Virus record (IMG/VR): IMGVR_UViG_3300046468_001139
DNA length: 64,000 nucleotides
Reading direction: 5' to 3' (one strand)
Source of the DNA: a virus
Part shown: positions 1-64,000 of the stretch, in pieces
How the letters are laid out: each line of letters begins with the position of its first letter
Numbering within the stretch: position 1 is the stretch's first letter
Program-made: the position numbers and the translations under genes
Notes under the pieces: model-generated
What the model saw: the letters and a program-made list of their open reading frames with translations, nothing else
Databases searched by the model: none
What the model was told of the DNA's origin: nothing

Positions 1-54
1 CAACTATCGAACAACGAATCCACACAAACACTTGGAACAATTCAGATCGTGACT

Positions 55-237
55 CTAATGTAAATCAGGATCACGTCCAAATCCAGGTTTGACACTACTA
101 ATTTCGACTATCTCTATTTCGAAATCACTGTGTGGGGACTGAATACGGAACATCTCTACGGCTTGGGTCGCTTCTTCCATACTATTGAGTCTAGCAACTT
201 CATTACCGTCAGACATTATATTATAATGTGTAACCAT
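55..237 (-). CDS. small hypothetical protein (60 aa)
   Basis: ORF with a TAAATA late-promoter motif 6 nt upstream on the minus strand (244-249). Confidence 0.6.
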   Translation of the reverse strand: MVTHYNIMSDGNEVARLNSMEEATQAVEMFRIQSPHSDFEIEIVEISSVKPGFGRDPDLH

Positions 238-272
238 ATCAAATATTTAATGATAGTTTGCGACTAATTAAG

Positions 273-280
273 TATAAATA
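273..280 (+). promoter_or_regulatory. T4-type late promoter TATAAATA
   Basis: Exact T4 gp55 late consensus upstream of the AGGAG RBS of the 302 ORF. Confidence 0.75.
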
Positions 281-301
281 TATTATACAAAGGAGTTTAC
301 T

Positions 302-817
302 ATGAAAATTAATCAAATAGTTACAGAAACAGCAGTATCTGAGGCTCCTGGCGGAAGTGCCCTAGGTAACCTAGCAAGAAAAGCTGGCGCAAAAGTAGCA
401 GGCGCCGTTGGCGCTAAAGGCACAGCGGCTGGCATGACGGGTAAAGTAGACCAAAACGCCAGAGCAAAAGAAATATTCACACAATATAGAGGCTATATGG
501 GTCAAACTGGTGGTAATCCAAAACAACCAACAGCAGATCAAGTTATGGACTTTTTACAAAAACAAAAACTTCCAACAAAGCGTATGCAGGGTGTACAAGG
601 ACAAATGACTCCTAAACAAGTAGACGATTTGTTACAAGGAATTGCACAAGATTCGTTTAAAGGTGCGGCAGGACAAGCGGCAACTGCAAGTAGTCCAGCT
701 AGTTTAGGTGATAAGTTTGGTTCAGCAAGTGCTCAAGGCGGTATACCGGCTGATTTACAAAAAGAAATTGACGCACTAAGTCCTCAAGACAAAGCAGAAT
801 TAGCAAAGTTACTATAA
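302..817 (+). CDS. hypothetical Ala/Gly/Gln-rich protein, possible internal head protein
   Basis: AGGAG RBS, late promoter, N-terminal hydrophobic-X-E motifs (VTE, VSE). Confidence 0.6.
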   Translation: MKINQIVTETAVSEAPGGSALGNLARKAGAKVAGAVGAKGTAAGMTGKVDQNARAKEIFTQYRGYMGQTGGNPKQPTADQVMDFLQKQKLPTKRMQGVQGQMTPKQVDDLLQGIAQDSFKGAAGQAATASSPASLGDKFGSASAQGGIPADLQKEIDALSPQDKAELAKLL

Positions 818-827
818 GGACTGAATA

Positions 828-2987
828 ATGAAACTCAACGAAGTACTCACAAGCAAGACTCAAACTATATTAAATGAAGGCTGGCAAGATCTTAACGAAG
901 CACAGCAAAATTATTTAACAAGGTTTGAATTAGAGCTTTGGCCACTGGTTGAGCAGTATTCAATACTAGCAGAAGCAGAACTTACACCAGATCAAATACA
1001 ATCAATCTTCAAAGGTGCTGAAGAAACAGCAATGGCCAGTGGAGATAATAAAACTGCACTAGGTAAAGTTGGAGCGGCGGCTAAGTTACCCGTTGATCTA
1101 GCTAAGAAAGTTGATGCAAAAATTAATGAGCTAGGCAGACTAGCACAAAACGCAGGCCCAGTTAAAAATGCTGATGCAAAGTTTGAAGAACTTAAAAAGA
1201 AAATTGGTTCAAGCGACAGTAAAATTGTTGCAGGCGTTAATAAAATTAGTGATTGGGCAAAAGCTAATCCAGGTAAGGCAACACTAGCAGTAGGTATACT
1301 AACAACCATTGCGGCATTTGCAGGAGGACCACTAGGTGGTGCGGCCGCAGGTCTAGTACTACGTGGTACTAAAGATTTATTACAAGGTGAAAAACTTTCA
1401 ACAGCAGTTGGTAAGTCAGTTAAAACAGCGGCATATGGTGCTCTTGTTGGAGCAGGCTTTAGATACTTGTCAGATAACATTATGGCCAACATGGCACTTG
1501 CAGATGAAGCTCAAGCAGATGCTATGATGAAAGGGTTTGAAGATGCAAACTTTGAAAAGGCAGTTGACGGTGCTATTGCTGATGCAGGATTTGATAAAGG
1601 TGTACTTGACGGTGCAATGCTTCATAAATCATCAGGTAACATTAACGGATTCTTTTACAACTACCACACAGTTTTTAAACCAGACGAACTTGCACAATAT
1701 AAAGATTTAGTAGCGGCAACACAGTCAGTAAAAGTATTTTCGCCAGAGTATTATAAAGCGGCAGGACAACTGCACGAATTTCTTTCTGCAACACAAACAG
1801 CAAACTCAGATCTTACAACACTAGCACTTGCTATTAAAGACATTCCAAAAGATGCGTTAACAAGTGATCAGATAGATGCTGTAATTGCTGTACTTGATGA
1901 TGGCGACAAAGCAATAGCGGCAGTTAACGATGCAGGCGGAGCAATAGCGGCGGCGGCACAAGGTGCGGCGGCAACAGTTGATGATGCTAAAAAAGAAATG
2001 CACAAAGTTAAACCTGTTGCACCAGAAGAAATGAAACAACTGGAACTTGATCTTAAAGGCGGAAGTGATGCAACACCTGTAGATAAAAACTTTGACAAGA
2101 GTCAAAAACTTTCAGACTTTGGAGCAGTAGGAGATAAAGCAGAATCAATTGATTATGAAGATGCATTTAACGAATACTTACAAGAAGCAGATCCAGCACA
2201 ACAAGAACTACCATTAGACAATCCTAATTCACTAGGTGCTAAACTAAAACGTGGTGCAGGTAAAGTTGCAAGTAAAGCCGCAGGAGCAGTTAAGCAAGGT
2301 GCGGGAGCAGTTGCTAAAGGTGCCAAAGGAGCAGTTGGTGCAGTTAAGCAAGGTGCTAAAGATGTAGGTAACAAAGTTACTGCTAACAAACTTAATAAAG
2401 ATTGGAAGAAGATGGGTGAACCAACTGATTCCGGTAGCATTGTAAATATTTTATCAGGTGCAGGATTAACTAACGATCAGATAAGCAGTATTGCAGGATC
2501 AACACAAGCACCAATTAGTCCAGACGAAGTAACTAAAGCTGATGCACAAACACCTACAGATGGTGCCGCAGACGCAACACAAGCGTCAACAGCAAGTGAT
2601 AATACAAAAGACACACAAACACCAGCTAAACCAACTAAAGCACCAGCAGAACCTGCTCAAGCTGAGCCTACAAACACAGGTGCAAAGAACTTAGACAGTA
2701 CAAATACTAAAGGCGCTCCAACTAAACCAGGCAAACAAGAACCATCTAGTAAACCAACAACGCCTAAAAAACCGGGTAGCAACACAGCTACACCTACACA
2801 AAGCAATGTTAAAGCACTAGCACAAAAAATTAAACAGTCTGGTGCAAATACAGACAGTATCAAACAAGACCTAGTAGGTGGTAGTACTACATCGCAAGGT
2901 AGCACAGTTGATTTGCCAGACTTAGCAACAAGAATTGCTAAAGCAGGTGTGCAGAAACAAGTACGACAGATGTTAATTGCAAAATGA
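828..2987 (+). CDS. large Ala/Gly-rich protein with hydrophobic segment and Pro/Thr-rich linker; possible internal or ejected virion protein
   Basis: 719-aa ORF; repeated L-X-E motifs (LNE x3, LQE); hydrophobic stretch LAVGILTTIAAFAGGPLGGAAAGLVL. Confidence 0.55.
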   Translation: MKLNEVLTSKTQTILNEGWQDLNEAQQNYLTRFELELWPLVEQYSILAEAELTPDQIQSIFKGAEETAMASGDNKTALGKVGAAAKLPVDLAKKVDAKINELGRLAQNAGPVKNADAKFEELKKKIGSSDSKIVAGVNKISDWAKANPGKATLAVGILTTIAAFAGGPLGGAAAGLVLRGTKDLLQGEKLSTAVGKSVKTAAYGALVGAGFRYLSDNIMANMALADEAQADAMMKGFEDANFEKAVDGAIADAGFDKGVLDGAMLHKSSGNINGFFYNYHTVFKPDELAQYKDLVAATQSVKVFSPEYYKAAGQLHEFLSATQTANSDLTTLALAIKDIPKDALTSDQIDAVIAVLDDGDKAIAAVNDAGGAIAAAAQGAAATVDDAKKEMHKVKPVAPEEMKQLELDLKGGSDATPVDKNFDKSQKLSDFGAVGDKAESIDYEDAFNEYLQEADPAQQELPLDNPNSLGAKLKRGAGKVASKAAGAVKQGAGAVAKGAKGAVGAVKQGAKDVGNKVTANKLNKDWKKMGEPTDSGSIVNILSGAGLTNDQISSIAGSTQAPISPDEVTKADAQTPTDGAADATQASTASDNTKDTQTPAKPTKAPAEPAQAEPTNTGAKNLDSTNTKGAPTKPGKQEPSSKPTTPKKPGSNTATPTQSNVKALAQKIKQSGANTDSIKQDLVGGSTTSQGSTVDLPDLATRIAKAGVQKQVRQMLIAK

Positions 2988-3139
2988 AACAGTATTTAAA
3001 AAATCTAATTAACTGGCACGAACAACATATACATGATTTCCAAAAATGCACAAAGCTATCCGACTATCAAATGATGTGGACAGCCTTTGCTAAAGGAGCA
3101 TTATTTTCGTGGGTTATATTTTATTTGATTTTCTGCTAA
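2984..3139 (+). CDS. small putative membrane protein (51 aa), absent from the ORF track
   Basis: ATGA overlap with the upstream stop; MKQYLKNLINWHEQHIHDFQKCTKLSDYQMMWTAFAKGALFSWVIFYLIFC*. Confidence 0.6.
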   Translation: MKQYLKNLINWHEQHIHDFQKCTKLSDYQMMWTAFAKGALFSWVIFYLIFC

Positions 3140-3142
3140 ATC

Positions 3143-3292
3143 CTACCAGAACGGTTGCCCAGTCTTTTTAGCAGTCTCTAAGTTTTCTTTAATTAGTTTA
3201 GCGAATATTTCTCTATCTTCAGGACCCACTTGATACATTTCTTCAAGACTAATTGCACCACGCATGTACCAACACAGGCGTGCAAGTTCCAT
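3143..3292 (-). CDS. gp51-like baseplate hub assembly ORF; frame is open upstream to the gp26 slippery site (probable frameshift extension)
   Basis: MELARLCWYMRGAISLEEMYQVGPEDREIFAKLIKENLETAKKTGQPFW*; directly downstream of gp26 as in T4 26-51; -1 frame relative to gp26. Confidence 0.65.
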   Translation of the reverse strand: MELARLCWYMRGAISLEEMYQVGPEDREIFAKLIKENLETAKKTGQPFW

Positions 3293-3335
3293 CTTGATGT
3301 TTTTTGTCTCGTTTTCTAGGTTGTCGACCAGTCTT

Positions 3336-3379
3336 AGGATATCCTCTAGAGACTTAGAAGCTATCCTTATACGAAAAAA
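3336..3379 (-). promoter_or_regulatory. putative -1 programmed ribosomal frameshift signal
   Basis: T TTT TTC heptamer (3379-3373), 5-nt spacer, hairpin AGGATA-G-CTTCTA-AGTCTC-TAGAGG-A-TATCCT (3367-3336). Confidence 0.65.
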
Positions 3380-4230
3380 TTTGATTGATCAAACGAAACA
3401 GGCATTTCCCATTGCTTAGGTGCGCCTTCTTTGATTTCTTCTTCTGTTGCGTCAACTGTGATTGGCTCTAACGTAAACTTTTTCTTTTGTGATTCCATAC
3501 TTTCAACAACAGAAGAATAAAACTTCTTGTCTGCATTTTGTATAAACTGTTGAATGTGTAATTTGTCAGTTACAACATCTTCACCTGTTTGGATCGATAC
3601 AATTCCTTGCATGACCATATCAACTGTAATACTTGTTAAGCGTTGGAATGCTTGATTAAAGATTTCTAGTTTTTGTTCTTCTGTCATATCATCTTCTTGT
3701 ATGACTGAAGCAATACGCTGTTCTTCAAAAGTCTTAGTTGCAACTTTTGTAAACTCACGATACGTTTGCGGCCTTACTGTAAGGGTAAGCTCGTCTATTG
3801 TAAGAGTATCATCAAACGCAACATTTTGAAACTTGTCAAGTACTACTCTTAAGTCTAGGTCAAATTTACGTTCTAGTTTTGTATTTGGGATTTTAGAAGT
3901 TAATTCTAATTTCTCCCCGTATGTGGCAATTCTAATAGCAACCAATAGTGTATCAATATCAAGTGTTGGTATGTCCCAACCGTTTTTAATATTAGGTACA
4001 CAACTTTGGATAACATCAACTGTAGATTGACCGTTAAGTAATGCATCAGGAGTTTTAAACATAAGTTCATCTCTTGCCGTCATTGCATAAACAGGGAATT
4101 CCATATTGTCTGTTACTTCTAAACTTCCATTAGGATACCATCTGCCGTTGCTTGGCAACTTAATGTAAATTTTTGGTTGCCTAAAATACTTCTGTAACGG
4201 ATTGGCTCCGCTTCTCTCTATTTCTGGCAT
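3367..4230 (-). CDS. gp26: T4 gp26-like baseplate hub assembly protein / tail chaperone
   Basis: P.IYIKLPS.G, MTARDE, DID.LLVAIR..TYGE motifs and C-terminal NFF typical of T4-like gp26. Confidence 0.75.
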   Translation of the reverse strand: MPEIERSGANPLQKYFRQPKIYIKLPSNGRWYPNGSLEVTDNMEFPVYAMTARDELMFKTPDALLNGQSTVDVIQSCVPNIKNGWDIPTLDIDTLLVAIRIATYGEKLELTSKIPNTKLERKFDLDLRVVLDKFQNVAFDDTLTIDELTLTVRPQTYREFTKVATKTFEEQRIASVIQEDDMTEEQKLEIFNQAFQRLTSITVDMVMQGIVSIQTGEDVVTDKLHIQQFIQNADKKFYSSVVESMESQKKKFTLEPITVDATEEEIKEGAPKQWEMPVSFDQSNFFV

Positions 4231-4242
4231 GGTTTTTCTCCG

Positions 4243-4276
4243 GATAAATAATAAGTGTTCATATAGTATATTTATG
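4243..4276. promoter_or_regulatory. pair of face-to-face late promoters (GATAAATA + strand 4243-4250; CATAAATA - strand 4269-4276)
   Basis: Motifs lie in the intergenic space between divergent gp26 and the tape-measure-like gene. Confidence 0.6.
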
Positions 4277-4303
4277 AATCTGAGTTATATAGGTACTTAA
4301 TAA

Positions 4304-6937
4304 ATGGTTGATGTCACATACAGAGGCGGTGGAATGGATGGAGTTACTAGCAATGCGGCTAGTGAAGCTACTCTCCAACGTCTAGTTGCACTAATGGAAA
4401 AAGGCTCCAAGGGCGGTGGTGCGGCCACTGAAAAAATGGCAAATGACGTCAAAACCAAAGGCGTTGCTATATCTAAAGAAGATAACAAGGCTACAGCAGA
4501 AGGTACTGAAGCTAAGAAAGACGCAACCAAAGCACAGAAGAAACTTTCAGAACGAGTTAGAAATACTGCAAAAGCATTTGATAGATACTCATTAGGACTA
4601 TTCAGCGGAATAGGTAATACTATCCAAACATTTGGTGGTCTTGGTAAAGAACTAATTGCTGGCGGTAATCGAATAAGTGACTTTGGACAGCATGTTACAG
4701 GACTAATATCAAAATTTCCTATTGTAGGCGGCGTGATTGGTCAGTTTGGCCAAACAATGCTGAATGTACTTGATAATCAAATTGACATGTACAGATCATT
4801 GTCTGGAGCAGGTATTGACTTTGGTTCTAGTATGTTTGAAATGCAAAGACGTGCCGCTGAAGCAGGATTAAACATGGCTACCTTAGCAGGTACAATACAA
4901 GAAAATTCACAGATGTTAGCAGTAGCATTTGGCGGTGCAACTACAGGTGCTGATAGATTTTCTAAAATTTCAAAATATGTACAGCAATCACAAACAGATT
5001 TTTCTAAACTAGGTATGACAATGGAAGATGTAACTGAGTTTACAGCTGACTATATTGACTTACAAAGAATTCAAGGTAGATTGAAAGATCGTTCTGATAG
5101 AAGTCTTGCTAAAGGCACACAGAATTATATTATGCAACTTGATGCACTTGCTAAAATTACAGGTATGTCTAGAAAGCAAGCCGCAGAAGAATTAAAAGCT
5201 CAAAGTACTGATAAGAGATTACAAGCATTGTTCATGAACATGGATTCTAGCGTTCAAGAACAAATGAATGCTAGTTTAGCATTGATCAAAGGCGGAAGTC
5301 CAGAAATGGAAGACGCAATAAAAGAATTGATTGCAACTAACGGTGCTCCATTAAGTGACTTTGGAAAGAGTTTGCTACGAACTAATCCAGAGTTTGCAAC
5401 AATGGCACAAGGATTGAGAGATGGTTCTTTATCAGCAGATGATTTTGCAGAGATGACTAACTTGCAAGTAGAAGAAGCAAAAAGGTTTGTTAAGGAAAAT
5501 GCGGCAGTAATTGCACAATCACAAGCACTAGGTGATACTACATATGATGCTGTATTAGCACTAGCAAAAATGGGTGAAGTTGGTGGAAAACTTAGTGATG
5601 CAGAACAAAAACAATTAGATGCTATTGCGGCTAAAGATAAAACACTTACTGACTTTGATAGTATGATTGAAAAGATACGTAGTACTATCTTAGTTAAATT
5701 GCTTGACTCAGGTATATTTGACAAACTGCAAAAAGTAATGTCAGACCTTACAGCATGGTTCAACAAAGACGAAACACAAACATCTATTCAGGGATTTGTT
5801 GATAGACTAGGAACATTGTTTGACAACCTTGGTACAATGGTTGAAGACTTTAAAAAAGATTGGGGCAAGTTAAGCATTGGTGAACTAGTAACCAAGTATC
5901 TTATTAATCCTATCAAAACATTATTTGGTGCTGACACAGGTCCGCCACCAGGACATCCGGAGCATAATAAAAATGCAGGTTCGAAATCAAGTGGACTAAT
6001 GGGAGGATTGTTTGAATCATTAGGTCCAATAATTGAAAAATTTGAATCGTGGGGTAAAGCATTAATGTGGGGCGGTATTGGTGCCGCGGCTGTATTAATT
6101 GGATTCACAGCGGCTGTTGCGGCTATGGCGGCTCCGTTAGCATTAGCAACGCCAGGCGTTTTGGCAATTGGAGTAGCATTTGCTGGAGTAGGTGTAGCAG
6201 GATTTGGAATTGCGGCGTTGATAGATTCGATCACCACATCTGTTGACAATGTTGCAGTTGGATTGAAAAAGTTTGAAGACCTTGATTCAAAAAAATTAGG
6301 TGACGTTGGTGGGGCCTTAAAACCACTTACAGATAATATTATGGGTCTTGCTAAAGGCGGTGTTGTTGCATCGTTTATGAGTGAAGGCGTATTAGAAAAA
6401 ATTGCCGCAGGCGTTAAATCGTTTGAAGGTATTGATTCTAAATCAATGAAGGATATGGGTCCTGCATTAACTAGTTTACAAACAGGTATTGCGGCATTTA
6501 CCGGTGACGGTATTATGGATAGCTTTAGTAAATTCATTGGCGGATTGTTTGGCAATGATGGTGGAATGAAAGATATGGCTGACGACCTTGAGGCGTTTGC
6601 TGATATTGATTCCGCTGGAATTAAAGCTATTGGAGATGGGTTACAAGGCATTGCGGCATATATTGAAACTATGGATGGTGCAAACCTTAAACAAGTAACC
6701 AAAAACTTAAAAGAATTAATTAAACAAATTGGACAATACAACGAAGAATACAAAAATATGGATGCTGAAACCAAAGCATCGTTTACTAAAGTATTAAATG
6801 TCAATAATGAGAGTCAAGATAAGTCGAGTAGCTTACTGAATCAGTTAAATAGTACTAACACACTTATATTAGATGAACTTAAAAAACAAACTAAAGGTGG
6901 AAAAGCTATGACAAACGCAATATCAGGAGCGGCATAA
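4304..6937 (+). CDS. tape measure-like protein
   Basis: 877 aa, predicted helical, Ala/Gly/Leu-rich with a long hydrophobic segment (WGGIGAAAVLIGF...FGIAALI); adjacent to gp26/gp51 chaperones. Confidence 0.65.
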   Translation: MVDVTYRGGGMDGVTSNAASEATLQRLVALMEKGSKGGGAATEKMANDVKTKGVAISKEDNKATAEGTEAKKDATKAQKKLSERVRNTAKAFDRYSLGLFSGIGNTIQTFGGLGKELIAGGNRISDFGQHVTGLISKFPIVGGVIGQFGQTMLNVLDNQIDMYRSLSGAGIDFGSSMFEMQRRAAEAGLNMATLAGTIQENSQMLAVAFGGATTGADRFSKISKYVQQSQTDFSKLGMTMEDVTEFTADYIDLQRIQGRLKDRSDRSLAKGTQNYIMQLDALAKITGMSRKQAAEELKAQSTDKRLQALFMNMDSSVQEQMNASLALIKGGSPEMEDAIKELIATNGAPLSDFGKSLLRTNPEFATMAQGLRDGSLSADDFAEMTNLQVEEAKRFVKENAAVIAQSQALGDTTYDAVLALAKMGEVGGKLSDAEQKQLDAIAAKDKTLTDFDSMIEKIRSTILVKLLDSGIFDKLQKVMSDLTAWFNKDETQTSIQGFVDRLGTLFDNLGTMVEDFKKDWGKLSIGELVTKYLINPIKTLFGADTGPPPGHPEHNKNAGSKSSGLMGGLFESLGPIIEKFESWGKALMWGGIGAAAVLIGFTAAVAAMAAPLALATPGVLAIGVAFAGVGVAGFGIAALIDSITTSVDNVAVGLKKFEDLDSKKLGDVGGALKPLTDNIMGLAKGGVVASFMSEGVLEKIAAGVKSFEGIDSKSMKDMGPALTSLQTGIAAFTGDGIMDSFSKFIGGLFGNDGGMKDMADDLEAFADIDSAGIKAIGDGLQGIAAYIETMDGANLKQVTKNLKELIKQIGQYNEEYKNMDAETKASFTKVLNVNNESQDKSSSLLNQLNSTNTLILDELKKQTKGGKAMTNAISGAA

Positions 6938-8673
6938 TGAGTTGGAAACGTTATTTTACGCCAGTTCCAACAGGTTCTGCCCAAGACGGCAGTTATAGCC
7001 CACTTGGCGGAAGTACTAACCAAGGTATGGGTCCTGCCCAAGCAAACTATTCAAGTTACTTGCCAGATGTATATGTAGGTTCTCCAAATCGTGTTGAAAG
7101 ATACGGACAATATAACACTATGGACAACGATAGTGAAGTAAATGCCGCATTAGATATTTTAGCAGAATTTACAACCCAAAAAAATACTTCAAACAGAAGT
7201 CCGTTTGTTATGGATTTCAAATCTGATGCAACTAATACAGAAGTACAAACACTTAAACTATACTTACAACAGTGGTGTAAAGTACAAAACTTTGAAACAA
7301 AAATGTTTCGTATTTTACGTAATGTATTCAAGTATGGTGATGCATTTTTTATTAGAGATCCAGAAACTAAAAAATGGCATTACATTGATCCTGCAAACGT
7401 TACAAAGATTATTGTTAACGAATCAGAAGGTAAAAAACCTGAACAGTATGTTATTAAAAATGTAAACTTAAACTTTGTTTCAAACGTAGCAACTACTCCA
7501 TTACAAACAAACGGTAATGTTACAGGCGGTGGCGAAGGTTACATGACTGGTGGCTCACGTGGAATGACAGGTGCACCTAACCAAGCATTACAAGGTGGAC
7601 GTTTTGCAAAAGGCGAATCAGAGTTTGCAGTTGATGCAGAACATATTGTACACCTAAGTTTATCAGAAGGGTTAGACAACAACTTCCCATTTGGTAACAG
7701 TTTGTTAGAAAGTATATTTAAAGTATACAAACAAAAAGAATTATTAGAAGATGCTATTATTATTTACAGAGTGCAAAGAGCACCTGAACGTAGAGTATTT
7801 TACGTTGACGTAGGTAATATGCCATCACACTTGGCAATGCAATTTGTTGAACGTGTAAAAACAGATATACACCAAAGACGTATTCCAAGTAGTACAGGTG
7901 GAGGAAATAATGTTATTGACTCTAGCTATAACCCATTAAGCATTAACGAAGATTACTTCTTTCCGCAAACAGCAGAAGGACGTGGATCTAAAGTTGAAAC
8001 ACTACCAGGTGGTACAAACTTAGGAGAGATTGATGATCTTAGATATTTTACTAATAAGTTGGTACGCGGTTTGCGTATTCCTAGTTCTTATCTTCCTACA
8101 GGGCCTGACGATGGTGCTAGTGCATTCCAAGATGGGCGAGTGGGTACTGCGTACATTCAAGAGTTACGCTTTAACACCTATTGCGAAAGACTACAAGGAC
8201 TTTTAACAGAACAATTTAATCAAGACTTTAAACGCTACCTATTAGAAAAAGGTATTAACATTGACACAGCAATGTTTGACCTAAGGATGCAACCACCACA
8301 AAACTTTGCAAGTTACAGACAATCAGAACTTGACAATGCAAGAGTTGGAACATTTACTCAAATGGCGGCTATACCTTATGTGTCAAATAGATTTGCACTT
8401 AAACGTTTCTTAGGACTAAGTGCAGAAGAAGTTGCAGAGAACGAAAAGTTCTGGCGTGAAGAAAATGACGAAAACTTAACTCCAGTTCCAACAGACGCCG
8501 CAGGCGAAATGCGTGGAGCAGGTGTTAGTGCCGCAGGCATGAGTGCAGACCTTGGCGGAATGGAAGATGAAGCAGTTGATCCAGACGCACCGGCACCAGA
8601 AGATGGCGGAGCAGGCACACCACCAGAAACAGTAACAGGCGATGATGCCCCAGTACCAGGCGCTGAAGGATAA
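6937..8673 (+). CDS. gp20: portal vertex protein
   Basis: LLEDAIIIYRVQRAPERRVFYVDVGNMP, EDYFFP, SKVETLPGG, LRIPSSYL, ELRF motifs. Confidence 0.95.
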   Translation: MSWKRYFTPVPTGSAQDGSYSPLGGSTNQGMGPAQANYSSYLPDVYVGSPNRVERYGQYNTMDNDSEVNAALDILAEFTTQKNTSNRSPFVMDFKSDATNTEVQTLKLYLQQWCKVQNFETKMFRILRNVFKYGDAFFIRDPETKKWHYIDPANVTKIIVNESEGKKPEQYVIKNVNLNFVSNVATTPLQTNGNVTGGGEGYMTGGSRGMTGAPNQALQGGRFAKGESEFAVDAEHIVHLSLSEGLDNNFPFGNSLLESIFKVYKQKELLEDAIIIYRVQRAPERRVFYVDVGNMPSHLAMQFVERVKTDIHQRRIPSSTGGGNNVIDSSYNPLSINEDYFFPQTAEGRGSKVETLPGGTNLGEIDDLRYFTNKLVRGLRIPSSYLPTGPDDGASAFQDGRVGTAYIQELRFNTYCERLQGLLTEQFNQDFKRYLLEKGINIDTAMFDLRMQPPQNFASYRQSELDNARVGTFTQMAAIPYVSNRFALKRFLGLSAEEVAENEKFWREENDENLTPVPTDAAGEMRGAGVSAAGMSADLGGMEDEAVDPDAPAPEDGGAGTPPETVTGDDAPVPGAEG

Positions 8674-8681
8674 ATATTAAC

Positions 8682-8927
8682 ATGATACTACGTGAACTAT
8701 TTTATTTTGATAAAGAAACTTTGGAGCCAGTTGAAAACAACGCTTACGATCCCAAGTCTGATGATTCAATTATGAAAAAAGACGACACACGTAAGACACG
8801 TTTAACATTACGTCAGATAAACAAAATGCGTAAAGCATCTGATTTGCACAAAGAGGAGCAGGACAAGGAATTACATTTCGTAAGACAAATGTATGGACTT
8901 GCCGCGAATGCAGAACAGGCTGTTTAA
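8682..8927 (+). CDS. small conserved-looking head-module protein
   Basis: 81 aa; DTRKTRLTLRQINKMRK, V..MYG; follows the portal; TAAATA upstream. Confidence 0.6.
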   Translation: MILRELFYFDKETLEPVENNAYDPKSDDSIMKKDDTRKTRLTLRQINKMRKASDLHKEEQDKELHFVRQMYGLAANAEQAV

Positions 8928-8929
8928 AA

Positions 8930-9532
8930 ATGTCAATAGCATTTGTTATTGGTAACGGCACGTCAAGAAAACCTATACCCTTAGAACCACTTAAAGCACA
9001 CGGAACATTATATGCCTGTAACGCTGTTTACAGATCAGGATTAAGACCTGACTATCTTGTTGCTGTAGATACTAAGATGGTTACTGAAATTAACAATTCA
9101 AAGTATCAACACGAAAACAAAGTTTGGACTAATCCAAACAAACTATACGAAAAATTTCATTGCTTTAACTACTTTGCTGATCCTTTAGGTTGGTCAAGTG
9201 GACCTACAGCATTATGGTTAGCATCTTATGGTGCAGATCATCAACACAGCGAAATATACATACTAGGCTTTGACTACGAAGGAATAGAAGGCAAAATTAA
9301 TAATTTGTATGCAAATACAAAAAACTACAAAAGAAGCGAAGAAGTAGCAACATATCATGGCAATTGGAGCAGGCAAACAGGAATAGTAATTCAAAAAAAT
9401 GTTGGAAAGAGATATATACGTGTAGTAGAGAATAAGGATGATTACTGCCCAGACAATTTAAGACCCTTAGGTAACCTATCCCATATTACAGTAGCTGAAT
9501 TCACTGAAAAATTCGTGAATTTACAATCTTAA
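8930..9532 (+). CDS. DUF115/MptE-like or sialyltransferase-like Rossmann protein
   Basis: FVIGNGTSR, YACNA.YR, DYLVAVD, SSGPTAL, IYILGFD motifs. Confidence 0.5.
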   Translation: MSIAFVIGNGTSRKPIPLEPLKAHGTLYACNAVYRSGLRPDYLVAVDTKMVTEINNSKYQHENKVWTNPNKLYEKFHCFNYFADPLGWSSGPTALWLASYGADHQHSEIYILGFDYEGIEGKINNLYANTKNYKRSEEVATYHGNWSRQTGIVIQKNVGKRYIRVVENKDDYCPDNLRPLGNLSHITVAEFTEKFVNLQS

Positions 9533-9582
9533 TGTAAAATCGGCTCGTTTTGACCGGTTTAACCACCCTTTTAATCATTTTC

Positions 9583-9590
9583 CATAAATA
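9583..9590 (+). promoter_or_regulatory. late promoter CATAAATA
   Basis: Upstream of the GGAGG RBS of the head-core operon. Confidence 0.6.
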
Positions 9591-9634
9591 CAACTGACAG
9601 CTTATCGTATCTAAACAACAGGAGGAGATAAAAA

Positions 9635-10609
9635 ATGGCTAATCAAAATAAATTTGAAGCAATGCTTGAAAAGCTAATTGCTGAAGACAAAGCGGGAGCA
9701 GAAGAATTGTTCCACGAAATCGTAGTTGAGAAATCACGCGATATCTATGAAAACTTATTAAAAGATGACGTAGAAGAAGTTGAAGTAGACGAAGCAACTG
9801 ATGAAGAAGTAGATGAAACTACTGACGAAGAAGTTGATGAGTCAAGCAACGACGAAGAAACTAACGAAGCAACTGACGAAGAAGTTGACGAAGCTACTGA
9901 CGAAGAAGTAGACGAAGCAACTGATGAAGAAGTAGACGAAGCTTCAGACGAAGAAGTTGACGAAAACTTTGTAGACGAAATTACACCAGAAGCTGAAGAT
10001 GACATGGGTGGCGATGCCGCTGATGACATGATGGCAGATATTGCCGCAGACAGCGAAGAAGGTGACAAAGAAGATGACGAAGACATTGAAGACAGAGTCA
10101 CTGATTTGGAAGATACATTCGATGACCTAAAAGCTGAATTTGACGCTATGATGGCTGATAAAGACGGTGACGAAGACGAAGGCGATGCAGAACCAGAAAT
10201 GGATATGGACGCTGGAGACGACGAAGGTGATGACGATGAGGCAGAAGAAGCTATTGCTCCTGAAGCCGATCTTGAAGTAGCACCAGCATTTGAAGGCAAA
10301 AAAGATGCCAACACTGAAATGCGTGAGTATGTTGAAAAAGTAACAGCTAATATGGGCGACAACGGTGATAACACTAAGTCTCCAGTAGCTGGCGCTAACG
10401 ACATGGGTGGAACTGCTGGAAACATTGCACAAGGTGGCGATGAAAAAGGTGGGAAAGCTGACTCGGCTAAAGAAGATAACGCAGGGAACGTTAACGTACC
10501 AGGCGGAAAAGCTTCAAAGTCAATGAGTGCTAACTCAAAAGGCCACGGCGCTGAGAAAAAAGGCGCAGGCGAAAGTGGAACTGATAGTAAAAGTACTATC
10601 GGATCTTAA
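9635..10609 (+). CDS. highly acidic prohead core protein (gp67-like position)
   Basis: Extremely D/E-rich; lies between portal and protease. Confidence 0.65.
   Translation: MANQNKFEAMLEKLIAEDKAGAEELFHEIVVEKSRDIYENLLKDDVEEVEVDEATDEEVDETTDEEVDESSNDEETNEATDEEVDEATDEEVDEATDEEVDEASDEEVDENFVDEITPEAEDDMGGDAADDMMADIAADSEEGDKEDDEDIEDRVTDLEDTFDDLKAEFDAMMADKDGDEDEGDAEPEMDMDAGDDEGDDDEAEEAIAPEADLEVAPAFEGKKDANTEMREYVEKVTANMGDNGDNTKSPVAGANDMGGTAGNIAQGGDEKGGKADSAKEDNAGNVNVPGGKASKSMSANSKGHGAEKKGAGESGTDSKSTIGS
9791..9961 (+). repeat. about 7 tandem 24-bp units encoding E(A/T)TDEEVD
   Basis: gaagcaactgatgaagaagtagac and variants in tandem. Confidence 0.85.
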
Positions 10610-10627
10610 TAGTTAAGGAACTTATAG

Positions 10628-11260
10628 GTGTTTAATTTAACTGAGACATTGACATTCGACCAAGCAGGTATGGTTGTCGAGACTACTGAAAACAAGAATG
10701 GAGGCAAAGATCTTTATCTTAAAGGTATTTGTATCCAGGGCGGTGTAAAAAACGCAAACCAGCGAGTTTACCCTGTTACTGAGATAGGTAGAGCTGTCAA
10801 AACTCTCAACGATCAAATCACAGGAGGATATAGTGTTCTTGGAGAAGTTGATCACCCAGAAGGACTTAACATTAACTTAGACCGTGTAAGCCATATGATC
10901 ACAGATATGTGGATGGATGGACCAAACGGTTATGGCAAGTTAAAAGTATTACCGACGCCAATGGGACAACTAGTTCAAACAATGCTGGAAAGCGGAGTTA
11001 AACTAGGTGTTTCATCGCGTGGGTCAGGCAACGTAAGTGAAGACGGTGCCGGCGAAGTAAGTGACTACGAGATTATTACAGTTGATGTTGTAGCACAGCC
11101 AAGTGCTCCGGGTGCATACCCAACCCCAATATATGAGCATTTAATAAACGCCCGTGGGGGGTACAAGGCATTAGAATTAGCAAGAGAAGTCCAAGGCGAC
11201 GCGAAGGCACAAAAATATTTAAAAGAATCTTTGGTGAATATCATCAAGGGTCTAAGGTAA
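10628..11260 (+). CDS. gp21: prohead protease
   Basis: GTG start; NANQRVYP, GEVDHP, LDRVSH, TPMG, GVSSRGSG, VDVVAQPS motifs. Confidence 0.95.
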   Translation: MFNLTETLTFDQAGMVVETTENKNGGKDLYLKGICIQGGVKNANQRVYPVTEIGRAVKTLNDQITGGYSVLGEVDHPEGLNINLDRVSHMITDMWMDGPNGYGKLKVLPTPMGQLVQTMLESGVKLGVSSRGSGNVSEDGAGEVSDYEIITVDVVAQPSAPGAYPTPIYEHLINARGGYKALELAREVQGDAKAQKYLKESLVNIIKGLR

Positions 11261-11272
11261 TAGGAGACCATA

Positions 11273-12376
11273 ATGTTGGAAGCACTAAAATCACTTTTTG
11301 AAAACAATGTTCTTTCTGAAGAGATTAAAGCTGACATCCAAGAAGCGTGGGACAAACAAGTTAATGAAAATAAACTTGCTGTCACAGCTGAACTTCGCGA
11401 AGAGTTTGCTTCAAAGTATGAGCATGATAAGGCTCAAATGGTAGAAGCAGTTGATGCATTAGTCAACGATAAACTAAGTGAAGAAATTTCCGAATTTGCT
11501 GAAGATAGAAAAGCATTAGCAGAAGCAAGAGCAAAATACGCTGTTGCAATGCGTGAAAACGCAGGTATGCTAAAAGGCTTTGTATTTGATCAGCTTAAGA
11601 AGGAAGTTGGAGAACTACATGAAGATCAGAAAGTTGTATCAGAGAAATTTGGTGCTCTTGAAGAATTTGTAGTAGAAGCTTTGTCAAAAGAAATTGCAGA
11701 GTTCCATCAAGATAAGAAAGACTTAGCAGAAACGAAAGTACGTTTAGTACGTGAAGCTAAAGATCACTTAGCAAAAGTTAAAGCTAACTTTGTTAAGAGA
11801 AGTGCAGAACTAGTAACTGAAACAGTAAGTAAAGGCCTTAAAAAGGAAATTACTGCACTGAAAGAAGATATTGATTCAGCACGTAAAAACGATTTTGGTC
11901 GCAAGATTTTCGAAACATTTGCGGGTGAGTATACTAACTCATACTTAAATGAAAAATCAGAAACATCTAAGCTAATGAAAGTTGTTGAGTTGAAAGACAA
12001 AACAGTTGAAGAAGCTAAAGCAGATGTTGCTGAGAAGTCGAAGATTATTGAATCTAAAGAAGCAGAGATTGCTAAATTAGTTGAAGCGACTAAGAGAAAA
12101 GAAGTAATGCACGAATTAACTGGTCCTTTGAGCAAGGATCAACGTGAGATTATGAATGACTTACTGGAAAGTGTACAAACGGACAAACTGAAAGGTGCGT
12201 TTGACAAGTACATTACTGCCGTTATTGACGGGAAGACTCCGGAAAAGAAGAAGGCGAAATTGACAGAGTCAGAGGCAAAAGAAATCACAGGCAATAGAAA
12301 AACTAACGTTAGTAGTGTAAGCGTCGAATCAACAAATAATATTGTTGACATTAGACGACTTGCAGGATTGAAATAA
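11273..12376 (+). CDS. gp22: prohead core scaffold protein
   Basis: Coiled-coil E/K-rich protein between protease and major capsid. Confidence 0.85.
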   Translation: MLEALKSLFENNVLSEEIKADIQEAWDKQVNENKLAVTAELREEFASKYEHDKAQMVEAVDALVNDKLSEEISEFAEDRKALAEARAKYAVAMRENAGMLKGFVFDQLKKEVGELHEDQKVVSEKFGALEEFVVEALSKEIAEFHQDKKDLAETKVRLVREAKDHLAKVKANFVKRSAELVTETVSKGLKKEITALKEDIDSARKNDFGRKIFETFAGEYTNSYLNEKSETSKLMKVVELKDKTVEEAKADVAEKSKIIESKEAEIAKLVEATKRKEVMHELTGPLSKDQREIMNDLLESVQTDKLKGAFDKYITAVIDGKTPEKKKAKLTESEAKEITGNRKTNVSSVSVESTNNIVDIRRLAGLK

Positions 12377-12386
12377 GGAGAAAATA

Positions 12387-13553
12387 ATGTCAGAACTACT
12401 AGAAAGTCGCTGGCAGGATACCAAAGTTGCACTTTTAGAAGGCCTTCAAGGCAATAAGAAAGCAACAATGGCAAGCACTCTTGAAAACACACGCAAGTGG
12501 TTGAATGAGACTGCTACAGCTGGTTCTACAAGCGCCGGTAATGTTGCAACTCTAAATAGAGTTATCCTACCAGTAATCAGACGTGTCATGCCAACTGTAA
12601 TCGCCAACGAATTAGTCGGTGTACAGCCTATGACAGGTCCAGTGGGTCAAATCCACACATTAAGAGTACGTTACTCAGATTCATCTGATGGTAACGAAGT
12701 AGGTGAAGAAGCACTTTCACCATTTAAGATCGCATCAGCTTACTCAGGTAACGCTACAGATGCAACACCAAAAGGATCTGCAACAGCGGCTCTTGAAGGT
12801 GCGGCTGGTAAGAGATTATCAATCCAGATCTTAAAGCAAACTGTCGAAGCAAAAACCAGAAAGCTATCAGCTAGATGGACTTTTGAAGCGGCTCAAGATG
12901 CTCAAGCACAGCAAGGTATCGATATTGAAGCAGAAATTATGGCGGCATTAGCCCAAGAAATTACTGCTGAGATTGATCAAGAAGTATTAGCTTCTTTACG
13001 TGCTTTAGCAGGATCTACAAACCAACAAGCATACGACCAGACTGCTGTAAGTGGTACTGCAACATTCGTAGGTGACGAACATGCGGCATTAGCTGTAATG
13101 ATCAACCGTGTTGCAAACACTATCGCTCAGCGTACTAGACGTGGTGCTGGTAACTACGCAGTGGTATCGCCACATGCATTAACTGTACTTCAGTCAGCAA
13201 CAACTTCAGCGTTCGCAAGAACAACTGAAGGTTCTTTCGAAGCTCCAACTAACACTAAAATGGTTGGTACTTTGAATAGTGCTATGAAAGTATATGTTGA
13301 TTCATATGCGGCTGATAACACAGCAGTACTAGTTGGTTACAAAGGATCTTCAGAGTCAGACGCACCAGCGTTTTACTGCCCATACATTCCATTAATGAGC
13401 AGTGGCGTAGTGTTAGACCCTGATAGCTTTGAGCCAGTAGTAAGCTTCATGACTAGATACGGATATGTTGAGTTATCAAACACAGCATCGTCTCTAGGTA
13501 ACGCGGCGGACTACTTAGGTACAGTTACTATCGCAGGTGTAACATTCTCTTAA
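12387..13553 (+). CDS. gp23: major capsid protein
   Basis: RRVMPTVIANELVGVQPMTGPVG, KTRKLSARWTFEAAQD, FYCPYIPL, FMTRYG motifs. Confidence 0.97.
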   Translation: MSELLESRWQDTKVALLEGLQGNKKATMASTLENTRKWLNETATAGSTSAGNVATLNRVILPVIRRVMPTVIANELVGVQPMTGPVGQIHTLRVRYSDSSDGNEVGEEALSPFKIASAYSGNATDATPKGSATAALEGAAGKRLSIQILKQTVEAKTRKLSARWTFEAAQDAQAQQGIDIEAEIMAALAQEITAEIDQEVLASLRALAGSTNQQAYDQTAVSGTATFVGDEHAALAVMINRVANTIAQRTRRGAGNYAVVSPHALTVLQSATTSAFARTTEGSFEAPTNTKMVGTLNSAMKVYVDSYAADNTAVLVGYKGSSESDAPAFYCPYIPLMSSGVVLDPDSFEPVVSFMTRYGYVELSNTASSLGNAADYLGTVTIAGVTFS

Positions 13554-13579
13554 GACATAGTCTTAAATAGAAGTACTAG

Positions 13580-13611
13580 AAAGGGCGGACTTAATTGTTC
13601 GCCCTTTTTTT
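13580..13611 (+). terminator. intrinsic terminator after gp23
   Basis: AAGGGCGGAC-TTAATT-GTTCGCCCTT followed by a T run. Confidence 0.85.
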
Positions 13612-13653
13612 ATGACTAAAATTCCATTTTATATATTTTGGTAAACAAAGTGA

Positions 13654-13682
13654 TTGCTCTTTGTTAATAACAATGTTATATT
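13654..13682 (+). promoter_or_regulatory. sigma70-like promoter
   Basis: TTGCTC-17 bp-TATATT with extended -10 TG; predicted start near 13688-13690. Confidence 0.55.
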
Positions 13683-13687
13683 ATTAA

Positions 13688-13903
13688 TATAGCAACAAAA
13701 GAGTAATTAGCTTTTGTTTATAGTGCAAGGAAGAGGCCTTTACCAGAAGGGTCGAACTTGACTAGCCAGGGGTGGTACCCAGGTGCTGTAGTAGAAATAC
13801 GCAGTATCACATCGCAGTCACTAGCGGGGTTAGGTTGTACGTATTAGAATGGTATTCGGGTACGTGCTTGTAGGTGTAACCAAGTCCTACCTATTTTGCT
13901 ATA
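13688..13903 (+). ncRNA. unidentified structured ncRNA candidate (about 215 nt)
   Basis: No ORF in the track; closing stem TATAGCAA/TTGCTATA; several internal hairpins including a GAAA tetraloop; more GC-rich than flanks. Confidence 0.6.
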
Positions 13904-13989
13904 CTTAAATTTAGACTCGCAAAAAGACCTATTATAAGCACCTTTTTCGCCGACCGGCTAAATACATATAACAACTTCTAAACAATGAC

Positions 13990-14013
13990 AAACTGCTTTA
14001 TGCAGTTTTTTTT
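13990..14013 (+). terminator. intrinsic terminator
   Basis: AAACTGC-TTTAT-GCAGTTT plus T run. Confidence 0.7.
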
Positions 14014-14041
14014 GTGACTAAACGTTCTGCTAAATATTAGT

Positions 14042-14449
14042 ATGAAGGACGAGTACACAACAGTCTTTTACGACCTTGTCCAAGAGACACAGTCCACTAC
14101 AGGATACGAACTTCCAGTAGAAGTTGAAGCATATGTAGTAATGCTTCTTGCATCCAAAATAGATAAACCAAATATTATTCCCGTTGAAAGTTTTGCACAA
14201 TCTTACCTTGCACTAAAACAACCTTATAGATTAACAGCTAAAGAATTAGGTGACACATGCCTGTTTGTAACAAGCGTATTCCCCTCTTACGGACGTCGAT
14301 ACGGTTTAGACAAGCATTACTATAGCAACATAGGAAAGAACAGCTACAGCCTAGTTAAAACAAGTTTAAACGGCCAACTGTTCGAAGTACTAGAAACACA
14401 ATTTGATTTTGTAAGAGATTTCATTTCATTAACAGTACGAATTGATTAA
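14042..14449 (+). CDS. hypothetical protein (135 aa)
   Basis: ORF with TAAATA 5 nt upstream; LGD.CLF...FP....YY..IG..SY motif recalls a bacterial conserved hypothetical family. Confidence 0.65.
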   Translation: MKDEYTTVFYDLVQETQSTTGYELPVEVEAYVVMLLASKIDKPNIIPVESFAQSYLALKQPYRLTAKELGDTCLFVTSVFPSYGRRYGLDKHYYSNIGKNSYSLVKTSLNGQLFEVLETQFDFVRDFISLTVRID

Positions 14450-14460
14450 ACAGATAAATA

Positions 14461-14545
14461 CTTGTGTCAAATAGTGTGCCGCAAGGCGGACTTATGCAGA
14501 ATACCAACTGCGTAGCTCATAGAACGGGCATTGGACTACTTTTTA
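14461..14545 (+). promoter_or_regulatory. structured 5' leader after late promoter GATAAATA (14453-14460)
   Basis: GCC-GCAA-GGC tetraloop; TATGCAG/CTGCGTA stem. Confidence 0.45.
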
Positions 14546-14558
14546 TAGGAGAAAACAA

Positions 14559-15020
14559 ATGGGAAGACCAATTAATAAAAGATATTTCGGAGTAGAGGGT
14601 GTAGGCCCAACTGCTGGCGGAACAGAGATCAAAGTAAACTTTCATAATGGCACAGCCGTTAAAGAAGGTTATATTGTTAAACAACTAGGTTCAAAAAAAT
14701 TCCGTGTTGAAGAAATTGAAACAGCAGGAACTTTTGATTGTACACTAACAACTGGCGTATTACCAGCGGCTTTAACAGCTGGCCAAATGTCAATTTCAGT
14801 ACAAGGTGCAGACTCAGAAACTTATGGCGTAAGTAAAATTACAAACCGTATGGTTAAAGTAGCTCAGCCAAGTGCAACTGGATCTAACGCACTAGACGGC
14901 GAAAGCCTTAAGTGGGCGTTAACTGGTGCCGCGGCATCTGGTACAGTTAGAATGGAAGAAGCTGGTGATGATAACACATTAACTGGTACAGACGACGACG
15001 ATCTAACAGAAGACGCATAA
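14559..15020 (+). CDS. putative virion structural protein
   Basis: Own late promoter, RBS and terminator; G/T/A-rich; Y.VKQ.GS.KF.V motif. Confidence 0.55.
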   Translation: MGRPINKRYFGVEGVGPTAGGTEIKVNFHNGTAVKEGYIVKQLGSKKFRVEEIETAGTFDCTLTTGVLPAALTAGQMSISVQGADSETYGVSKITNRMVKVAQPSATGSNALDGESLKWALTGAAASGTVRMEEAGDDNTLTGTDDDDLTEDA

Positions 15021-15027
15021 TATATTA

Positions 15028-15060
15028 ATAGTGTAGGGGAGCAATCCCCTACATTGTTTG
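15028..15060 (+). terminator. hairpin / probable terminator
   Basis: TGTAGGGGA-GCAA-TCCCCTACA followed by TTGTTT. Confidence 0.7.
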
Positions 15061-15075
15061 CTTAGGAATTTATAA

Positions 15076-16044
15076 ATGAGACAATTAGTAACAGATGGTG
15101 ATTATACGTTAAAGGTAGCAAGTGGTGGAACGCTTACTATTGATACCGGTAACCAAATTGGACAACTATACCTAACAGGTAATTTAGTTGTTAATGGTAC
15201 ACAAACAAATGTTACCAGTGCTGATTTAAATATTGACGATAATATTATTGTTCTCAATGCTGGCGAAACAGGAGCAGGTGTTACACTTAATCAATCTGGT
15301 TTTAGAGTTGAAAGAGGTAGCTTACCTGACACACAGTTTTTATTCGACGAAAGTATTTCGTGGAATGATCCAGTAACACAAACAATTAAGACAGGTGCAT
15401 TTACACTAATAGATGAGTCCGGTGGAAACGTTGGACTAAACGTTAGAAGTATTGCAACAGGTGGCGGAGATTTATTTTTAATCAATGCAGGTACAGGTGT
15501 TGTTAGTGTTAGTGGTACAAATAATTACGAAGACCAAGTTACAGACGACGATGACATTCCAAACAAAGCGTATGTTGACGGCGCTGTTGCAACACAGGTT
15601 GCCGCGGCAAACTTTAAAAGACTAAGAACAGGTAGTGCTAGTCTTACAGAGATTGTTGTTTCAGACTTTGAAGACAATGGTTTAGCAAGTAACTTTAGTA
15701 TTACAGTTGACGGTGTTAACAATGTTACATACTTCAACAATAGAACAGAATTACACGATTTAAGAATTACCGGTTCAATGATTGAAACTACAGTAAGTAG
15801 TGCAGATCTTGTTTTATCAGCACCTGGCACAGGTTCAGTTGTTGTAGACGACCAACTACAGATACTATCAACACCTAGTTCAGATGATGCAAGTGTTGAT
15901 CCTTCAGCACCAACAGATGGAGCAAAACTTTATGTTAAGGCTCCAGGAGTAGGCAAAACAGGAATATATTATGTAAATAGTAGTAATGTAAATGATGAAT
16001 TAGTAAGTAAAAATAGATCATTACTTTTGAGTATGATTTTTTAA
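15076..16044 (+). CDS. tail/baseplate structural protein
   Basis: GNLVVNGT, DNIIVLN, G..VERG, PNKAYVD fibre motifs. Confidence 0.65.
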   Translation: MRQLVTDGDYTLKVASGGTLTIDTGNQIGQLYLTGNLVVNGTQTNVTSADLNIDDNIIVLNAGETGAGVTLNQSGFRVERGSLPDTQFLFDESISWNDPVTQTIKTGAFTLIDESGGNVGLNVRSIATGGGDLFLINAGTGVVSVSGTNNYEDQVTDDDDIPNKAYVDGAVATQVAAANFKRLRTGSASLTEIVVSDFEDNGLASNFSITVDGVNNVTYFNNRTELHDLRITGSMIETTVSSADLVLSAPGTGSVVVDDQLQILSTPSSDDASVDPSAPTDGAKLYVKAPGVGKTGIYYVNSSNVNDELVSKNRSLLLSMIF

Positions 16045-16053
16045 GGAAGCAAA

Positions 16054-16386
16054 ATGGCAATAGCACAAGCAACAATAGGCGCAACAGATACAGTAGTACT
16101 AACAGTACCAGCAAACAAATCATATGCTATTACAACTATTATGGTATGTAATACAGCGGCATACGATGCGGCAGGTACTAATGATACTTCTTTTGATTTG
16201 CACTTTGTACAGCAATCACAACCTAAGAGTAATACTAATATGGTTGTTAAAGAGATGCCTGTACCAGGTGGAGAAACTTTTACATTTGATAGTGAAAAAG
16301 TTATCTTATCAGCAGGAGATTCAGTTACACTACTAAGTCAAGCACCGTTGAATTTAAGTGTAACAGTTAGTTATTTGGAAGTTTAA
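16054..16386 (+). CDS. small beta-rich virion protein (paralog of 20008 and 32244)
   Basis: TVPA ... CN ... K.IL..GD ... VSYLEV pattern. Confidence 0.6.
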   Translation: MAIAQATIGATDTVVLTVPANKSYAITTIMVCNTAAYDAAGTNDTSFDLHFVQQSQPKSNTNMVVKEMPVPGGETFTFDSEKVILSAGDSVTLLSQAPLNLSVTVSYLEV

Positions 16387-16387
16387 T

Positions 16388-16891
16388 ATGCGTTTTTTAA
16401 AAGCACAAAGTACAAATGCTAGAGGCATCTACGGTAACAAAGATATTCGTAGAGATATTAATGGCCTAGTTACATTAGACAGTACTAACGCTGTAATGGT
16501 ACCAATTGGTACAACTGCACAGCAACCAGGCAATCCGACCAACGGAATGATGCGTTACAATACTACAACTAACGTATTTGAAAATTATGAAAACAGTTCA
16601 TGGGCACCTGTAAGAAGATTTGCTCCAGCAAACATTGTTGTACAAGCCGCAGGTAACGGCGATGATGTAGAAACAAAGTTTGGTCCATTAAATAACGGTG
16701 ACAGTTATAACCCGGCACCAGCGGCCGCACAAAACATACTTGTAATGGTAGAAAACGTTTTACAAATACCTACAACTAACTATGTACTAGAACAAAATCC
16801 AAGTGGCTATGCCGCAGGATGGTATGTAGTATTTGGAACCGCAGTACCAACAGGAAAACCTGTAACAATCTTCCACAACTTCGACAAGTAA
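16388..16891 (+). CDS. tail structural protein
   Basis: P.GTTAQ.P...GMMRYNTT..FE.Y domain; V.VENVLQ.P..NY repeat. Confidence 0.6.
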   Translation: MRFLKAQSTNARGIYGNKDIRRDINGLVTLDSTNAVMVPIGTTAQQPGNPTNGMMRYNTTTNVFENYENSSWAPVRRFAPANIVVQAAGNGDDVETKFGPLNNGDSYNPAPAAAQNILVMVENVLQIPTTNYVLEQNPSGYAAGWYVVFGTAVPTGKPVTIFHNFDK

Positions 16892-16920
16892 ATCCTATAA
16901 ATATAGTATAGGAGGGCATA

Positions 16921-18378
16921 ATGGCCATAGCAAGAATATCCGGTCCGTTACTAGCATCAAACTTAGTACGTACACAATCCGATCTTAAATTTGAAACTGA
17001 TCTTCTTCACATTGGTTCTAGTAACACTCGTATTGGTGTTAGAACAGATGCCCCTACAGACTTATTACAAATTAACGGTCAAGTTAAAATTATTGACCCA
17101 TATGCAACACGCTTAACTGGCGGCAATATCGAAATTAATACAAATGGTGCTAGAGCAGTTGTAGGCGATATTAATTTAGACTCACAAGCAAACATTCGTG
17201 CTGAAGAAATTAATACTGAAAAGTTATCTTTCAATTCACGCACAATTAGTAGTTTTACAAACAGCGATATTGTATTTGATCCTAACGGTTCGGGTACTAC
17301 ACAGTTCTTAAAAAGTGTTGTACAAATAGGTGATATGCACGCCGACGGAAATATTACTATTGCAGGTAATGTTAGTACAGGCGGAACATTTAACTTTGGT
17401 GACGATGCAAGTGATCAACTTTCATTTGGTAGTGTAGACTTTAGTCAAGATATAAATCCTAGAAGAACTGAGGACTTATTAAACTTAGGTAGTGCTACTA
17501 AGATGTGGAACAATTTTACTGTTGGTAAAGCAGTATTAGGTGACATTGAAATTGACACAGGTGTAATTACAACTAGAAGTTCAGGTAACAATTTAATAAT
17601 ACGTGCTAGTGGAACAGGAGCAGTTGTTATTGACAATATGCGTTTCTCTAGTAGTACACTTACAACTACATCGGGTGATTTAGTAATAGAACCAGGTGAT
17701 GAAGACGTAGGCATTAGTGCCGCAGGTGCATTAAATGTTCCTCATGGTACAGAAGCACAAAGACCTAGTACTTACAGAGATGTTAGATATAATACAACAA
17801 CTAACTTCTTTGAATTATTTTCAAACGCATATACCCCATTAAAAGGTATATGGAGTGAGGATAGACAAACTTATGTGTTAGCAGACAACAGCAACAGATT
17901 TGATTTTTATACTAATGGTGTAACAAATGTTAATATGGGTGTTGACGGATTGACTGCACATAGACTAGTATCACAAGACAGTATTACAATTGACAACGGA
18001 ACTATTAGTTCAGCTGGTACTAACGATGCTATTAATTTAACAGCAAATGGTACGGGTAGTGTTATTACAGCAAACTTTAAGTTCAAAGGTAATACTATTA
18101 CTAACACACATGCAACTAATAATCTAGTATTATCTAAAACAGGAATATACGGATATATTCAATTTGACGGCACATATGGAATAAAAATACCATATGGATC
18201 AACAGCCGCAAGACCACTAGGATATATTGGAGCAACACGCTTTAATACTACACTAAACTACCTTGAAACGTATGATGGTGCCAGTCAAACCTGGGCAAAC
18301 GTATCAGGTGCAGGTGATTCTATTAACACCGAGTATATGGAAGAACTAGGCTTTATCTATACGTTAGCACTCGGTTAA
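16921..18378 (+). CDS. tail fibre/baseplate structural protein
   Basis: Repeated D....PNG.G beta motifs; two P.G..A.RP...R.NTT domains; TATAAATA at 16896-16903. Confidence 0.65.
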   Translation: MAIARISGPLLASNLVRTQSDLKFETDLLHIGSSNTRIGVRTDAPTDLLQINGQVKIIDPYATRLTGGNIEINTNGARAVVGDINLDSQANIRAEEINTEKLSFNSRTISSFTNSDIVFDPNGSGTTQFLKSVVQIGDMHADGNITIAGNVSTGGTFNFGDDASDQLSFGSVDFSQDINPRRTEDLLNLGSATKMWNNFTVGKAVLGDIEIDTGVITTRSSGNNLIIRASGTGAVVIDNMRFSSSTLTTTSGDLVIEPGDEDVGISAAGALNVPHGTEAQRPSTYRDVRYNTTTNFFELFSNAYTPLKGIWSEDRQTYVLADNSNRFDFYTNGVTNVNMGVDGLTAHRLVSQDSITIDNGTISSAGTNDAINLTANGTGSVITANFKFKGNTITNTHATNNLVLSKTGIYGYIQFDGTYGIKIPYGSTAARPLGYIGATRFNTTLNYLETYDGASQTWANVSGAGDSINTEYMEELGFIYTLALG

Positions 18379-18399
18379 TTCCAAAATCGATAAATACAT

Positions 18400-18505
18400 A
18401 TAACATAGTACAAGACCAGTGAAGGGAGAGATACCGTTCACCGTGCTGTGGGACATTACTGTGGTCAACCCGCAATGTAAGGTGGTTGGAGGGACAGGAT
18501 CCCCG
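18400..18505 (+). promoter_or_regulatory. structured 5' leader after late promoter GATAAATA (18389-18396)
   Basis: GACCA/TGGTC, GTGAA/TTCAC, CAACC/GGTTG and GGGA/TCCC stems. Confidence 0.45.
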
Positions 18506-18520
18506 TATTAGGAGAAAAAG

Positions 18521-19996
18521 GTGGCTGTAGGTCGTATTACTGGTCCGCTTTTAAAGCAGAATCTTCTTCGTAATGGAGTAGACTTAGCTTTTGAGACGGA
18601 TTTACTTTATCTGGATGTTAATAACACCCGCGTTGGTATCAATACCGCAACTCCTCAATACGATTTAGATATTAACGGAACAGCAAGATCAATAGATTTA
18701 ATTTCATCAGGTACAGCATATGTAGGTGATGTTAGAATTAATGGCAATACAATTAGTACTATTGCAAATACACTTAATCTTACTACAGTTGGTTCCGACA
18801 AAGTAACAGCATTAAAAACATTAGATGTTGACGATTTACGTCTTGACACTAATGTAATCAGTACAACAGTTTCAAACGCAGATATAGATATTATTCCAGA
18901 CGGTACAGGTAAAGTAAACGTTACAGGTAACGCACAAGTTACAGGGAATTTAAATGTAACAGGGAATGTTTCAGCAACAGGTGATATTACTATTGGTGGT
19001 AACGTTACTATTGGTGATGACGAGAACGATACTATCAACATTGTTGCAGGTATTACAAGTGATTTATTACCGTCAGAGACAGCAAAATACAACTTAGGAA
19101 CTACAGCTGAAACGTGGAACAGTATACACGCTACAAGTGCATACATTGATGACATACAAATTGATACAGGTGTTATACAAAACACAGTTTCAAACGCTGA
19201 TTTAGAATTAAGATATGCAGGTAACGGTAGTGTTATCATTGACGATTTTGTACTTAAAGGTAGCAGAATTAGTTCAGCAAATGATATTGTTTTTGCACCG
19301 TCAACAGGTGTTGTTGATATTGATGGTACAGGATCTATTAGAATACCAGCAGGTACAACTGCACAAAGACCAAGTGTACCAGCAGTAGGTATGATACGTT
19401 ACAACACAACTACTTCAAAGTTTGAAGGTTACGATGGTAACTGGGTAGTATTAACAGGTGTGTATGATTTAGATGCAGACACATATATTACAGCTGAATT
19501 AACACCAGGTGCAAATGACGATACTATACGTTTTTATGCTGGTGGAACTGAAATTGCTAGTGTTACACAAACAGAATTTAACGTTGCTAAACTACAAATT
19601 GACAGTATTAGCATCGACGGTCAAACAATTAGTACAACAACAGCTGATACCGACCTTATTTTAGCACCAAACGGCACTGGTGGTGTACAAATAGACAACA
19701 TTAATATTAGTCAAAGTACAATAAATAACACTAGTACAGATGCAGTAACAACGTTTAGTAGCACAGGAACAGGCTTCTTTGAAATTGCAGGCACAGACGG
19801 ATTTGTTGTACCAGTTGGAACAGGATCAGAAAGACACCCTAGTCCAGTAATTGGTATGATGAGATGGAATACAACTGATGGACGTTTAGAGATATATGAC
19901 GGCACTCAGTGGGATTCAGTAGCAGGTAGTTCAGGATCAGTTTCGCAAACAGACGCACAAAATATTGCATTAGAATTAGTTTTGAGCATGGGATAA
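18521..19996 (+). CDS. tail fibre/baseplate structural protein, paralog of 16921
   Basis: GTG start with AGGAG RBS; same N-terminus (RI.GPLL..NL.R...DL.FETDLL) and domain pattern. Confidence 0.7.
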   Translation: MAVGRITGPLLKQNLLRNGVDLAFETDLLYLDVNNTRVGINTATPQYDLDINGTARSIDLISSGTAYVGDVRINGNTISTIANTLNLTTVGSDKVTALKTLDVDDLRLDTNVISTTVSNADIDIIPDGTGKVNVTGNAQVTGNLNVTGNVSATGDITIGGNVTIGDDENDTINIVAGITSDLLPSETAKYNLGTTAETWNSIHATSAYIDDIQIDTGVIQNTVSNADLELRYAGNGSVIIDDFVLKGSRISSANDIVFAPSTGVVDIDGTGSIRIPAGTTAQRPSVPAVGMIRYNTTTSKFEGYDGNWVVLTGVYDLDADTYITAELTPGANDDTIRFYAGGTEIASVTQTEFNVAKLQIDSISIDGQTISTTTADTDLILAPNGTGGVQIDNINISQSTINNTSTDAVTTFSSTGTGFFEIAGTDGFVVPVGTGSERHPSPVIGMMRWNTTDGRLEIYDGTQWDSVAGSSGSVSQTDAQNIALELVLSMG

Positions 19997-20007
19997 AGAT
20001 ATAAGAT

Positions 20008-20337
20008 ATGGCAACGTTTTTTAAAAATAAAGTAGAAAAAAGTGTAGGAACAGTACCTATCACAATACTAACAGTTCCACCGGCAAGTAAAGTTACTGCT
20101 ATTGGAATGAGTATTGCAAACTTGCTAGACGGTAACACTAGAATTAGTATTCAAGTAAAAGATGATACTAGTGTACTAGGATATTATATTAAAGATGTAA
20201 TGATTGCACCAAACGCATCATTACGTGCAATTAATGGTGGTGAGAAATTAGTTCTCCCAGGAAATAACGAAGTAGTAGTAACAGCAGATCAAGATGATGC
20301 TGTTGATGTAATTTTAAGTTACGTGGAGATTGTATAA
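20008..20337 (+). CDS. small beta-rich virion protein
   Basis: TVP, GEKLVL, ILSYVEI; paralog of 16054. Confidence 0.6.
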   Translation: MATFFKNKVEKSVGTVPITILTVPPASKVTAIGMSIANLLDGNTRISIQVKDDTSVLGYYIKDVMIAPNASLRAINGGEKLVLPGNNEVVVTADQDDAVDVILSYVEIV

Positions 20338-20735
20338 TGGTACAGTATGTAGGACAAGCACCTTTAGCAGGGCAAACAGGAGATAGATATTTTTACGCAC
20401 TTCGCAGAGACGATGATGGTGCATTGTTTGTTGCTAAGGTAGACGTTGCTAGTCCGTCAGATGCAATCCAAATGAACAGACCAGGTGGACCAGACGGCAA
20501 CTTTGCTGACTTCCAAACTGGCGAAGATTTCTTTGAAGGAAGAAATCCTAACCATGTACTAGTTTTTGATAACTTAGTATATGAACAAATGAGATGGGAC
20601 GAAAAAAACATTTATTATTATGTTAATGAAGAAGGTGAGTTAGTCCTAAGAATTAATACAAAATATACATACGATGACAATGCATCAGCTGATCATTTAC
20701 CGTTTGGAACTAACCCGACAGGATACACAGGATAA
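20337..20735 (+). CDS. hypothetical virion protein
   Basis: Translationally coupled (TAATG) on both sides; YFYALRR, YEQ.RWD, YYY..EGELV. Confidence 0.6.
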   Translation: MVQYVGQAPLAGQTGDRYFYALRRDDDGALFVAKVDVASPSDAIQMNRPGGPDGNFADFQTGEDFFEGRNPNHVLVFDNLVYEQMRWDEKNIYYYVNEEGELVLRINTKYTYDDNASADHLPFGTNPTGYTG

Positions 20736-23700
20736 TGGCCGAATTTAATCTAGCACGAATAAGATATACTTGGAAAAATGTCTGGCTTGCAGGTGCAACA
20801 TACATCAAAGACGATATCATTAGACATGGTGGTAACACTTATGTTTGTATGGAAGGACACTTATCAGACCAAACTAGTTTTAACACAGATTTAACTGCGG
20901 CAACTCCAAAATGGTTATTAATGTCAGACGGTTACCAATGGAAAGGTAACTGGGCAGTTGAAACAAGATATAAAGTTAACGACTTAGTAAAATACAACGG
21001 TATAGTTTATCGTGTAATTGAAGAACATTTATCAGCGACAACACAAGCTGAAGGTATTACTGACGATACTGATAAGTTTTTATCATTTGCTTCAACTGAA
21101 GATTGGAACGGAGTATGGGCACCTCTAACAAGATATAGAATAGGTGACATTATACGTTACGGTTCTATTGTTTATAAATGTATTGAAGAACATACATCAA
21201 GTTCTATTACAGCAGGACTTGAACAAGACCAATCAAAATGGCAACTTACGTTTAAAGGTAATGACTTTAAATTTGAATGGGCTCCTAACTCAAGATATAA
21301 AATAGATGACGTTGTAAAATACGGTGGTATTATCTATAGATGTGTACAAGGTCATACTTCTGCGGCATCAGCTCTATTAGGCTTAGAAGATGATTTAAGC
21401 AAATGGACTGTTGTACTAAGTGGTATTGAATATAAAGGCTTTTGGCAAGATAACGGAGACTCATCAGGAACAAGATATAAAGTTGGTGATCTAGTAAGAT
21501 ACGGACCAACTGTTTGGAGATGTAAAGAATATCATGCATCATTAACAGACTTTGATGAAAGTAAATTTGATATTTGGATGCCAGGACTAGGCTTTGAAGC
21601 TGAATGGTCAGCATCAACAAGTTACCAACCAGGTGATATTGTACGTTACGGTGGATATACATATACATCAATGACAAACAACTTAGGTAGTGCTCCTAGT
21701 GTAACAGGTGTTTTCTACGAAGGTGAAAGTTTACAAGGTTTATATGATTGGGAATTATTAATTACTGGTTATAAAGTAACAGGTGAATGGACATCATCAA
21801 CTGCATATAGAACAGGTGACGTAGTTAGAAATAACGGATTTGTTTATATTGCTGTACAAGATAATACTAATCAGCAACCAGATGCATTAGATCCTGAAAT
21901 ATCAGGTTACTACGATCCAGGTGAAACTAGAAGTGCAAACGGTGGATACTCAATGTATTGGCAGTTAGTAATTACTGGTGTTTCATATCAAGGTGAATGG
22001 ATTGATACTAAAGATTATGTACTAGGCGACATAGTTGTTCAAGCAGGACAAACATGGAAATGTATACAAGCACACGAAGGTGATGATTCATCATTAGTTG
22101 AACCAGCACTAGATGCAACAAACAGTTACTGGACGAAACACATTGTAGGTGCTACTGGTAACGTGATGCAATACAGAGGTGATATTAGAACACATGATGG
22201 AAGTAATCATGTAAGACGTGCTATTGGTAATCCAGGTGATGCAATGAAAGTTGTGTCAAGTGACGATCAATGGGAAGCATTAGGTACAATTCCTAAAGTG
22301 TATTATGTTGCAACATCAGGACAAGATATTTCAGGTGCAGGATTAACAGCAACTAACCCATTTAAAACAATTAAGTATGCTACACAATATATTTTAGGTG
22401 ACGAAGCTAACAGAGCTCCAGCAACAATTTTTGTTAGCACAGGAATTTTTGAAGAAATTCTTCCTATCAAAGTACCAGCAGGTGTTGCTATTGTTGGAGA
22501 CGAATTAAGAAGTACTACAGTTAAACCAAGAGAAGGTTCAGAAGACCAAGACATGTTCCAAGTTAGAAACGGCTGTGGAATTAGAAATATGACTCTTGAA
22601 GGATTACAAGGTACACTAGGTACACCAGATACTTACGGAGCATCAGTTCCAAGTGCAGGTGCATTTGTTGCACTTGACCCAGGTACAGGACCGTCAGACT
22701 CAAGCGTATGGATTACAACAAAATCAACATATGTACAAAACGTAACAACTATAGGTACTGCTTGTGTTGGATTAAAAATTGACGGTGCATTACACAATAG
22801 CGGAAATAAATCAATCGTTGCTAACGACTTTACACAAGTTATTAGTGATGGTATTGGTGTGTGGGCTAACAAAGACGGTAGAGCAGAGCTTGTATCTGTG
22901 TTTACATATTATTGTCATATTGGTTACTATGCTACAGCAGGTGGTAAACTACGTGCTACAAACGGTAACAACTCATACGGAAAATACGGATCGTTTGCTG
23001 AAGGAGAACTAGTTAGTGAAACTCCAATTACAGCAACAGTTAATAACAGATATTACAATGCAATAGCACCAACTGTTTACAGTAACGCTAACCAAATTTT
23101 TGCACTAGGATACACACACGCAGGTGAAGAATATACTAATGCTACATATAATATTACAGGTTCAGGTAGCGGTGTTGGAGTTGATAACGCTTCGACTGAT
23201 ACTAGAAACGGTGGAATTAGTGAACTTAGATTACTTGATCCAGGTGACTCGAGTACACCAGGTGGTAGAGGACATATTACAGGTGTAAGAAACTCTGCAC
23301 AAGGTGGAGATAGTATTTCAATTACTATTGCACAATCAGATGCAAACGGACCAGAATACTATGTTGGTAGAGCTATTACCGCAGTTAATGGAATAGGTGC
23401 CGCAGATGCAAACAGAGTTGGTAACGTAGACGATGCTCCTTATACATATACAGGAGTTACAGCAACTTCAAATAACCCACTTGCAAAATCTACTGTAGGA
23501 ACATTTACAGTTAGTGTTGACGCAACTGGAGCCGCAACTGTTACAGTTACAAATGGCGGACACAGTCATAGACTTGGAGATACTATTACAATTTTAGATA
23601 GTGACATTGGTAACTTTGGTGCACCAAACTTAACGTTTAATGTATCAGGTATTAGTGAGTCAATGAAAATTATCATTGAAGAAGGTGAAGGTGTTGGACA

Positions 23701-26074
23701 GTTTGGAATAATTGACGAATACTTTACTACAACTAAAAAGATTAATGTACTACGTGAGTCAGATGGCAAACGTGGTTGGGACCATTTAGTTCCAGGTTGG
23801 CCAATTGCAACAACACTAGACGGATCAACAACTTATAGAATTGAATCAAGGATTGAAGTAGAAGCACCACCATATGCAGAAGAAGGCTTTGCTACAGGAT
23901 ATAATGCAACAGCTTGGCAAGATTGTTTCTCTGCAACAGGTGCAACAATGGTTGCATTTCCTTCAACAGGAACAGATAAAGCAATTTACAGTAATGAAGC
24001 AGGAGACCAATGGACACCTGCAATTATTGATGCAGACTTTGTAAGACCAAATTGTATTGTTAAGTGTAAAGGTAAATTAAAATACTTTATTGCACTAGGT
24101 GACGGAACTAAAGCTAACTTGTCAACAGCAGGTACAGCATGGGGGTCAACAGCATACAGTATTAATCAACACAACTGGATTGAAATTGTTGAAGGTCCAT
24201 ATAATACAACTTCACACACAGTTATTGCAATGGCAGACGACAGTGATGAAATTGCAATTAGTACAACAGACGGTACAAGTTGGACTTATGTTAACACAGG
24301 ATTTGGAACAGGACAAAAATTCTTAGCTTACGGTAATGGTAAGTGGATGATTGTTAAAGAAGATGGTACTGCTATAGAAAGTATTAACGATGGCCAAACA
24401 TGGCAGTCAGCAAATAATGTTGCTCCAGGTACATACAACGTTACAGGATTTGCATTTGGTAATGGAAGATTTGTAGCATCAGTACAGCCAAATGGAACAG
24501 CTACATTTGTATTTGATCCATCAACTACAATGATTAATTCATCGACAGGTACAACTAGTGCTACGTTTGGACTAAACAGTACATTCTATATTAGCTTTAC
24601 AGATAAAGACACAGGACCAACAAACTCAAGTTGGTTACAAGTATCAGACGGAAACTACATTGGTACAAGAGTATTTGGACTTGCTTATCAAGACGGATTG
24701 TTTATGGCAATTAGTGTACAAGGTGATATTTTATATGGTGATGGTGGACATGTTTGGAACAACAAACCAGCTATACCTTTATTAAACTCACAGAATTACA
24801 GACAAAAAATTCACCCAATGACTATGACACCAACAACTGGTGCCGCTGGTCCAAGATTTATGATTACTCCGTCAAGTGCAACAGTAAATTTAGCGGCAAT
24901 TAAATTTGGTGCTAAAGCTAAAATGAGAGCGTTCCCTGTAACAACAGGACGTATTGATTCGTTTACAATGTCAGATACAGGTAGTGGTTATGACGCAGGT
25001 GTTCCACCACAAATACATGTACATGATACACAGAAAACAACAGAAGTAACATATCAAGTTAGAGTTAAAAATAGAGTATTAGGTCAACCTAACTTTACTA
25101 ACAGAGGTGCGGCTTATACTAAATTTAACCAAGTAGAAATTACTGGTGACGGTTACGCAGACTTATTCCAAATTGGTGGAGAGATAATTGTTAGCAATCT
25201 AACATTACTTCCAAGTCCAGGTGATAACTTTAGAGTTGACGGTATTAATGATGTAATTTATAAAGTTGGTACAGCTACAATATTAGAAGGTGCTACACCA
25301 AACGCTACAGCAAAACTTACAATTAGTCCTAACATGGGCGTACAAGAATCGCCAGTACATGCTACACCGGCAAATATTAGACAAAACTACAGTCAGGTAA
25401 GATTAACATTCCATGACTTCCTAGATATTGGTACTGGTAATTTTGGCGATACTGCTTATCCATTGTTATACACAGATGGGTATGGTAATATTAATCCACC
25501 AGAGCAATCATACGAAGCTCAAGAGTACAATGGAGGTAGAGTATTCTACGCTTCTACAGACCAAGATGGTAACTTTAGAGTTGGTGAATTGTTTAAAGTT
25601 GAACAAAGTACAGGTATTGTTACTATTAATGCTTCACAGTTTGACTTAAAAGGTCTTGACGAACTTAGACTTGGAGCGTTTATACTTGGTGGAACAAACG
25701 CTGTAATTAGAGAATTCTCAAAAGAACAAACATTTGTTGCTAACAGTAACAATATTGTACCAACACAAAAAGCTATTGCGGCGTATTTACAAGGTAGAAT
25801 TAGTGGTGGTGGATCAAATGTAGCGGCGAACGCAGTTACAGCAGGTACTTGTAAATTTAGTGACTTGAATCACATATCAAATACAGGTGGAATAGCTATT
25901 AATATTCCAGTACCGATGCACATGACTAAAATACCAAGTGGTATGATGATGGCACAAGCGTTCTTTAACGGTAATATGGATACTATGATGCTTACAGAGA
26001 GTCAAGATGACTTTGAAGGAAGCGATGGATTCTATGACGGTGGCGAAAATGGCTACGGTCCAGGGGGAATATAA
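20735..26074 (+). CDS. large tail fibre/spike-like protein with carbohydrate-binding-like repeats
   Basis: 1779 aa; N-terminal W....Y...D.V.Y.G..Y.C...H repeats (CBM5/12-like); beta-helix-like core; S.DG..W repeats. Confidence 0.7.
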   Translation: MAEFNLARIRYTWKNVWLAGATYIKDDIIRHGGNTYVCMEGHLSDQTSFNTDLTAATPKWLLMSDGYQWKGNWAVETRYKVNDLVKYNGIVYRVIEEHLSATTQAEGITDDTDKFLSFASTEDWNGVWAPLTRYRIGDIIRYGSIVYKCIEEHTSSSITAGLEQDQSKWQLTFKGNDFKFEWAPNSRYKIDDVVKYGGIIYRCVQGHTSAASALLGLEDDLSKWTVVLSGIEYKGFWQDNGDSSGTRYKVGDLVRYGPTVWRCKEYHASLTDFDESKFDIWMPGLGFEAEWSASTSYQPGDIVRYGGYTYTSMTNNLGSAPSVTGVFYEGESLQGLYDWELLITGYKVTGEWTSSTAYRTGDVVRNNGFVYIAVQDNTNQQPDALDPEISGYYDPGETRSANGGYSMYWQLVITGVSYQGEWIDTKDYVLGDIVVQAGQTWKCIQAHEGDDSSLVEPALDATNSYWTKHIVGATGNVMQYRGDIRTHDGSNHVRRAIGNPGDAMKVVSSDDQWEALGTIPKVYYVATSGQDISGAGLTATNPFKTIKYATQYILGDEANRAPATIFVSTGIFEEILPIKVPAGVAIVGDELRSTTVKPREGSEDQDMFQVRNGCGIRNMTLEGLQGTLGTPDTYGASVPSAGAFVALDPGTGPSDSSVWITTKSTYVQNVTTIGTACVGLKIDGALHNSGNKSIVANDFTQVISDGIGVWANKDGRAELVSVFTYYCHIGYYATAGGKLRATNGNNSYGKYGSFAEGELVSETPITATVNNRYYNAIAPTVYSNANQIFALGYTHAGEEYTNATYNITGSGSGVGVDNASTDTRNGGISELRLLDPGDSSTPGGRGHITGVRNSAQGGDSISITIAQSDANGPEYYVGRAITAVNGIGAADANRVGNVDDAPYTYTGVTATSNNPLAKSTVGTFTVSVDATGAATVTVTNGGHSHRLGDTITILDSDIGNFGAPNLTFNVSGISESMKIIIEEGEGVGQFGIIDEYFTTTKKINVLRESDGKRGWDHLVPGWPIATTLDGSTTYRIESRIEVEAPPYAEEGFATGYNATAWQDCFSATGATMVAFPSTGTDKAIYSNEAGDQWTPAIIDADFVRPNCIVKCKGKLKYFIALGDGTKANLSTAGTAWGSTAYSINQHNWIEIVEGPYNTTSHTVIAMADDSDEIAISTTDGTSWTYVNTGFGTGQKFLAYGNGKWMIVKEDGTAIESINDGQTWQSANNVAPGTYNVTGFAFGNGRFVASVQPNGTATFVFDPSTTMINSSTGTTSATFGLNSTFYISFTDKDTGPTNSSWLQVSDGNYIGTRVFGLAYQDGLFMAISVQGDILYGDGGHVWNNKPAIPLLNSQNYRQKIHPMTMTPTTGAAGPRFMITPSSATVNLAAIKFGAKAKMRAFPVTTGRIDSFTMSDTGSGYDAGVPPQIHVHDTQKTTEVTYQVRVKNRVLGQPNFTNRGAAYTKFNQVEITGDGYADLFQIGGEIIVSNLTLLPSPGDNFRVDGINDVIYKVGTATILEGATPNATAKLTISPNMGVQESPVHATPANIRQNYSQVRLTFHDFLDIGTGNFGDTAYPLLYTDGYGNINPPEQSYEAQEYNGGRVFYASTDQDGNFRVGELFKVEQSTGIVTINASQFDLKGLDELRLGAFILGGTNAVIREFSKEQTFVANSNNIVPTQKAIAAYLQGRISGGGSNVAANAVTAGTCKFSDLNHISNTGGIAINIPVPMHMTKIPSGMMMAQAFFNGNMDTMMLTESQDDFEGSDGFYDGGENGYGPGGI

Positions 26075-26116
26075 ACCAAATGATAAATACATATAACACG
26101 CATGTAGGAAGAAACA

Positions 26117-29100
26117 ATGGCAGAATTTAAACTAGGTAGAATTAGATTTGTATGGAAAGGTTCTTGGACAACCGGAACTGTATACTATAAAGACGACATC
26201 GTAAGACAAGGCGGAAGAACTTACTTCTGTAACGTAGGTCACACAGCGTCTGCAGATTTTGCCACAGATGAATCAGCTAAATGGCAACTATTTACAGATG
26301 GTGTTTCTTGGAACGGTACTTGGACTTCTAACTACTATTACAAACAAAACGACCTTATTAAATATGGTGGTTACCTTTACGTTTGTAACACAGCTCACAC
26401 TTCTGAAGTAGACGGTGCAACAGCAGGAAAATTAGAAACTGATCAAGCTAAATGGGATTTATTTGCAGAAGGCTTTGATTGGAAAAGCGACTGGACTATT
26501 ACTACAGTTTATAAAGTAAATGACATTGTTAAGTACGGTGGTAATTTATATCTTTGTAACACAGCACATACAGGTTCAAGTTCACAAGGTAGTGACACTG
26601 ATGGATTAGAAGCAGATCTTTCTAAATGGGATATTTTCTCAAAAGGAATGGACTGGAAAAGCGACTGGGCAATTAGTACAAGATACAGAGCCGGCGATAC
26701 TGTTAAGTATGGCGGCAGAATGTACATTTGTAATGAAGGTCACCTTAGTGCGGCAACAACTGGCGATGGTCTAGAATCAGATCAAACTAAGTGGGACGTT
26801 GTACACAACGGTATTGAATACAAAACAGTACATGCAATTAATACACGATACAAAATTAATGATGTTGTTAAGTATGGTGGCGGTCTTTGGATCAACACAC
26901 ACGAACATACATCAAGTGCAACAAGTTTAACTGACGATGTTACAAGTGCAGGACACATTGTAACGATTGATCAAATTAGTGCCGCTGACACAGACAGAAC
27001 AGCAGGTACATACAACGACATTACAGGAACATCAAACGGTTCAGGTACTGGACACAGATTTAATATTACAATAGACAATCTTGGTGCGGCAACTGTAACA
27101 GTAGTTAAAGGTGGACAAGGACATGCGATTGGTAACACAATTTCAATTAGTCCAACAGACTTTGGCGGAACAGGAACTACACTTACGTTTAACGTTCTTA
27201 CTATTGAAACAAGTACACAATGGCAACAGTTTATTCCAGGTTTAGAATTTGAAGACAGTTGGTCAGGATCAACTGCATACCAAATAGGTGACTTTGTTAC
27301 TTATGGTGGTTACTCTTATATTGCTACGCAAAACAACACTAACGTTGTTCCATTTGGTAACGCATCAACATGGGATTTATTTACAACAGGATTTAGTTTA
27401 AAAGGTGACTACAATAATGCAACTGCTTATAAAGTTGGTGATGTAGTTAGAGTTGGTGGATACACATATATTAGTATCCAAGACACAACAGGAAACAGAC
27501 CACCTAACGTAACTTATTGGGACAGACTTAACGAAGGTATGTCTTGGAAAGATGCGTGGGCTAACGCAACATACTACGACTTAGGTGATGTTGTTAGAGG
27601 AATTAACAATGTTAACTCTTATATTTGTGTACAAGCACACACATCAGATCAAGTAAGTAATCAAGATAGACCAGATCAAGATGTAGCAGGTGCATATTGG
27701 AAACTTATGTCAGGCGGTGTTGAGTCAGGTAACTTAACAACTGCTGGTGACTTAGTTTACTACGGTGGATCAGGACCAACAAGATTACCAATTGGTAAAG
27801 ACGGTCAAGTATTAAAAGTTAATGAGGCAGGTAATGCTCCGGAATGGGCATACTTTGGTCAGTTAGATCAAGTTTACTATGTTGGTAAAAGTGGTGTTGA
27901 CGGATTTGCACCAGCATATGGTGTTACAATCGATAAGCCATTCTTTTCAACAAGATGGGCATGTGAGCAAATACGTAAAGGGCCACGTAACCCAGAAGCA
28001 ACAAATTTAATTGAGATGAACAAACAGTTTATCCAAGAACAAACAATGGAATTTATTACACACAGTATTGCAAATAATACTGCTCCATTTACAACTTCAT
28101 TTACATATGATGCAGTTAAATGTCGTAGAGACATTGGAATTATTTTAGATGCATTACTATGGGATCTAAGACACGGCGGTAATGTAAGAATGCGTGAATG
28201 TGCATTGTCTTATATTTCACCAGGTGGTGCAAACTATGTTGCAGGACAAACAGCAGAAACTAATGCGGCAATTAATTACGCAATGAGCTTACTGCCAAAC
28301 ATTATTACAAATTTACCACCAGCGGCAAACTACGCAACATTAAACAGCGTAGCAACACCAGTTGTACAATTTACTGATTCAACTAAAACTGCTGAGCCAA
28401 ACATTGCAACAACAGCTAATGCGTTGACATTATTAATTACAGATACAATTACAGCAGGTAATACTACTAATTTACAGAAAAAAATTAAACCAAACGTAAC
28501 AGTATTTGTTAAAACAGGACAGTATAACGAAATACTTCCAATTATTGTTCCAGCAGATGTAGCAGTTGTTGGTGATGAATTACGTAGTACAGAAATTAGT
28601 GCGGCAACAGCAGGACCAACTGATGTTAACGATGCTAACCTAAGTAAAACTGCTATACTAAGAATGAAAGCAATACTTAGCGATGTTGTATTAAACAACG
28701 CTGTTACTAAAACAGCGGCAGGTGGACACTTAACAATGGATACATTTAGTGCCGCAGACGCAAGTAGAGCAACAGGTACGTATACAGGCGTAACAGGTTC
28801 AAGTTCAGCGGCAGGTACAGTAGGAACATTTGATATTACAGTAGATGCTAACGGTGCAGTAACAAGCGTATTAGTAGTTACAGCAGGATCAGGACATGCA
28901 ATTAACGACACAATTACTATTGCAGATAGTGTATTAGGTAACGGCGGTGGAGCGGCATTTACAATGGATGTTGCAACAATCAGTACAGGTAACACACGTA
29001 CACAAGATGTTAGATTACCAGCAGGTAATGCAACGGCTGTTACAACAGCTGAGTTACTATTCCAAGACATTCATAATTACATTGACTATGAAGTTAACGG

Positions 29101-32100
29101 AGCAGGAACTAAACCAACAGTTGTAGGACAAGTTGGTAGAAGAACTGATGCGGCTTACACAGATACAAGAGGTAGAATTTTAGCTAACTTAGAATTCTTA
29201 GTAGATGAAGCATATGAATATATTCAAGCTAACAATACTAAAGCATTCCAAGAAGCAAGTCCAGATGCGGCTCAACAAGCATCATGTAAAAGAGATGCAA
29301 GAGAATATGTAAAAGCAGTTCTTTGGGATTTAGAAAACTTTGGTAACTACTATTCAACACTTACAGGTAGATGGTTTAGTAACGCAGTAGGTGGATCACT
29401 TACAGAAGATATGTTCTACTTAGAAAACGGTACTGGTTTAAGAAACTGTACTGTTAAAGGACTAGCAGGAGCATTAGGTGCACCAAACGCATACGGAACT
29501 AAACGTCCAACAGCAGGAGCATTTTGTTCACTTAACCCAAGTTGGGGACCAGATGATGAAGATGCGTGGATTGCTACTAGATCACCATACGTACAAAACG
29601 TAACAACGTTTGGTACAAGATGTGTTGGACTTAAAGTAGACGGAGATATTCATAACGGTGGTAACGATTCAATTGTTGCTAACGACTTTACACAGGTACT
29701 TGATGAAGGTATTGGTGCATGGGTTACTAACTTAGGAAGAGCAGAACTTGTTTCCGTGTTCTCATACTACGGACACATTGGTTATCTTGCAGAAGCAGGT
29801 GGTAAAATACGTGCTACTAACGGTAACAGTTCATATGGTGACTTTGGTACTGTAGCAGAAGGTGTTGACTTAACTGAAACAGCTATTAAAGCAACAGTAG
29901 ATAACAGAAGTTTTGACGCAGTTATTGGTGCAGTTGTAACTAACAACGCAGGAATTATACACCACGAATATTTACATGCAGGTAGAGAATATGTACCAGC
30001 TAACACAACACTTAGTTACTCAGGAGATGGATTTGGTATTACTGGATTAACTCCAACAGTTGTTACAGGTGGTGTTATGCAGATTAGATTAACAGGTACA
30101 GCATCAACATTTGGTGGAGCAGATTATAAAACTGCAACTAATACTCCACAAACTGGTGATACTACAAGCATTACAATTTCAAACACAGATGCTTCGTTGA
30201 GTGCGGCATACGCAGGTATGGCAGTATTCTTAGTAGGTGGTAAAGGTGCAGGGCAGTATGGATATATTGATACATACAACGCAGGTACAAAAATTGCAAC
30301 TATTAAAAAATATTCAGATAACTTAGCAGGTTGGGACACTACAGTTAACGGACAAACAGTTGAAACTGAATTAGATAATACAACGCAATACAGCATTGAA
30401 CCAAGAGTTACTATTAGTGCTCCTGGTAATGATGGATCAACAGCAACGGCACAAGCTATTGCTAGAGCAAAAGTTGCAGATGGTAAAATTAGTGAAGTAA
30501 GAATTATCCACCCAGGTGCTTCTTATACATCACCTCCAACAGTAACATTTACAGATCCAAACAATACACTAGATGCTCCATTAGAAGTATTCTTAGGCGA
30601 TGGTGTACTTGCACAACCAACTTTTGCTTCAAGAGGAACAGGTTGGACAACAGCTACAGCTGAAGTTGTAGATGCAGGTTATGAAAAAGACATTACAGGA
30701 GTATCATTTACTGCTAATCCTTATGCTTATACATTGCTTACAGCTAACAAAGAATTTATTAAAGACGAAGTTATTGCTTATATTGACAATCAAATTGCAA
30801 ACGCGGCGGTTGGTAGTTCATTATGGGATGCCTTTACATATGATGCAACAACATGGGAAGCAGACGTTGGCGAATATGTTGACGCACTAGCACATGATAT
30901 TAAGTTTGGTGGAACTAAAGAAACAATTAGAGCCGCTAGAAGTTATTGGATTGGTGTAAACTCTACGCTACCAGGAAGACAAGGTCAAAAACTTGCGGCT
31001 TATGAGTTTATGAGAACGTTGCTAACAACTAATATTTTAGCTAACTCGGCTTACACAACTTTACAAAGTCCAGTAGTAACTACACAAACTACAAATGCTA
31101 ACAACGGTGAAGCAGGTGCTATTACTTTAATGGGCGGCTTAATTGACATTGTTAACGAAGGACTAATAAACGGACTTGACAGTTTACCACAAGACGGTGG
31201 AACAGGTATATTAAATATCACTGTTACATCACATGGATTAATTGACGGAGACAAAGTGTTAATTAATACAGTTGGTGGTACAACACAAATTAACGGTAAT
31301 AGATATTATGTAAAACGTATTGATGCAAATACTTTACAACTTTACTTAGATTATTTGTTACTATTTCCGGCAGTACTTACAAACGGTAGCCCATATGTTG
31401 CTAACGGTACTATATCATACGGAGCAGGTTATAGAGATGCTAAACAAGATGGCAAATACATGCAGGTTGAAGGAATGGAAAGTATTCCACAAGCTGGTGC
31501 AAACGTAGAATTTGCAAGTTTACCAAATCAATTCTTTAAACTTGTTAGTGTTACACAATTAACTGGTAGTTCACCATACTCAGCATTACTACAAATATCA
31601 CCAAACATGGAGTTAGACGATGCTCCAGCACATGGCGATAATGTTGAAATGAGAATTAGATACTCACAATGTAGACTAACAGGACATGACTATTTGGACA
31701 TTGGTACTGGTGGATTCACTACTACTAACTATCCAGGTACTCCAACTACACCAGCTGATCCTACAGATGAAGCTGTAGAAGGTGGTGGAGGAAGAGTGTT
31801 CTTCACAAGTACAGACCAAGACGGTAACTTTAGAGTTGGTGACTTGTTTAGTGTTGAACAGGCAACTGGTATTGCAACTCTAAATGCTGATGCATTTAGT
31901 ATATCAGGACTACAAGAACTACAACTTGGAGCAGTAGCACTTGGCGGTGCTGGTGCAACAGTTAACGAATTTAGTACAGATGGTACGTTTACCGCGAACA
32001 GTGATAGTATTGTTCCTACACAGAAAGCTATTAAGACATATATTACTAGCCAAATTGGTGGAGGAGCTTCAGAATTGAACGTAAATAGTGTAACTGCTGG

Positions 32101-32230
32101 TGTTATCAATATTCAAGGTAATACAATAACAACTACTACCGGAGTATTAATAAATACAACAGCACAGATGCATTTCACAGGTGGCGTAAGCGGATCACCT
32201 GTAGCGATGCAACAATTTATATTGAGCTAA
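26117..32230 (+). CDS. large tail fibre/spike-like protein, paralog of 20735
   Basis: 2037 aa; same MAEF.L.RIR..WK start, GDELRS, YVQNVTT, SIVANDFTQ, STDQDGNFRVG motifs. Confidence 0.7.
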   Translation: MAEFKLGRIRFVWKGSWTTGTVYYKDDIVRQGGRTYFCNVGHTASADFATDESAKWQLFTDGVSWNGTWTSNYYYKQNDLIKYGGYLYVCNTAHTSEVDGATAGKLETDQAKWDLFAEGFDWKSDWTITTVYKVNDIVKYGGNLYLCNTAHTGSSSQGSDTDGLEADLSKWDIFSKGMDWKSDWAISTRYRAGDTVKYGGRMYICNEGHLSAATTGDGLESDQTKWDVVHNGIEYKTVHAINTRYKINDVVKYGGGLWINTHEHTSSATSLTDDVTSAGHIVTIDQISAADTDRTAGTYNDITGTSNGSGTGHRFNITIDNLGAATVTVVKGGQGHAIGNTISISPTDFGGTGTTLTFNVLTIETSTQWQQFIPGLEFEDSWSGSTAYQIGDFVTYGGYSYIATQNNTNVVPFGNASTWDLFTTGFSLKGDYNNATAYKVGDVVRVGGYTYISIQDTTGNRPPNVTYWDRLNEGMSWKDAWANATYYDLGDVVRGINNVNSYICVQAHTSDQVSNQDRPDQDVAGAYWKLMSGGVESGNLTTAGDLVYYGGSGPTRLPIGKDGQVLKVNEAGNAPEWAYFGQLDQVYYVGKSGVDGFAPAYGVTIDKPFFSTRWACEQIRKGPRNPEATNLIEMNKQFIQEQTMEFITHSIANNTAPFTTSFTYDAVKCRRDIGIILDALLWDLRHGGNVRMRECALSYISPGGANYVAGQTAETNAAINYAMSLLPNIITNLPPAANYATLNSVATPVVQFTDSTKTAEPNIATTANALTLLITDTITAGNTTNLQKKIKPNVTVFVKTGQYNEILPIIVPADVAVVGDELRSTEISAATAGPTDVNDANLSKTAILRMKAILSDVVLNNAVTKTAAGGHLTMDTFSAADASRATGTYTGVTGSSSAAGTVGTFDITVDANGAVTSVLVVTAGSGHAINDTITIADSVLGNGGGAAFTMDVATISTGNTRTQDVRLPAGNATAVTTAELLFQDIHNYIDYEVNGAGTKPTVVGQVGRRTDAAYTDTRGRILANLEFLVDEAYEYIQANNTKAFQEASPDAAQQASCKRDAREYVKAVLWDLENFGNYYSTLTGRWFSNAVGGSLTEDMFYLENGTGLRNCTVKGLAGALGAPNAYGTKRPTAGAFCSLNPSWGPDDEDAWIATRSPYVQNVTTFGTRCVGLKVDGDIHNGGNDSIVANDFTQVLDEGIGAWVTNLGRAELVSVFSYYGHIGYLAEAGGKIRATNGNSSYGDFGTVAEGVDLTETAIKATVDNRSFDAVIGAVVTNNAGIIHHEYLHAGREYVPANTTLSYSGDGFGITGLTPTVVTGGVMQIRLTGTASTFGGADYKTATNTPQTGDTTSITISNTDASLSAAYAGMAVFLVGGKGAGQYGYIDTYNAGTKIATIKKYSDNLAGWDTTVNGQTVETELDNTTQYSIEPRVTISAPGNDGSTATAQAIARAKVADGKISEVRIIHPGASYTSPPTVTFTDPNNTLDAPLEVFLGDGVLAQPTFASRGTGWTTATAEVVDAGYEKDITGVSFTANPYAYTLLTANKEFIKDEVIAYIDNQIANAAVGSSLWDAFTYDATTWEADVGEYVDALAHDIKFGGTKETIRAARSYWIGVNSTLPGRQGQKLAAYEFMRTLLTTNILANSAYTTLQSPVVTTQTTNANNGEAGAITLMGGLIDIVNEGLINGLDSLPQDGGTGILNITVTSHGLIDGDKVLINTVGGTTQINGNRYYVKRIDANTLQLYLDYLLLFPAVLTNGSPYVANGTISYGAGYRDAKQDGKYMQVEGMESIPQAGANVEFASLPNQFFKLVSVTQLTGSSPYSALLQISPNMELDDAPAHGDNVEMRIRYSQCRLTGHDYLDIGTGGFTTTNYPGTPTTPADPTDEAVEGGGGRVFFTSTDQDGNFRVGDLFSVEQATGIATLNADAFSISGLQELQLGAVALGGAGATVNEFSTDGTFTANSDSIVPTQKAIKTYITSQIGGGASELNVNSVTAGVINIQGNTITTTTGVLINTTAQMHFTGGVSGSPVAMQQFILS

Positions 32231-32243
32231 AAGGAGAAATAAT

Positions 32244-32564
32244 ATGGCCACAGGAAGATTAGGACACGCAGATTTAGCCGCTGGCACTAACACTTCTCTT
32301 TACACGGTACCTGCAAACACCTTCGGGATTGTTACGCTATCGATTTGTAATAGAGGAAATAGTGCTATTTCGGTAAGAGTTGCGGTCGCATCAGCTGGAA
32401 CACCACTAGATAGTGAATACATTGAATATGATGTAGAAATTCTAGCTAAAGGTGTGTTAGAGAGATCAGGTATTGCTTTGGCGGCAGGGCAAATACTTGT
32501 TGTTTACAGTTCTGCCGTGAACGTCAGTGCAGTAGCAATGGGTATTGAGACATCTACAGCATAA
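32244..32564 (+). CDS. small beta-rich virion protein
   Basis: LYTVPA, SICNR, YIEYD, LERSGI. Confidence 0.6.
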   Translation: MATGRLGHADLAAGTNTSLYTVPANTFGIVTLSICNRGNSAISVRVAVASAGTPLDSEYIEYDVEILAKGVLERSGIALAAGQILVVYSSAVNVSAVAMGIETSTA

Positions 32565-32597
32565 TGATAAATATAGTAATAAAAAGGAAACACTAAA

Positions 32598-32930
32598 ATG
32601 GGAAGATATATTTCAACAACAGGAACTGCTAGTAGCGTTATTCGTACAGTTAACACTACTTATAGTGCTATTGTTAATGATAGAATTTTAGCTGATTCTT
32701 CGGGTTCTGGATTTACAATTACTTTACCGGCAAACGCTGGCTTAGTCGTAAACGATACAATTTCAGTCATTGATGTTACAGGTAATTTCAACACCAACAA
32801 TGTAACACTTAGCAGAAATGGTTCAAAGATCCAAAACTTATCTGAGGATTTAGTTTTAGATATTAATAACGTAGCGATTACATTGATTTATTCCGGGTCG
32901 ACTTACGGCTGGATTATGTCAGGAACGTAA
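32598..32930 (+). CDS. gp9/gp10-like baseplate/fibre adaptor domain protein
   Basis: FTITLP...D.I..ID..G.F..NN.T..RNG.KI...EDL.LD...L.Y...GW pattern. Confidence 0.55.
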   Translation: MGRYISTTGTASSVIRTVNTTYSAIVNDRILADSSGSGFTITLPANAGLVVNDTISVIDVTGNFNTNNVTLSRNGSKIQNLSEDLVLDINNVAITLIYSGSTYGWIMSGT

Positions 32931-32948
32931 GAAGAGAGGATATTAACT

Positions 32949-33689
32949 ATGGCAGACCTGAGAACACTATTAGGCGACACTATTGGAGGATCATCCGTTC
33001 CAACAAAATTCTTCTACGTCTACAATAACAATAGAGGAATTAACAATGGTGGTTGCTGTTGTAACTGGACAGTACCAGCTGGTATTGTTAACGTAACATT
33101 TGAGTTATGGGGAGCAGGCGCGGCAGGAGCAGGAGGTTGCTGTTGTCAGTTTAGTTCACAGAACGCAGGTGGCGGGTCGTATAGTATTAGATCACACTCA
33201 GTTGTAGCTGGATGCACATTTACAATTTGTGCGGCAGGTAACGGAGCATGTTGTGAACGTGATTGTCTAGGAATAGACGGATCAACTAGTTTTGTAACTG
33301 GATCAAGTATTCCAACAACATGTGCAAGAGGTGGATGTACAGGAAGAACAAACTGTCATGCACACTACGCATATAATTGTTGCTTTGGATGTTCACAGAT
33401 ATCAGGCGGTACACAAGGTGATCTAAGATTAGGACACTCGCGTAACGCACCACTACACACACATTACTGCCACAATCAAATGTGGGATTATGTTAGTGGA
33501 CCACCAAAAGGTGGTATGACTAGAAAGGGTCGTGATTACTGCGGTAATCCAATGACTTGTTCAGGTTGTGGATGGGGTTGTGCTCAACCTTACCCAGGAG
33601 ACGGTGGATATAATGGTACTGCATGTGGCGGTCCATGCTGTTGGGGTCATTGGGGCTCAGGCGGAATGGTTAAGGTGTCGTACAGTTAA
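32949..33689 (+). CDS. Cys/Gly-rich putative tail-tip protein 1
   Basis: About 25 Cys in 246 aa; CCC.W.VP, FELWGAG, G.GG.V.V.Y glycine-rich domain. Confidence 0.65.
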   Translation: MADLRTLLGDTIGGSSVPTKFFYVYNNNRGINNGGCCCNWTVPAGIVNVTFELWGAGAAGAGGCCCQFSSQNAGGGSYSIRSHSVVAGCTFTICAAGNGACCERDCLGIDGSTSFVTGSSIPTTCARGGCTGRTNCHAHYAYNCCFGCSQISGGTQGDLRLGHSRNAPLHTHYCHNQMWDYVSGPPKGGMTRKGRDYCGNPMTCSGCGWGCAQPYPGDGGYNGTACGGPCCWGHWGSGGMVKVSYS

Positions 33690-33718
33690 TATGACTAAAT
33701 ACAAACGAAGGAAACAAA

Positions 33719-34411
33719 ATGGCTGAAATTACAAAAAACTTTACATATGATATCCCCAATGAATATTTGAGTCAATCAAATAGCGACGGGGATACAGCAA
33801 CAGCTAGTTATACAGGTCCAGAGACTTTATATATCTATGTTGATGCAACAAGCGGACAAAATACACTATCACAAAATCCACCAGATGAGGATTTTAACTA
33901 CAATCCAACTACTGATACAACACCAGAAGGTGAAAGATTAGTTGAATTAGATTGTTCAGGCGAAGATACTTTAATGTGTGCTATCTTTCTTCCACACACA
34001 GTAACGTTAACGCAAAGTGATGTTGTAACAAATTTACCAGAAGGTTACGGAACTTACGCAACACAATGGCCACCATACCCAGATCATGCTTACGAAAGAG
34101 AAATGTGTACGCATAGTGCTGATACAGGTAATTGGACATTGACTTGGAAACAACCGTGGCAAACATGGGAAACATTAACACAATTAAGAAACGATAGACT
34201 AGATGCAACGGATCATAGAGTATCAGCAGATATGCCTGATAGCGTTAAGAATCCTTGGATTGAATTTAGACAAAAACTTAGAGAATTACCAGTTACGTAC
34301 GGACGTGGTACAGCAGATGAAATTCCAGCACATATGGTTAAGTTCCCCGAAGAACCAACTGTAGGCGGATATGCTGAAGCACCAGCTGAAGACGGCGTAG
34401 GAATAGGTTAA
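33719..34411 (+). CDS. phage tail assembly chaperone-domain protein
   Basis: W..L...RN.RL..TD....DMP.....W..FRQ.LRELP ... FP.EP. Confidence 0.7.
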   Translation: MAEITKNFTYDIPNEYLSQSNSDGDTATASYTGPETLYIYVDATSGQNTLSQNPPDEDFNYNPTTDTTPEGERLVELDCSGEDTLMCAIFLPHTVTLTQSDVVTNLPEGYGTYATQWPPYPDHAYEREMCTHSADTGNWTLTWKQPWQTWETLTQLRNDRLDATDHRVSADMPDSVKNPWIEFRQKLRELPVTYGRGTADEIPAHMVKFPEEPTVGGYAEAPAEDGVGIG

Positions 34412-34423
34412 GGAGAACAATAA

Positions 34424-35194
34424 ATGTCTGCATTAAGATCACTATTACAACTTGGAACAGATTCCGGAGCAAAGCCTCTGAGAACAATTTATGTTTACCA
34501 CAGTTCATTTGATAACACTCGTAACAGTAACCCAGGTTGTTGTTGCGGTTGGACACCTAGTGCAGATGTAAACTGGGCGGCTTTTGAAACTTGGGGTGCA
34601 GGCGGAGATGGCGGCGGTGGCTGTTGTTGTATGGCAGGGTTCCCAGGAGGAGCAGGATCATACGGTAGAAAAATTGCTGAAATAACACCAGGCGCAACAT
34701 TTACATTATGTGCAGGAGCGGCAGGTTGCTGTAGACCAGTAATGGGCTGTACAGGATGTGGTAGTTATGCATGTTCAGGTAACGGTTGTAAATCAGGAGG
34801 CTACTTTTGCTTATGTGCATCAGGTGGCGGATATGGTTGTGCAACTTGTGGATTTGGTACTGCATGGGGAGGACATTGCGGATGTCCAAACAGAATGTGT
34901 GGTTGTGTAAAAGGCGCAGACTTTAGTATGTGCGGACACAATGGCGGCGGAGCAGGAACAGCGATGTGTTCTAGTTCATCATGGGAAAACATGACGTCAG
35001 CACCATACGGTGGACAAAGTGCTAGAATGTCAAGAGATAACTGTTATAAAACACACGGTAGAGATGCAGGCGGACCAGCTGACTTCCCAGGAGGAGGCGG
35101 AGGAACGCTACATACTCACAACGGTACTTGTTACTGTGGTGGACCGGGAGCTGGTGGATTAGTAGTAGTTTACTATCAATCGGAAGTAGGATAA
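34424..35194 (+). CDS. Cys/Gly-rich putative tail-tip protein 2
   Basis: About 26 Cys in 256 aa; same scaffold as 32949. Confidence 0.65.
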   Translation: MSALRSLLQLGTDSGAKPLRTIYVYHSSFDNTRNSNPGCCCGWTPSADVNWAAFETWGAGGDGGGGCCCMAGFPGGAGSYGRKIAEITPGATFTLCAGAAGCCRPVMGCTGCGSYACSGNGCKSGGYFCLCASGGGYGCATCGFGTAWGGHCGCPNRMCGCVKGADFSMCGHNGGGAGTAMCSSSSWENMTSAPYGGQSARMSRDNCYKTHGRDAGGPADFPGGGGGTLHTHNGTCYCGGPGAGGLVVVYYQSEVG

Positions 35195-35206
35195 GGAGAG
35201 TAATTT

Positions 35207-36013
35207 ATGTCAAATTTAAGAGATTATATTCCAGGATACGATGTAGGCGTTGCATCTCCAAATGCATTTACAGTTAGTTACGCTTGGAACTCAGATCACA
35301 ACGAAGCGTGGCCAGCACAAGCATATGGTGTACCACCAGAATCAAGATATTATTGTAACAACAACGGCGGTAAATGTTGTAGATGGACTGTTCCATCAAG
35401 TGCTACTTTTGCAGTATTTGAAATGTGGGGCGGCGGATCATCAGGCGTAGGTGGCTGTTGCTGTATGCAAGGCTATCCAGCAGACTCAGGCGGATATGCT
35501 ATTAAATCAACAAACGTAACAGGCGGCGATGCTTTTACAATTTGTGCAGGTAGATCAGGATGTTGTTTATACGCAGGTAATAACTATGCAGGACACAACA
35601 GTTTTGTATTTGGAACACCAACAGGCGGCTCATGTTTTTGTGCTGTAGCTTGTGGAGGTTACTGTAGTAACTGTACACATTGTCATGGTTTCTTTAGCTG
35701 TTATGGTTGCTGTATGAACTGTTATAACTGTCAAATTCAACCTAATAACGTTGACTTTGGTATTGCAAGTTTCACAGGTTCTTCACAAAGATCACAGCAT
35801 TGCGGTGATAGAGGATTAGAATTAACACCAACTGCTCCAATGGCACAGTCAGGACCTAAAATGGGACCAAACGGTTGCTGTACAAGAGGCGGAGAGTGTC
35901 AAGGATTTGGTTCATGGCCAGGTGGCGCAGGAGAATCAGGTAGAGCATACGGCGGCGGTTGCTGTTGTGGTTCACCAGGTGCTGAAGGCGCAGTATACGT
36001 GGTGTATTATTAA
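35207..36013 (+). CDS. Cys/Gly-rich putative tail-tip protein 3
   Basis: About 27 Cys in 268 aa; same scaffold. Confidence 0.65.
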   Translation: MSNLRDYIPGYDVGVASPNAFTVSYAWNSDHNEAWPAQAYGVPPESRYYCNNNGGKCCRWTVPSSATFAVFEMWGGGSSGVGGCCCMQGYPADSGGYAIKSTNVTGGDAFTICAGRSGCCLYAGNNYAGHNSFVFGTPTGGSCFCAVACGGYCSNCTHCHGFFSCYGCCMNCYNCQIQPNNVDFGIASFTGSSQRSQHCGDRGLELTPTAPMAQSGPKMGPNGCCTRGGECQGFGSWPGGAGESGRAYGGGCCCGSPGAEGAVYVVYY

Positions 36014-36035
36014 AGGTAACAAATAGGAAAATAGA

Positions 36036-37406
36036 ATGATAGATCCAAATGCAACAGATAGAGTAGTAGAAGTAAACGTAGACTTCTCATATGATATGCC
36101 AGATGCATATCTGTATCAAACTACCAACTTAGGTAAAGTGGGTACTTGGACTTATGAAGGTCCTAGAGAGATGTGGGTATTTTTACGTAAAAGAGATAAC
36201 AAGCGTACAGGTGAAGTTAAATTTAGCTACCAAGTTGAAGATGATTTTGTACCTGCGGCAAGTGAATACATGGTTAAAGTTAACTGTGAAGAAAATCCTC
36301 TACTTTGCGAATTAATGGAAACTGATCAAGACACACTATTTTTAGAAGGCAGAGAACAAATAAGTGAAACACTTCCAATGGATGATTGGGAAGGTAATGC
36401 ATTTGTACATATTGAGCCTAAAGTTCCTACACCAGATCACACATACGATAGAGATGAAATTGAATACAACCCAACTGCACAGGAATGGGTTACACCTTTT
36501 CCTTTTATTAAGCCACACACAGATTGGGAAGCAATTAAAAGAGTACGTTGGTCTAGATTAAATGCTAGTGACGGACACGTATCAGAAGATATGCCAGAAA
36601 GTTTATTAACTGCATGGCAAGACTACAGAACAAAATTAAGAGGCTTACCAGCTACATACGGTGCGGCATGGACAGTAACCATTGCAACAGCAGGAACAGG
36701 ATATGCAGTAGGCGACAACTTTAACGTTGACGCAAGTGTATTTGGTTTTGGTAGTGAAGATGTAGGTGCATTAGACGATTTAAGTCAACCAATGGGTAAG
36801 AGACCAGGATTTGATTTTGAAGCGGCAACTAGTGGTTTAGACGATACAGCTCTTGTTAACGAAAATGATTCATTAGATGTAAACATTATTGTTACATCAG
36901 TTGATAGTGATGGTGCAGTTACAGGTGTTAGAACACGTAATGCATTTAACGCAAGACATATTAAAGAAGCACGTACACTTAATGACGTAGCAACTACAGC
37001 AACTACAAGCGGTGGTTCAGGTGCAACGTTTAATCTAAGTAAAGTAGTTAGAGTAGACCCGTGGAAAGTAAGATTACCACAGAGTCCAAACGCACAACGC
37101 CCTGGTGTATATGGTGAAAGAGACCAATTCCCAGGACAAATTGGGCGTTATTTGAGTGAAGAAGATCGTAACAATCCAGCAGATGGATGGTTAATGGAAC
37201 ACACATATCACCCTGCAACAAGACACTATGTTCCACCTGAAAGTGGCGGTAATTATTTTGCTTATGATTTAGAAAGATTGAATCTAAGTACAGATGGTAC
37301 ACCGTACGATGACGGTGTTGCAGACGGGCTTCCAACACCCCCTACAGACGTAAGAGGCAATACACGTATTGCTGGTACTGTAACAGCCAGAAAACAATCA
37401 AGCTAA
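36036..37406 (+). CDS. tail assembly chaperone-domain protein with C-terminal extension (paralog of 33719)
   Basis: FSYDMPDAYL/TYEGP matches FTYDIPNEYL/YTGP; W..IK..R..RL..SD....DMP....W..YR..LR.LP. Confidence 0.65.
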   Translation: MIDPNATDRVVEVNVDFSYDMPDAYLYQTTNLGKVGTWTYEGPREMWVFLRKRDNKRTGEVKFSYQVEDDFVPAASEYMVKVNCEENPLLCELMETDQDTLFLEGREQISETLPMDDWEGNAFVHIEPKVPTPDHTYDRDEIEYNPTAQEWVTPFPFIKPHTDWEAIKRVRWSRLNASDGHVSEDMPESLLTAWQDYRTKLRGLPATYGAAWTVTIATAGTGYAVGDNFNVDASVFGFGSEDVGALDDLSQPMGKRPGFDFEAATSGLDDTALVNENDSLDVNIIVTSVDSDGAVTGVRTRNAFNARHIKEARTLNDVATTATTSGGSGATFNLSKVVRVDPWKVRLPQSPNAQRPGVYGERDQFPGQIGRYLSEEDRNNPADGWLMEHTYHPATRHYVPPESGGNYFAYDLERLNLSTDGTPYDDGVADGLPTPPTDVRGNTRIAGTVTARKQSS

Positions 37407-37463
37407 ACTAATCTTCATTAAATATCTATACAAGCAATTACACAAATTGTAGAAGGATATAAA

Positions 37464-38459
37464 ATGACAGATAAAAGAAATACGGCTATTTTTATCAATG
37501 GTGGCGCTGGCAGAGTTCTTGCTAGTATTCCAGCACTTGAGAAGTTTGCAGAAGAAAATCCAGAAGATAACTTTATCATTGTATGCGAAGGCGGTACTGA
37601 CTTTTATAAAGGTCATCCAGTACTACATGCAAAAGCATACGATCACTGGCACAAGAATCTTTTCCAAGATAAACTTAAAGATATGAATTTAATTACACCT
37701 GAGCCTTATAGAGCTTGGGAATACTATAATCAAAAATGTAGTATTGCAGAAGCATACGATATTCAAATTAATAACAAAGGACTACGTAAATTAAGCAAAC
37801 CAATTTTAAAACTTTCTAGAGAAGAAATGTTGTTTGGTAAAAAGCTAGTTGACGAAGTTAAAGAAAAAACTAAAAAAGACAAAGTAGTTGTTTTCCAACC
37901 ATTTGGTAGAGCAGTACAACATGACAATGGTGTAATTACTGATTGGAGTGGTAGAAGTTTTGAAGCTGAAAATTCAGTTAATATTGTTAAGTCACTTTCT
38001 AAAAAATATGCAATGGTACACATGGCAGAGTTTGGTATTGACTTTTCAAAACACGGTTGTAAAGAACCTGTAGCAAGTCCTATGGGTGCAGACCTAAGAC
38101 ATTGGGCTGGCATTATTGCAAATGCAGATTACTTTTTAGGCTGTGATAGTGTAGGTCAACATATTGCACATGCACTAGGTGTTAAATGTACAGTAGTAAT
38201 AGGTTCAACTTTTCCAATTAATGTTTCGTATCCAGAAGATAAAAACTTTGATATTTTAGACATGGGCGAAGGTGCTAGAGTATATTCACCTATTAGAGTT
38301 ACAACAGATGAATATGCAGATAGAGTTAATGACGGTATCATGGCAATGAATGACAAAGTTGAAAGTGTTATTTGTGAATCAGTAACAGCAGGAATTAGAA
38401 ATAAGAAAAAAGTTGGTGCTCAATATAACAGTACTAACAAAGAAGCAACTCCTGCTTAA
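37464..38459 (+). CDS. glycosyltransferase, GT9 (heptosyltransferase)-like
   Basis: GG.G.VL.SIPAL N-terminus; LR.WAGII..AD.FLG.DS..QHIA.ALG....V..G.T C-terminus. Confidence 0.7.
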   Translation: MTDKRNTAIFINGGAGRVLASIPALEKFAEENPEDNFIIVCEGGTDFYKGHPVLHAKAYDHWHKNLFQDKLKDMNLITPEPYRAWEYYNQKCSIAEAYDIQINNKGLRKLSKPILKLSREEMLFGKKLVDEVKEKTKKDKVVVFQPFGRAVQHDNGVITDWSGRSFEAENSVNIVKSLSKKYAMVHMAEFGIDFSKHGCKEPVASPMGADLRHWAGIIANADYFLGCDSVGQHIAHALGVKCTVVIGSTFPINVSYPEDKNFDILDMGEGARVYSPIRVTTDEYADRVNDGIMAMNDKVESVICESVTAGIRNKKKVGAQYNSTNKEATPA

Positions 38460-38461
38460 TA

Positions 38462-39298
38462 ATGAAACGTTTATTTGTATTTGGGTGTTCCTATACATCA
38501 TGGAATTGGCCAACCTACGCAGATATCTACGCACAGGAATTTGATCACTATGAAAATTGGGGTCATGCAGGCTTAGGAAATAGAGCTATTGCTGAACGTG
38601 TTGCAGAATGCCACGCTACAAATGAATTTGACAAAGACGATACAGTAATAGTACAATGGTCAAGTCACTTACGTTACGATTATCTTAACTTTAAACACAA
38701 AGAACCTTGGCAAACTAAAGGTAGTATATTCAGCTATCAAAACAAAGAAGTGTTTGATGACAAATGGATAGAAACTTTTTATGATGAAAAAGCATTGTTT
38801 TTACATACAATGAATAACATTATACTTACTAAGGGTTTATTAAAAGATACAAATTGCAAGTTTTATTTTACAAGCATTAGTAACTTAGAAACACTAGGAA
38901 CAGATATTCCGCATCAAAAAGGACATGGTGAAAATTTAAGAAATACACCTGAACTTGCTGATGCATTTAAAGAGTTTGATTTAGAACAATATAGATACGT
39001 ACTAGAAGGTCCTGAATGGTTAGAATCATTAGGATTACATGCTTGGAATAGACCAGACTCTAGTTGGTGGTTTGAAGAAAATGGCGAAAAATGGTTAGAG
39101 TTACACCCTAGTCCAATACAGCATTTAAGTTTTTGCCAGTCATATCTAAGCCACAACTTATCAGAACAAACACAAAATATGATAGATACTGTTATAGATT
39201 GTAAAACTAACGACTACAAAGAAACTATTAAAAATATTACAAGTTTGCAATTAGCAAATTGGGATAGAAGTTATAGAGGAATAAAAGATGCCAAGTAA
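38462..39298 (+). CDS. SGNH-hydrolase-like hypothetical protein
   Basis: FGCSYT..WP, N.G..G.GN, VIVQWS..R, HP...H. Confidence 0.5.
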   Translation: MKRLFVFGCSYTSWNWPTYADIYAQEFDHYENWGHAGLGNRAIAERVAECHATNEFDKDDTVIVQWSSHLRYDYLNFKHKEPWQTKGSIFSYQNKEVFDDKWIETFYDEKALFLHTMNNIILTKGLLKDTNCKFYFTSISNLETLGTDIPHQKGHGENLRNTPELADAFKEFDLEQYRYVLEGPEWLESLGLHAWNRPDSSWWFEENGEKWLELHPSPIQHLSFCQSYLSHNLSEQTQNMIDTVIDCKTNDYKETIKNITSLQLANWDRSYRGIKDAK

Positions 39299-41099
39299 AA
39301 AGCCAGTATGGATTGCAGGAATTGCTAGAGGACATAACGGTGGAGTATGTCTATTAAAAGACGGTGAAATTGTTTTTTCAATTGAAGAAGAACGTTTAAC
39401 AAGACAAAAGTACGACGGTGGTCCGTATGCAAGTATGATTAAGATACTTGAATACACAGACAAACTAGACTTTTTAGTTGTTGCACATACACAAAATTTA
39501 GAACAAACTGCTGGCAAAGTAGACTTTAGTGGCGATGATGTTTATACAGGACTTGCACGTAAGCTAGGACTTATTAAACGTGAAGCATTCCAAGGTGGTA
39601 ATCATCCTCAAGTAATTGACATGTCAAACATTCATCATAAGTTACATGCCGCTTGTGCTTTTTATCGTTCAGGATTTGAAGATGCAGTAGCAGTTATTGT
39701 TGATGGTGCTGGTACATTTATTACTTTAGACATTGGCGGACAACCTACTACTGTTTGGGAAACAGAAAGTATTTACGATTGCAACTATCCAGATAACTTT
39801 AAAACATTATACAAACACATTGGTGCTAATGGACCTGTTATGGGTGCATGGATGCCTGAGTTTTCAAGTGAAATGTATGACGAAGATAAAGACCAAACAC
39901 ACGAATTAGTTATTTCAGAAAATGCTGGTATTGTTAAAGCGTATGAAGCAGTTACAGAGTACTGTGGATTCAGTTTTATTGAGGCAGGTAAAACTATGGG
40001 ATTGTTTCCATACGGTAAAGCAGACAGTCCAGCACCCAAAATATTTAGACATGATACAATGACACCACAAGCAGATAGACATGTTATTGTTCCAACGTAT
40101 CCTAACGGTGCTCATGTTAATTACAACATGCACACATACTTAACAGATCATGGCGATGAAGATAATCAAGATGTAACGTATTTAGAAAACAGACGTAACA
40201 TGGCTTATCAAATACAAACAGAAAGCCAAAAAGAAGTTGCAAATTTAATTCGCAAAGCAGTTGCAATGACAGGTAAAAACAAAGTAGTTATTAGTGGCGG
40301 ATATGGTCTTAACTGTGTTGCTAACTATTATTACTTAGAAGAATTAAAAGACGAAGGCATTGAAATTTATGTTGAGCCAGTAAGTAATGATGCAGGTACA
40401 GCAATGGGTGGTGCAATGTTAATGCACAGACGTTTAACTAAAAGTAATAAACGTCAAGAGCAACAAGAAACATTATACGAAGGACCAGCTTACAGTTATA
40501 CAGATGAAGAAATTAATGCAGTTGTAGAAAAGTATGACGCAACTGTTGAAGATGCAGACAATACTAAAGCTGTAGACTTACTAGTTGATAGAAAAATTGT
40601 TACACTATTCCAAGGACGTTCTGAAAACGGTCCACGTGCATTAGGTAATAGAACTATTATGTATGATCCAAGTGATCCTAATGGTAAAGATTATGTAAAC
40701 AAAGTTAAACGTAGAGAATATTTCCGTCCTTTTGCAGGTAGTATATTAGAAGAAGATGTACATGAATGGTTTGACTTGCGTGGAATGAAAAGTTCACCTA
40801 CAATGATGTATGCTGTAAACTGTCAAGAAGGTATTGCTGAAAAGATTCCAAGTATTATTCACGTAGATGGTACATGTCGTATTCAAACAGTTAATAGAGA
40901 TCAAAACAAACATTACTATGATGTTATTAAAGCATTTAAAGAACGTACTGGTATTAGTATTATTTTCAATACTAGTTTTAACTTAGGTGGCGAGCCATTA
41001 GTTGAAACACTAGATGATGCTGTGCGTACACTACGTAATAGTGATATTGAATATCTTTATTTGCCAGAATATAATAAGCTAATTACAGTAAAAAATTAA
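39288..41099 (+). CDS. carbamoyltransferase (NodU/CmcH/TobZ family)
   Basis: EEER, HH..HA, DGAG, GKTMGL, SGG..LNC.AN, GPRALGNR, RE.FRPFA, NTSFN. Confidence 0.92.
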   Translation: MPSKKPVWIAGIARGHNGGVCLLKDGEIVFSIEEERLTRQKYDGGPYASMIKILEYTDKLDFLVVAHTQNLEQTAGKVDFSGDDVYTGLARKLGLIKREAFQGGNHPQVIDMSNIHHKLHAACAFYRSGFEDAVAVIVDGAGTFITLDIGGQPTTVWETESIYDCNYPDNFKTLYKHIGANGPVMGAWMPEFSSEMYDEDKDQTHELVISENAGIVKAYEAVTEYCGFSFIEAGKTMGLFPYGKADSPAPKIFRHDTMTPQADRHVIVPTYPNGAHVNYNMHTYLTDHGDEDNQDVTYLENRRNMAYQIQTESQKEVANLIRKAVAMTGKNKVVISGGYGLNCVANYYYLEELKDEGIEIYVEPVSNDAGTAMGGAMLMHRRLTKSNKRQEQQETLYEGPAYSYTDEEINAVVEKYDATVEDADNTKAVDLLVDRKIVTLFQGRSENGPRALGNRTIMYDPSDPNGKDYVNKVKRREYFRPFAGSILEEDVHEWFDLRGMKSSPTMMYAVNCQEGIAEKIPSIIHVDGTCRIQTVNRDQNKHYYDVIKAFKERTGISIIFNTSFNLGGEPLVETLDDAVRTLRNSDIEYLYLPEYNKLITVKN

Positions 41100-41103
41100 A
41101 GTC

Positions 41104-41733
41104 ATGGAAGACGACTTTATCCAATATTTTGATATAAAAATTCACTGGACCAAAGAAACAGATGGCTGTGGCAACACAATGGTCGACGACTTTATTGATG
41201 CAACACAAGCAATAAGTCAAGATAAAAAATTTAACAATGTATTAGAATGGTGTAGTGGACCAGGCTTTTGGGGGTTTGGGTTACTTGCAACAGGTATAGC
41301 AAACAAAGTTACATTGGCAGATATCTATGAGCCAACTCAGCTTCCTGTATTACAAACAATAAAAGAAAATAACTTAGAAAATACTGCACAATTTATTCTA
41401 AGCGATAACTTTACAAACATTCCGCAACAAAAATTTGATCTAATTGTTGCTAATCCTCCTCATTTCAATATGGATCCGTATGTAGCACACTATGACGATC
41501 CAAGGAAATATAAAGATTTAGACTGGTCTATACATAGAAATTTCTTTAATAACGTTAACAATTATCTAACTGACGACGGAATTATTGTACTTGCTGAAAA
41601 TGTATGGGGGTCAAATCCTGACACTTTTCAAGACATGATTACTGATAATGATTTACAAATTACACATCATTTTGTAAGCAAACAATACCCTTTAGACATG
41701 TGGTATTTAGGCATTACACGCTTACACCACTAG
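41104..41733 (+). CDS. class I SAM-dependent methyltransferase (small MTase/HemK-like)
   Basis: LEWCSGPG SAM-binding motif; DLIVANPPH. Confidence 0.8.
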   Translation: MEDDFIQYFDIKIHWTKETDGCGNTMVDDFIDATQAISQDKKFNNVLEWCSGPGFWGFGLLATGIANKVTLADIYEPTQLPVLQTIKENNLENTAQFILSDNFTNIPQQKFDLIVANPPHFNMDPYVAHYDDPRKYKDLDWSIHRNFFNNVNNYLTDDGIIVLAENVWGSNPDTFQDMITDNDLQITHHFVSKQYPLDMWYLGITRLHH

Positions 41734-41789
41734 CAATCGTAACAGTCCGTAATTAGGTAAATATACTAAAGAGGAATGTAAAAGGTACA

Positions 41790-43490
41790 ATGAGCTTCGA
41801 TATCACCAAATACTTTAGACGCGGACAGAATAGTACGATTGAGTTTCGTAACGGAACCAATTTGTCTTACGCAGGGCCAAGCTATACACTAGTAGAGGCA
41901 GGAACAGAATTAGACCGCTGGTATGTTGGTAGTTACTTTGGCGTAGAATACACTATTGCATGTGATGTAAATAGTGAACGTAAAGAAGTAATTAAAGCAA
42001 TGGCAACAGCTAGTACTAGTGAAGCAAATATTGTTGTTTACGGGCGTAGTAATTTAGGAGATGACCTATTACAATTAGAAGTTGAAGTTACAGATTCATA
42101 CTTTAAACTTATGGCATATCCAAGAGTACAAGATGATTCAACTGCTATTGCAGGTGCAAAAGTAATTTATTCAGCAAACTATTATGCAACACAGAACGAA
42201 CCTACAGCAACACTAATAGGATCAAACGTTGCGGCAAACGCACCAGTTTACACATTAAATCCAAGCACTACAAATACTGGAGAACTTGGACAAACAGTTA
42301 CAATAGAATTAATTACATCAAATGTACTTGCAGGTACAGTTTTACCTTATACAATTTCAGGTGTACAAAGTGCAGACATAGGTGGATCAAATCTTACAGG
42401 ATCATTTATTGTTGGAACAACAGATATTCTTAGTTTCCCTATTACTGTTGACTCATCAACAGAAGGCCAAGAAGTATTAGCAATTAAACTTGATAACAAT
42501 CAAGCTACTACTAGCATTGTTATTCAAGATACAAGTACAACACCAGCTATTAGTTACGGACTTGTAACTAGTGCGGCAAGTGTTAACGAAGGTGAATCAT
42601 TTACTATTACACTAACAGCTGAAAATGTTGATAATGGAACGTTGGTCGGATACACAATTACAGGAGTTGACTCATCTGATATTGGAAATGCCGCATTAAC
42701 AGGTACATTTGAAATTGGAACTACACAACAAATTGTTTATACTGCCTCTGAAGATTCATTTACAGACGGTCCAGAAACATTCCAAATGTCACTCGATGGC
42801 ACAGATACAGTTGTTGAAGTTGCTATTGGCGACACAAGTTTAAGTCCAATTGTTCCAAGTTATTCTTTAGGATCATCTACTACTTCAGTTAATGAAGGTG
42901 GTACGTTTACAATTACACTTTCAACTACAAATGTTGATAACGGTACTATTTTACCTTATACAATTACAGGTGTAACAGGAGCAGACATAGCTGGCGCGGC
43001 ATTGACAGGAAACTTTGTTGTTGGAACAACAGATAGTCTTACATTTAATGTAACATCTGATGCAACAACAGAAGGCGATGAAGGATTTATAATTGCACTA
43101 GACAATGGCGAAGCAACTAAGAGTATTGCGATTGTTGATACAAGTACAACACCAGGAAATAGTTACACAATAGCAACTTCGAATAGTGGCTCAGGTGCGT
43201 ATACATTAAGCGGATCAGATAGATTAGGTGCAGTAAATGGTTCTAACCAAACAGTAACAATTAATGTTAATGACACAGTTACATTTACTATGAATGCTCC
43301 AGGACATCCGTTCTATATTAAAACAGCAAACTCAACAGGTACAGGTAATATTGTAACAAATCCATTAGCAACGGGTCAAGGTGCATCATCTTCAGGTAAT
43401 GTAGTTTGGACACCGTCAGCAGTAGGAACTTATCATTATAACTGTCAATTCCATGGAGCAATGCATGGTTTAATAGTGGTACAAAGCTAG
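41790..43490 (+). CDS. virion protein with three Calx-beta/Ig-like repeats and a C-terminal cupredoxin domain
   Basis: Repeats SVNEG..FTI.L...NV..GT...YTI.GV; GHPFYI ... YHYNCQFHGAMHG. Confidence 0.7.
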   Translation: MSFDITKYFRRGQNSTIEFRNGTNLSYAGPSYTLVEAGTELDRWYVGSYFGVEYTIACDVNSERKEVIKAMATASTSEANIVVYGRSNLGDDLLQLEVEVTDSYFKLMAYPRVQDDSTAIAGAKVIYSANYYATQNEPTATLIGSNVAANAPVYTLNPSTTNTGELGQTVTIELITSNVLAGTVLPYTISGVQSADIGGSNLTGSFIVGTTDILSFPITVDSSTEGQEVLAIKLDNNQATTSIVIQDTSTTPAISYGLVTSAASVNEGESFTITLTAENVDNGTLVGYTITGVDSSDIGNAALTGTFEIGTTQQIVYTASEDSFTDGPETFQMSLDGTDTVVEVAIGDTSLSPIVPSYSLGSSTTSVNEGGTFTITLSTTNVDNGTILPYTITGVTGADIAGAALTGNFVVGTTDSLTFNVTSDATTEGDEGFIIALDNGEATKSIAIVDTSTTPGNSYTIATSNSGSGAYTLSGSDRLGAVNGSNQTVTINVNDTVTFTMNAPGHPFYIKTANSTGTGNIVTNPLATGQGASSSGNVVWTPSAVGTYHYNCQFHGAMHGLIVVQS

Positions 43491-43515
43491 TGATAAATAC
43501 TATTGGAGAAACTAA

Positions 43516-44544
43516 ATGGCAGTAATTAAATCACCCTTCCAAGCTCAGTATGGCTTTAAAAGCCCGGGCTTCATGGTCGACGAAGTAGGTAACGTACAAC
43601 TTCGTACACTTACCTATACAGTAACAGAAGATGTTGTAGATACTGCTGGCGACTTTTTATTACGCCAAGCTGGTAATAGCTTTACTATTGATGGTAAAAC
43701 AGATCCAGACGATCTTCCTAACTTATTATCAAACCCAACGTTTGAATTAACTAGGGGAAGTAGTTATGTTTTTAACTTATTTTTAAGAGAATTAAATGAA
43801 GCCGGTGATATTACTGGTAACATGACATTGAATTTTTATAGCTTTGACGGATCAGTATACCAACCATATACTTCAGGGCTATCACATACATCTTTAGATG
43901 GCGAAACAACAGTAACAGGTATTGATGCTCAAAGTAAGTTTGAAGGTAAATTAACTTTTGCTGTACCTGATAACGCTCCAGCAACATTATGGTACGGCGA
44001 TGGTGATCAAATACCATTAGTAGAAATTACAGTTATTGATCCACTAGTTAGTGGTATTGGTAATTTTAGTAGAATTACAACAACAGGCAACTTAACAGCC
44101 CAAGGCGAAAACGCAGTTATTACACTTGCACCTAGTGGAAGTTCAGGTACGGTACTTATTAATCCTGGAAACGGTGGTACAATTAATAACATGGATGTTA
44201 CTACTAACTTATTAACAGTAACAGAAACTGCAAACTTTACAGGTTTAAACGCAAATGTAAATGTAAGCCCAACAGGCAATGGTAGATTAACTGTTGCACC
44301 AGCAGGTGGCGGTAATATAGACGGTGTAAGCATTGGTTTAACCAAGCCAGGTGCAGTTACCACTAACCACTTAACAGCGACCGCAGGAACAATAAATAAC
44401 ACTACAATTGGAGCAGTAACTCCGGCCAATGCAACGTTTGCTACAGCACAAGTACAAGCAAACCCAACATCAGCTACGACAGTTACTAATAAAAAATATG
44501 TGGACAGTAGGGCATCAGCAATGGCTGTTGCTTTCGGAATGTAG
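43516..44544 (+). CDS. tail structural protein with a degenerate cupredoxin-like domain
   Basis: NP..EL.RG..Y.F, LTF.VP..AP..LWY, IN.T.IG..TP, TNKKYVD. Confidence 0.55.
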   Translation: MAVIKSPFQAQYGFKSPGFMVDEVGNVQLRTLTYTVTEDVVDTAGDFLLRQAGNSFTIDGKTDPDDLPNLLSNPTFELTRGSSYVFNLFLRELNEAGDITGNMTLNFYSFDGSVYQPYTSGLSHTSLDGETTVTGIDAQSKFEGKLTFAVPDNAPATLWYGDGDQIPLVEITVIDPLVSGIGNFSRITTTGNLTAQGENAVITLAPSGSSGTVLINPGNGGTINNMDVTTNLLTVTETANFTGLNANVNVSPTGNGRLTVAPAGGGNIDGVSIGLTKPGAVTTNHLTATAGTINNTTIGAVTPANATFATAQVQANPTSATTVTNKKYVDSRASAMAVAFGM

Positions 44545-44552
44545 GAAAACAA

Positions 44553-47500
44553 ATGGCAAAGAAAAAAATTGACTCGTATATATTTCAACCAGGTATTCCT
44601 GTTAGTGAAAATAGATTTCCATATGCATACAAATTAATTAACGATAATACAGACTTTATTGTTGACGAATTATCAGCATGGCTTACTGCACAAGTTGCGG
44701 CAAACACAGGAAATCCGGGTTCAATATGGTACAACTATACATACAACGATGTGCTATGTAGACGTGATACACGATATAACTTACAAGGTACAGACGGAGT
44801 AACAGGTGTACTTTGGGATTTACGTTATGGCGGAAATTACCAAGCACGTTTCTTAGCAAGTAAGTATTGGATTAATTCAACACCACAGATTGATGGTGAT
44901 AGAGCTCCTGAAATTGCGGCAAAGAACTTTGTTGTTAGTTTAATTAACAACTACATTTTACCACAAGTTCCTTACACAAGTTTACAAGCAGATCCGGCTA
45001 CAACTACACAAGTTTATGACAACGGTAGTACTTATGAAACAGGTACTGATGCAAGAATAACAGAGCTAATGGGTATCATTACAACTGTTATTGCAGGCGG
45101 ACTAGATGTTATTCCACCACTACAGAGATCACAAATTTCAAGTGTTAAGATTCAGACTCGTGTTCCTGCAAACGATTTATTGTTGATTACAGATTCAACA
45201 AACAACGAAATTTTATATAACTTTAGTGATCCAGACTTAGGTGCTAGTGTTGCATTCCAAACAGATGACACTTCACAGTTAACTAAAGGTGTAGAAGAAG
45301 ACTTTCCAAAGTTCCTTGAAAGAACTGGTACAGTTACTACAATCTTTCTTGCTAAAGATACAGACAATAGAGTTTACTCTCCAAAGGCAGTAGCACTATT
45401 AGAAGCAAATACAAATTTTATTAAGAAAGAAACTGTTGCTTGGATTGCAAGTAAAGTTGCGGCAAGTACAAGACAAACTCCTACTGCGGCGGCATATAGT
45501 CCTGCAAGTGGAAAGTTAGTTTTAACAATGGCGGCGCATGGATATTACAGAGGCGATTATATTAAAATTGCTACAGGTGGATTAACATTTACTTGTGGAT
45601 ATGACAACCATGCTACTGAACATGCTTATCCAAGAGCAAGTGGGGTGCCTAATGATACAGGAACAGATCCATTTTATAATAAACCAATTTTAGTTGAAAG
45701 TTCTACTACGGACACAGTTACAGTTAATATTGGTATTTCATCTGATACTTCAGAACACACATTTGTATCAGCAACAGCTAATGCAATTTCAGATGTATGG
45801 TACAACTATACATACAATACTGCCAAGTGTGAAAGAGATATGGGCTTTAATGTTGAAGGTATTACTAACGATATTAAATATTCTGGTAATACACTAACAC
45901 ACTTTAATGCTAGTAAGTATTGGGTGCAAACTACGCCACAAATTGACGGCGATAGAATGCCAGAAGTTTTAGCAAAACACTTTGCAAGAGATTTAATTAA
46001 TAATTATATTTTCTCTAATACAACATACCCAACACAACAAACAGGCGTAGGTGCAGTTGCACAAAATACAATCCTGCAAATTAGTGAGTTGAATGTTAGT
46101 CAAAGAGTAACAGAATTGTTTAGTGTTATTACAAACGTTATTGAAAACGGTTTAAGTGTACTACCAATTAAAGAAGAAGTTAAACAGTTTTACGATACAG
46201 ACGATATTCAAATCTTTATTGACCAAGGTGATGTTATTACTAGACCACATGACTTTGGTACAGATGCTATTGAACGTATGCGTGTTAGTAACTCAGTATC
46301 TATGCTTGATGCTGACTTTGAGTATGGACTACAGCCTACGAAGTGGCAAGCGATTGCTATGCAAAGAGGGTATCCAAGTATTTACGAAGTACCAGGCACA
46401 GATACAGTTGTATCAACAGTTGTAACAGATGCTTCAGTAGGTACAAACGGTGTTGGACAAAGTTTAATTACTGTAACTACAGTTGGACCACACGGTATTA
46501 CAGCAGGTACTCCTATTACAATTAAGGCACTAGAAAATAGTGTTGCTGGTGCAAGTAGAGCAGAGGGATCGTTTATTGTTTCAACTGTTCCATCAAACAG
46601 TACATTTACATTCTTTGCTAAATCAAAAGTTGGATCAACTAACGGTGAAGTATTATCAACATACTACACTCAATTAAGACAAGCAGGATTTTATACAGGT
46701 GCGGCAATTGGCCAGCCACAGTTTACTATTTTATCACAGGGTGCGGCAGGTACATGGATTAACCCATTAGCGGCGGCAACTGGATCAAGTATTATTACTT
46801 GGGAAGGTACAGCACCAGAAGTTGGTGCTCCTGTTATTAATGAAGGCGGCCAAGTAGCAACAGTTGGTACATTTAGTGCCGCAGATGCATCACGTTTAGG
46901 TGGCACATACACAGTTTCAACAGGATTTTCAAACAGTATTGCGGCAGACTTAATTGTAGGTACATATAAAATTATTGTTAACGGAACTGGCGAAGTTACA
47001 AGCGTTGAGATTTTAAATCCAGGAAGAAATAATGCCGCTGGTGATATTGTTACTATTGCAGATAGTTCATTAGGTAATGGCGGAGGTGCAGACTTTACGT
47101 TTGTAGTTGCTAGTATTACACAAGGAGCAGGTATTGGAAGTGGTGCTCAGGTTACAAGTTTAACAGGCGGAGTTGTTGGCGTATCAGATAACGGTGGTAT
47201 TTTAAATACACTTGACGTTAGTGGAGATTTTCCAATTGGTTCTAACGCAATTGATGTTGTTGATGCAACAGGTATTGTGCAAGGTGAAGCAATTGATAGA
47301 GGTGATGGAACAGCGATTCATGTTACTACTATTGTAGGTAATACACTTAACTTTGACGGAAATACTACAGGTGCTATTGTAGGTAATACAGTATCATACA
47401 CAGGAATTACTGGTACTAATTATGAATCAGCAGGTTCAGGTGCAACGTTTAATATTGACAGAGGTAATCCTACCTTAGGACAATACACAGTTACAATGCA

Positions 47501-50500
47501 AACATCAGGTATTAACTTTGAAGTAGGTGATGTGTTAGTTGTAGATGGACAAACATTAGGTGGTACTACAGGTACAAACGATTTAAGAATTACAGTTGAT
47601 ACTATTGATGTTGGCGGAGTAATTTTAACATTTAGTTTCACAGGTGTAGCATTTGACGGTAATGCAGTATTAACAAATGTTGCAGGTACAAATATTAACG
47701 GTCAAGGTACAGGACTAATACTTGATGTTACGAGTAGTGCAGGTGTATACACAGCAGTTACAGATGACCCAACATTTACAGATTTACCTCCAGAAGCAAC
47801 TACAGGTGGAACTGGAGCAACATGGGACGTTACGTTAACTAACAACGTTTATAGTCCAGTTGTTAAAAATTCTGGTTCAACAGATACAGGATACAGCGTA
47901 GGTGGAGTTATTAGAATTCCGGGTAACGTATTTGGTGGTGCAAGTCCAACTAACGATTTAGATATTACTATTAACGGTGTTGACGGCACAGGAGCAATTA
48001 CATCCTTTACAGAATCAGGTACTGGTGCAGATGCAATAGCAAACTTTGCAGGACCATCGTTTACTACAAGCTCAATTGGTACTGGAGCAGAAGTTAACGT
48101 TTCATTTACTGGTAGCACATATGCAGTTAACCCATCATCACCAGGTTCAGGATATGCACAAAACGAAACACTTACAATACTAGGTACAGAATTAGGTGGT
48201 ACAAGTCCAACTAACGATGCAACAGTTACTATTGATAGTGTAGGTGGTAGTGGAGAAATTACAGGATTAAGTATTTCAGGAACAGCAGTTAATAGTGCCT
48301 CATTTACTAATATTACTTCAGGATATAATGTTGTAGGAACAGGAGCAACATTTAACGTTACTCAAAATTCAAACGGAACATATACAGTTTCACTAGGTAG
48401 TACTATTGGAACAGACTATGCTAATGGATCAACACTTACAATTTTAGGTAACAACGTAGGCGGTCAAAGTCCGGCTAACGATATTACAATTAATATTACA
48501 GGTGTAGATTCCGCTGGTAGTATTACAAGTATTACAAGTTCAGGTACATCATTAGCACCAACACAAGGTTATGTAGTTGGAGATAGATTAGCTATACAAG
48601 GAGATGTATTCCCAGGAGGAACAAGTCCAACTAACGATGCACTTATTGAAGTAACATCAGTAAGTACAGGAGTTATTACTGGATTTACAATTACAGGTAC
48701 AGGCCCAACAGCTAACACATCTTATCCAAGTGTAGCATATACATACCCAACAGGTAGTGGTGCAGATGCAGACTTTACTATTAGTAAACAAGGTTCAGTA
48801 TACGGATTAACAATTACAAATGCTGGTACAGGATACTTGGTAGGTGAAACACTTGTTATAGCAGGTACGGCATTAGAAGGTGCAAGTCCAGCAAACGATG
48901 CAACAATTACAGTAGCGTCAATTGACACAGGTGGTGAAATACTAACGGCAACAATTGGTGGTACAGGTAATGACGAAGTAGTATTCCAAGACATTAAACA
49001 AAGTGATAATCAAATTCAAATGCTACAAGGTAGTACTGCAACATTTGATATTACAATTAGTAATGGAGCATATAGTGGTGTAGTTAATACTCCAGGTACA
49101 GGTTATTTTGATGACCATACAATTTTAGTTCCAGGTACACAGCTAGGTGGTACAACACCAGCTAATGATTTAACAATTACTGTTGACGCAACAGACGATA
49201 GTGGTGCAAGAACTGATGAAGGTTCTATTACAACAATTAGTGTAGCAGGTACAGGTCCAAGTGGAGTAGGTGCTTATACAAATGTTGGTGCTCAAGCATT
49301 AAGTAACACAGGTACAAGTGCAGAATTTACTATACAAAGAACTGGTAGTAGTTATAGCAATCCGCAAATTGCACAAGACGGTGAAAACTATCAAGTAGGT
49401 AACAAAATTAAAATACTAGGTACTGATTTAGGTGGTGCAAGTCCAGCAAATGATGCTTCAATTAGTATTACTGAAGTATCAACAGACGGTAGTATTATTG
49501 ATACAAGTATTTCAGGAACAGCAGTTCCAGGAGATACAACAGTAACTTATGCAACTGTAACAATGTCAGAACTGTTAACACAGGCAATACCAAGCCCAAC
49601 ATTAATTGCGTTCGCGGCATTGGCAACAACTGAAGTTTCGTTTGCATCAGCACACGGACTAATACCAGGTGATGCATTTATTGTTACACAAAACTCAGAC
49701 GATGGTACTAACAACCATACACTATTAGAAGGACCGTTCTTTGCACAACAGGTTCCAACTACAACAAGTTTAAGATACCAATGTAGAGCTCCAGGTACTA
49801 TTACACAAACTGGTGATATTAGTGCTACGCTTTATCCAAGACCGGACAGTTTCTTTGTTCATAGACCATATGACGGAGGAGTTATGCTTGGTACTGGAGG
49901 ACCACAACACGGTGCTCAAGCAATTAGACAGAGTAAAAAATATATTAGATACCAGTCAGGTAAAGGTATTATGTATACCACTGGTGCATTGTTTGCTCCA
50001 AGTTATGATCTATTAAATGTAACCGCAGACGGATTAACAGCAGGTAGCTTTATTGAAGTTACAACTGATGATGTTGATCACGGACTACAAGTTGGTGGAC
50101 AAATTAGATTAATTGGTATTGAAACACCAGGTTATAACGGAAACTATACAGTAGCAAGTATTGTAAGTGAAAGAACATTCAAAGTTATATCGCAAATTGC
50201 TGTTGGTTCATTATCACCAATATTAAGTACAAGAGCTCAAGTATCACTGCTTAACTGGCACGGTGCAACTGTGCGTTCAGGTGCATTTGATGATCAAAAC
50301 GGAATCTTTATGGAGTATGACGGATCAAACTTTAGTGCTGTACAAAGAACTGCTACACTACAGTTAGCAGGTACGGTTGCAATTAACGTTGATTCAAACA
50401 CATGTACAGGTTCAGGAACAAGATTTAGAGATCAGCTTAAAGCTGGTGATAGAATTGTTGTAAAAGGAATGACACACGTTGTTTCACAGATTACAACAGA

Positions 50501-52268
50501 TACTGCAATGACAGTAACACCTGACTTTAGAGGTAACACTAATGCCACTGGTGCTAAACTATGTTTAATTAGTGATAAGAAAACTAAACAAGATGACTTT
50601 AACAAAGATACACTAGACGGACTAGGTAGTAGTGGATATATCATGGACATCAGTAAGATGCAGATGATTGGTATTCAGTACAGTTGGTACGGTGCTGGAT
50701 TTATTGACTATATGCTACGTGGTGATGATGGTAACTTTATTTTCTATCACAGAATGCGTAACTCAAACATTAACACAGAAGCATTTATGCGTACTGGTAA
50801 CATGCCTGTGCGTTATGAAGTTACTAACGAAGGACCTAATGACAGACTAGCGGCTGACATGGATGCAACACAAACTACAATTCCGTTAATTACAGCGTCA
50901 TTCTTCCCAAGCACTGGTACAGTTATTATTGATAACGAAATGATAGCATATACAGGTGTAACAGGTGATACGTTAACTGGTTGTACTAGAAGTGCACCAC
51001 TAACAAACTTTGCGGCTGGTGCAACAAGAACTTATACGGCAGGTGGAGCAGTAACACACACTGAACGAACTGGTGTAATTTTGATTAGTAATACAATTAC
51101 TCCAATCATATCACACTGGGGATCAGCGTTCTTAACAGACGGTGGCTTTGATGAAGATCGTGGTTATATTTTCTCATACACATCTGCAGGTAACGAAATT
51201 AGTACAACAAGAAATACTGTGTTTATGTTAAGACTAGCACCTAGTGTTAGTAACGCTATTGTTGGTGACTTAGGTGAAAGAGAACTACTAAACAGAGCTC
51301 AGTTGCTACTAGAAGGTATTGAAATTACATCAGATGGATATGATGGTTCAAATAATCCAATTAGTGGTGGTATTGTTGTTGAAGGTATTTTGAATCCACA
51401 AAACTATCCAATTAACCCAGGAGACGTTGGTTGGTCAGCACTAACAGGTGCGGCGGCTGGTGGACAACCGAGCTTTGCTCAAGTTGCTCCAGGTGGTTCT
51501 GTTGTATGGTCAACTGGTGCAACACAGATTATTAGAAGTGCAACAGTACAAGGTGCAATGACACAAACTGCTGAATTCTTATATGGTAATAGAAATAGTA
51601 GATACCAATACTTAACAACGTCACAATGGGAAAGTTTAAATGATGAAGTTACAACAGGTACAACTGTTACAGCTTCAGGTACTAATAACTACGCAAGTAA
51701 TCCAAGAATTATTGACCAGGTATATCCAGAGCCATGGTACAGTAGAGTACGTTTAAGATTTAATCAAAATATTAATGTACAAAGTGCTGATCCAACAGTA
51801 ACATTTAGTATTGGTGGTGCATTAAGTAATGCTAACTATTTGTTCTTTACAAAAACAACATGGGACGCAACAAATGCTATTGCAGGCGACATTGTTAGTG
51901 ATTCTAAGTTCTCAGCGGGTACTGCGGTATCTAATGTAGAAGAATTGAGCTTTGGTACAACAGACTATTACAGAGTAACATTTACACAGAGTGCTAACAC
52001 TACTGTTAATCCAGGTGATACAGTTGGGTTCTTATTTGGACAACCTCCTTACGCACAACCAGGTGAAACAGTATTTTCATTCATTGCTACACCAGGACAA
52101 TCGAGTGCATTGAGTCTTGAAGCATTGAAAGAACTTACAAATACTACACTAGGTGGTAGAGGAACATATCCAAATGGTCCAGACGTACTAGCAATTAACG
52201 TTTATAAGACGGGTGGTACAGATACTACTGCGAACATCATTCTAAGATGGGGTGAAGCTCAGGCTTAA
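44553..52268 (+). CDS. very large tail/baseplate structural protein (2571 aa)
   Basis: DADFEYGLQPTKW, RYQSGKG, YSWYGAG motifs; many Thr/Gly-rich repeats. Confidence 0.7.
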   Translation: MAKKKIDSYIFQPGIPVSENRFPYAYKLINDNTDFIVDELSAWLTAQVAANTGNPGSIWYNYTYNDVLCRRDTRYNLQGTDGVTGVLWDLRYGGNYQARFLASKYWINSTPQIDGDRAPEIAAKNFVVSLINNYILPQVPYTSLQADPATTTQVYDNGSTYETGTDARITELMGIITTVIAGGLDVIPPLQRSQISSVKIQTRVPANDLLLITDSTNNEILYNFSDPDLGASVAFQTDDTSQLTKGVEEDFPKFLERTGTVTTIFLAKDTDNRVYSPKAVALLEANTNFIKKETVAWIASKVAASTRQTPTAAAYSPASGKLVLTMAAHGYYRGDYIKIATGGLTFTCGYDNHATEHAYPRASGVPNDTGTDPFYNKPILVESSTTDTVTVNIGISSDTSEHTFVSATANAISDVWYNYTYNTAKCERDMGFNVEGITNDIKYSGNTLTHFNASKYWVQTTPQIDGDRMPEVLAKHFARDLINNYIFSNTTYPTQQTGVGAVAQNTILQISELNVSQRVTELFSVITNVIENGLSVLPIKEEVKQFYDTDDIQIFIDQGDVITRPHDFGTDAIERMRVSNSVSMLDADFEYGLQPTKWQAIAMQRGYPSIYEVPGTDTVVSTVVTDASVGTNGVGQSLITVTTVGPHGITAGTPITIKALENSVAGASRAEGSFIVSTVPSNSTFTFFAKSKVGSTNGEVLSTYYTQLRQAGFYTGAAIGQPQFTILSQGAAGTWINPLAAATGSSIITWEGTAPEVGAPVINEGGQVATVGTFSAADASRLGGTYTVSTGFSNSIAADLIVGTYKIIVNGTGEVTSVEILNPGRNNAAGDIVTIADSSLGNGGGADFTFVVASITQGAGIGSGAQVTSLTGGVVGVSDNGGILNTLDVSGDFPIGSNAIDVVDATGIVQGEAIDRGDGTAIHVTTIVGNTLNFDGNTTGAIVGNTVSYTGITGTNYESAGSGATFNIDRGNPTLGQYTVTMQTSGINFEVGDVLVVDGQTLGGTTGTNDLRITVDTIDVGGVILTFSFTGVAFDGNAVLTNVAGTNINGQGTGLILDVTSSAGVYTAVTDDPTFTDLPPEATTGGTGATWDVTLTNNVYSPVVKNSGSTDTGYSVGGVIRIPGNVFGGASPTNDLDITINGVDGTGAITSFTESGTGADAIANFAGPSFTTSSIGTGAEVNVSFTGSTYAVNPSSPGSGYAQNETLTILGTELGGTSPTNDATVTIDSVGGSGEITGLSISGTAVNSASFTNITSGYNVVGTGATFNVTQNSNGTYTVSLGSTIGTDYANGSTLTILGNNVGGQSPANDITINITGVDSAGSITSITSSGTSLAPTQGYVVGDRLAIQGDVFPGGTSPTNDALIEVTSVSTGVITGFTITGTGPTANTSYPSVAYTYPTGSGADADFTISKQGSVYGLTITNAGTGYLVGETLVIAGTALEGASPANDATITVASIDTGGEILTATIGGTGNDEVVFQDIKQSDNQIQMLQGSTATFDITISNGAYSGVVNTPGTGYFDDHTILVPGTQLGGTTPANDLTITVDATDDSGARTDEGSITTISVAGTGPSGVGAYTNVGAQALSNTGTSAEFTIQRTGSSYSNPQIAQDGENYQVGNKIKILGTDLGGASPANDASISITEVSTDGSIIDTSISGTAVPGDTTVTYATVTMSELLTQAIPSPTLIAFAALATTEVSFASAHGLIPGDAFIVTQNSDDGTNNHTLLEGPFFAQQVPTTTSLRYQCRAPGTITQTGDISATLYPRPDSFFVHRPYDGGVMLGTGGPQHGAQAIRQSKKYIRYQSGKGIMYTTGALFAPSYDLLNVTADGLTAGSFIEVTTDDVDHGLQVGGQIRLIGIETPGYNGNYTVASIVSERTFKVISQIAVGSLSPILSTRAQVSLLNWHGATVRSGAFDDQNGIFMEYDGSNFSAVQRTATLQLAGTVAINVDSNTCTGSGTRFRDQLKAGDRIVVKGMTHVVSQITTDTAMTVTPDFRGNTNATGAKLCLISDKKTKQDDFNKDTLDGLGSSGYIMDISKMQMIGIQYSWYGAGFIDYMLRGDDGNFIFYHRMRNSNINTEAFMRTGNMPVRYEVTNEGPNDRLAADMDATQTTIPLITASFFPSTGTVIIDNEMIAYTGVTGDTLTGCTRSAPLTNFAAGATRTYTAGGAVTHTERTGVILISNTITPIISHWGSAFLTDGGFDEDRGYIFSYTSAGNEISTTRNTVFMLRLAPSVSNAIVGDLGERELLNRAQLLLEGIEITSDGYDGSNNPISGGIVVEGILNPQNYPINPGDVGWSALTGAAAGGQPSFAQVAPGGSVVWSTGATQIIRSATVQGAMTQTAEFLYGNRNSRYQYLTTSQWESLNDEVTTGTTVTASGTNNYASNPRIIDQVYPEPWYSRVRLRFNQNINVQSADPTVTFSIGGALSNANYLFFTKTTWDATNAIAGDIVSDSKFSAGTAVSNVEELSFGTTDYYRVTFTQSANTTVNPGDTVGFLFGQPPYAQPGETVFSFIATPGQSSALSLEALKELTNTTLGGRGTYPNGPDVLAINVYKTGGTDTTANIILRWGEAQA
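47540..49470 (+). repeat. about 8 tandem protein repeats with (L/F)GG.(S/T)P.ND motif
   Basis: LGGTTGTND, FGGASPTND, LGGTSPTND, VGGQSPAND, PGGTSPTND, LEGASPAND, LGGTTPAND, LGGASPAND. Confidence 0.8.
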
Positions 52269-52840
52269 TATACTACGTTGAAAGCAATAGTGGAACGTAT
52301 AACGTTTTTACCACTAGGCTCTACTTGGTGTTTTAAGTAAGAAGGAAACAATAATAGTTTACCTTTCATAGGTTGGAATTCGTACTTACCATATCCATAC
52401 TGCGAATATTCATTGTGTGCATACTCAACATAAGGATTAGGATTTCTAAAAGATAATCCACCAGCGTTTTCATTTGCTCTTACCCAATACACTCCAGATA
52501 TTTTATTCATACCGTGTTCGTGTTCTTTGTGTATATCGCCTTCTTGGTAATCTTGTGTCCACCATACGTATTGATTAGTATGAGGTAAATGTTTAATGCT
52601 ACATGCTTCTTGGAATTTATTAACACATTCTTGTATTTCACTAAACAATTCCGGAACATCAGTATACAAGTCTATTACTTTTTTAGGTTCAAAGTAATCT
52701 GTGCTATGTGGTGCATCGTCAGTAGGTCTAGGTATTCTATCTAATCTTGATACTAAAAGGTTTTCAACATCGTCAGCAATTCGCTCTGGAACAAAATGTT
52801 CTAGCATAGGAACTGGAAAGATATTTTTAAAGGCCGACAT
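52265..52840 (-). CDS. putative 2OG-Fe(II) oxygenase (TIGR02466-like)
   Basis: H.H, ISGVYW, G.L.F.NP, GKLLLFPSYL.H.V, R..IAFN. Confidence 0.8.
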   Translation of the reverse strand: MSAFKNIFPVPMLEHFVPERIADDVENLLVSRLDRIPRPTDDAPHSTDYFEPKKVIDLYTDVPELFSEIQECVNKFQEACSIKHLPHTNQYVWWTQDYQEGDIHKEHEHGMNKISGVYWVRANENAGGLSFRNPNPYVEYAHNEYSQYGYGKYEFQPMKGKLLLFPSYLKHQVEPSGKNVIRSTIAFNVVY

Positions 52841-53414
52841 AGTAATTAAGTTTATTTCCTATTTCTTGTAAAACAGTTTCTCTAGGTTGTATGTTAAACG
52901 CAATAGTAATACGAGGTTCATCTTGTTCCCAATCACTAGTCATGTGTTCAACTCCTTTGCTATTAGTAATAACTAACTGCCCATTTTTATTTTCAACACT
53001 AGTAATTTCTTCTTCGCCTATGTTACGATATAATGTTTGTGATGGTTCACTTTGAACACCTATGTATCCGTGGAAACAATTATCATCATCTCCATATTCG
53101 TGTCCATGCCATTCTAATGTACGACCCTTGTTAGGCCAATAATTTAACCAACCAACAATCCAATATTCTAAACTAGTATCATGTTCTATGTTTTTAAATT
53201 CTTCTCTAATTGAACGTTGGAGTTCAAACATACCTGGCATAATACTAGTAAACAAATTATAGTATTGGCTTACTGCCGTAGGTATTGAAGTATGTTGAGT
53301 TTCTATTTTATCGTTAGGAATTGCAATTTCGTTTATAATTTGTTGATAAACAAAACTGCAATTATGTTTTAATTTGCGTAAGTCTAAGTCTAAGTTAGCT
53401 TTGTGGATTTGCAT
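52827..53414 (-). CDS. putative 2OG-Fe(II) oxygenase-like protein (start revised to MQIHKA)
   Basis: WLN, WHGH, FHGY, H.TSDW, RITIAFN. Confidence 0.65.
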   Translation of the reverse strand: MQIHKANLDLDLRKLKHNCSFVYQQIINEIAIPNDKIETQHTSIPTAVSQYYNLFTSIMPGMFELQRSIREEFKNIEHDTSLEYWIVGWLNYWPNKGRTLEWHGHEYGDDDNCFHGYIGVQSEPSQTLYRNIGEEEITSVENKNGQLVITNSKGVEHMTSDWEQDEPRITIAFNIQPRETVLQEIGNKLNYYVGL

Positions 53415-53808
53415 CTGGTGTGGCCTCTGGTTGTACCACAACACCTTGACTGTCACCTGGAATAATTCTATAATTATCTTCAATAGAATCAGGTGTACTT
53501 ACTTCAGTAATACTACTACCTACTTCAAGTGCTTCTAACTGGTGTGGCATTAATGGTGGATTTCTCCATGTATCGCCTGGTCCTAAAGTCTTCTCCATTA
53601 CTGTAGCTGTTTGCGTATCAATGTAACGAAGTTTAAATGATCCGCTATTTACAAACCATGATTCATCTTTTTCTTTATGAAAGTGCATACTAAATTTTGC
53701 ACCAAGTTTTTCAAAAACCATAATTTTTCCACAATACAAATCATTGGTTGCCCAAATTAATTCGTATCCCCAACCTTTGTCTACTTTACCACTATGTCTT
53801 GCTGGCAT
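53395..53808 (-). CDS. cupin-fold sugar isomerase-like protein
   Basis: KGWGYE, YCGK, SMHFH..KDESW, PH.L, EVST. Confidence 0.75.
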   Translation of the reverse strand: MPARHSGKVDKGWGYELIWATNDLYCGKIMVFEKLGAKFSMHFHKEKDESWFVNSGSFKLRYIDTQTATVMEKTLGPGDTWRNPPLMPHQLEALEVGSSITEVSTPDSIEDNYRIIPGDSQGVVVQPEATPDANPQS

Positions 53809-54610
53809 TTATATACTCCTCGATTGTTCTAAAATTATGAACGCCTATACTATTAATTAACTTTTTATTGTGAGAACAGGTGTAATACTGGTACTGTCCT
53901 TTAAGCTCTTCTGGCATAGGTATTTCTTCAATTTTAGCATTATACTTTTTGGCATACAGTTCAGCAATTTCCATAAATGAACGAGGTGTACCTGTACCAA
54001 CATTCCATATATCTGTATTATCAACATCAATAAATTTTTCGATAATTTCACATACATCGCCAACATGGATAAAATCTCTATCTATTTTATCACTACCTTC
54101 AAATACTTTTATAACACCTGTTTCTTTAGCTTGTTTTTCAAACTTGTGAAACACACTCATTTGATCGCCTTTGTGTTCTTCACCTGGTCCATATACATTA
54201 AAGAATCTAAATCCTTGTACGTTAACCATAAACTCTGGTACTTGCATTACAAATCTATCAAACAAATACTTACTCCATGCATATCCACTTTGTGGTTGTA
54301 GTTTAGCATTTTCTTCAAACTTGTCGCCATATACACTAGCACTACTAGCATACATTAATGTAGTTCCTTTTTGATCGCATAGCTGTAATAGACGCATTGA
54401 GAACTCGTAATTTTGTTCCATGATCTTTTCAACGTCACGTTCAGTAGTACTACTAATAGCACCTAAATGAATTACTCTATCGTATGGTTCAGGATCTGGT
54501 ATAATGTTTGGCTTCCATTCAAAGCCTTCAACATTGTGTCCTTTAGATTGTAAGTATGCTCCAAGGTTTTTACCAATAAATCCTTCATGTCCTGTAATTA
54601 AAATATTCAT
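53792..54610 (-). CDS. hldD: ADP-L-glycero-D-manno-heptose-6-epimerase
   Basis: G..GFIG, HLGAISSTTE, YASSASVYG, YAWSK, RFFNVYGP.E.HKG, GQYQ.YT. Confidence 0.88.
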   Translation of the reverse strand: MNILITGHEGFIGKNLGAYLQSKGHNVEGFEWKPNIIPDPEPYDRVIHLGAISSTTERDVEKIMEQNYEFSMRLLQLCDQKGTTLMYASSASVYGDKFEENAKLQPQSGYAWSKYLFDRFVMQVPEFMVNVQGFRFFNVYGPGEEHKGDQMSVFHKFEKQAKETGVIKVFEGSDKIDRDFIHVGDVCEIIEKFIDVDNTDIWNVGTGTPRSFMEIAELYAKKYNAKIEEIPMPEELKGQYQYYTCSHNKKLINSIGVHNFRTIEEYINASKT

Positions 54611-55752
54611 TTTCTAATCTCGTCTATAATTTTCGTTGTACTTGCACCTTCAATAATTGGAAAGATAACAACTTCTGCTAGTTCATTTCCTACTACTGTA
54701 TCAACTGTATAATCTCCGCCTTTAACAATTATGTCAGGCATGATATTAACCAAAGTTTCTATTGGTGTATCTTCATCAAATATAATTACCTCATCAATGA
54801 ATCCCAATTCTAACAAAGCGGCTTTGCGTGTTTGCTCATCGTTAATGGGTCTAGTTTCACCTTTTAAACGCTTTACACTTGCATCGCTATTAATGCCCAC
54901 CACTAGGCGTTTACCAAGCGTGTGTGCGTGTCTAAGTAGCTTTAAATGGCCTATATGTAGTATATCAAACACTCCGTTAGTCCATACAATAGTATCATTA
55001 ATATCATCAATTGTTATGATATGTGTGCCTACATGTTTAACTGCTTCAGTAGCACCTTTGACAGCCAATTCTAAACAGCGTTTATGTGTGTAACCTTTTG
55101 TTAGTGCATATACAAACGTAGCAAGGAAACAATCACCTGCACCTGTAACATCTGATACTTCAACTTGTTCAACAGGAATTGTATATTCAATGTTGTCTAT
55201 TGTAGCAATAACATTACGTCCTGCATCAGTGGTAATAATATTACCTTTCCATTCGTCAAATTCAAACTTAGTATATTCGCTGTTATTTGGTTTAACTAAC
55301 CATGCACCTTCATAGTCATGTGCATAACGCTTTGGATCAACAATTACTTTAGGACCTTGACTGTTAATATGTGCAATAATTTGTTTTGCATTATCTAGTA
55401 CACCTTTGTCGTAATCGCTTAATATTACATAATCATATTCTGAAAAATCACTACATAATACTTCATCTAATACTACACCTGAATTTGCATTTTGATCTTC
55501 GTCTAACCTTGTAATATAATGTCCGTCACAAATTACTCTAGTTTTAACACTTCTAGGTTGATTAGTTTCAAATAGTTCTATGTCAACACCTAGACTTTTT
55601 AAGTTTTCATAAACAAGTCCTGCACCACCTAAAGATGTTGAAACATTTTCAAGATTAACTATAGGTACAGGTGCTTCAGGACTAATCCTTGTACTAGTAC
55701 CATAGATATATTTGTCGATGATTACATCACCAATTACTAATACTTTACTCAT
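54607..55752 (-). CDS. hldE: bifunctional heptose-7-phosphate kinase / heptose-1-phosphate adenylyltransferase
   Basis: RISPEAPVP, SDY.KG, DVTGAGD (PfkB); TNGVFDILH.GH, NSD.SV.RLKG..RP, KGGDY. Confidence 0.92.
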   Translation of the reverse strand: MSKVLVIGDVIIDKYIYGTSTRISPEAPVPIVNLENVSTSLGGAGLVYENLKSLGVDIELFETNQPRSVKTRVICDGHYITRLDEDQNANSGVVLDEVLCSDFSEYDYVILSDYDKGVLDNAKQIIAHINSQGPKVIVDPKRYAHDYEGAWLVKPNNSEYTKFEFDEWKGNIITTDAGRNVIATIDNIEYTIPVEQVEVSDVTGAGDCFLATFVYALTKGYTHKRCLELAVKGATEAVKHVGTHIITIDDINDTIVWTNGVFDILHIGHLKLLRHAHTLGKRLVVGINSDASVKRLKGETRPINDEQTRKAALLELGFIDEVIIFDEDTPIETLVNIMPDIIVKGGDYTVDTVVGNELAEVVIFPIIEGASTTKIIDEIRK

Positions 55753-56199
55753 TTAGATATCCGACTCTTGTAATAACGAAACTAGTTGAAATACTGTTTG
55801 TAGTTTAGTTAAGTTTTGTTTATTTTGTAATGTGTTGCGTAATCCCATGTGCAATGGCTTTGGCCAATTTTGAAAACTAACCCAAGCATATCCGTTATGC
55901 TCGTCATTTAGTAAAGGTAAAAATTCATCTTTTACAACACACAAATAAGTATGAAATTGAAACTTATCATCATTACTTACAAATGTTTCTAATGGGATTG
56001 ATTTAATAATTTTTGGAACGCTACCAAGTTCTTCTTTAACTTCACGTAGCAGAGCTTTGTAAGGGATTTCTGTATCTTCGTTAGTTCCCCCAACAAGACC
56101 CCAAACATTATTTTGTTTTGATTGTGTACGGTGTAAGAATAAGAAACGTTGTGTTGTCAACGAATAGAATAGAGCACCACTACAAATAATTTGTTCCAT
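55753..56199 (-). CDS. NUDIX hydrolase
   Basis: GG..E......L.RE..EE.G Nudix box; LNDEH.GYAW. Confidence 0.85.
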   Translation of the reverse strand: MEQIICSGALFYSLTTQRFLFLHRTQSKQNNVWGLVGGTNEDTEIPYKALLREVKEELGSVPKIIKSIPLETFVSNDDKFQFHTYLCVVKDEFLPLLNDEHNGYAWVSFQNWPKPLHMGLRNTLQNKQNLTKLQTVFQLVSLLQESDI

Positions 56200-56211
56200 A
56201 CAAGTACTTAT

Positions 56212-57630
56212 TTAGAGTACTAAACGCCAGCTTCCTTTTCGATACTCGCCTTCAAAGGATAGTGTCCATTCTACACCGTCCCATTTGTATTGTATACCAG
56301 TAGTTAAATTGGTTGTATATGTTATGTCAGTTGATGGCTCTGTTTTGGTACTTGAATCAAATACTATTTGCCATTCTGTTCCAGACCATTCAATAATATC
56401 GTTTTCACTAGCAACTAGTGTGTCATTACCGCCACTATCTTTCCAAGCATCGGCGCCATCTGTGTTATCTGTAGAACCAATATCTCCTAGTAATAATATT
56501 CTGTTACCAGGTACTTTTAAGTTAGTTGGATTAGTTCTAGTTGGATCAATAATTGCATCAATAGTTCCTTTTTGTGGACTATTTGGTAATCCTAATACTG
56601 TATTAGTTGGAATAGTATCTTCGTCCCAATTAACAATAAGTTGTGTTTCGTCTAAATCATTTAGTGCAATAGTACCTACAACTGGAGCGGCTAAATCGAT
56701 TCTGTTTAGATAAATTTTACTTAATCCTGCTCTATATTCACCAGGTTCTACTTCAAGGTATTCACGCCAATTAATTTCACCTGATATACCATTCTTACCA
56801 AGTTGTACAATATTGTTAGTAACAATAGCATCGTAGTTTAATGCTGTGTTCACTTGTATGTGTATTCTTTCTGAACTGTCTTTGTTTTTAGTACTGTTTG
56901 CCCAACTGTCATCATAAGCATTAAGCTCTGGCATTGATTTTCCTAAATCAATAGTACCTTTAGTTTCATCAAAGATACTCATTATAACACTTGTTATGAC
57001 ACCTAGCTTTTTAACTTTAGCTGGAGGACTAATATAAATTGGTGTTGAAAACGATAGTGTTGCTACATCTATTTCAGTATCAATTCCCATAGGAATAGTT
57101 CTTCCACTAAAAACAATATTTTCTAAATCAACAACACTTAAACTTGTCCAGTCTACATAGTTGTCTGTAGTTTGTATTTCTAAACTAGGATTAAAGAACA
57201 TTAATAGCTGTTCCATAATTTGTAGTTTTTGTTCTGTGTTAGTAGACCAAATATCTGCATTAACTTTTAGTGTATATGGTGTAGGCATTAAACGTTCAAC
57301 AGTATAATTGTTACCCTGTGTGTTTAAATATTCTTTACCTTCTGCATCATATTCACGTTCTCTAAGATGTACTTTGCCGGTGTATGTAGCATCAGCAGTT
57401 CTAGTACGATCCATTTCTAATCCAGTAACATATACTCCTATACGTGGAGCACTTGGTATTTTATTTTCGCTATTGTCTTTTATAATGGCGCCAACTTGTC
57501 TTGTAATATCTCCGTACATAACAGGAACTTGAACAAGATTACCTTTGCTATCAGCATACGAAAAGTTACTCATTAGTCTTACTAGCTGAGTAATGTATCT
57601 TCTTATTTGTCCATCATAAAAGTGTTGCAT
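56212..57630 (-). CDS. gp15: tail sheath stabiliser / tail completion protein, extended
   Basis: FYD.QIRRY, VPV.YG, P.PY.L, QKLQI.EQ....FNP. Confidence 0.8.
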   Translation of the reverse strand: MQHFYDGQIRRYITQLVRLMSNFSYADSKGNLVQVPVMYGDITRQVGAIIKDNSENKIPSAPRIGVYVTGLEMDRTRTADATYTGKVHLREREYDAEGKEYLNTQGNNYTVERLMPTPYTLKVNADIWSTNTEQKLQIMEQLLMFFNPSLEIQTTDNYVDWTSLSVVDLENIVFSGRTIPMGIDTEIDVATLSFSTPIYISPPAKVKKLGVITSVIMSIFDETKGTIDLGKSMPELNAYDDSWANSTKNKDSSERIHIQVNTALNYDAIVTNNIVQLGKNGISGEINWREYLEVEPGEYRAGLSKIYLNRIDLAAPVVGTIALNDLDETQLIVNWDEDTIPTNTVLGLPNSPQKGTIDAIIDPTRTNPTNLKVPGNRILLLGDIGSTDNTDGADAWKDSGGNDTLVASENDIIEWSGTEWQIVFDSSTKTEPSTDITYTTNLTTGIQYKWDGVEWTLSFEGEYRKGSWRLVL

Positions 57631-57632
57631 TG

Positions 57633-57818
57633 TTATCCCTTACACTTTGGGCAGTTACAATCTCTAATTAGGAAATGCACAACTGCCATAGTAAACCACA
57701 TCCATGACATTTCACCTATACCAAATAAGCTAGGTCCGTGGTTCATATGTCCCATGTCGTTATTTAAAAAATATACGCCTAAAATTAAAAATAGTATTCC
57801 TGCAATTTTATGTCTCAT
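57633..57818 (-). CDS. small membrane protein with C-terminal CxCxxC
   Basis: Two hydrophobic segments; overlaps the gp14 stop (TAATG). Confidence 0.55.
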   Translation of the reverse strand: MRHKIAGILFLILGVYFLNNDMGHMNHGPSLFGIGEMSWMWFTMAVVHFLIRDCNCPKCKG

Positions 57819-58975
57819 TAATTATCCGCCTTCGGTTTTAAAATTTTACTCAACGGTTGTCTTTCTGTTACAGTTTCGTCACCAATAACATTCTGTGATG
57901 CGTTGTTAACAAATGTACCTTTTTGTGTTGCTTTAGTATCTGTATTTGTCATTGTCATACGTACTGAATCTTCTTGTTTGACCCAACGGCTACCGTCTTG
58001 TCTAAATAATCTATTAGGCATAAAGTCTGTCCTTAACCAATAGTCTCCTTCGACTGAGTTAGTTGGGAAACTAGGACCATGTCCAAACGCTTCTCCATTA
58101 GGTGGTACACCATCGCCAACCAAATAACCATTGTACTCAGAGCGTGTTGGTGTTTCTGAAATTCTATCAACTAATAGTTCTTGTGAACTTGCATCAATAT
58201 CTGATATGTCTGTAGTTTTTAATGCTACGTTACCATTGTCATCTTTAGCAATAGTATATAAGTTTGTAGTATCATAACCTGACTTAGGTGCATCAGCTTC
58301 TGCTTGAGCAAGTACAGCATTATTAATCTGCATTTCTTTTTCGTATGTACTAAGAACATCACGTAGTGTATTTGTACTTCCTTCTTCTGAAGGTAAATCA
58401 AGTATTTCTTTAAACTCTTGTGAGTCAACAATTTGTTTTAATTTAATTCTGTATAAATGCGGATACCAAGTTTGTGTAAATCCTTCAGCGGCTCTGTTTA
58501 CATCTTCTACAACATAAAAACGTTTTAGTGCTACACTATAATCATTAAGTGCATGTTCGTCTTTTAAGTGTGGAAGTTCAATAACATCTCCTGGCATAAT
58601 TTTACGCCCTAGTGTTCTAACACTATAATTAATAGGAATTGTCATAAACAATGTATCGTTTTGTAAGAACAATCCGAATTGACTCATATCAAAGTCAATA
58701 TCTTGTATATTATAAATGCCACGCATTTTATAAATGTCTGGATCATACTTACGATCTCTGTTTTCTAAGAACAACATGTCTTGTATGTTGGTTTCTTTAA
58801 CAGCATCATAACGAGGTTGTGCAGGCGTAGCGTCTGCTTCGTCTGGATTTGCGGGGCCTAGATACTTGTGTACAAAGACATCTGTACCACCTACTGTAAA
58901 CATTTCGGTAATAGTTTTGTCTAAGAAATCGTAATCATTGCCCTTTTCGGGTTTGTATAAACTGAGTCTTGGCAT
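57818..58975 (-). CDS. gp14: neck / head completion protein (start revised to MPRLSLYKPE)
   Basis: D.LFLENRDR.Y, MSQFGLF, GDVIELPH; late promoter 8 nt upstream. Confidence 0.75.
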   Translation of the reverse strand: MPRLSLYKPEKGNDYDFLDKTITEMFTVGGTDVFVHKYLGPANPDEADATPAQPRYDAVKETNIQDMLFLENRDRKYDPDIYKMRGIYNIQDIDFDMSQFGLFLQNDTLFMTIPINYSVRTLGRKIMPGDVIELPHLKDEHALNDYSVALKRFYVVEDVNRAAEGFTQTWYPHLYRIKLKQIVDSQEFKEILDLPSEEGSTNTLRDVLSTYEKEMQINNAVLAQAEADAPKSGYDTTNLYTIAKDDNGNVALKTTDISDIDASSQELLVDRISETPTRSEYNGYLVGDGVPPNGEAFGHGPSFPTNSVEGDYWLRTDFMPNRLFRQDGSRWVKQEDSVRMTMTNTDTKATQKGTFVNNASQNVIGDETVTERQPLSKILKPKADN

Positions 58976-58983
58976 AGTATAAG

Positions 58984-59004
58984 TATTTATCGTTAGCATA
59001 AATA
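58984..59004. promoter_or_regulatory. back-to-back late promoters for gp14 (-) and gp13 (+)
   Basis: TATTTATC 58984-58991; CATAAATA 58997-59004. Confidence 0.65.
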
Positions 59005-59021
59005 CTAGTGGAGAACAAGAA

Positions 59022-59777
59022 ATGGCATTAAGCACACAAAAACAAGATGTATTCGATTATGTAAACGCTATGTTAGGCGGAGGCATGATTGATGTTGAAC
59101 TTGACCCTATTCATTATGAAACTGCACTAGAAAAAGCCCTTGGCAAATTTAGACAGCGTTCAGATAATTCAGTCGAAGAGTCATATCTTTTTATGCCTAC
59201 GATAATTGATCAAAATGAATATACGTTACCGCAAGAAGTAACTGAGGTTAGGAAATTATTTAGACGCTCAATTGGATCACGTTCAGGTGGCGGTGATGGC
59301 GGTACTTTATTTGAACCATTCAACATGGCATACACAAATACGTACTTGTTATCAAGTTCTAACATGGGCGGACTAGCAACATATGATATGTTTAGTCAGT
59401 ACCAAGAACTTGTAGGACGTATGTTTGGTTCTTTTATCGAATTCAATTGGAATACTACAACTAAAAAATTAACACTTTTACAACGTCCAAGAGCAGAAGA
59501 AACATTACTTCTTTATGTGTATAATCACAGACCAGATAGTGAATTGCTTAATGATTATCTTGGTAAGCAATGGATTAAAGATTATACCCTTGCTAGTTGT
59601 AAGTATATGCTAGGCGAAGCACGTTCAAAGTTCGCAACCATTGCAGGACCACAAGGTGGTTCAACGCTTAACGGTGATGCACTCAAAGCAGAAGCACAAG
59701 CTGAAATGGAAAAGCTAGAAGAAGAACTAAAAACACAAGTAGCAGGCGGCGTAGGCTACGGATTCACAATCGGCTAA
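59022..59777 (+). CDS. gp13: neck protein
   Basis: LG...IDVEL, WIKDY.LA..K..LG..RSKF....GP.GG..LNG. Confidence 0.85.
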   Translation: MALSTQKQDVFDYVNAMLGGGMIDVELDPIHYETALEKALGKFRQRSDNSVEESYLFMPTIIDQNEYTLPQEVTEVRKLFRRSIGSRSGGGDGGTLFEPFNMAYTNTYLLSSSNMGGLATYDMFSQYQELVGRMFGSFIEFNWNTTTKKLTLLQRPRAEETLLLYVYNHRPDSELLNDYLGKQWIKDYTLASCKYMLGEARSKFATIAGPQGGSTLNGDALKAEAQAEMEKLEEELKTQVAGGVGYGFTIG

Positions 59778-59784
59778 TAAACAC

Positions 59785-59813
59785 TTGACTTCCTGATAAA
59801 TCTATTGTATAAT
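59785..59813 (+). promoter_or_regulatory. sigma70 promoter
   Basis: TTGACT-17 bp-TATAAT. Confidence 0.8.
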
Positions 59814-59840
59814 AGTTTTTATTTTATGAGGAGTCAGACT

Positions 59841-60434
59841 TTGATTATTGGTGTATGTGGATTAATTGGTAGCGGTAAAGATACTATTGCTGATTATTTG
59901 ATTAGCAATCACAACTTTCAAAAAATATCATTTGCAGATAAACTTAAAGATAGCGTAGGCGTTATGTTTGGGTGGAGCAGAGATATGCTTGATGGTAAAA
60001 CAACAGAATCTAGAGAATGGCGTGAAAAAGTAGACGAGTTTTGGACAAAAGAAACTGGACGTACAATTACACCTAGATTAGTATTACAAGAATTTGGTAC
60101 AGAATGTATGCGTAACGGATTCTATGATGGTATTTGGGTATCCTTAGTAAAACAGAAAATTATTGACAATCCAGACATTAATTGGGTACTTCCTGATACA
60201 CGTTTTCCTAACGAAGCAAAAATGCTACACGAAGTAGGTGGACATGTATGGCGTGTAAAGCGTGGCGAAGATCCTAAGTGGTTTACAGAGTATGTTGAGT
60301 TTGATACAGAGCCTACTGATATACATCCTAGTGAATGGGCTTGGGCTCATACTAAATTTTCACAAACATTAGAAAACAACGGTACTATTGATGAACTTAG
60401 AAGTCAGGTAGCAAATCACCTTGCTTCCATTTAA
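59841..60434 (+). CDS. gp1: deoxynucleoside monophosphate kinase (TTG start after GAGGAG)
   Basis: G.IGSGKDT P-loop, FAD.LK, TPR.VLQ..GTE, D.RF.NE, H.SE. Confidence 0.9.
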   Translation: MIIGVCGLIGSGKDTIADYLISNHNFQKISFADKLKDSVGVMFGWSRDMLDGKTTESREWREKVDEFWTKETGRTITPRLVLQEFGTECMRNGFYDGIWVSLVKQKIIDNPDINWVLPDTRFPNEAKMLHEVGGHVWRVKRGEDPKWFTEYVEFDTEPTDIHPSEWAWAHTKFSQTLENNGTIDELRSQVANHLASI

Positions 60435-60735
60435 ATCCTTCTTTGTACATAATTTTACTACAATTGGCACATATTGTTTTTAAGTTGCTAAATCTTACGT
60501 TGTTAAGATCACCGTCAATATAATATACTGAAAACTGTTCCTTGTGTTTGCTTTTAAAGCCACACTTGTCGCAAACTTGTTTCTTTTCATATCCAGACTG
60601 TTTCCATTTAGGACTACCATGTATAGGCTTACCGTGCCTGGCACATGACTCACACTTGCTTCTATAAAAAGGTTTTCCTTTTTTGTAATAGTTAATTGCT
60701 ACTGGTTTAACGCCACATTTGCATAAAGGTCTCAT
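60397..60735 (-). CDS. Zn-finger / degenerate HNH-like protein (start revised to MRPLCKCG)
   Basis: CxC, CxxC, CxxCGF, YYIDGDLNN...NLKTICANC. Confidence 0.65.
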   Translation of the reverse strand: MRPLCKCGVKPVAINYYKKGKPFYRSKCESCARHGKPIHGSPKWKQSGYEKKQVCDKCGFKSKHKEQFSVYYIDGDLNNVRFSNLKTICANCSKIMYKEGFKWKQGDLLPDF

Positions 60736-60803
60736 ATATGTATTTACCTGCCCTTTTTGATCCCTTTTTCGGGGTAGATAAAGAGGCCTTTTATGCAAAT
60801 TGG

Positions 60804-60811
60804 TATAAATA
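60804..60811 (+). promoter_or_regulatory. late promoter TATAAATA
   Basis: Exact consensus upstream of the tail sheath RBS. Confidence 0.75.
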
Positions 60812-60845
60812 ATAGTAACATGCTATATCAACAGGAGAAAATAAA

Positions 60846-63800
60846 ATGGCTTTAGTATCACCAGGAGTACAGGTCAGCGTTATAGACGAAAGTTTCTATA
60901 CCCCAGCTGAGCCAGGTACAGTACCAATGATTTTTGTTGTTTCCGCACAAGACAAAACGAACGGTGCTGGAACAGGAACTGCGGCGGCAACGACTGCGGC
61001 AAACGCAGGTAAACCTTATTTGGTTACCTCACAGAGAGAATTAACAGACTTGTTTGGAGATCCAACTTTCTATACGGACACAAACAACAATGCACTACAT
61101 GGTAGTGAATTAAATGAATACGGGTTACAAGCGGCCTACTCATACTTAGGAGTAGCTAACAGAGCTTATGTAACTAGAGCAACACTAAACACATCAGAGC
61201 TAATTGCTTCTGCTACGGCGCCAGCGGCGAATCCAGCAGATGGAACATATTGGTTCGATACAGCAAATAGTGTGTTTGGTATTTTTGAATGGAACGGCGC
61301 GGCGGCTACTGTTACTGGTGGACAGAGCTTTACTAATAAAGTTCCTACAGTAATTACAGATACTACTAAAGTAACAGGCGGAGTACCAAAAACTTCTGTT
61401 GGTGCAATTGGTGATTACGCTATTGTTGCTACTACTACACTTAACAAATTGTTCTACAAAAAGAGCGATGGTAGTTGGGTACAAGTAGGATCAACAGCAT
61501 GGATTAGTGCATGGGCAACTGTAACAGGAACGATTTCAAATCCAACTGTTTCAAATGGTGCTTCAATGAGCATTAACGGTACTGTTGTAACAAGTGGCGG
61601 AACAGCATTAAGTGATGTTGTATCAGCTATTGGTTCAGCAGGTATTGCTGGAGTTAGTTCAGCAGTAGTTAACAACAAATTAGAGATTTACTCAACAGGC
61701 GTAGACGTTGTATTAGCAACTAACGCTTCAACACTATTAGCAGAGATAGGTTTAACGGCGGCTACTTATAAAGCACCTAAAAATACTATTGCTCCGCATA
61801 CTAGTGTACCTGAGTACAAGTCAACAGATACTGCTCCAAGACCAACTGGAAGTATTTGGGTTAAAACTACACAACCTAACTTAGGTGCTAACTGGAAAGT
61901 TAAAATGTGGAACGCAACAACTAGCTTGTGGGAAACTAAAGCGGCTCCAATGTATGCATCACCTGAGGCGGCATTACACGGCTTAGATAAAGCAGGCGGT
62001 GGTAAGAACTTAGCAGTTGGAACTGTTTACATCAAAACTAACAATGATGAAGCAACTGATCCAATTGGTGACTTTAAAATACACAGAAGACAGTCAACAG
62101 GTAATACTAAAATTACTTCAGACATTATTACAACACAAGTAGTTACAGGAACTTATGCATTTGATATTGCAGAAACTGTTCCAGCAAGTGCTACGTTAAG
62201 TGCGGCAGTAACAGTTAGTGTAACAACTAACGGTGCGGCTGACGATGCAGACGATATTGCAGGCGCAATTAACTCCGCAGGATTAACTAACGTTGTAGCA
62301 AGTGTTGACGCTTCAAACAGAATAGTTATTGAACACAATGACGGTGGTGACATCCACATTACAGATACTAACAGCGGATTAGCTTTAGCAGGATTTGTAG
62401 CTTACAATGGCTCAAATGCGGCAACAGCAACTCCAAACTTATATACAGATGCTTCAGGTAATGCATTTGATATGGTTGCTAGTAACTGGAAATACTTAAC
62501 ATACACACCAAGTACAACTGCTCCAACAGCATTAACAGCTGACGGTGCATTATGGTACAACAGTATTGTAGACGAAGTAGACATGATGATCCACAATGGT
62601 ACTACATGGGTAGGATACCAAGACTCAACAGCACCGTTCTACGATGCTAATAGTGCAGACAAAACTGATCCAAATGGACCAATTGTTAGTGCTACTGAGC
62701 CTACTAAACAGTCAGATGATACTGATCTTAAAAATGGTGACATTTGGATTAGCACAGCAGACTTAGAAAACTATCCAAAAGTTTACAAATACAACGCTAC
62801 TTCATTAAAGTGGATTGCACTTGATACAGGTGACCAAACTACTGAAGATGGTATATTATTTGCAGATGCACGTTATGGTACAAGCGGTGTTAACGGTGAT
62901 ACAGCGGCAACGATCCCAGCATTACTAGTAAGCAACTTCTTAGACTTTGACGCTCCAGATCCAGCACTATATCCAAAAGGTATGTTGCTATGGAACACTA
63001 GACGTTCAGGATTTAACGTTAAGAAATATGTACGTAACTACATTGATACTACAGGACTTAACATTAGATTTAACAATGACGAGTCAATGGCGGCATACGC
63101 AACTAACAGATGGGTAACTGAATCAGCTAACCAAGAAAATGGTGCAGGCTCATTTGGTAGAAAAGCTCAACGTAAAGTTGTAGTACAAGCATTACAAGCA
63201 ATGGTTAACAGCAACGCTGATATTAGAGATGATAATTCAAGAATCTTTAACTTAATGGCTTGCCCAGGTTACTCAGAGCTAATTGGTGAAATGAAAACAC
63301 TTAACTATGATAGAGGCATTAGTGCGTTTGTTGTAGGTGACTTACCGTTTAGATTAACACCAGATGCAACAACATTAAACAACTATGCAACTAACGTAAA
63401 TGGTGCAGTTGAAGATAATGATGATGGACTTGTAACATACGATGAATATTTAGGTGTGTTTTATCCAAGTTTATTCACAAGTGATAACGCAGGTAACAAC
63501 GTAGTTGTTCCAGCAAGTCACGGTATCCTAAGAACAATGGCATTAAGCGATCAAGTATCGTTTCCATGGTTTGCTCCAGCAGGAACAAGACGTGGTGGAA
63601 TTACAAATGCTTCAAGTGCAGGATACATTACAAGCGAAGGTGAATTCCAAAGCGTAGCACTTAACGAAGGACAGCGTGATACATTATACGGTAATGCTAT
63701 TAACCCTGTAACGTTCTTAAGTGGTGCAGGACTTGTTAACTTTGGTCAAAAGACAAGAGCTAAAAATGCTAGTGCTTTAGACAGAATCAACGTTGCAAGA

Positions 63801-64000
63801 CTAGTAATTTACTTACGTTCGCAGTTTAACAAACTTGCTAAACCTTATATCTTTGAGCCAAATGACAAAATCACACGTGATGAGATTAAAGCACAGGCAG
63901 ATAGTTTACTATTAGAGCTAGTAGGACAAAGAGCATTATATGACTTCTTAGTAGTATGTGACGAAAGTAACAATACTCCAACAAGAATTGATAGAAATGA
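60846..64000 (+). CDS. gp18: tail sheath protein (partial, runs off window; not in ORF track)
   Basis: MALVSPGVQVSVIDES start; PWFAPAGTRRG, RINVARL, FEPND, DFLVVCDESNNTP. Confidence 0.93.
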   Translation, partial: MALVSPGVQVSVIDESFYTPAEPGTVPMIFVVSAQDKTNGAGTGTAAATTAANAGKPYLVTSQRELTDLFGDPTFYTDTNNNALHGSELNEYGLQAAYSYLGVANRAYVTRATLNTSELIASATAPAANPADGTYWFDTANSVFGIFEWNGAAATVTGGQSFTNKVPTVITDTTKVTGGVPKTSVGAIGDYAIVATTTLNKLFYKKSDGSWVQVGSTAWISAWATVTGTISNPTVSNGASMSINGTVVTSGGTALSDVVSAIGSAGIAGVSSAVVNNKLEIYSTGVDVVLATNASTLLAEIGLTAATYKAPKNTIAPHTSVPEYKSTDTAPRPTGSIWVKTTQPNLGANWKVKMWNATTSLWETKAAPMYASPEAALHGLDKAGGGKNLAVGTVYIKTNNDEATDPIGDFKIHRRQSTGNTKITSDIITTQVVTGTYAFDIAETVPASATLSAAVTVSVTTNGAADDADDIAGAINSAGLTNVVASVDASNRIVIEHNDGGDIHITDTNSGLALAGFVAYNGSNAATATPNLYTDASGNAFDMVASNWKYLTYTPSTTAPTALTADGALWYNSIVDEVDMMIHNGTTWVGYQDSTAPFYDANSADKTDPNGPIVSATEPTKQSDDTDLKNGDIWISTADLENYPKVYKYNATSLKWIALDTGDQTTEDGILFADARYGTSGVNGDTAATIPALLVSNFLDFDAPDPALYPKGMLLWNTRRSGFNVKKYVRNYIDTTGLNIRFNNDESMAAYATNRWVTESANQENGAGSFGRKAQRKVVVQALQAMVNSNADIRDDNSRIFNLMACPGYSELIGEMKTLNYDRGISAFVVGDLPFRLTPDATTLNNYATNVNGAVEDNDDGLVTYDEYLGVFYPSLFTSDNAGNNVVVPASHGILRTMALSDQVSFPWFAPAGTRRGGITNASSAGYITSEGEFQSVALNEGQRDTLYGNAINPVTFLSGAGLVNFGQKTRAKNASALDRINVARLVIYLRSQFNKLAKPYIFEPNDKITRDEIKAQADSLLLELVGQRALYDFLVVCDESNNTPTRIDRN

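What the first reader, a model, noticed from the sequence alone, without database searches (positions are those of the whole stretch)
421..63950. Apparent avoidance of GCWGC (GCAGC/GCTGC) across the window
Seen: single Ala codons are mostly GCA/GCT, yet every Ala-Ala pair I inspected starts with GCG or GCC. Examples are gcg gcg gcg gca near 1947, gcc gcg gct near 6083, gcg gct several times in gp23, and gcg gcg gca at 60981. Cys-Cys pairs in the Cys-rich genes use TGC TGT, TGT TGC or TGT TGT, never TGC TGC. I found no GCAGC/GCTGC by eye, although dozens would be expected from composition. GCGGC/GCCGC are common, so the target is GCWGC, not GCNGC. Inference: selection against a host restriction-modification system of TseI/ApeKI-type specificity, which could help identify the host.
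Basis: partly seen in the sequence, partly recalled or inferred. Interest (0 to 1): 0.7.

Follow-up and report, generated by a model that had tools for sequence, protein, structure and literature searches.

The report
Phage DNA purged of GCWGC sites
This stretch of an abundant, uncultured giant marine phage has removed every copy of the 5-letter word GCWGC by swapping synonymous codons, the classic footprint of dodging DNA-cutting defence enzymes; the same footprint is also common in phages of the ocean bacterium SAR11, which gives a testable lead to the unknown host.

Summary
The 64-kb window has 0 GCAGC/GCTGC. Expected counts are 50 (base composition), 82–91 (Markov) and 122±5 (synonymous codon shuffle). 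GCWGC is the most depleted 5-mer.

All 137 Ala codons that precede another Ala are GCG or GCC, although 86% of all Ala codons are GCA or GCT.

Three long relatives (341 kb in total) also have 0, against about 350 expected. Most of the clade, at the same GC content, has normal counts. On a portal tree the trait arose at least three times.

A second group of relatives removes only HGCWGCD and keeps sites with a 5' G or a 3' C at the expected frequency.

Best reading (0.75): selection against a restriction-type defence that targets GCWGC (TseI/ApeKI-type; BbvI-type cannot be excluded).

New here: unrelated T7-like SAR11 phages share the purge. Cultured HTVC105P and HTVC109P have 0 sites, and 44 of 66 uncultured relatives have 0. 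By contrast, 0 of 73 cyanopodovirus loci, 0 of 46 HTVC008M-type loci and six non-SAR11 marine phages show it. The SAR11 host lead is tentative, because the window is not GANTC-depleted as many pelagiphages are.

This scan had already noted GCWGC purging on other DNA (at least 28 genomes). The kind of feature is known.

The parts
1..64000 (.). Whole window free of GCAGC/GCTGC on both strands, in coding DNA (97%) and non-coding DNA (about 2 kb)
1947..1958 (+). Ala run written GCG GCG GCG GCA (rare Ala codons used before another Ala)
6083..6091 (+). Ala-Ala-Ala written GCC GCG GCT
60981..60989 (+). Ala-Ala-Ala written GCG GCG GCA
12387..13553 (+). Major capsid gene; all seven Ala-Ala pairs start with GCG. 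The protein is 66-72% identical to capsid proteins of jumbo myoviruses (Phosso, Vibrio 2.275.O, PA5oct, GAP32)
6937..8673 (+). Portal gene (phrog_213), used as the marker to collect relatives and to build the tree on which the trait was mapped
52265..59035 (-). Block of minus-strand genes (includes the tail sheath gene 56212-57630), equally free of sites, so the avoidance does not depend on strand

Best explanation
The window is part of an uncultured marine T4-like jumbo phage of roughly 350 kb. Its lineage has been under long, strong selection to carry no GCWGC (GCAGC or GCTGC, one and the same double-stranded word). The most likely agent is a restriction-type defence of its host population that cuts unmodified GCWGC (TseI/ApeKI-type G^CWGC, or BbvI-type GCAGC). 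A phage genome with no sites cannot be cut, and no protecting DNA methylase was found. Shown: the sites were removed, and are kept out, by synonymous changes in all three reading frames. Ala-Ala GCW-GCN became GCS-GCN. The nGC-WGC and nnG-CWG-Cnn combinations are avoided through other Ser, Cys, Gln and Leu codons. Also shown: the trait is specific to lineages and arose repeatedly. Sister lineages erase different extra palindromes, or only the 7-bp form HGCWGCD. Unrelated SAR11 podoviruses carry the same purge. Inferred: the agent is a host enzyme, and the host is SAR11 or shares its pool of defence genes.
For: Depletion: 0 against 82-122 expected in the window. G002 has 0 of about 151, G003 0 of about 114-129 and G004 0 of about 87-91 over a further 341 kb. 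Compensation: GCSGC 150 against 36; 137 of 137 Ala-before-Ala codons are GCS, against 17% in the non-avoider G006; frames 1 and 2 hold 0 sites, against 47 and 61 in G006. Relatives with matched composition are normal. On the portal tree the window sits in an all-avoider clade of 10 (SH-aLRT 99); there are at least two further avoider clades, and well-supported branches force at least 3 changes. After collapsing loci at 95% portal identity there are 11 zero, 3 seven-bp and 44 normal clusters. An enzyme-like sharpness of specificity: G005 has HGCWGCD 0 of 162-165 expected, while flanked sites are at expectation (63 against 58-72), and the flank rule is symmetric. The window's clade also removes the flanked sites (0 of 25, 48, 38 and 26). 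Each lineage removes its own further palindromes: AGCT 0 of 226-337 in G004, and RCATGY 0 in G003 and G004. No C5 or N4/N6 DNA methylase was found in five relatives' records. Mosaics are tolerated: L057 has a 2-kb patch with 10 sites, and HTVC019P has all 13 of its sites in one 3.4-kb segment. The same purge occurs in unrelated phages: HTVC109P 0 of 45-50 and HTVC105P 0 of 37-42, and 44 of 66 HTVC019P-type loci have 0 (pooled 0 of 556). It is absent from 73 cyanopodovirus loci, 46 HTVC008M-type loci and six cultured non-SAR11 marine phages. Enzymes with this specificity exist: TseI (PMC3643589), ApeKI and its methylase (PMC8557920), and M.AbaBS3I in an environmental Chloroflexi genome (PMC6329791).
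Against: No host and no GCWGC-specific enzyme was identified. The one R-M-like cassette examined, on AT-rich contigs binned together with related phage contigs, has a methylase that aligns over its full length with M.HhaI (GCGC), not with a known GCWGC enzyme. The relatives' records are 27-49% complete, so a phage methylase or nuclease elsewhere in the genome cannot be ruled out. That would make the phage's own nuclease the agent. On the SAR11 host lead specifically: the window's clade is not GANTC-depleted (O/E 0.74-1.0), whereas 4 of 6 cultured pelagiphages are (0.01-0.13). HTVC008M and HTVC010P, which also infect SAR11, have normal GCWGC counts.
Confidence: 0.75

Rival explanations
1. Self-sparing. 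The phage itself encodes a GCWGC-specific endonuclease without a methylase and uses it to degrade host DNA. The phage genome survives because it has no sites.
For: Here, no protecting methylase was found in the relatives, which is what this model requires. A two-gene cassette of unknown function upstream of the portal occurs only in avoider loci of three lineages.
Against: That cassette has no nuclease domain and is absent from the window. Each sister lineage erases several different palindromes, which would require several nucleases per phage. Compact T7-like pelagiphages share the purge, yet their large ORFs are all annotated as replication, structural or lysis genes, with only the usual T7-type endonuclease I and exonuclease. 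A viable cultured phage (HTVC019P) and L057 carry imported patches full of sites inside otherwise purged genomes, which would be self-destructive under this model.
Confidence: 0.12
2. Avoidance of being marked. A host or previous-host methylase methylates GCWGC, and a modification-dependent enzyme (BisI-type, which cuts methylated GCNGC) in the next host cuts the marked DNA. Having no sites escapes both.
For: BisI-family enzymes that cut methylated GCNGC or GCWGC exist (PMC4926085 and PMC11347163, listed). The sequence footprint would be identical to that of classical avoidance.
Against: GCSGC sites are abundant and even enriched. A GCNGC-wide, methyl-dependent enzyme combined with a GCNGC methylase would therefore not be avoided. 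This model needs two components where one is enough. No direct evidence was found here.
Confidence: 0.06
3. Neutral causes: mutation bias (for example deamination of methylated cytosines), lower-order k-mer or codon bias, or an assembly artefact.
For: The genome is AT-rich and has strong codon preferences. GC-containing words such as GCGC are generally somewhat depleted.
Against: 0 of 82-122 under every null. The main replacement changes the central W to S, which is not a cytosine deamination product and goes against codon preference. Relatives with matched composition are normal. The flank rule in G005 is all-or-none. The same result is seen in independent assemblies from many samples; 20 runs from 18 studies hold the window's sequence.
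Confidence: 0.02

Closest known systems
Restriction-site (short palindrome) avoidance in lytic dsDNA phages (own knowledge: Sharp 1986; Rocha et al. 2001; Rusinov et al. 2018; for example the GATC-free Staphylococcus phage K)
   Same: A short R-M-type word is completely or nearly completely missing. It was removed by synonymous codon choice, the trait is lineage-specific, and no protecting methylase is evident.
   Different: The host is unknown and uncultured, so the matching enzyme cannot be named. The target here is the 5-bp word GCWGC in a marine jumbo phage of about 350 kb. A sister group shows a 7-bp variant (HGCWGCD), and no paper in the searched library holds that motif.
GANTC depletion in about half of the known pelagiphages (Seong et al. 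2022, PMC9516812)
   Same: Motif depletion divides phage clades of a marine host that was thought to lack R-M systems. I reproduced it: GANTC O/E is 0.01-0.13 in HTVC011P, 019P, 105P and 008M.
   Different: The motif is different. That paper does not mention GCWGC, and the window's clade is not GANTC-depleted.
R-M systems and methylases of GCWGC/GCAGC specificity: TseI (PMC3643589), ApeKI and M.ApeKI (PMC8557920), M.AbaBS3I in a lake Chloroflexi genome (PMC6329791), BbvI (own knowledge)
   Same: The recognition word equals the avoided word. GCSGC is not a target, which matches its abundance here.
   Different: None of these comes from a plausible host of this phage. In marine methylomes, GCWGC methylation was seen only in one Chloroflexi MAG (PMC8919816). 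SMRT sequencing detects 5-methylcytosine poorly (own knowledge), so 5mC systems may have been missed.
Earlier reports of this scan on other jumbo-phage windows (e1-5337658, e1-5344891, e1-5365990, e1-5678668, e1-5348055, e1-5406559)
   Same: The same GCWGC purge with recoded Ala-Ala pairs, the G-flank survivors in some genomes, and joint AGCT avoidance in some.
   Different: This window removes the flanked sites too. The link to cultured and uncultured SAR11 podoviruses, and the negative control surveys, are not in those notes.

Membership tests
Restriction-site avoidance in phages | The word is far rarer than composition-aware and codon-aware nulls predict | tested here: met
   0 against 50/82/91/122 expected; most depleted 5-mer
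Restriction-site avoidance in phages | Removal is by synonymous changes, without loss of the encoded residues | tested here: met
   137 of 137 Ala-Ala pairs use GCS first; frames 1 and 2 are empty while the dipeptides are present
Restriction-site avoidance in phages | The word matches the specificity of known restriction enzymes | tested here: met
   TseI and ApeKI G^CWGC and M.AbaBS3I (papers found); BbvI GCAGC from own knowledge
Restriction-site avoidance in phages | The host carries an R-M system of that specificity | not testable with these tools
   The host is unknown. The only cassette examined, on co-binned AT-rich contigs, is HhaI-like. No REBASE copy is available here.
Restriction-site avoidance in phages | The trait follows lineage or host, not general composition | tested here: met
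   It clusters on the portal tree and arose repeatedly; relatives of the same GC content are normal
Restriction-site avoidance in phages | No self-protecting methylase of that specificity in the phage | tested here: inconclusive
   No PF00145 or PF01555 match in G002-G006, but those records are only 27-49% complete
TseI/ApeKI-type palindromic (Type IIP) target as opposed to BbvI-type (Type IIS) | Symmetric recognition of GCWGC | tested here: inconclusive
   In the window the two cannot be told apart, because GCAGC is the reverse complement of GCTGC. In the 7-bp relatives the protective flank works on either side in either orientation, which fits a palindromic target.
Self-sparing phage nuclease (restriction enzyme without methylase) | A restriction-like nuclease gene in the purged genome that co-varies with the purge | tested here: inconclusive
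   ORF clustering found only one avoider-only cassette near the portal. It has no nuclease domain and is absent from the window. Most of the genome was not sampled.
Phage of SAR11 (pelagiphage) | Shares sequence signatures with cultured SAR11 phages | tested here: inconclusive
   It shares the total GCWGC purge but not the GANTC depletion. Related jumbo contigs are binned with AT-rich contigs of small genomes, and once with a pelagiphage contig, which is weak evidence.

The most novel reading that the evidence does not exclude
Being GCWGC-free is a host-range barcode. This abundant, uncultured jumbo-phage lineage of about 350 kb infects SAR11 (Pelagibacter), or a host that shares its pool of defence genes. 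Part of the SAR11 population carries a GCWGC-directed restriction system, probably 5-methylcytosine-based and therefore missed by SMRT methylomes. That system has driven complete site loss in two unrelated phage families. A related enzyme with the unreported specificity HGCWGCD acts on sister lineages.
Probability: 0.3. Interest if true: 0.75.

Novelty: new member of a known kind. Interest (0 to 1): 0.5.

Why it matters
Hosts of marine jumbo phages are mostly unknown (PMC9123017). SAR11 was long described as lacking R-M systems (PMC9516812), although a 2026 preprint finds them in strain-specific islands (10.64898/2026.04.03.716430).

A word that is wiped out completely in some lineages and untouched in their sisters is a cheap, sequence-only marker of which defence a phage meets. 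Here it ties a jumbo-phage lineage to the purge seen in two thirds of HTVC019P-type SAR11 podovirus loci.

It also predicts two enzyme specificities, GCWGC and HGCWGCD, to look for in marine bacteria. The all-or-none pattern implies that restriction is a strong and lasting selective force in the open ocean.

Tried and rejected
1. Whole genome of the window: not held. Megablast of 8 kb against the phage collection found no match.

2. Counting the motif through the genome search: the pattern was too short for the tool, so I fetched the records instead.

3. Trade-off with DNA modification: no TGT/DpdA match, and only one sub-threshold QueC-like match, in G002-G006. This gives no support for a 7-deazaguanine pathway in these fragments, but the fragments are incomplete.

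4. Host from MAG labels: close portal relatives sit in MAGs labelled Neomarinimicrobiota, Rickettsiales, SAR86, Bacteroidales, Polynucleobacter and others. These are mis-binned phage contigs, so the labels were rejected as host evidence.

5. Cellular contigs of those MAGs are not GCWGC-depleted.

6. R-M cassette on G008 contig C15: Pfam and NCBIfam give only generic C5 methylase matches. The neighbouring ORFs match nothing in Pfam, NCBIfam or the PDB. The methylase is HhaI-like. There is no link to GCWGC.

7. Organism names for the relatives of G008 are not given by the tools. 'SAR11-like' therefore rests on GC content (27-30%), genome size (0.8-1.6 Mb) and the old 'Rickettsiales' label.

8. 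Avoider-only gene cassette near the portal: no recognisable domain and absent from the window, so it was dropped.

9. Cys-Cys codon pairs as separate evidence: too few are expected.

10. Literature: no paper holds HGCWGCD, and none links Pelagibacter with GCAGC or GCWGC avoidance.

11. Not run: read laying, structure prediction and the large protein searches. None would have decided between the explanations.
Full report
**What the window is.** The window encodes a T4-like structural module: portal (phrog_213), tail sheath, major capsid, giant fibre and baseplate proteins, and sugar-tailoring enzymes. The portal is 45-49% identical, and the capsid protein 66-72% identical, to those of cultured jumbo myoviruses of Alpha- and Gammaproteobacteria (Phosso, Atu_ph07, PA5oct, GAP32, Vibrio phage 2.275.O). 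IMG/VR relatives of 98-176 kb are rated 27-49% complete. The genome is therefore about 350 kb. Near-identical sequence is held by 20 seawater runs from 18 studies.

**The observation.** GCAGC and GCTGC both occur 0 times in 64,000 bases. GCGGC occurs 119 times and GCCGC 32 times. Expected counts of GCWGC are 50 (base composition), 82 (order-1 Markov) and 91 (order-3 Markov). Shuffling synonymous codons within each of 51 crudely called genes gives 122 +/- 5.3, and never fewer than 107 in 300 shuffles. In an unbiased scan, GCWGC is the most depleted 5-mer and the only absent one with an expectation above 8. GCAGC is the reverse complement of GCTGC, so 'GCWGC' and 'GCAGC on either strand' are the same set of double-stranded sites.

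**How the sites are avoided.** Ala codons overall are 86% GCA or GCT. Yet all 137 Ala codons followed by another Ala are GCG (103) or GCC (34). In the non-avoiding relative G006, 83% of such codons are GCW. This accounts for the GCSGC excess (150 against 36 expected, z = +21). The other two reading frames (nGC-WGC and nnG-CWG-Cnn) are also empty, against 47 and 61 sites in G006. The Cys-Cys detail is true but uninformative.

**Comparison with relatives.** Eighty IMG/VR loci carry portals 71-100% identical to the window's. Their counts fall into two groups: either zero, or at or above expectation, all at the same GC content. Whole records give 0 of about 151 (G002, 117 kb), 0 of about 114-129 (G003, 127 kb), 0 of about 87-91 (G004, 98 kb), 63 of about 225 (G005) and 355 of 286-372 (G006). 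On a portal tree the window lies in an all-avoider clade of ten (SH-aLRT 99). There are further avoider clades, and well-supported branches force at least three changes. After collapsing loci at 95% portal identity there are 11 zero, 3 seven-bp-type and 44 normal clusters.

**A second specificity.** All 63 remaining sites in G005 have a G just 5' of the site or a C just 3' of it. HGCWGCD is 0 against 162-165 expected, while flanked sites are at expectation (63 against 58-72). Either flank protects in either orientation. The same rule holds in L042/L043, L054, L063, a 335-kb contig from the Red Sea (L118/L119), and a relative with only 52% portal identity and 44% GC (L129). The window's own clade removes flanked sites as well: 0 of 25, 48, 38 and 26 expected. 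The clade therefore shows two distinct, sharp avoidance targets. Sharp, symmetric rules of this kind are what an enzyme's specificity produces, and mutation bias would not produce them. Earlier notes of this scan read the G-flank rule as a guanine modification. I found no TGT or QueC genes in these fragments, which does not settle the matter.

**Other erased words.** G004 has no AGCT (0 of 226-337). G003 and G004 have no RCATGY. The window has no GCATGC or GCTAGC, and few GCWWGC, CTGCAG, GCGC or CASTG. G006 has almost no AGCGCT. Each lineage has its own set of erased words, as expected if each meets a different repertoire of restriction systems. No C5 or N4/N6 DNA methylase was found in five relatives' records.

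**Host lead.** Portal relatives occur in MAGs with many unrelated labels. These are mis-binned phage contigs. In MAG G008 ('Rickettsiales MED657'), five of six sampled contigs (35-39% GC) have no GCWGC and essentially no AGCT. At least two of them are clearly phage of this clade. The 27-30% GC cellular contigs have normal counts. The nearest relatives of G008 have genomes of 0.8-1.6 Mb.

In MAG G009, one GCWGC-free contig with no homology to the jumbo clade (L153) proved to be a T7-like podovirus. Its portal is 91% identical to that of Pelagibacter phage HTVC109P. Counts in cultured SAR11 phages are:
- HTVC109P: 0 of 45-50.
- HTVC105P: 0 of 37-42.
- HTVC011P: 3 of 33-41.
- HTVC019P: 13 of 42-46, all 13 inside one 3.4-kb tail-fibre segment that also lacks the compensating GCSGC. 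This looks like an imported module.
- HTVC010P and HTVC008M: normal.

Six non-SAR11 marine phages (P-SSP7, P-SSM2, S-PM2, SIO1, HMO-2011, Vibrio 2.275.O) show no avoidance: five have counts above the order-1 expectation, and HMO-2011 is only mildly low (112 against 134-160).

Among uncultured relatives, 44 of 66 informative HTVC019P-type loci have zero GCWGC (0 of 556 expected over 522 kb). None of 73 P-SSP7-type loci and none of 46 HTVC008M-type loci do (Fisher p = 5e-20 for the first contrast).

**Limits of the host lead.** The window's clade is not GANTC-depleted (O/E 0.74-1.0), unlike four of the six cultured pelagiphages (their depletion was published in PMC9516812). Two SAR11 phage types have normal GCWGC counts. 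Co-binning is weak evidence. The only R-M-like cassette I examined on the AT-rich contigs has an HhaI-like (GCGC) methylase. I put SAR11, or a host sharing its defence pool, at about 0.3.

**Explanations.** Selection against GCWGC-directed restriction by the host population is the simplest account of all the observations (0.75). It remains possible (0.12). It fits poorly, however, with the several different words erased per lineage, with the same purge in compact T7-like genomes whose large ORFs are all accounted for, and with viable mosaics that carry site-rich patches. A methyl-dependent variant (BisI-type) gives the same footprint (0.06). Neutral causes are contradicted by the counts (0.02).

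**Novelty.** Restriction-site avoidance is a textbook phenomenon, and this scan had already noted GCWGC purging in at least 28 other genomes. This window is a new member of a known kind. The additions here are the clean separation of the 5-bp and 7-bp targets within one clade, and the first link, within this scan and within the searched literature, between the purge and cultured SAR11 phages.

Noticed in passing
L094-L098 (G004, 97.9 kb); also L130, L125, L145, L146, L149, L150: AGCT is completely absent (0 of 226-337 expected in G004) together with GCWGC in several relatives, including phage contigs binned into MAG G008. AGCT is also about 3-4 times depleted in HTVC008M, P-SSM2 and S-PM2.
   Followed up: partly
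L087-L098 (G003, G004): RCATGY (NspI-type word) has 0 copies in both records (17-150 expected, depending on the model).
   Followed up: no
window 1-64000: Further depleted words: GCATGC 0 and GCTAGC 0; GCWWGC 5 against 29-49; CTGCAG 2 against 13-29; GCGC 25 against 68-72; CACTG/CAGTG 29-30 against 68-98; AACC/GGTT 304-318 against 416-577. The last is the most depleted 4-mer and is unexplained.
   Followed up: partly
L099-L107 (G005); L042, L043, L054, L063, L118, L119, L129: These relatives erase only HGCWGCD. Sites with a 5' G or a 3' C stay at the expected frequency. No paper in the searched library holds this 7-bp motif.
   Followed up: yes
L168 (HTVC019P) 34134-37518: All 13 GCWGC sites of this cultured SAR11 phage lie in one 3.4-kb tail-fibre segment that also has no GCSGC. 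It looks like a module recently imported from a phage that is not purged.
   Followed up: partly
L268-L269 (HTVC011P): GCWGC is nearly absent (3 of 33-41 expected) but there is no compensating GCSGC (0 copies), unlike the other purged phages. This phage avoids the sites by a different route, or avoids GCNGC as a whole.
   Followed up: no
L139 (G008 contig C15, 51935-55894): On a 27-30% GC cellular contig there are two tandem C5 methylase genes, one aligning over its full length with M.HhaI. Next to them are two convergent ORFs (261 and 221 aa) that match nothing in Pfam, NCBIfam or the PDB. This is a likely Type II R-M cassette in a SAR11-like MAG.
   Followed up: partly
L006 5833-7336 (-); also L008, L124, L125, L129: A two-gene cassette (about 356 and 169 aa, no confident domain) upstream of the portal occurs only in GCWGC-avoiding loci of three lineages and in none of 54 non-avoider loci. 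It is absent from the window.
   Followed up: partly
L145-L166, L118-L138: Several public MAGs (MED657, MED589, RS350 and others) are mixtures of cellular contigs and jumbo-phage or pelagiphage contigs.
   Followed up: partly
L170-L249: One cluster of pelagipodovirus loci whose portals are at least 95% identical mixes GCWGC-free and normal loci. This points to fast turnover or recombination of the trait.
   Followed up: no

What the first reader, a model, noticed from the sequence alone, without database searches (positions are those of the whole stretch)
3143..3379. Predicted -1 ribosomal frameshift fusing gp26 to gp51: a lambda G/GT-like chaperone switch in a T4-related phage
Seen: gp26 ends AAT TTT TTC GTA TAA, an X XXY YYZ heptamer (T TTT TTC) one codon before the stop. 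Five nt downstream is a 12-bp hairpin (AGGATA/TATCCT and CTTCTA/TAGAGG). Its loop AGTCT is complementary to AGACT just 3', so an alternative fold is possible. The -1 frame is open for 76 codons (RIRIASKSLEDILRLVDNLENETKNIKMELARLCWYMRG...PFW*). It includes the gp51-like ORF, whose ATG has no obvious SD and is preceded by 27 open, helical-looking codons. Known: long-tailed phages make G and GT tape-measure chaperones by -1 frameshifting next to the tape-measure gene. Inference: gp26 and a gp26-51 fusion are the G/GT equivalents here, and the neighbouring gene is the tape-measure candidate.
Basis: partly seen in the sequence, partly recalled or inferred. Interest (0 to 1): 0.85.

Follow-up and report, generated by a model that had tools for sequence, protein, structure and literature searches.

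The report
Frameshift in baseplate-hub chaperone gene
One tail-baseplate assembly gene of this giant T4-related phage very probably makes a short and a long protein, because some ribosomes slip back one base on a strictly conserved TTTTTTC run; phage T4 makes the same pair from two separate genes (26 and 51), and no paper or database record I could find reports the slip.

Summary
On the minus strand, the gp26-like gene (4230..3367, Pfam PF12322) ends AAT TTT TTC GTA TAA. A 12-bp hairpin starts 5 nt after the heptamer, and the -1 frame stays open for 76 codons. Comparison strongly supports a programmed -1 frameshift. All 239 complete one-gene loci I fetched carry T_TTT_TTY in frame (236 TTTTTTC); they fall into 30 clusters at 50% identity and include jumbo phages, cyanophages, KVP40, Aeh1, phiM12, Cr30 and HTVC008M. 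The -1 peptide is conserved from its first residue and shows coding periodicity. In most jumbo-type loci no start codon precedes the conserved residues. Relatives exist in which the same long form is one uninterrupted ORF. Each of these, like T4, RB49 and RB43, has a second, short PF12322 gene without the slippery run. The extension corresponds to the C-terminal domain of T4 gp51. The lambda G/GT comparison holds as a working analogy (two chaperone forms sharing an N-terminus), but membership in that family is not shown. The tape-measure identity of the neighbouring 877-aa gene is only a lead. This scan had already reached the same reading on at least 27 other genomes. No experiment exists.

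The parts
3367..4230 (-). gp26-like baseplate hub assembly gene, zero frame, 287 aa (the short form)
   Evidence: PF12322 at 37.6 bits; phrog_150 at E 1.1e-13; 30-35% identical to the single PF12322 gene of Phosso, Atu_ph07, PA5oct and CBB; GGAG lies 9 nt before the ATG; AF2 model pLDDT 81.
3373..3379 (-). slippery heptamer T_TTT_TTC (zero-frame codons AAT TTT TTC), the proposed -1 shift site
   Evidence: Read directly. Invariant in 57 aligned relatives, where the heptamer and the following G form the longest run of invariant columns (8). Present in frame in 239 of 239 one-gene loci. Absent from the short paralog wherever a separate long-form gene exists.
3336..3367 (-). stem-loop 5 nt downstream of the heptamer, the probable frameshift stimulator
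   Evidence: MFE fold. On 57 relatives, 70% of cells are paired against 32-44% for slid controls; covariation exceeds 500 of 500 shuffles; the outer 6-bp stem is kept in 68-100% of sequences (88-100% for five of its six pairs), with 7 GC-to-AU double changes at each of two adjacent pairs. A subset of relatives appears to use a longer alternative 3' partner.
3146..3373 (-). -1 frame extension, 76 codons (gp51-like C-terminal domain plus linker); with residues 1-286 of gp26 it gives a 362-aa long form
   Evidence: Open frame. Conserved from residue 1 across relatives. Codon-position entropy 1.29/0.90/1.68 in the linker; stops in the gp26 zero frame in all 123 loci and in the third frame in 115 of 123. 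A profile of it finds natural 319-351-aa proteins that carry it at their C-terminus.
3143..3292 (-). 49-aa ORF as an ORF finder calls it (first ATG of the -1 frame to TAG); the C-terminal part of the extension, probably not an independent gene
   Evidence: Its ATG is ext codon 28 and is shared by only 11 of 123 relatives. It has no Shine-Dalgarno motif.
4304..6937 (+). 877-aa virion protein gene, divergent neighbour; a tape-measure candidate (a lead, not shown)
   Evidence: phrog_14121 'virion structural protein'. Synteny portal / ~720-880-aa protein / divergent gp26 in PA5oct, CBB, SHEFM2K, XaC1, Phosso and L088. The PA5oct homolog is flagged as detected by ESI-MS/MS; the CBB homolog is annotated 'virion structural protein'. 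The nearest named Atlas clusters are tape-measure families at 0.93-0.94 with few shared features. It contains a long Gly/Ala-rich hydrophobic stretch.

Best explanation
Window 4230..3143 (minus strand) is one recoded gene. Most ribosomes read the gp26-like frame to TAA and release a 287-aa protein. At U_UUU_UUC (3379..3373) a fraction of ribosomes, paused by the stem-loop 5 nt downstream, slip back one base. The two Phe-tRNAs re-pair with UUU UUU. These ribosomes continue in the -1 frame for 76 codons and make a 362-aa gp26-gp51 fusion with the junction ...SNFF-RIRI.... The short and long forms correspond to T4 gp26 and gp51, the two paralogous PF12322 'hub assembly chaperones'. The shift would fix their ratio from one mRNA. 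Shown here: the signal, its conservation at synonymous sites, protein-level conservation across the junction, natural in-frame versions of the long form, and the complementary distribution (one gene with the slippery site, or two genes without it). Inferred: that slippage actually happens and at what rate, that the hairpin stimulates it, and that the two forms act on the hub or tape measure in a G/GT-like manner.
For: (1) The heptamer is invariant: 85 of 85 loci in the first set, 75 of 75 one-gene loci in a second set about 30% identical to the query, 70 of 70 cyanophage-type loci, and also SHEFM2K and XaC1, KVP40, S-PM2, P-SSM2, HTVC008M and phiM12, Aeh1 and Cr30. Pooled, this is 239 loci, 236 TTTTTTC and 3 TTTTTTT, in 97, 30 and 9 clusters at 70, 50 and 40% identity. 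The preceding codon varies (AAT, AGT, GAT, ACT, CAT, GCT, TCT) but always ends in T. The second Phe is TTC in 236 of 239, although TTC is only 19% of Phe codons in these genes. (2) The -1 frame is open 57-77 codons from the junction in every complete locus. The linker shows coding periodicity, and both other frames contain stops. (3) The first ATG/GTG/TTG of the -1 ORF lies after ext codon 13 in 73 of 123 loci and upstream of the junction in only 5. The window has none before codon 28, and the -1 extension of PA5oct contains no Met at all. (4) An HMM of the extension finds 319-351-aa proteins with PF12322 at the N-terminus and the extension at the extreme C-terminus, with junction ..F-R-x-[KR]-[IL]-[IL]... 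(5) Complementarity: every in-frame long-form locus (L088, L090-93, L095) has an adjacent second PF12322 gene whose end is not slippery (AAT TTC TTT, or NFL/SFI). T4 gp26 has GAG TTC TTT, and RB49 and RB43 end SFL/AFL. Phosso, Atu_ph07, PA5oct, CBB, SHEFM2K, S-PM2, P-SSM2, HTVC008M, KVP40, phiM12, Aeh1 and Cr30 each have exactly one PF12322 match. (6) The hairpin is supported by covariation. (7) T4 gp26 (1-206) and gp51 (1-201) both span the whole PF12322 model, and gp51 has an extra C-terminal ~48 aa that is homologous to the -1 ORFs. (8) The AF2 model of a natural long form (pLDDT 90.5, pTM 0.87) places the junction inside a helix and folds the extension into four helices. The window's short form ends in a low-confidence coil at that point.
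Against: There is no experimental evidence of any kind: no junction peptide and no reporter assay. Part of the T-run conservation is a protein constraint, since Phe-Phe is also kept in T4 gp26 and in the short paralog of L088; only the synonymous choices argue for slippage. The hairpin is modest (about -13 to -15 kcal/mol for the stem-loop, z = -1.9 for 86 nt). RNAalifold found no single consensus structure, and both arms lie in conserved codons. In cyanophages and KVP40 a conserved ATG sits 3-4 codons after the junction (TAATG overlap in KVP40), so there a separately initiated small gp51 is also possible. The window's extension matches T4 gp51 only weakly (P 0.02-0.003). To my knowledge U_UUU_UUC is not among the most efficient heptamers measured in E. 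coli.
Confidence: 0.85

Rival explanations
1. There is no frameshift. gp26 and a small gp51-like peptide are separate products, and the small ORF is translated from its own start (ATG 3292 here) or by termination-reinitiation coupling. The T-run is kept only because Phe-Phe is needed in gp26.
For: Database records annotate two separate genes everywhere. In cyanophage-type loci a Met is invariant at ext codon 4, and KVP40 has a TAATG stop-start overlap. Phe-Phe is conserved as protein even where the run is not slippery.
Against: This does not explain synonymous-site invariance in 239 of 239 loci, in contrast with TTC TTT or FL in every two-gene phage. It does not explain conservation and coding periodicity of the 27 codons upstream of the window's ATG, or the lack of any canonical start before conserved residues in most jumbo-type loci. 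It does not explain the invariant Arg codon straight after the heptamer, or the natural uninterrupted long forms that align across the junction. The window's ATG has no SD and is shared by 11 of 123 relatives.
Confidence: 0.07
2. The long form is made by transcriptional slippage. RNA polymerase adds an extra U in the T6 run, so a fraction of mRNAs carry the two frames fused, and the ribosome does not shift.
For: The site is a homopolymer run (T6, or T7 in HTVC008M, phiM12 and Cr30). The protein product would be the same, so the comparative evidence cannot separate the two mechanisms.
Against: To my knowledge, efficient bacterial or phage RNA polymerase slippage needs longer runs (about 8-9). 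The run is held at exactly six T followed by C in 236 of 239 loci. It sits in the X_XXY_YYZ register of the zero frame. A stem-loop with covariation lies at the 5-nt spacing typical of ribosomal -1 sites.
Confidence: 0.06
3. The gene is broken or the sequence is wrong: a real single long gene carries a 1-nt homopolymer error in this assembly.
For: Homopolymer runs are error-prone, and in-frame long forms exist in some relatives.
Against: The same two-frame layout recurs in 239 independent loci, including finished isolate genomes. In-frame long forms have a different junction (a single Phe) and are always accompanied by a separate short gene.
Confidence: 0.01

Closest known systems
Phage T4 gp26 (208 aa) and gp51 (249 aa), baseplate hub assembly chaperones (Leiman et al. 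2010, PMC3004832, Table 2); Pfam PF12322 T4_baseplate
   Same: Same family: the window's gene hits PF12322, and both T4 proteins span the whole model. The short and long forms differ by a C-terminal domain of ~48-76 aa with the motif P-x-[ED]-R-x4-[KL]-[LI]-[IL]. According to the review, gp51 is needed for assembly but absent from the particle.
   Different: T4 (also RB49 and RB43) encodes the two forms as two separate, diverged genes with no slippery run. Here one gene plus a -1 shift would make both, so the two forms share an identical N-terminal 286 aa. The window's protein has lost the four Cys of the zinc ribbon.
Lambda gpG/gpGT and the conserved -1 frameshift of tail assembly chaperone genes in long-tailed phages (Levin 1993; Xu, Hendrix and Duda 2004, 2013, 2014, as cited in PMC5009743)
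   Same: A -1 shift at a heptamer near the 3' end of a small assembly gene yields an abundant short form and a rare C-terminally extended form. The logic of a fixed ratio from one mRNA is the same. Both are assembly factors of the tail. In KVP40 the order is tail tube, 26, (-1) 51, 655-aa ORF, which resembles V-G-T-H.
   Different: No sequence similarity to the chaperone families was found, and the fold match to the HK97 chaperone 2ob9 is within noise (Z 6.0; absent from the top 50). In this window the gene is not between the tube and tape-measure genes: it diverges from an 877-aa candidate next to the portal gene. Binding to the tape measure or tube is untested. The heptamer is U_UUU_UUC; I did not compare it with the lambda site.
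'gp26' plus small 'gp51, baseplate hub assembly catalyst' gene pairs as annotated in cyanophages and KVP40 (e.g. PSSM2_014/015; KVP40.0328/0327, whose note reads 'similar to a 40 amino acid stretch at the C-terminus of T4 ... gp51')
   Same: This is the same locus architecture as the window: a single PF12322 gene, T_TTT_TTC 1 codon before its stop, and a gp51-like ORF in the -1 frame. The similarity of the small ORF to the gp51 C-terminus is already recorded in GenBank.
   Different: Those records treat the two ORFs as independent genes, and none carries a ribosomal-slippage join. In them the small ORF has its own conserved ATG, whereas the window's group has a 27-codon conserved linker with no start.

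Membership tests
Programmed -1 ribosomal frameshift site | X_XXY_YYZ heptamer in the zero frame of the upstream ORF | tested here: met
   T_TTT_TTC at 3379..3373, in register with AAT TTT TTC.
Programmed -1 ribosomal frameshift site | Heptamer conserved at synonymous positions across diverged homologs | tested here: met
   239 of 239 one-gene loci, in 30 clusters at 50% identity. TTC is 19% of Phe codons elsewhere in these genes. The run is absent in two-gene phages.
Programmed -1 ribosomal frameshift site | -1 ORF open from the shift site and under protein-coding constraint across the junction | tested here: met
   76 codons are open. Arg1 is invariant and the linker is conserved. Entropy by codon position is 1.29/0.90/1.68, and both other frames contain stops. 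Natural in-frame fusions exist.
Programmed -1 ribosomal frameshift site | Stimulatory RNA structure 5-9 nt downstream | tested here: met
   12-bp hairpin after a 5-nt spacer. The outer stem is conserved with compensatory changes, and covariation exceeds all shuffles and slid controls. However, RNAalifold found no single consensus, and some lineages appear to use another 3' partner.
Programmed -1 ribosomal frameshift site | Trans-frame protein actually made | not testable with these tools
   This needs mass spectrometry, a western blot or a reporter assay.
PF12322 T4_baseplate (gp26/gp51) | Profile match above Pfam's gathering score | tested here: met
   37.6 bits against 24.5; residues 59-258 match profile positions 36-199.
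PF12322 T4_baseplate (gp26/gp51) | gp51-type C-terminal domain after the PF12322 domain (long form) | tested here: inconclusive
   The window-type extension against small gp51 ORFs gives P 0.0034, and against T4-like gp51 gives P 0.02; both alignments are colinear and at the C-terminal end. The small gp51 ORFs against T4 gp51 give E 3.6e-8. The window's extension has no PHROG or Pfam hit.
Lambda G/GT-type tail assembly chaperones | Two products sharing an N-terminus through a -1 shift near the 3' end | tested here: met
   See the rows above (predicted, not demonstrated).
Lambda G/GT-type tail assembly chaperones | Gene located between the major tail/tube gene and the tape-measure gene, same strand | tested here: not met
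   In the window the gene is divergent from the 877-aa candidate, which is followed by the portal gene. The nearest tail-sheath-family gene found (phrog_11196 tail sheath / phrog_227 sheath stabilizer) is about 52 kb away. KVP40 does show tube-26-51-655-aa ORF, but that ORF is of unknown family.
Lambda G/GT-type tail assembly chaperones | Sequence or fold homology to known tail assembly chaperones | tested here: inconclusive
   There is no Pfam chaperone family hit. The HK97 chaperone 2ob9 gives Foldseek E 2.1 and VIA Z 6.0, rmsd 4.2, with 98 of 104 residues aligned to the long-form model. It is not in the top 50 for the window's own model. All of this is within the noise range.
Lambda G/GT-type tail assembly chaperones | Short form binds the tape measure, extension binds the tube protein, and neither is in the virion | not testable with these tools
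   This needs pull-downs and virion proteomics. According to the literature, T4 gp51 is absent from particles (PMC3004832). The CBB homolog is annotated 'structural protein'.

The most novel reading that the evidence does not exclude
The gp26 / gp26-51 pair made by this frameshift is the long-missing G/GT-type chaperone system of the whole T4-like superfamily (jumbo phages, cyanophages, pelagiphages, KVP40 and Aeh1 groups). The recoded single gene is the ancestral state. T4's genes 26 and 51 are a later duplication that hard-wired the two forms. The fixed short:long ratio governs loading of the tape measure into the baseplate hub.
Probability: 0.4. Interest if true: 0.85.

Novelty: new variant of a known kind. 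Interest (0 to 1): 0.78.

Why it matters
Programmed -1 frameshifting in tail assembly chaperone genes is a near-universal feature of long-tailed phages. [quoted passage not shown] A conserved recoding signal in the single gp26 gene of most T4-related lineages has four consequences. It explains why T4 has two paralogs. It predicts an unannotated ~360-aa (jumbo phages) or ~290-aa (cyanophages) protein in hundreds of genomes, including the abundant marine cyanophages. It corrects the annotation of the 'gp51' mini-genes. It also makes the function testable, because the ratio of the two forms can be manipulated by point mutations in cultivable phages such as KVP40, S-PM2, PA5oct and CBB.

Tried and rejected
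- Pairwise BLASTP of the window's gp26 or extension against T4 gp26/gp51 gave nothing significant; profiles were needed.
- Pfam and PHROG scans of the extension gave no family.
- tblastn of the extension against phage records found only Atu_ph07 and Phosso.
- RNAalifold on 57 sequences gave no consensus structure. The longer alternative helix is weaker than the short hairpin. The loop/AGACT pseudoknot is not conserved.
- Rfam found no family in 2900..4400.
- The PDB sequence search with T4 gp51 and with the long-form profile found no relative.
- Foldseek found nothing at E <= 0.001. VIA-align lists were dominated by generic helical hairpins.
- Complex prediction of the first 460 aa of the 877-aa neighbour with gp26 returned 'no answer' (score 0.00). 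This is not evidence either way.
- The window's own assembly is not held, and the nearest record is a 24-kb fragment. A second PF12322 gene elsewhere in this phage therefore cannot be excluded directly; complete relatives have only one.
- PF25671 (T4 tape measure) was not found in S-PM2, P-SSM2, HTVC008M, KVP40 or phiM12, so the ORFs downstream of their gp51 could not be identified by homology.
- Fetching T4-type gene 26 loci from IMG/VR gave only 7, too few for a control set. RB49 and RB43 were used instead.
- The sigma-70 promoter and terminator scan gave nothing above chance, and the T4 late-promoter motif TATAAATA is not enriched.
- Literature searches for a gp26/gp51 or baseplate-hub frameshift found no relevant paper. 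Subscription journals are not covered.

Full report
WHAT IS THERE

The window is part of a giant T4-related phage. It carries a T4-type portal gene (6937..8673, PF07230, E 1.3e-108), a major head protein gene (12387..13553), a tail-sheath-family gene (56212..57630, minus strand) and three ORFs of 1779-2571 aa. Its nearest isolates are Sinorhizobium phage Phosso, Agrobacterium phage Atu_ph07, Pseudomonas phage PA5oct, Pectobacterium phage CBB and the 121Q/PBECO4 group, at 30-35% protein identity.

The finding lies on the minus strand.
- A 287-aa gene (4230..3367) belongs to PF12322 T4_baseplate, the family of T4 gp26 and gp51.
- It ends AAT TTT TTC GTA TAA. The heptamer T_TTT_TTC is 3379..3373.
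- A 5-nt spacer follows, then a 12-bp hairpin at 3367..3336.
- From C3373 the -1 frame runs 76 codons to TAG 3145..3143.
- An ORF finder sees only the last 49 codons, from ATG 3292. That ATG has no Shine-Dalgarno motif, whereas gp26 has GGAG 9 nt before its own ATG.

IS IT MORE THAN CHANCE?

I collected homologous loci in several steps:
- four isolate genomes, then two more;
- 80 IMG/VR loci 50-92% identical to the window's gp26;
- 80 more, found with a profile of distant long forms;
- 80 cyanophage-type loci;
- single genomes of S-PM2, P-SSM2, HTVC008M, KVP40, phiM12, Aeh1, Cr30, RB49, RB43 and Vi01.

Every locus with a single PF12322 gene and complete sequence, 239 in all, has T_TTT_TTY in the zero frame, 0-11 codons before the stop. 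Of these, 236 have TTTTTTC and 3 have TTTTTTT. They form 97, 30 and 9 single-linkage clusters at 70, 50 and 40% identity.

The residue before Phe-Phe varies (N, S, D, T, H, A), but its codon always ends in T. The second Phe codon is TTC in 236 of 239, although TTC makes up only 19% of Phe codons elsewhere in these genes. Other Phe-Phe pairs in the same genes are mostly TTC TTT or TTT TTT. In a 57-sequence DNA alignment, the longest run of invariant columns is the heptamer plus the next G (8 columns).

THE -1 FRAME IS TRANSLATED ACROSS THE JUNCTION

The extension is conserved as protein from its first residue: Arg is invariant, followed by [ILVM]-[RK]-[IL]-L.

In 123 non-redundant loci of the window's type:
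- The 27 linker codons upstream of the window's ATG have codon-position entropies of 1.29, 0.90 and 1.68. This is the signature of coding sequence in that frame.
- The gp26 zero frame contains stops in all 123, and the third frame in 115 of 123.
- The only universal ATG is the Met inside the conserved W-Y-M-R-G motif.
- The first canonical start of the -1 ORF lies after conserved ext codon 13 in 73 of 123 loci, and upstream of the junction in only 5. The window has none before codon 28.

The -1 extension of PA5oct contains no Met at all, and no gene is annotated there.

NATURAL IN-FRAME VERSIONS AND A COMPLEMENTARY DISTRIBUTION

A profile of the extension, searched against 1.84 billion protein representatives, found 438 hits. 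Most are small ORFs with ragged, caller-dependent starts. Sixteen of the best 150 are proteins of 319-351 aa with the extension at the extreme C-terminus. The ones scanned hit PF12322 in their N-terminal part. They read straight through the junction as ..F-R-x-[KR]-[IL]-[IL]...

In all six in-frame long-form loci (L088, L090-L093, L095; L090 and L091 are near-identical copies), a second PF12322 gene without the extension lies next to the long one. Its C-terminus is not slippery: AAT TTC TTT in L088, and NFL or SFI in others.

T4 has the same layout. Genes 26 and 51 both span the full PF12322 model, gp51 carries about 48 extra residues, and gene 26 ends GAG TTC TTT GAG. RB49 and RB43 also have two genes, and their gp26 ends SFLKIL or AFLKVVG.

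Conversely, each of these genomes has exactly one PF12322 match together with the slippery run: Phosso, Atu_ph07, PA5oct, CBB, SHEFM2K, S-PM2, P-SSM2, HTVC008M, KVP40, phiM12, Aeh1 and Cr30. One gene with a slip site, or two genes without one: this is the pattern expected if both forms are required.

THE EXTENSION IS THE gp51 C-TERMINAL DOMAIN

In cyanophages and KVP40 the -1 ORF is already annotated 'gp51, baseplate hub assembly catalyst'. The KVP40 note records its likeness to the last 40 residues of T4 gp51. hhalign of five such ORFs against 92 T4-type gp51 proteins gives 95% probability and E 3.6e-8, over gp51 residues 210-252. The window-type extension aligns to the same region, colinearly but weakly: P 0.0034 against the small ORFs and P 0.02 against gp51. 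The shared motif is S-L-x-E-x5-P-x-[ED]-R-E-I. None of the records I inspected carries a slippage join.

THE RNA ELEMENT

On 57 relatives, the hairpin's outer six pairs are kept in 68-100% of sequences (88-100% for five of the six). Seven sequences carry double GC-to-AU changes at two adjacent pairs, where AGG-to-AAA co-varies with synonymous ATC CTA-to-ATT TTG. Overall, 70% of cells pair against 32-44% for slid controls, and the covariation score exceeds 500 of 500 shuffles. Some lineages appear to pair the same 5' arm with a site about 18 nt further downstream. This is probably why RNAalifold found no single consensus. No Rfam family matches.

STRUCTURE AND THE G/GT QUESTION

AF2 models a natural long form with high confidence (pLDDT 90.5, pTM 0.87). 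The junction lies in a helix, and the extension forms four helices. The window's short form (pLDDT 81) ends in a low-confidence coil at that point. No solved relative exists. The HK97 tail assembly chaperone 2ob9 appears with 98 of its 104 residues aligned, but at Z 6.0 and rmsd 4.2. It is missing from the top 50 for the window's own model, so this remains a lead only.

Leiman et al. 2010 list both gp26 and gp51 as hub assembly chaperones, with gp51 absent from particles. The logic of one mRNA, two forms and a shared N-terminus is therefore that of lambda G/GT. But the defining gene order is not met here, because the gene diverges from the 877-aa neighbour. Homology and binding are also unshown.

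The 877-aa protein is a plausible tape measure for four reasons:
- Its homologs are virion proteins: the PA5oct homolog is flagged ESI-MS/MS and the CBB homolog is annotated 'virion structural protein'.
- Its synteny with gp26 and the portal gene is conserved.
- It contains a Gly/Ala-rich hydrophobic stretch.
- Its nearest named Atlas clusters are tape-measure families at 0.93-0.94.

It has no family hit.

VERDICT

A conserved programmed -1 frameshift is very probable (0.85). It makes a 287-aa gp26 and a 362-aa gp26-gp51 fusion. The remaining doubt is that nothing has been measured. Separate initiation (0.07) and transcriptional slippage (0.06) are the live rivals.

I found no paper reporting the frameshift. 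After forming this reading, I found that this scan had reached the same conclusion on at least 27 other genomes. I reproduced their main claims independently. I could not confirm the claim in one note that the shared N-terminal part folds like a tail assembly chaperone.

Noticed in passing
window 3367-4230 (-); L088:5105-5995: The window's gp26 has lost all four Cys of the CxxC...CxxC zinc ribbon that Phosso, Atu_ph07, PA5oct and CBB keep (IPNTKLER and EGAPKQW in their place). The short paralog of the two-gene locus L088 has lost them too, while its long paralog keeps them.
   Followed up: partly
L277 (Salmonella phage Vi01, NC_015296 46.6-47.6 kb): Vi01 (Ackermannviridae) has a single PF12322 gene and a gp51-like ORF in the -1 frame (..DLLSYFVM...YSIFEISESMPWH..). 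The gene ends GAA ATT TTC ATT TAA, with no canonical heptamer. This could be a different slip site or separate initiation.
   Followed up: partly
L178 (HTVC008M), L179 (phiM12), L275 (Cr30): These three phages use T_TTT_TTT instead of T_TTT_TTC. In HTVC008M the run is eight T, directly followed by the stop.
   Followed up: no
L281 (RB43 gene 26 3' end): RB43 gp26 ends with a canonical T_TTA_AAG heptamer, but the -1 frame closes after 7 codons. It is probably a chance match.
   Followed up: yes
L088:1-2709: The portal gene of this related uncultured phage is 963 aa and carries intein-splicing and (faint) HNH hits inside the Portal_T4 domain: an intein in a portal gene.
   Followed up: no
window 39288-41099 (+): A 603-aa Nol-like carbamoyltransferase (phrog_1601, E 1.5e-161) sits among the structural genes. 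It may be an auxiliary or glycan-modifying gene.
   Followed up: no
window 20735-32230 and 44553-52268 (+): There are three giant ORFs of 1779, 2037 and 2571 aa, probably fibre or baseplate proteins. They were not examined.
   Followed up: no
window 828-2987 (+): A 719-aa ORF, convergent with the gp26-51 gene, has no Pfam or PHROG family. It has Ala/Gly-rich repeats and a Pro/Thr/Lys-rich low-complexity C-terminal third.
   Followed up: no
window 4304-5683 (+): The N-terminus of the 877-aa tape-measure candidate carries a motif (NAASEATLQxL) whose Ala, Glu, Thr and Leu positions are invariant across relatives that are only 23-40% identical overall.
   Followed up: no
window 1-64000: No tRNA or tmRNA gene was found in 64 kb of this giant phage.
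   Followed up: yes
P0004-P0095 (T4-type gp51 homologs): The protein collection's precomputed domains list a second family, PF28602.1, on T4-type gp51 proteins besides PF12322. It is not in the local Pfam copy. It is presumably the gp51 C-terminal domain and would be the natural model to test the -1 extensions against.
   Followed up: no

Follow-up and report, generated by a model that had tools for sequence, protein, structure and literature searches.

Genes and features of the locus

The window analysed here is the whole 64,000-nt stretch of viral DNA in IMG/VR record IMGVR_UViG_3300046468_001139. Its source is an uncultured giant (jumbo) T4-like phage. The features of interest are collected in Table 1 and begin with a gene for a gp23-family major capsid protein. 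Among cultured phages, the nearest relatives of this protein (67–72% amino acid identity) belong to jumbo phages with genomes of 287–469 kb. These include Sinorhizobium phage Phosso (469 kb), Vibrio phage 2.275.O (349 kb), PA5oct-like Pseudomonas phages and Cronobacter GAP32. To judge from the CheckV completeness of related contigs, the genome would be ~350 kb. Between the prohead protease and capsid genes, an ORF at 11273–12376 encodes a coiled, Glu/Lys-rich product of 367 aa. Its sole match is PHROG 10922 (unknown function); by position, it is probably the scaffold protein.

The capsid gene is followed by a strong intrinsic terminator, a promoter, the RNA described below, two further terminator sites and ORF135. 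For ORF135, no Pfam or PHROG match was found. This ORF occurs in contig L004, where the RNA core is missing, and in L076. Conversely, it is absent beside the RNA in L006. A TAAATA-like box lies just ~10 nt 5' of the ORF135 ATG. Hence, the leader of ORF135 may be very short. Further downstream, the freshwater-2 motif ends in an AGGAG ribosome-binding site and the ATG of a late ORF (14559–15020, + strand). The late promoter, freshwater-2 leader and late gene form a conserved block after the capsid gene, and their order is kept in relatives.

Table 1. Coordinates of genes, signals, helices and loops at the locus (window positions in nt; R1 is the covariance model made in this analysis).
Feature	Position	Strand	Basis or remark
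gp23-family major capsid gene	12387–13553	+	Pfam PF07068 Gp23, E 9.8e-99; PHROG 138
Capsid-gene intrinsic terminator, GC hairpin (13578–13609) + T-run	13578–13616	+	dG -21.2 kcal/mol, z -5.05
sigma70-type promoter: -35 TTGCTC (13654–59), 17-nt spacer, extended -10 TG (13674–75), TATATT (13677–82)	13654–13682	+	sequence
manA-family RNA	13684–13909	+	Rfam part 13696–13900; R1 13684–13909
Outer stem	13688–95/13896–903	+	forms in window sequence
P1	13694–701/13711–18	+	projected Rfam structure, own numbering
P2	13719–23/13891–95	+	
P3	13726–29/13757–60 and 13735–41/13747–53	+	
L3 loop UACCA	13742–13746	+	complementary to L8
P4	13762–67/13828–33	+	CUAGCC/GGUUAG
P5	13769–71/13778–80	+	GGG/CCC
L5 loop GUGGUA	13772–13777	+	candidate partner L7
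P6	13782–89/13801–08 and 13791–93/13798–800	+	GAAA loop
P7	13812–15/13824–27	+	UCGC/GCGG
L7 loop AGUCACUA	13816–13823	+	candidate partner L5
P8	13837–45/13859–67 and 13847–50/13854–57	+	
L8 loop UGGUA	13850–13854	+	complementary to L9 and L3
P9	13870–74/13886–90	+	
L9 loop ACCA	13879–13882	+	complementary to L8
Decayed remnant of the RNA's own terminator	13918–13948	+	no stable hairpin, z 0.37
First functional-looking terminator downstream (13990–14008 + T8)	13990–14016	+	scan match; fold z -2.55
ORF135 (135 aa, starts MKDEYTTVFYDLVQ)	14042–14449	+	optional neighbour, not tied to RNA
T4-type late-promoter-like GATAAATAC	14453–14461	+	sequence
freshwater-2 RNA leader (RF02980)	14475–14561	+	69.2 bits, over gathering score

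Family assignment and fold of the RNA

The initial annotation, made from the sequence without database searches, described a novel structured RNA that matched no known class. The claim of novelty proved wrong. In an Rfam scan by E-value of positions 13500–14100, the segment 13696–13900 (+ strand) aligned to RF01745, the manA RNA, with 45.0 bits and an E-value of 2.3e-10. The alignment is full length, spanning model positions 1–192 of 192. The gathering score of RF01745 is 55.2 bits and the window copy falls below this cut-off. Hence, a scan at gathering level gave no match over the flagged span. Novelty had been claimed on the understanding that a match to a known Rfam family would end it; the RNA has such a match, and so the claim falls. 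Weak Rfam matches at 13506–13669 (MicC, MicX, csRNA and others) lie on or beside the capsid terminator, far under their thresholds, and were rejected.

We next consider homologues of the RNA. Among 50,697 phage records, the only blastn match was in Pelagibacter phage Mosig, with 72.8% identity over 230 nt. The Mosig copy scores 64 bits with RF01745 and is over the cut-off. We also collected 80 viral contigs by capsid similarity and scanned these with RF01745. Full-length manA was present in 19 of the 80; seven copies were over the cut-off and those at the same locus scored 55.5–79.9 bits. Both R1 and an nhmmer profile place the window copy (192.5 bits with R1) and the above-cut-off copies in one family. 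A search of the 64-kb window with R1 gives this copy and no other. The sequence blocks of manA are all present in the window copy, where they line up with the model consensus: the AGUG junction, a GGUGGU-type loop, a GNRA loop and UUG, GGU, UCC and CCUA around the last hairpin. These blocks correspond to invariant or near-invariant columns in our alignments A1 and A2. Because the RF01745 match is full length, and because the RNA is homologous to copies that pass the cut-off, its sequence identifies 13684–13909 (+ strand) as a divergent member of the manA family, ~215–225 nt long.

The + strand of the region folds better than shuffled sequences (z -2.57). The - strand does no better than its shuffles (z -0.79). 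To assess the fold among homologues, the Rfam structure was projected from the window onto plain MAFFT alignments. In A1 (19 sequences), 76.1% of positions expected to pair did so, compared with 61.8% after shuffling. The covariation score was 0.359, against 0.160 for shuffles and at most 0.166 for slid controls, and double changes occurred in 43 of 60 pairs. In A2 (22 sequences), pairing was 76.7% versus 62.4% and covariation 0.325 versus 0.137, with slid controls at or below 0.138. A larger alignment, A4 (68 distinct sequences), gave 85.2% versus 65.9% pairing and 0.438 versus 0.145 covariation (slid controls at most 0.117), although A4 was fitted to the model and so leans towards it. Covariation strongly supports a fold of nine helices: a 5' hairpin, a closing stem and seven more in nested three- and multi-way junctions. 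Helix numbers (P1–P9) are our own, set by the order of the helices and by the position of the GNRA loop as L6.

This fold retains much of what had been drawn from the single sequence. The helix AACAAAAG/CTTTTGTT is present and covaries in relatives. So do CAAG/CTTG around GGCCTTT/AAGGGTC, GGTGCTG/CAGTATC with its GTA-GAAA-TAC cap, GTACGTA/TACGTGC with GAAT/ATTC, and GTAGG/CCTAC. The proposed outer stem, TATAGCAA (13688–95) with TTGCTATA (13896–903), forms in the window; across the 22 homologues it is 57% paired, with little covariation and a conserved AUAAG/CUUAU core. Other elements did not survive the comparison. The TGACT/AGTCA helix is paired in only 31% of cells, and the suggested AACC/GGTT pseudoknot (54% paired) does no better than slid controls. 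Conserved in their place are CTAGCC/GGTTAG, GGG/CCC and TCGC/GCGG; these helices (P4, P5 and P7) were absent from the fold first drawn. We found no conserved reading frame. Briefly, most homologues have frameshifting indels or stops that disrupt the three short ORFs, and a small ORF was rejected as an explanation of the region. Covariation and the lack of a conserved ORF both bear out the reading of the region as a structured non-coding RNA.

Promoter, terminators and genomic contexts

The RNA had also been credited with its own sigma70-type promoter and with insulation from the capsid gene. Both claims stand. The hairpin and T-run at the end of the gp23 gene form a strong terminator, and the promoter layout is kept among homologues. 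A regular expression, TTGnnn-N16/17-TGnTAnnnT, located the promoter at a fixed distance from the RNA in 20 of 22 homologues, and the other two were recognised by eye. The same layout occurs in 51 of 60 copies in a larger set. In relatives, the promoter consists of an A-rich tract, TTGACA/T (the consensus -35 element, present in most of them), 16–17 nt and TGnTATAtT. The window -35 element matches at just 3 of 6 positions. Hence, a simple promoter scan missed it. Given a host-type promoter with an extended -10 element, we infer that transcription starts near 13689–13691.

The second terminator of the initial annotation also exists, and lies beyond the flagged span, at 13990–14016. Closer to the RNA is the decayed remnant at 13918–13948. 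The homologous spot in L004, a near relative, is a good terminator (z -4.0). Relatives in general have a GC hairpin and T-run here, which starts -4 to +5 nt from the end of the RNA model in 18 of 22. In the larger set, a terminator directly follows the RNA in 22 of 29 capsid-linked copies. ATAAATA, the T4-type late promoter, is then present in 17 of the 22 relatives. Where downstream sequence was read, this mostly comprised the freshwater-2 leader and the next late gene. In the window phage, the proximal terminator is decayed and the next is at 13990–14016. Hence, the transcript probably ends there, as predicted from the sequence, and would be ~325 nt long. With a weak -35 element and the proximal terminator lost, some read-through towards ORF135 is possible.

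Taken as a whole, the sigma70 promoter, the RNA and, usually, an intrinsic terminator form a self-contained portable cassette in the variable spacer behind the capsid gene, with a separate late promoter for the next gene. RF01745 carries the label 'Cis-reg', for a 5' UTR location. In the window, what comes after the RNA is instead a decayed terminator, then a functional-looking one and ORF135. The label is an annotation and does not define the fold. Hence, its mismatch lowers the case for a cis regulator here, not that for a manA RNA.

Close relatives illustrate how the locus changes. The capsid gene of L004 is 93.5% identical in DNA to that of the window. This contig lacks window positions 13618–13906, and the flanks, to 13617 and from 13907, are kept. 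In place of the missing segment are 131 nt (L004:4231–4361) in which the sigma70 promoter and a good terminator remain and the manA core is replaced. The replacement is ~110 nt of unrelated sequence with AAAGGAG. The L004 segment could have arisen by deletion or replacement, or could encode another small transcript within the same type of cassette. The closest distinct copy of the RNA is that of L006, which is 87% identical and differs by compensatory changes in P3 and P6. In L006, which lacks ORF135, the RNA adjoins the late promoter and freshwater-2 leader. Neither Phosso nor Vibrio phage 2.275.O, the cultured jumbo phages with the closest capsids, has a manA match. In both, the spacer 3' of the capsid gene is just ~100–120 nt.

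Our first sample was anchored on the capsid gene. Hence, a motif taken from the RNA was used in a further scan of viral contigs, and 79 were fetched. Fourteen of the 79 were too short to judge, leaving 65 informative. The RNA lay 122–1326 nt 3' of a gp23 homologue, on the same strand, in 40 of the 79. No capsid gene was upstream in 25; five of these 25 matched only by chance, within coding DNA, and were excluded. In other contexts, the RNA is upstream of genes for gp32, redoxin, mannose-6-P isomerase/cytidylyltransferase or Hsp20, and of rubrerythrin in Mosig. Terminators are rarer away from the capsid gene (5 of 18), and a TATAAATA box often adjoins the 3' end of the RNA. In L111, L143, L170, L172 and L179, manA is upstream of gp32 (PF08804), with no terminator and with the TATAAATA late promoter adjoining the RNA 3' end. 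To judge from this arrangement, early transcripts of the gp32-linked contigs would carry manA as a gp32 5' leader, and late transcripts would start just after it.

Complementary loops and the role of the RNA

Outside the helices, the strongest covariation is between apical loops. These loops are not column-aligned between subgroups. Hence, a register-free test replaced a column-fixed one. Briefly, loop partners were permuted among sequences, using 60 distinct RNAs and 3000 permutations. Complementarity of L8 and L9 beat that of permuted partners (0/3000). The paired variants include UGGU/ACCA, AUGA/UCAU, GAGA/UCUC, AGGAU/AUCCU and AUGGAAU/AUUCCAU. L3 and L8 gave the same result (0/3000). For L5 and L7 the count was 90/3000, and the complementary runs vary by subgroup (GGUA/UACC, UAGU/ACUA and UGGU/ACCA). 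The window copy has only GUG/CAC, three Watson-Crick pairs, between L5 and L7. In the same permutation test, the other seven loop combinations were not significant. Comparison of these sequences indicates that L8–L9, L3–L8 and L5–L7 are kept complementary by natural selection through sequence change. Such covariation cannot tell intramolecular pseudoknots from intermolecular kissing.

A parallel comes from a 2026 preprint (10.64898/2026.07.01.735769). It reports manA RNAs that form pentamer-based decamers and 60-mer cages in vitro, as seen by cryo-EM. Cage contacts listed there are L5-L7', L8-L9' and L3-L8' kissing loops together with an L6 GNRA contact. The cages come solely from in vitro work with high concentrations of RNA and Mg. 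Counted in order, our helices number nine and the GNRA loop falls at L6. On the strength of these shared labels, under our own P1–P9 numbering, the covarying loop pairs would be the kissing contacts of the preprint.

We therefore lean, with some reserve, towards a trans-acting, self-associating RNA product. Briefly, host sigma70 RNA polymerase would start at ~13689–91, at the extended -10 promoter, independently of the late capsid transcript. The latter would end at its own strong terminator. In most relatives, an intrinsic terminator would close the RNA at once and the next gene would use its own late promoter; in the window phage, transcripts would run to 13990–14016. The RNA would then self-associate via kissing loops into a closed oligomer and act in trans, early in infection. 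Self-association is the most likely mechanism because the loop pairs are conserved and contacts with the same labels are described in the preprint. By analogy with the preprint RNAs, the window copy may oligomerise; it may also act in trans. A more specific version, in which the early RNA assembles within the infected cell into pentamer-based decamers or 60-mers that act in trans, for instance by sequestering a host or phage factor, is speculative and we hold it doubtful. A scaffold role, or the decoy role raised in the initial annotation, may be compatible with the self-assembly reported for manA RNAs (10.64898/2026.07.01.735769). For a ribozyme or packaging role, we found no specific support.

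The main rival to a trans-acting product is a cis riboswitch. Such an RNA would sense a metabolite, control terminator read-through or translation and tune early expression downstream. Weinberg et al. (2010; PMC2864571) found manA in 5' UTRs and rated it a probable riboswitch. The order of promoter, aptamer-sized complex fold, terminator and gene is also that of a classic transcriptional riboswitch. Furthermore, copies in Mosig and upstream of gp32 have no terminator and the RNA enters the leader of the downstream gene, as an early 5' UTR. Even so, we think a riboswitch unlikely. No shared theme links the downstream genes (a late structural gene, ORF135, gp32, redoxin, Hsp20, mannose-6-P isomerase and rubrerythrin), and the next gene mostly has its own late promoter past the terminator. 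Terminator arms vary freely, and their complementarity is 6.3 for cognate and 6.6 for non-cognate RNA. Hence, no antiterminator is visible when terminator arms are compared with their own and foreign RNAs. The most variable covarying positions are mutually pairing apical loops, rather than a conserved pocket with an expression platform. Finally, 16 years on, manA has no known ligand. The RNA itself is probably the product, and a switch for the neighbouring gene is unlikely.

Other readings have far less in their favour. The weak -35 element (TTGCTC, compared with TTGACA/T in relatives), the degenerate proximal terminator and an Rfam score under threshold could mark a decaying, non-functional copy. 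The cassette would then be disappearing, much as in L004, which no longer has the core. We consider this very unlikely. None of the nine helices is disrupted, its 192.5 bits rank among the top R1 scores, L006 differs by compensatory changes in P3 and P6, and L3, L8 and L9 are still mutually complementary. In addition, an extended -10 promoter depends little on its -35 element. Slimmer again are the chances of a 3' element of the capsid mRNA, whereby gp23 read-through would generate a 3' UTR structure that stabilises or localises an abundant late transcript. The position of the RNA, 122–1326 nt behind a same-strand gp23 homologue in 40 of 65 informative motif-anchored contigs, speaks for this. 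However, between the capsid gene and the RNA stands a strong terminator (z -5), and the RNA has its own conserved sigma70 promoter. The distance between gp23 and the RNA varies ~tenfold; hence, other sequence intervenes in many relatives. The same RNA also occurs far from any capsid gene, and close relatives do without it. Least probable of all is a new class of RNA with no relation to known families, such as a ribozyme, decoy or packaging RNA. In its favour, every Rfam match here stays under its gathering score, and ARAGORN detects no tRNA or tmRNA in the window. Nevertheless, a new class is refuted by the full-length RF01745 alignment (E 2e-10) and by a continuous chain of homologues that passes the threshold.

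The finding itself mainly corrects the initial annotation: the family is known and the member, in a jumbo-phage lineage, is new. Its wider meaning depends on what manA does. The family has been an orphan 'riboswitch candidate' since 2010, and the in vitro cages of 2026 came without a biological link. What this locus and ~60 relatives add is, first, that manA behaves as a portable gene, usually behind the capsid gene, across a large T4-like lineage of giant, uncultured phages. Second, they point to three loop pairs under selection, labelled as the cage contacts are. If the cage reading were true, the particle would be the first RNA-only cage in nature to have a biological role, and the 16-year label of 'riboswitch candidate' would be overturned. 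ROOL, GOLLD and OLE are likewise structured, often phage-associated RNAs of unknown function that form RNA-only multimers. They are much longer (several hundred nt), and unrelated to manA in sequence and fold.

Compared with catalogued manA (RF01745; PMC2864571; Rfam update PMC7779021), the window copy has the same multi-helix architecture over the full model. Shared features are AGUG after the closing stem, the GGUGGU-type loop, the GNRA-capped hairpin and the UUG-GGU...UCC-CCUA terminal hairpin. Both occur in T4-like phages from aquatic metagenomes. The RNA was first described before genes for mannose-6-P isomerase, Hsp20 and nucleotide or DNA metabolism (Weinberg et al. 2010, PMC2864571). 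Consistent with this, sister copies of the window RNA precede mannose-6-P isomerase, Hsp20 and nucleotide/DNA-metabolism genes, and the motif-anchored scan turned up the familiar manA settings of mannose-6-P isomerase, Hsp20 and gp32. The window copy differs in its longer P1 and P6, its variant L7 loop and its score of 45 bits, and in belonging to a jumbo-phage lineage, not to cyanophages. Moreover, manA is catalogued as a cis-regulatory 5' UTR element, whereas the window copy lies behind the capsid gene as a promoter-RNA-(terminator) cassette whose neighbours are interchangeable.

For manA_A0F1 and manA_pho34_A767, the preprint (10.64898/2026.07.01.735769) describes intermolecular L5-L7, L8-L9, L3-L8 and L6 GNRA contacts, labels that are shared with the window lineage. 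Those assemblies were seen in vitro, and the helices of the window copy would correspond to theirs under our own numbering. The closest copy in a cultured phage is that of Mosig EXVC030M (MT647606, 108164–108371), which has the same fold and a TTGACA-N17-TATATT promoter. It differs in context, being 20 nt upstream of the rubrerythrin gene near gp32, with no terminator, and not behind the capsid gene. The locus and its relatives make the in vivo formation and relevance of manA assemblies directly testable, and cultured phages such as Mosig offer the point of entry.

What the first reader, a model, noticed from the sequence alone, without database searches (positions are those of the whole stretch)
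32598..37406. Cassette of three ~10%-cysteine fibre proteins interleaved with two paralogous chaperones
Seen: three paralogs of a Gly-rich tail domain (W.(V)P...FE.WG.G...G.GG...V.Y) with 25-27 Cys each, including repeated CCC, CxC, CxxC and His motifs. All begin M..LR..(L/I). Two tail-assembly-chaperone proteins with a shared N-terminal domain and a gp9/10-like adaptor flank them. Such Cys density is unusual for cytoplasmically assembled virion proteins. Inference: a metal-thiolate (Zn/Fe/Cu) or heavily disulfide-locked heteromeric fibre tip, possibly mimicking a metal ligand for host uptake receptors or acting as a redox trigger.
Basis: partly seen in the sequence, partly recalled or inferred. 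Interest (0 to 1): 0.8.

Follow-up and report, generated by a model that had tools for sequence, protein, structure and literature searches.

The report
Cysteine-packed trio of phage fibre heads
Three neighbouring genes of this uncultured T4-like marine phage encode tail-fibre head proteins of a known glycine-rich fold that are about 10% cysteine, together with two folding helpers; the same set recurs in many marine phages, including cultured Synechococcus phages, and what the cysteines do is still open.

Summary
Three paralogues of 246, 256 and 268 aa carry 25, 26 and 27 Cys (about 10%, against 2.4% or less elsewhere in the window). They are interleaved with two paralogous chaperone-like proteins.

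The fold is known. An AlphaFold model of the first protein matches the tail-fibre head of cyanophage Pam3 (gp24, TNF-like plus glycine-rich domain) at Z 17.1. Mycobacteriophage Bxb1 tail-tip proteins and the ALK glycine-rich domain follow.

The cysteine-rich form is a large family that I did not find described. At least 150 representative clusters have a median of 8.9% Cys. All 80 complete related loci carry exactly three heads. Cultured Synechococcus phages S-SSM7 and S-CAM1 have the cassette, annotated only as hypothetical proteins.

New results here:
- 19 of 25 Cys of the first head sit in the long glycine-rich loops, and five more sit at strand ends that I infer face those loops.
- Cys never vary among close relatives.
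- Cys counts show no even-number bias, per protein (59 even, 69 odd) or per trio (29 even, 30 odd).
- The rare Cys changes are all single.

These results argue against a fixed set of disulfide pairs. I slightly favour a metal-thiolate cap over disulfides, but this is unproven. This scan has flagged the same cassette many times on other DNA, and follow-ups there reached the same fold assignment.

The parts
26117..32230 (+). Giant fibre protein (2037 aa) directly upstream; likely the shaft that the small proteins and heads belong to
   Evidence: ORF. A fibre ORF running off the locus start or of ~2100-3400 aa precedes the cassette in related loci L001, L004 and L085, and a 'tail fiber-like protein' precedes it in S-SSM7. 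Its role as the carrier of the heads is inferred.
32244..32564 (+). Small fibre-associated protein A (106 aa, starts MATGRLG)
   Evidence: PHROG tail fiber protein phrog_11338 at 1.1e-10. Orthologues sit at the same place in L004, L085 and S-CAM1 gene 103.
32598..32930 (+). Adaptor-like protein B (110 aa, no Cys, starts MGRYIS, ends YGWIMSGT)
   Evidence: PHROG matches to parts of tail, tail-spike and fibre proteins (phrog_4302 at 1.2e-16, phrog_9648 tail protein at 1e-8). No Pfam or NCBIfam hit. Conserved in L001 and L004 and S-CAM1. The adaptor role is inferred.
32949..33689 (+). Cys-rich fibre head, type 1 (246 aa, 25 Cys): short N-terminal docking peptide plus TNF-like sandwich plus glycine-rich loops tipped with Cys
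   Evidence: phrog_4205 at 1.5e-26. AlphaFold model pLDDT 66, pTM 0.68. Pam3 gp24 7ypx_A at Z 17.1, rmsd 2.8 A over 191 residues. 19 of 25 Cys lie in the long loops.
33719..34411 (+). Chaperone-like protein T1 (230 aa): N-terminal beta domain plus C-terminal helical hairpin
   Evidence: phrog_9740 at 3.4e-31 and phrog_4912 tail fiber assembly at 8e-9. Pfam PF16778 scores 23.6 bits against a cut-off of 26.6. The profile hits 2kz6 at E 8e-4. Model pLDDT 86; residues 148-214 match 2kz6 at Z 5.9 with 27% identity.
34424..35194 (+). Cys-rich fibre head, type 2 (256 aa, 26 Cys)
   Evidence: phrog_4205 at 1.2e-16. Pfam PF21722 Gly_rich_2 scores 19 bits, below the 24.3 cut-off. One-to-one orthologues in L001 and L004.
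35207..36013 (+). Cys-rich fibre head, type 3 (268 aa, 27 Cys)
   Evidence: phrog_4205 at 1.5e-17. One-to-one orthologues in L001 and L004.
36036..37406 (+). Chaperone-like protein T2 (456 aa): first ~215 aa paralogous to T1, then an unassigned C-terminal extension
   Evidence: 34% identity to T1. phrog_9740 at 1e-23; PF16778 scores 22 bits, below its cut-off. Orthologues are 219 and 319 aa long, so the extension is variable.

Best explanation
The cassette encodes the distal heads of this phage's fibres, which probably bind the host.

What is shown:
- The three proteins are anciently diverged paralogues of the head fold solved in cyanophage Pam3 gp24. This fold is a TNF-like beta-sandwich whose long inter-strand loops rise as glycine-rich hairpins.
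- Each head here has only a ~20-residue conserved N-terminal peptide (M-x-x-L-R-x-L-L) in place of Pam3's helical shaft.
- About three quarters of the Cys lie in the glycine-rich loops, mid-loop in the two loops that are easiest to read. Most of the rest lie at strand ends.
- Cys are invariant among close relatives.
- Cys numbers show no parity rule.

What is inferred:
- The heads dock through the N-terminal peptide onto the fibre, probably via the two ~110-aa proteins encoded just upstream.
- T1 and T2 are Tfa/Phage_tail_APC-type chaperones that hold and fold the heads in the cytoplasm, as Pam3 gp25 does for gp24.
- The six loop tips converge at the distal end, so the Cys form a cross-linked cap. 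This cap replaces part of the polyglycine lattice: 18-23% Gly over these whole proteins, against 39% reported for Pam3's glycine-rich domain alone.
- The strand-end Cys are inferred to face the glycine-rich loops.
- Cap chemistry. The proteins must fold in a reducing cytoplasm, Cys counts are as often odd as even, and Cys change singly. I therefore favour a metal-thiolate (Zn-like, Cys with some His) cluster loaded in the cell, possibly oxidised in part after release, over a fixed disulfide network.

My odds: fibre heads about 0.85; a cross-linked Cys cap about 0.7; metal about 0.4 against disulfide about 0.35.
For: Fold:
- VIA-align gives Z 17.1 to 7ypx_A, 12.5 to Bxb1 tail tip 9d93_Qa and 8.6-10.1 to ALK glycine-rich domains. 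The next unrelated row scores 5.2.
- Foldseek gives the same order, with E 7e-7 for the top hit.
- The Pam3 architecture and its chaperone are described in PMC9608196.

Family:
- Profile alignment to a Cys-poor protein with seven Gly_rich_2-like domains shows the same frame, with V and L where C94 and C125 stand.
- 1554 representative clusters hit at E<=1e-3. The best 150 have a median of 8.9% Cys.

Context:
- The order fibre, (A in W and L004 only), B, head, chaperone, head, head, chaperone is conserved in L001 and L004, with one-to-one orthology.
- All 80 complete loci carry exactly three heads.
- S-SSM7 and S-CAM1 carry the cassette.

Cysteines:
- 19 of 25 lie in long loops and 5 at strand ends inferred to face them.
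- Entropy among close relatives is 0.00-0.04 for Cys against 0.33-0.37 for other residues.
- Parity is 59 even to 69 odd per protein and 29 even to 30 odd per trio.
- In 52 independent close pairs, about 690 substitutions (my sum of the per-pair counts) include only 6 that touch Cys, each one single and never paired.
- His replaces Cys at C1 position 145 in 15 of 59 type-1 orthologues.
- No DsbA is found in four large records of related phages, two of them close relatives, or in the complete S-SSM7 genome.

From my own knowledge: metal ions are known stabilisers of T4 fibre and spike tips (gp37 with Fe and His, gp12 with Zn).
Against: - No coordinates of the model could be read, so Cys clustering in space is inferred from topology, not measured.
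- The model is only moderately confident (pLDDT 66), and lowest in the Cys-rich loops 136-153, 171-176 and 194-211.
- No metal-site motif is conserved across the family. The striking CxxCxxC runs of C3 are variable (37-56% conservation).
- Virions live in oxic seawater, where Cys-rich proteins are normally disulfide-bonded. Pam3 virions do contain disulfides, shown experimentally (PMC9942802).
- Parity and single changes also fit a mostly disulfide-bonded cap with one or two spare thiols.
- Presence in the virion has not been shown for any member.
- The chaperone assignment rests on sub-threshold Pfam scores and a weak fold match. Pam3 gp25 itself was not recovered.
Confidence: 0.45

Rival explanations
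1. The proteins are the same fibre heads, but the Cys form a dense disulfide network. It forms spontaneously once the cell's redox state collapses or after lysis. It locks the loop tips for stability in seawater, as disulfides brace other polyglycine-helix proteins.
For: - Extracellular Cys-rich proteins are usually disulfide-bonded (general knowledge).
- Pam3 virions, which carry the same head fold, contain disulfides verified by cryo-EM and mass spectrometry, and they fall apart in DTT (PMC9942802).
- Cys are under very strong purifying selection.
- Some Cys columns co-occur: 38 with 94 (phi 0.50) and 102 with 174 (phi 0.49).
Against: - There is no even-number bias per protein (59 even, 69 odd) or per trio (29 even, 30 odd).
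- All six Cys changes between close relatives are single.
- The heads must fold and assemble in a reducing cytoplasm.
- No DsbA-type enzyme is found in the relatives' records or in S-SSM7.
- The Pam3 disulfides are in the wedge and the fibre shaft, not in the glycine-rich domain.
Confidence: 0.3
2. The three heads form one A:B:C heterotrimer, as the three tandem C1q genes give one TNF-like heterotrimeric head. The cassette would then make a single composite tip rather than three kinds of tip.
For: - All 80 complete loci have exactly three heads, and the 59 distinct trios were scored.
- Orthology is one-to-one across lineages at 35-50% identity.
- The three share an N-terminal docking peptide.
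- Chaperone number (1, 2 or 3) varies while head number does not.
- An earlier scan note reports sets that come in multiples of three (e1-5375423, not checked here).
Against: - Trio Cys sums show no parity signal of inter-subunit disulfides.
- In L085 each head has its own small chaperone and a different N-terminus. This looks more like three separate assemblies.
- Pam3 gp24 is a homotrimer (PMC9608196).
- No multimer prediction could be run.
Confidence: 0.4
3. The Cys cap is a redox switch. Thiol-disulfide exchange or reduction at the host surface changes the head or releases it, and so triggers infection.
For: Pam3 authors propose redox-dependent fibre attachment and tail contraction from DTT experiments (PMC9942802). 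Many conserved thiols here are inferred to lie at the distal end.
Against: There is no evidence in this system. The Pam3 switch involves other proteins and residues. Sequence analysis cannot show a switch.
Confidence: 0.1

Closest known systems
Cyanophage Pam3 tail fibre gp24 with its chaperone gp25 (PDB 7YPX, 7YFW; PMC9608196, PMC9942802)
   Same: The fold is the same: a TNF-like sandwich plus glycine-rich hairpin loops (Z 17.1, rmsd 2.8 A over 191 residues). The protein is small (~250 aa). The most Gly-rich runs are in the first and last long loops. A chaperone gene lies directly downstream, encoding an N-terminal beta domain and a C-terminal helical domain.
   Different: - About 10% Cys here, concentrated in the glycine-rich loops. 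The Pam3 papers mention only Cys28, in the shaft.
- About half the Gly content.
- A ~20-residue N-terminal peptide instead of a ~70-residue helical shaft.
- Three fixed paralogues instead of one gene.
- They lie at the end of a giant-fibre operon of a T4-like phage rather than being the only fibre of a minimal myophage.
- No sequence-level hit to the PDB entry, and the chaperone fold match was not recovered.
Mycobacteriophage Bxb1 tail-tip glycine-rich proteins (PDB 9D93, chains Qa and Qb)
   Same: Second-best fold match (Z 12.5, rmsd 3.7 A over 168 residues; Foldseek E 2e-5). They are also virion tail-tip components.
   Different: They belong to a siphophage of a Gram-positive-type host. Sequence identity is 16-20%. 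No Cys enrichment is known to me (not checked).
ALK/LTK extracellular TNF-like plus glycine-rich (TG) domain (PDB 7NX3, 7LS0, 7LIR)
   Same: The same combined fold (Z 8.6-10.1). It is a ligand-binding module.
   Different: It is part of an animal receptor kinase. It matches with only 12-16% identity over ~140 residues, and the biology is unrelated.
T-even type gp38 adhesin (Salmonella phage S16, PDB 6F45)
   Same: A small glycine-rich adhesin that caps a long fibre through a short N-terminal attachment part, which is the mode of use proposed here. The Pam3 paper calls it a structural relative of gp24.
   Different: It did not appear among the fold matches here. It has a beta-helix rather than a TNF-like middle domain. 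It is monomeric and is not Cys-rich.
Tail fibre assembly chaperones of the Phage_tail_APC / Tfa kind (Pfam PF16778; PDB 2KZ6)
   Same: T1 and T2 share the conserved C-terminal helical motif (R-x-x-L-R-x-L-P). The T1 profile hits 2kz6 at E 8e-4, with 27% identity over 60 aligned residues. PHROG tail fiber assembly families match.
   Different: Pfam scores are under the curated cut-off (23.6 and 22.0 against 26.6). The ~145-residue N-terminal beta domain has no recognised relative. T2 carries a 240-residue extra tail.

Membership tests
Pam3 gp24-type TNF-like + glycine-rich fibre head | Combined TNF-like sandwich and glycine-rich loop fold | tested here: met
   The model of C1 matches 7ypx_A at Z 17.1, rmsd 2.8 A over 191 residues. 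The next relatives are Bxb1 and ALK, and unrelated rows score 5.2 or less. Foldseek gives E 7e-7. Only C1 was modelled; C2 and C3 are assigned through 33-35% identity.
Pam3 gp24-type TNF-like + glycine-rich fibre head | Long glycine-rich motifs (GGGGxGG type) in the first and last loops | tested here: met
   The family consensus reads W-G-G-G-G-g-G-a-g after the F-E-x-W strand, and P-G-g-G-G ... G-a-g-G before the last strand. The runs are shorter than the ones the Pam3 paper describes.
Pam3 gp24-type TNF-like + glycine-rich fibre head | N-terminal alpha-helical shaft that docks on the baseplate wedge | tested here: not met
   Only ~20 residues precede the first strand, with one short helix at 4-7. 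The fold match starts at Pam3 residue 72. Longer-shafted family members do exist, such as P0126 with the domain at 243-476.
Pam3 gp24-type TNF-like + glycine-rich fibre head | Trimeric assembly and presence on the virion | not testable with these tools
   No multimer prediction is on hand and no proteomics data were found.
Pfam PF21722 Gly_rich_2 | Score above the curated gathering threshold | tested here: not met
   C2 scores 19.0 bits against a cut-off of 24.3. C1 and C3 have no hit at E<=0.1. Six family members carry a precomputed PF21722 hit, and the family profile aligns to seven domains of the same W-T-V-P / F-E-x-W-G frame in a Cys-poor protein at 1e-12 to 4e-21. This is therefore a divergent subfamily rather than an unrelated fold.
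Phage_tail_APC / Tfa-type fibre chaperone (T1, T2) | Pfam PF16778 above cut-off, or a clear relative with a solved structure | tested here: inconclusive
   Scores are 23.6 and 22.0 bits against a cut-off of 26.6. PHROG tail fiber assembly gives 8e-9 and 1.5e-5. The profile hits 2kz6 at E 8e-4. The fold match of Z 5.9 is tied with unrelated helical rows. Pam3 gp25 is not among the matches.
T4 gp9/gp10-type baseplate-fibre adaptor (ORF 32598-32930) | Match to a gp9/gp10 family model | tested here: inconclusive
   No Pfam or NCBIfam family at E<=0.1. There are only PHROG matches to parts of tail, spike and fibre proteins, the best at 1.2e-16 to a family of unknown function. No fold was predicted.
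Metallothionein-like metal-thiolate protein | Very high Cys (15-30%), few aromatic residues, conserved CxC/CxxC ligand sets, bound metal | tested here: inconclusive
   Cys is 10% and Trp, Tyr, Phe and His are plentiful. CC, CCC, CxC and CxxC motifs are present, but only 7-8 Cys per type are conserved at 95% or more. Metal content cannot be tested here. The heads may work like a thiolate cluster, but they are not metallothioneins.

The most novel reading that the evidence does not exclude
The Cys-tipped heads could be a new chemical kind of phage receptor-binding module. This would be a metal-thiolate or redox-active cap on a polyglycine scaffold, perhaps assembled as a C1q-like A:B:C heterotrimer. 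It would serve as the main host-recognition device of a large group of marine cyanophage-type myoviruses, and could make adsorption sensitive to redox state, light or trace metals.
Probability: 0.15. Interest if true: 0.8.

Novelty: new variant of a known kind. Interest (0 to 1): 0.55.

Why it matters
The receptor-binding proteins of marine T4-like cyanophages are largely unassigned. Here a conserved module (fibre, adaptors, three heads, chaperones) is present in cultured Synechococcus phages S-CAM1 and S-SSM7, annotated only as hypothetical proteins. The idea is therefore directly testable in the laboratory.

A fibre head with 10% cysteine, kept invariant among close relatives and made in a reducing cytoplasm, is chemically unusual for a virion protein. 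It would be one of three things. It could be the first thiolate-metal cluster on a phage fibre tip. It could be an unusually dense disulfide cap formed after release. Or it could be a redox-sensitive device of the kind proposed for Pam3. Any of these would bear on virion stability and host recognition in the ocean.

Tried and rejected
1. Heterotrimer-disulfide parity idea. The first four trios I counted had even Cys sums in three cases. Over 59 distinct trios the sums are 29 even and 30 odd, so the idea is rejected.
2. Pairwise Cys covariation. Some columns co-occur (phi up to 0.70), but they fall in clade-specific groups of three to five rather than clean pairs. The result is confounded by relatedness and not decisive.
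3. Search for a phage disulfide catalyst. DsbA is absent from four large records of related phages, two of them close relatives, and from the complete S-SSM7 genome. The Erv1/ALR search found nothing, but its controls also found nothing, so it is uninformative. Thioredoxin is present in the two close relatives only. No such enzyme was found among ten further ORFs of the window.
4. Sequence-only searches of solved structures found nothing real for the heads.
5. Megablast against phage records found nothing. tblastn is blunted by the low-complexity filter.
6. The window's own genome is not held, and the nearest record is a 24-kb fragment without the genes.
7. The fold search for T1 did not recover Pam3 gp25 or Mu Tfa.
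8. Scans for the T4 late-promoter motif and for terminators gave nothing useful around the cassette.
9. NCBIfam has no model for any of the seven proteins.
10. The literature holds no paper on a Cys-rich form of this domain or on Pfam Gly_rich_2. No virion proteome was found for a phage known to carry the family.

Full report
**What is there.** The + strand from 26117 to beyond 41099 is a tight run of genes. Within it lie the following ORFs:
- a 2037-aa fibre protein (26117-32230);
- two small proteins, A (32244-32564, 106 aa) and B (32598-32930, 110 aa);
- C1 (32949-33689), T1 (33719-34411), C2 (34424-35194), C3 (35207-36013) and T2 (36036-37406).

C1, C2 and C3 have 25, 26 and 27 Cys (10.1-10.2%) and 18-23% Gly. 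Each has two CCC triplets and several CxC and CxxC motifs. No other plausible ORF of the window exceeds 2.4% Cys. T1 and T2 share their first ~215 residues at 34% identity. The only correction is that the stated start, 32598, belongs to the Cys-free ORF B.

**What fold.**
- Pfam gives only a sub-threshold Gly_rich_2 hit for C2 (19 bits against 24.3). PHROGs place all three in phrog_4205, a family of unknown function.
- I built an alignment of 24 homologues and predicted C1. The model has pLDDT 66 and pTM 0.68.
- An all-against-representatives structural search puts the cyanophage Pam3 fibre first (7ypx_A, Z 17.1, rmsd 2.8 A over 191 residues). Next come mycobacteriophage Bxb1 tail-tip chains (Z 12.5) and four ALK glycine-rich domains (Z 8.6-10.1). 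Nothing unrelated scores above 5.2. Foldseek agrees.
- Pam3 gp24 is a ~280-aa trimeric tail fibre made of a helical shaft, a TNF-like sandwich and a glycine-rich domain of six hairpin loops. It folds with the chaperone gp25, encoded next to it, whose beta domain grips the head and whose helical domain trimerises (PMC9608196).
- The family profile also aligns with seven tandem domains of a Cys-poor 5418-aa protein. That protein has the same W-T-V-P and F-E-x-W-G-G-G-G frame, with V and L where C94 and C125 stand.

The proteins are therefore a Cys-rich branch of a known head fold.

**The helpers.**
- T1 and T2 match PHROG tail-fibre-assembly families (8e-9 and 1.5e-5) and Pfam Phage_tail_APC just under its cut-off.
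- A T1 profile hits the family's solved member 2kz6 at E 8e-4.
- The T1 model (pLDDT 86) has an N-terminal beta domain and a C-terminal helical hairpin. The hairpin superposes on 2kz6 with 27% identity, but at a Z (5.9) no better than unrelated helical proteins.
- The architecture parallels gp25, but gp25 itself was not recovered. The chaperone role is therefore likely, not shown.

**How widespread.**
- A word-indexed search found 42 relatives, all with 6.6-11% Cys.
- An exhaustive profile search found 1554 representative clusters at E<=1e-3. Of the 148 newly returned among the best 150, 141 have at least 6% Cys, with a median of 8.9%.
- In two distant metagenome contigs the order fibre, small protein(s), head, chaperone, head, head, chaperone is kept, and each head is the orthologue of the head at the same place here.
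- A scan of viral contigs gave 77 loci. Together with the other loci held at that point and the window, 80 were complete, and every one has exactly three heads.
- Cultured Synechococcus phages carry the module. S-SSM7 has three heads with 28-30 Cys, one chaperone, a GT9-like protein and a carbamoyltransferase (hhalign 99.8%). S-CAM1 has A, B and three heads with 36, 31 and 25 Cys, then one chaperone. All are annotated as hypothetical proteins.
- A further lineage (L085) has three heads, each followed by its own small chaperone-like gene.

**Where the cysteines are.**
- I took the strands of the model and the alternation of long and short loops expected of the sandwich. On that basis 19 of C1's 25 Cys lie in the long glycine-rich loops. 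In loops 1 and 2 they sit mid-loop, between a rising and a falling Gly run.
- Five more (36-38, 94, 125) lie at strand ends that I infer face those loops. One lies in a short loop at the other end.
- In Pam3 the first and last loops are central in the lattice. Here these loops carry the CCC at 64-66 and the Cys at 226, 230 and 231.
- I could not read model coordinates, so the picture of a Cys cap at the distal end is a topological inference.

**How the cysteines evolve.**
- Eleven columns are at least 80% Cys across 128 family members.
- Among 16 distinct close relatives of each head (at least 75% identity), Cys entropy is 0.00-0.04 against 0.33-0.37 for other residues. The variable stretches are mostly the N-terminal linker and the short loops at the opposite, proximal end of the sandwich, not the Cys-rich loop tips.
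- In 52 independent close pairs, about 690 substitutions (my sum of the per-pair counts) include only six that touch a Cys. Each of the six is a single change, to or from N, Q or Y, and never a pair.
- Cys counts are as often odd as even, both per protein (59 even, 69 odd) and per trio (29 even, 30 odd of 59 distinct trios).
- In families whose Cys are all paired, an even count is the rule (general knowledge). Here it is not.
- At one position (C1 145) His replaces Cys in a quarter of type-1 orthologues.
- No DsbA-type enzyme is present in four large records of related phages, two of them close relatives, or in S-SSM7.

**Reading.** I am confident that these are fibre heads with helpers. The Cys are individually indispensable, concentrated on the loops that form the distal end, and not organised as obligatory pairs. 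The proteins must also fold in a reducing cytoplasm. I therefore lean to a metal-thiolate cluster that braces the loop tips in place of part of the polyglycine lattice. A dense but imperfect disulfide cap formed after release is nearly as likely, and it has the Pam3 virion disulfides as a precedent (PMC9942802).

Whether the trio forms one heterotrimer or three homotrimers is open. The constant number three favours the first. The one-head-one-chaperone lineage and the homotrimeric Pam3 fibre favour the second.

**Known or new.** The fold and the chaperone principle are known. I found no paper on the Cys-rich form, its fixed triplication or its place in cyanophage fibre modules. This scan has flagged the same cassette on many other genomes, and earlier follow-ups reached the same fold assignment and left the Cys unexplained.

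Noticed in passing
window 37464-41733; also L006 (S-SSM7), L084 (S-CAM1), L001, L004, L085: A carbamoyltransferase follows the head cassette in every lineage looked at (window, L001, L004, L085, S-SSM7, S-CAM1). A GT9-like protein (phrog_8954, N-terminus ...FINGGAGR...) was seen in the window, S-SSM7, S-CAM1 and L085. S-CAM1 adds heptose-pathway genes. The window adds an SGNH-like ORF and a methyltransferase (PF05175). The enzymes may tailor a sugar on the fibre heads or on the host surface; this is untested.
   Followed up: partly
window 41790-43490: This 566-aa protein has only sub-threshold Pfam hints: Reeler at E 0.0033 and a C-terminal Cupredoxin_1 at E 0.0057, both with no stretch passing on its own.
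   Followed up: partly
window 36680-37406 (T2 residues ~215-456): The second chaperone carries a 240-residue C-terminal extension with no family match. Its orthologues are 219 and 319 aa long, so the extension is lineage-specific.
   Followed up: no
window 32244, 32598, 32949, 34424, 35207; L085 1747-6864: Three kinds of short N-terminal peptide recur on different bodies: MASGRLG-like, MGRY/MGRF-like and M-x-x-L-R-x-L-L. In L085 the MGRY/MGRF type sits directly on Cys-rich heads, whereas in the window it heads the 110-aa ORF B. They look like exchangeable docking tags of the fibre module.
   Followed up: partly
L084 4180-5942 (S-CAM1 genes 106 and 107): The annotated starts of two S-CAM1 heads lack the conserved N-terminal peptide and leave gaps of 103 and 147 nt upstream. 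The start codons may be mis-called.
   Followed up: no
window 34001-36000: G+C rises to 0.449 here against about 0.38 elsewhere in the window. I attribute the bump to the Gly and Cys codons of C2 and C3 rather than to foreign DNA.
   Followed up: partly
window 52265-56199 (- strand): An operon on the opposite strand encodes two 2OG-Fe(II) oxygenases, a cupin, an NAD-dependent sugar epimerase, a bifunctional PfkB kinase plus cytidylyltransferase-like protein (HldE-like) and a NUDIX hydrolase. This fits a phage-encoded heptose nucleotide pathway.
   Followed up: partly
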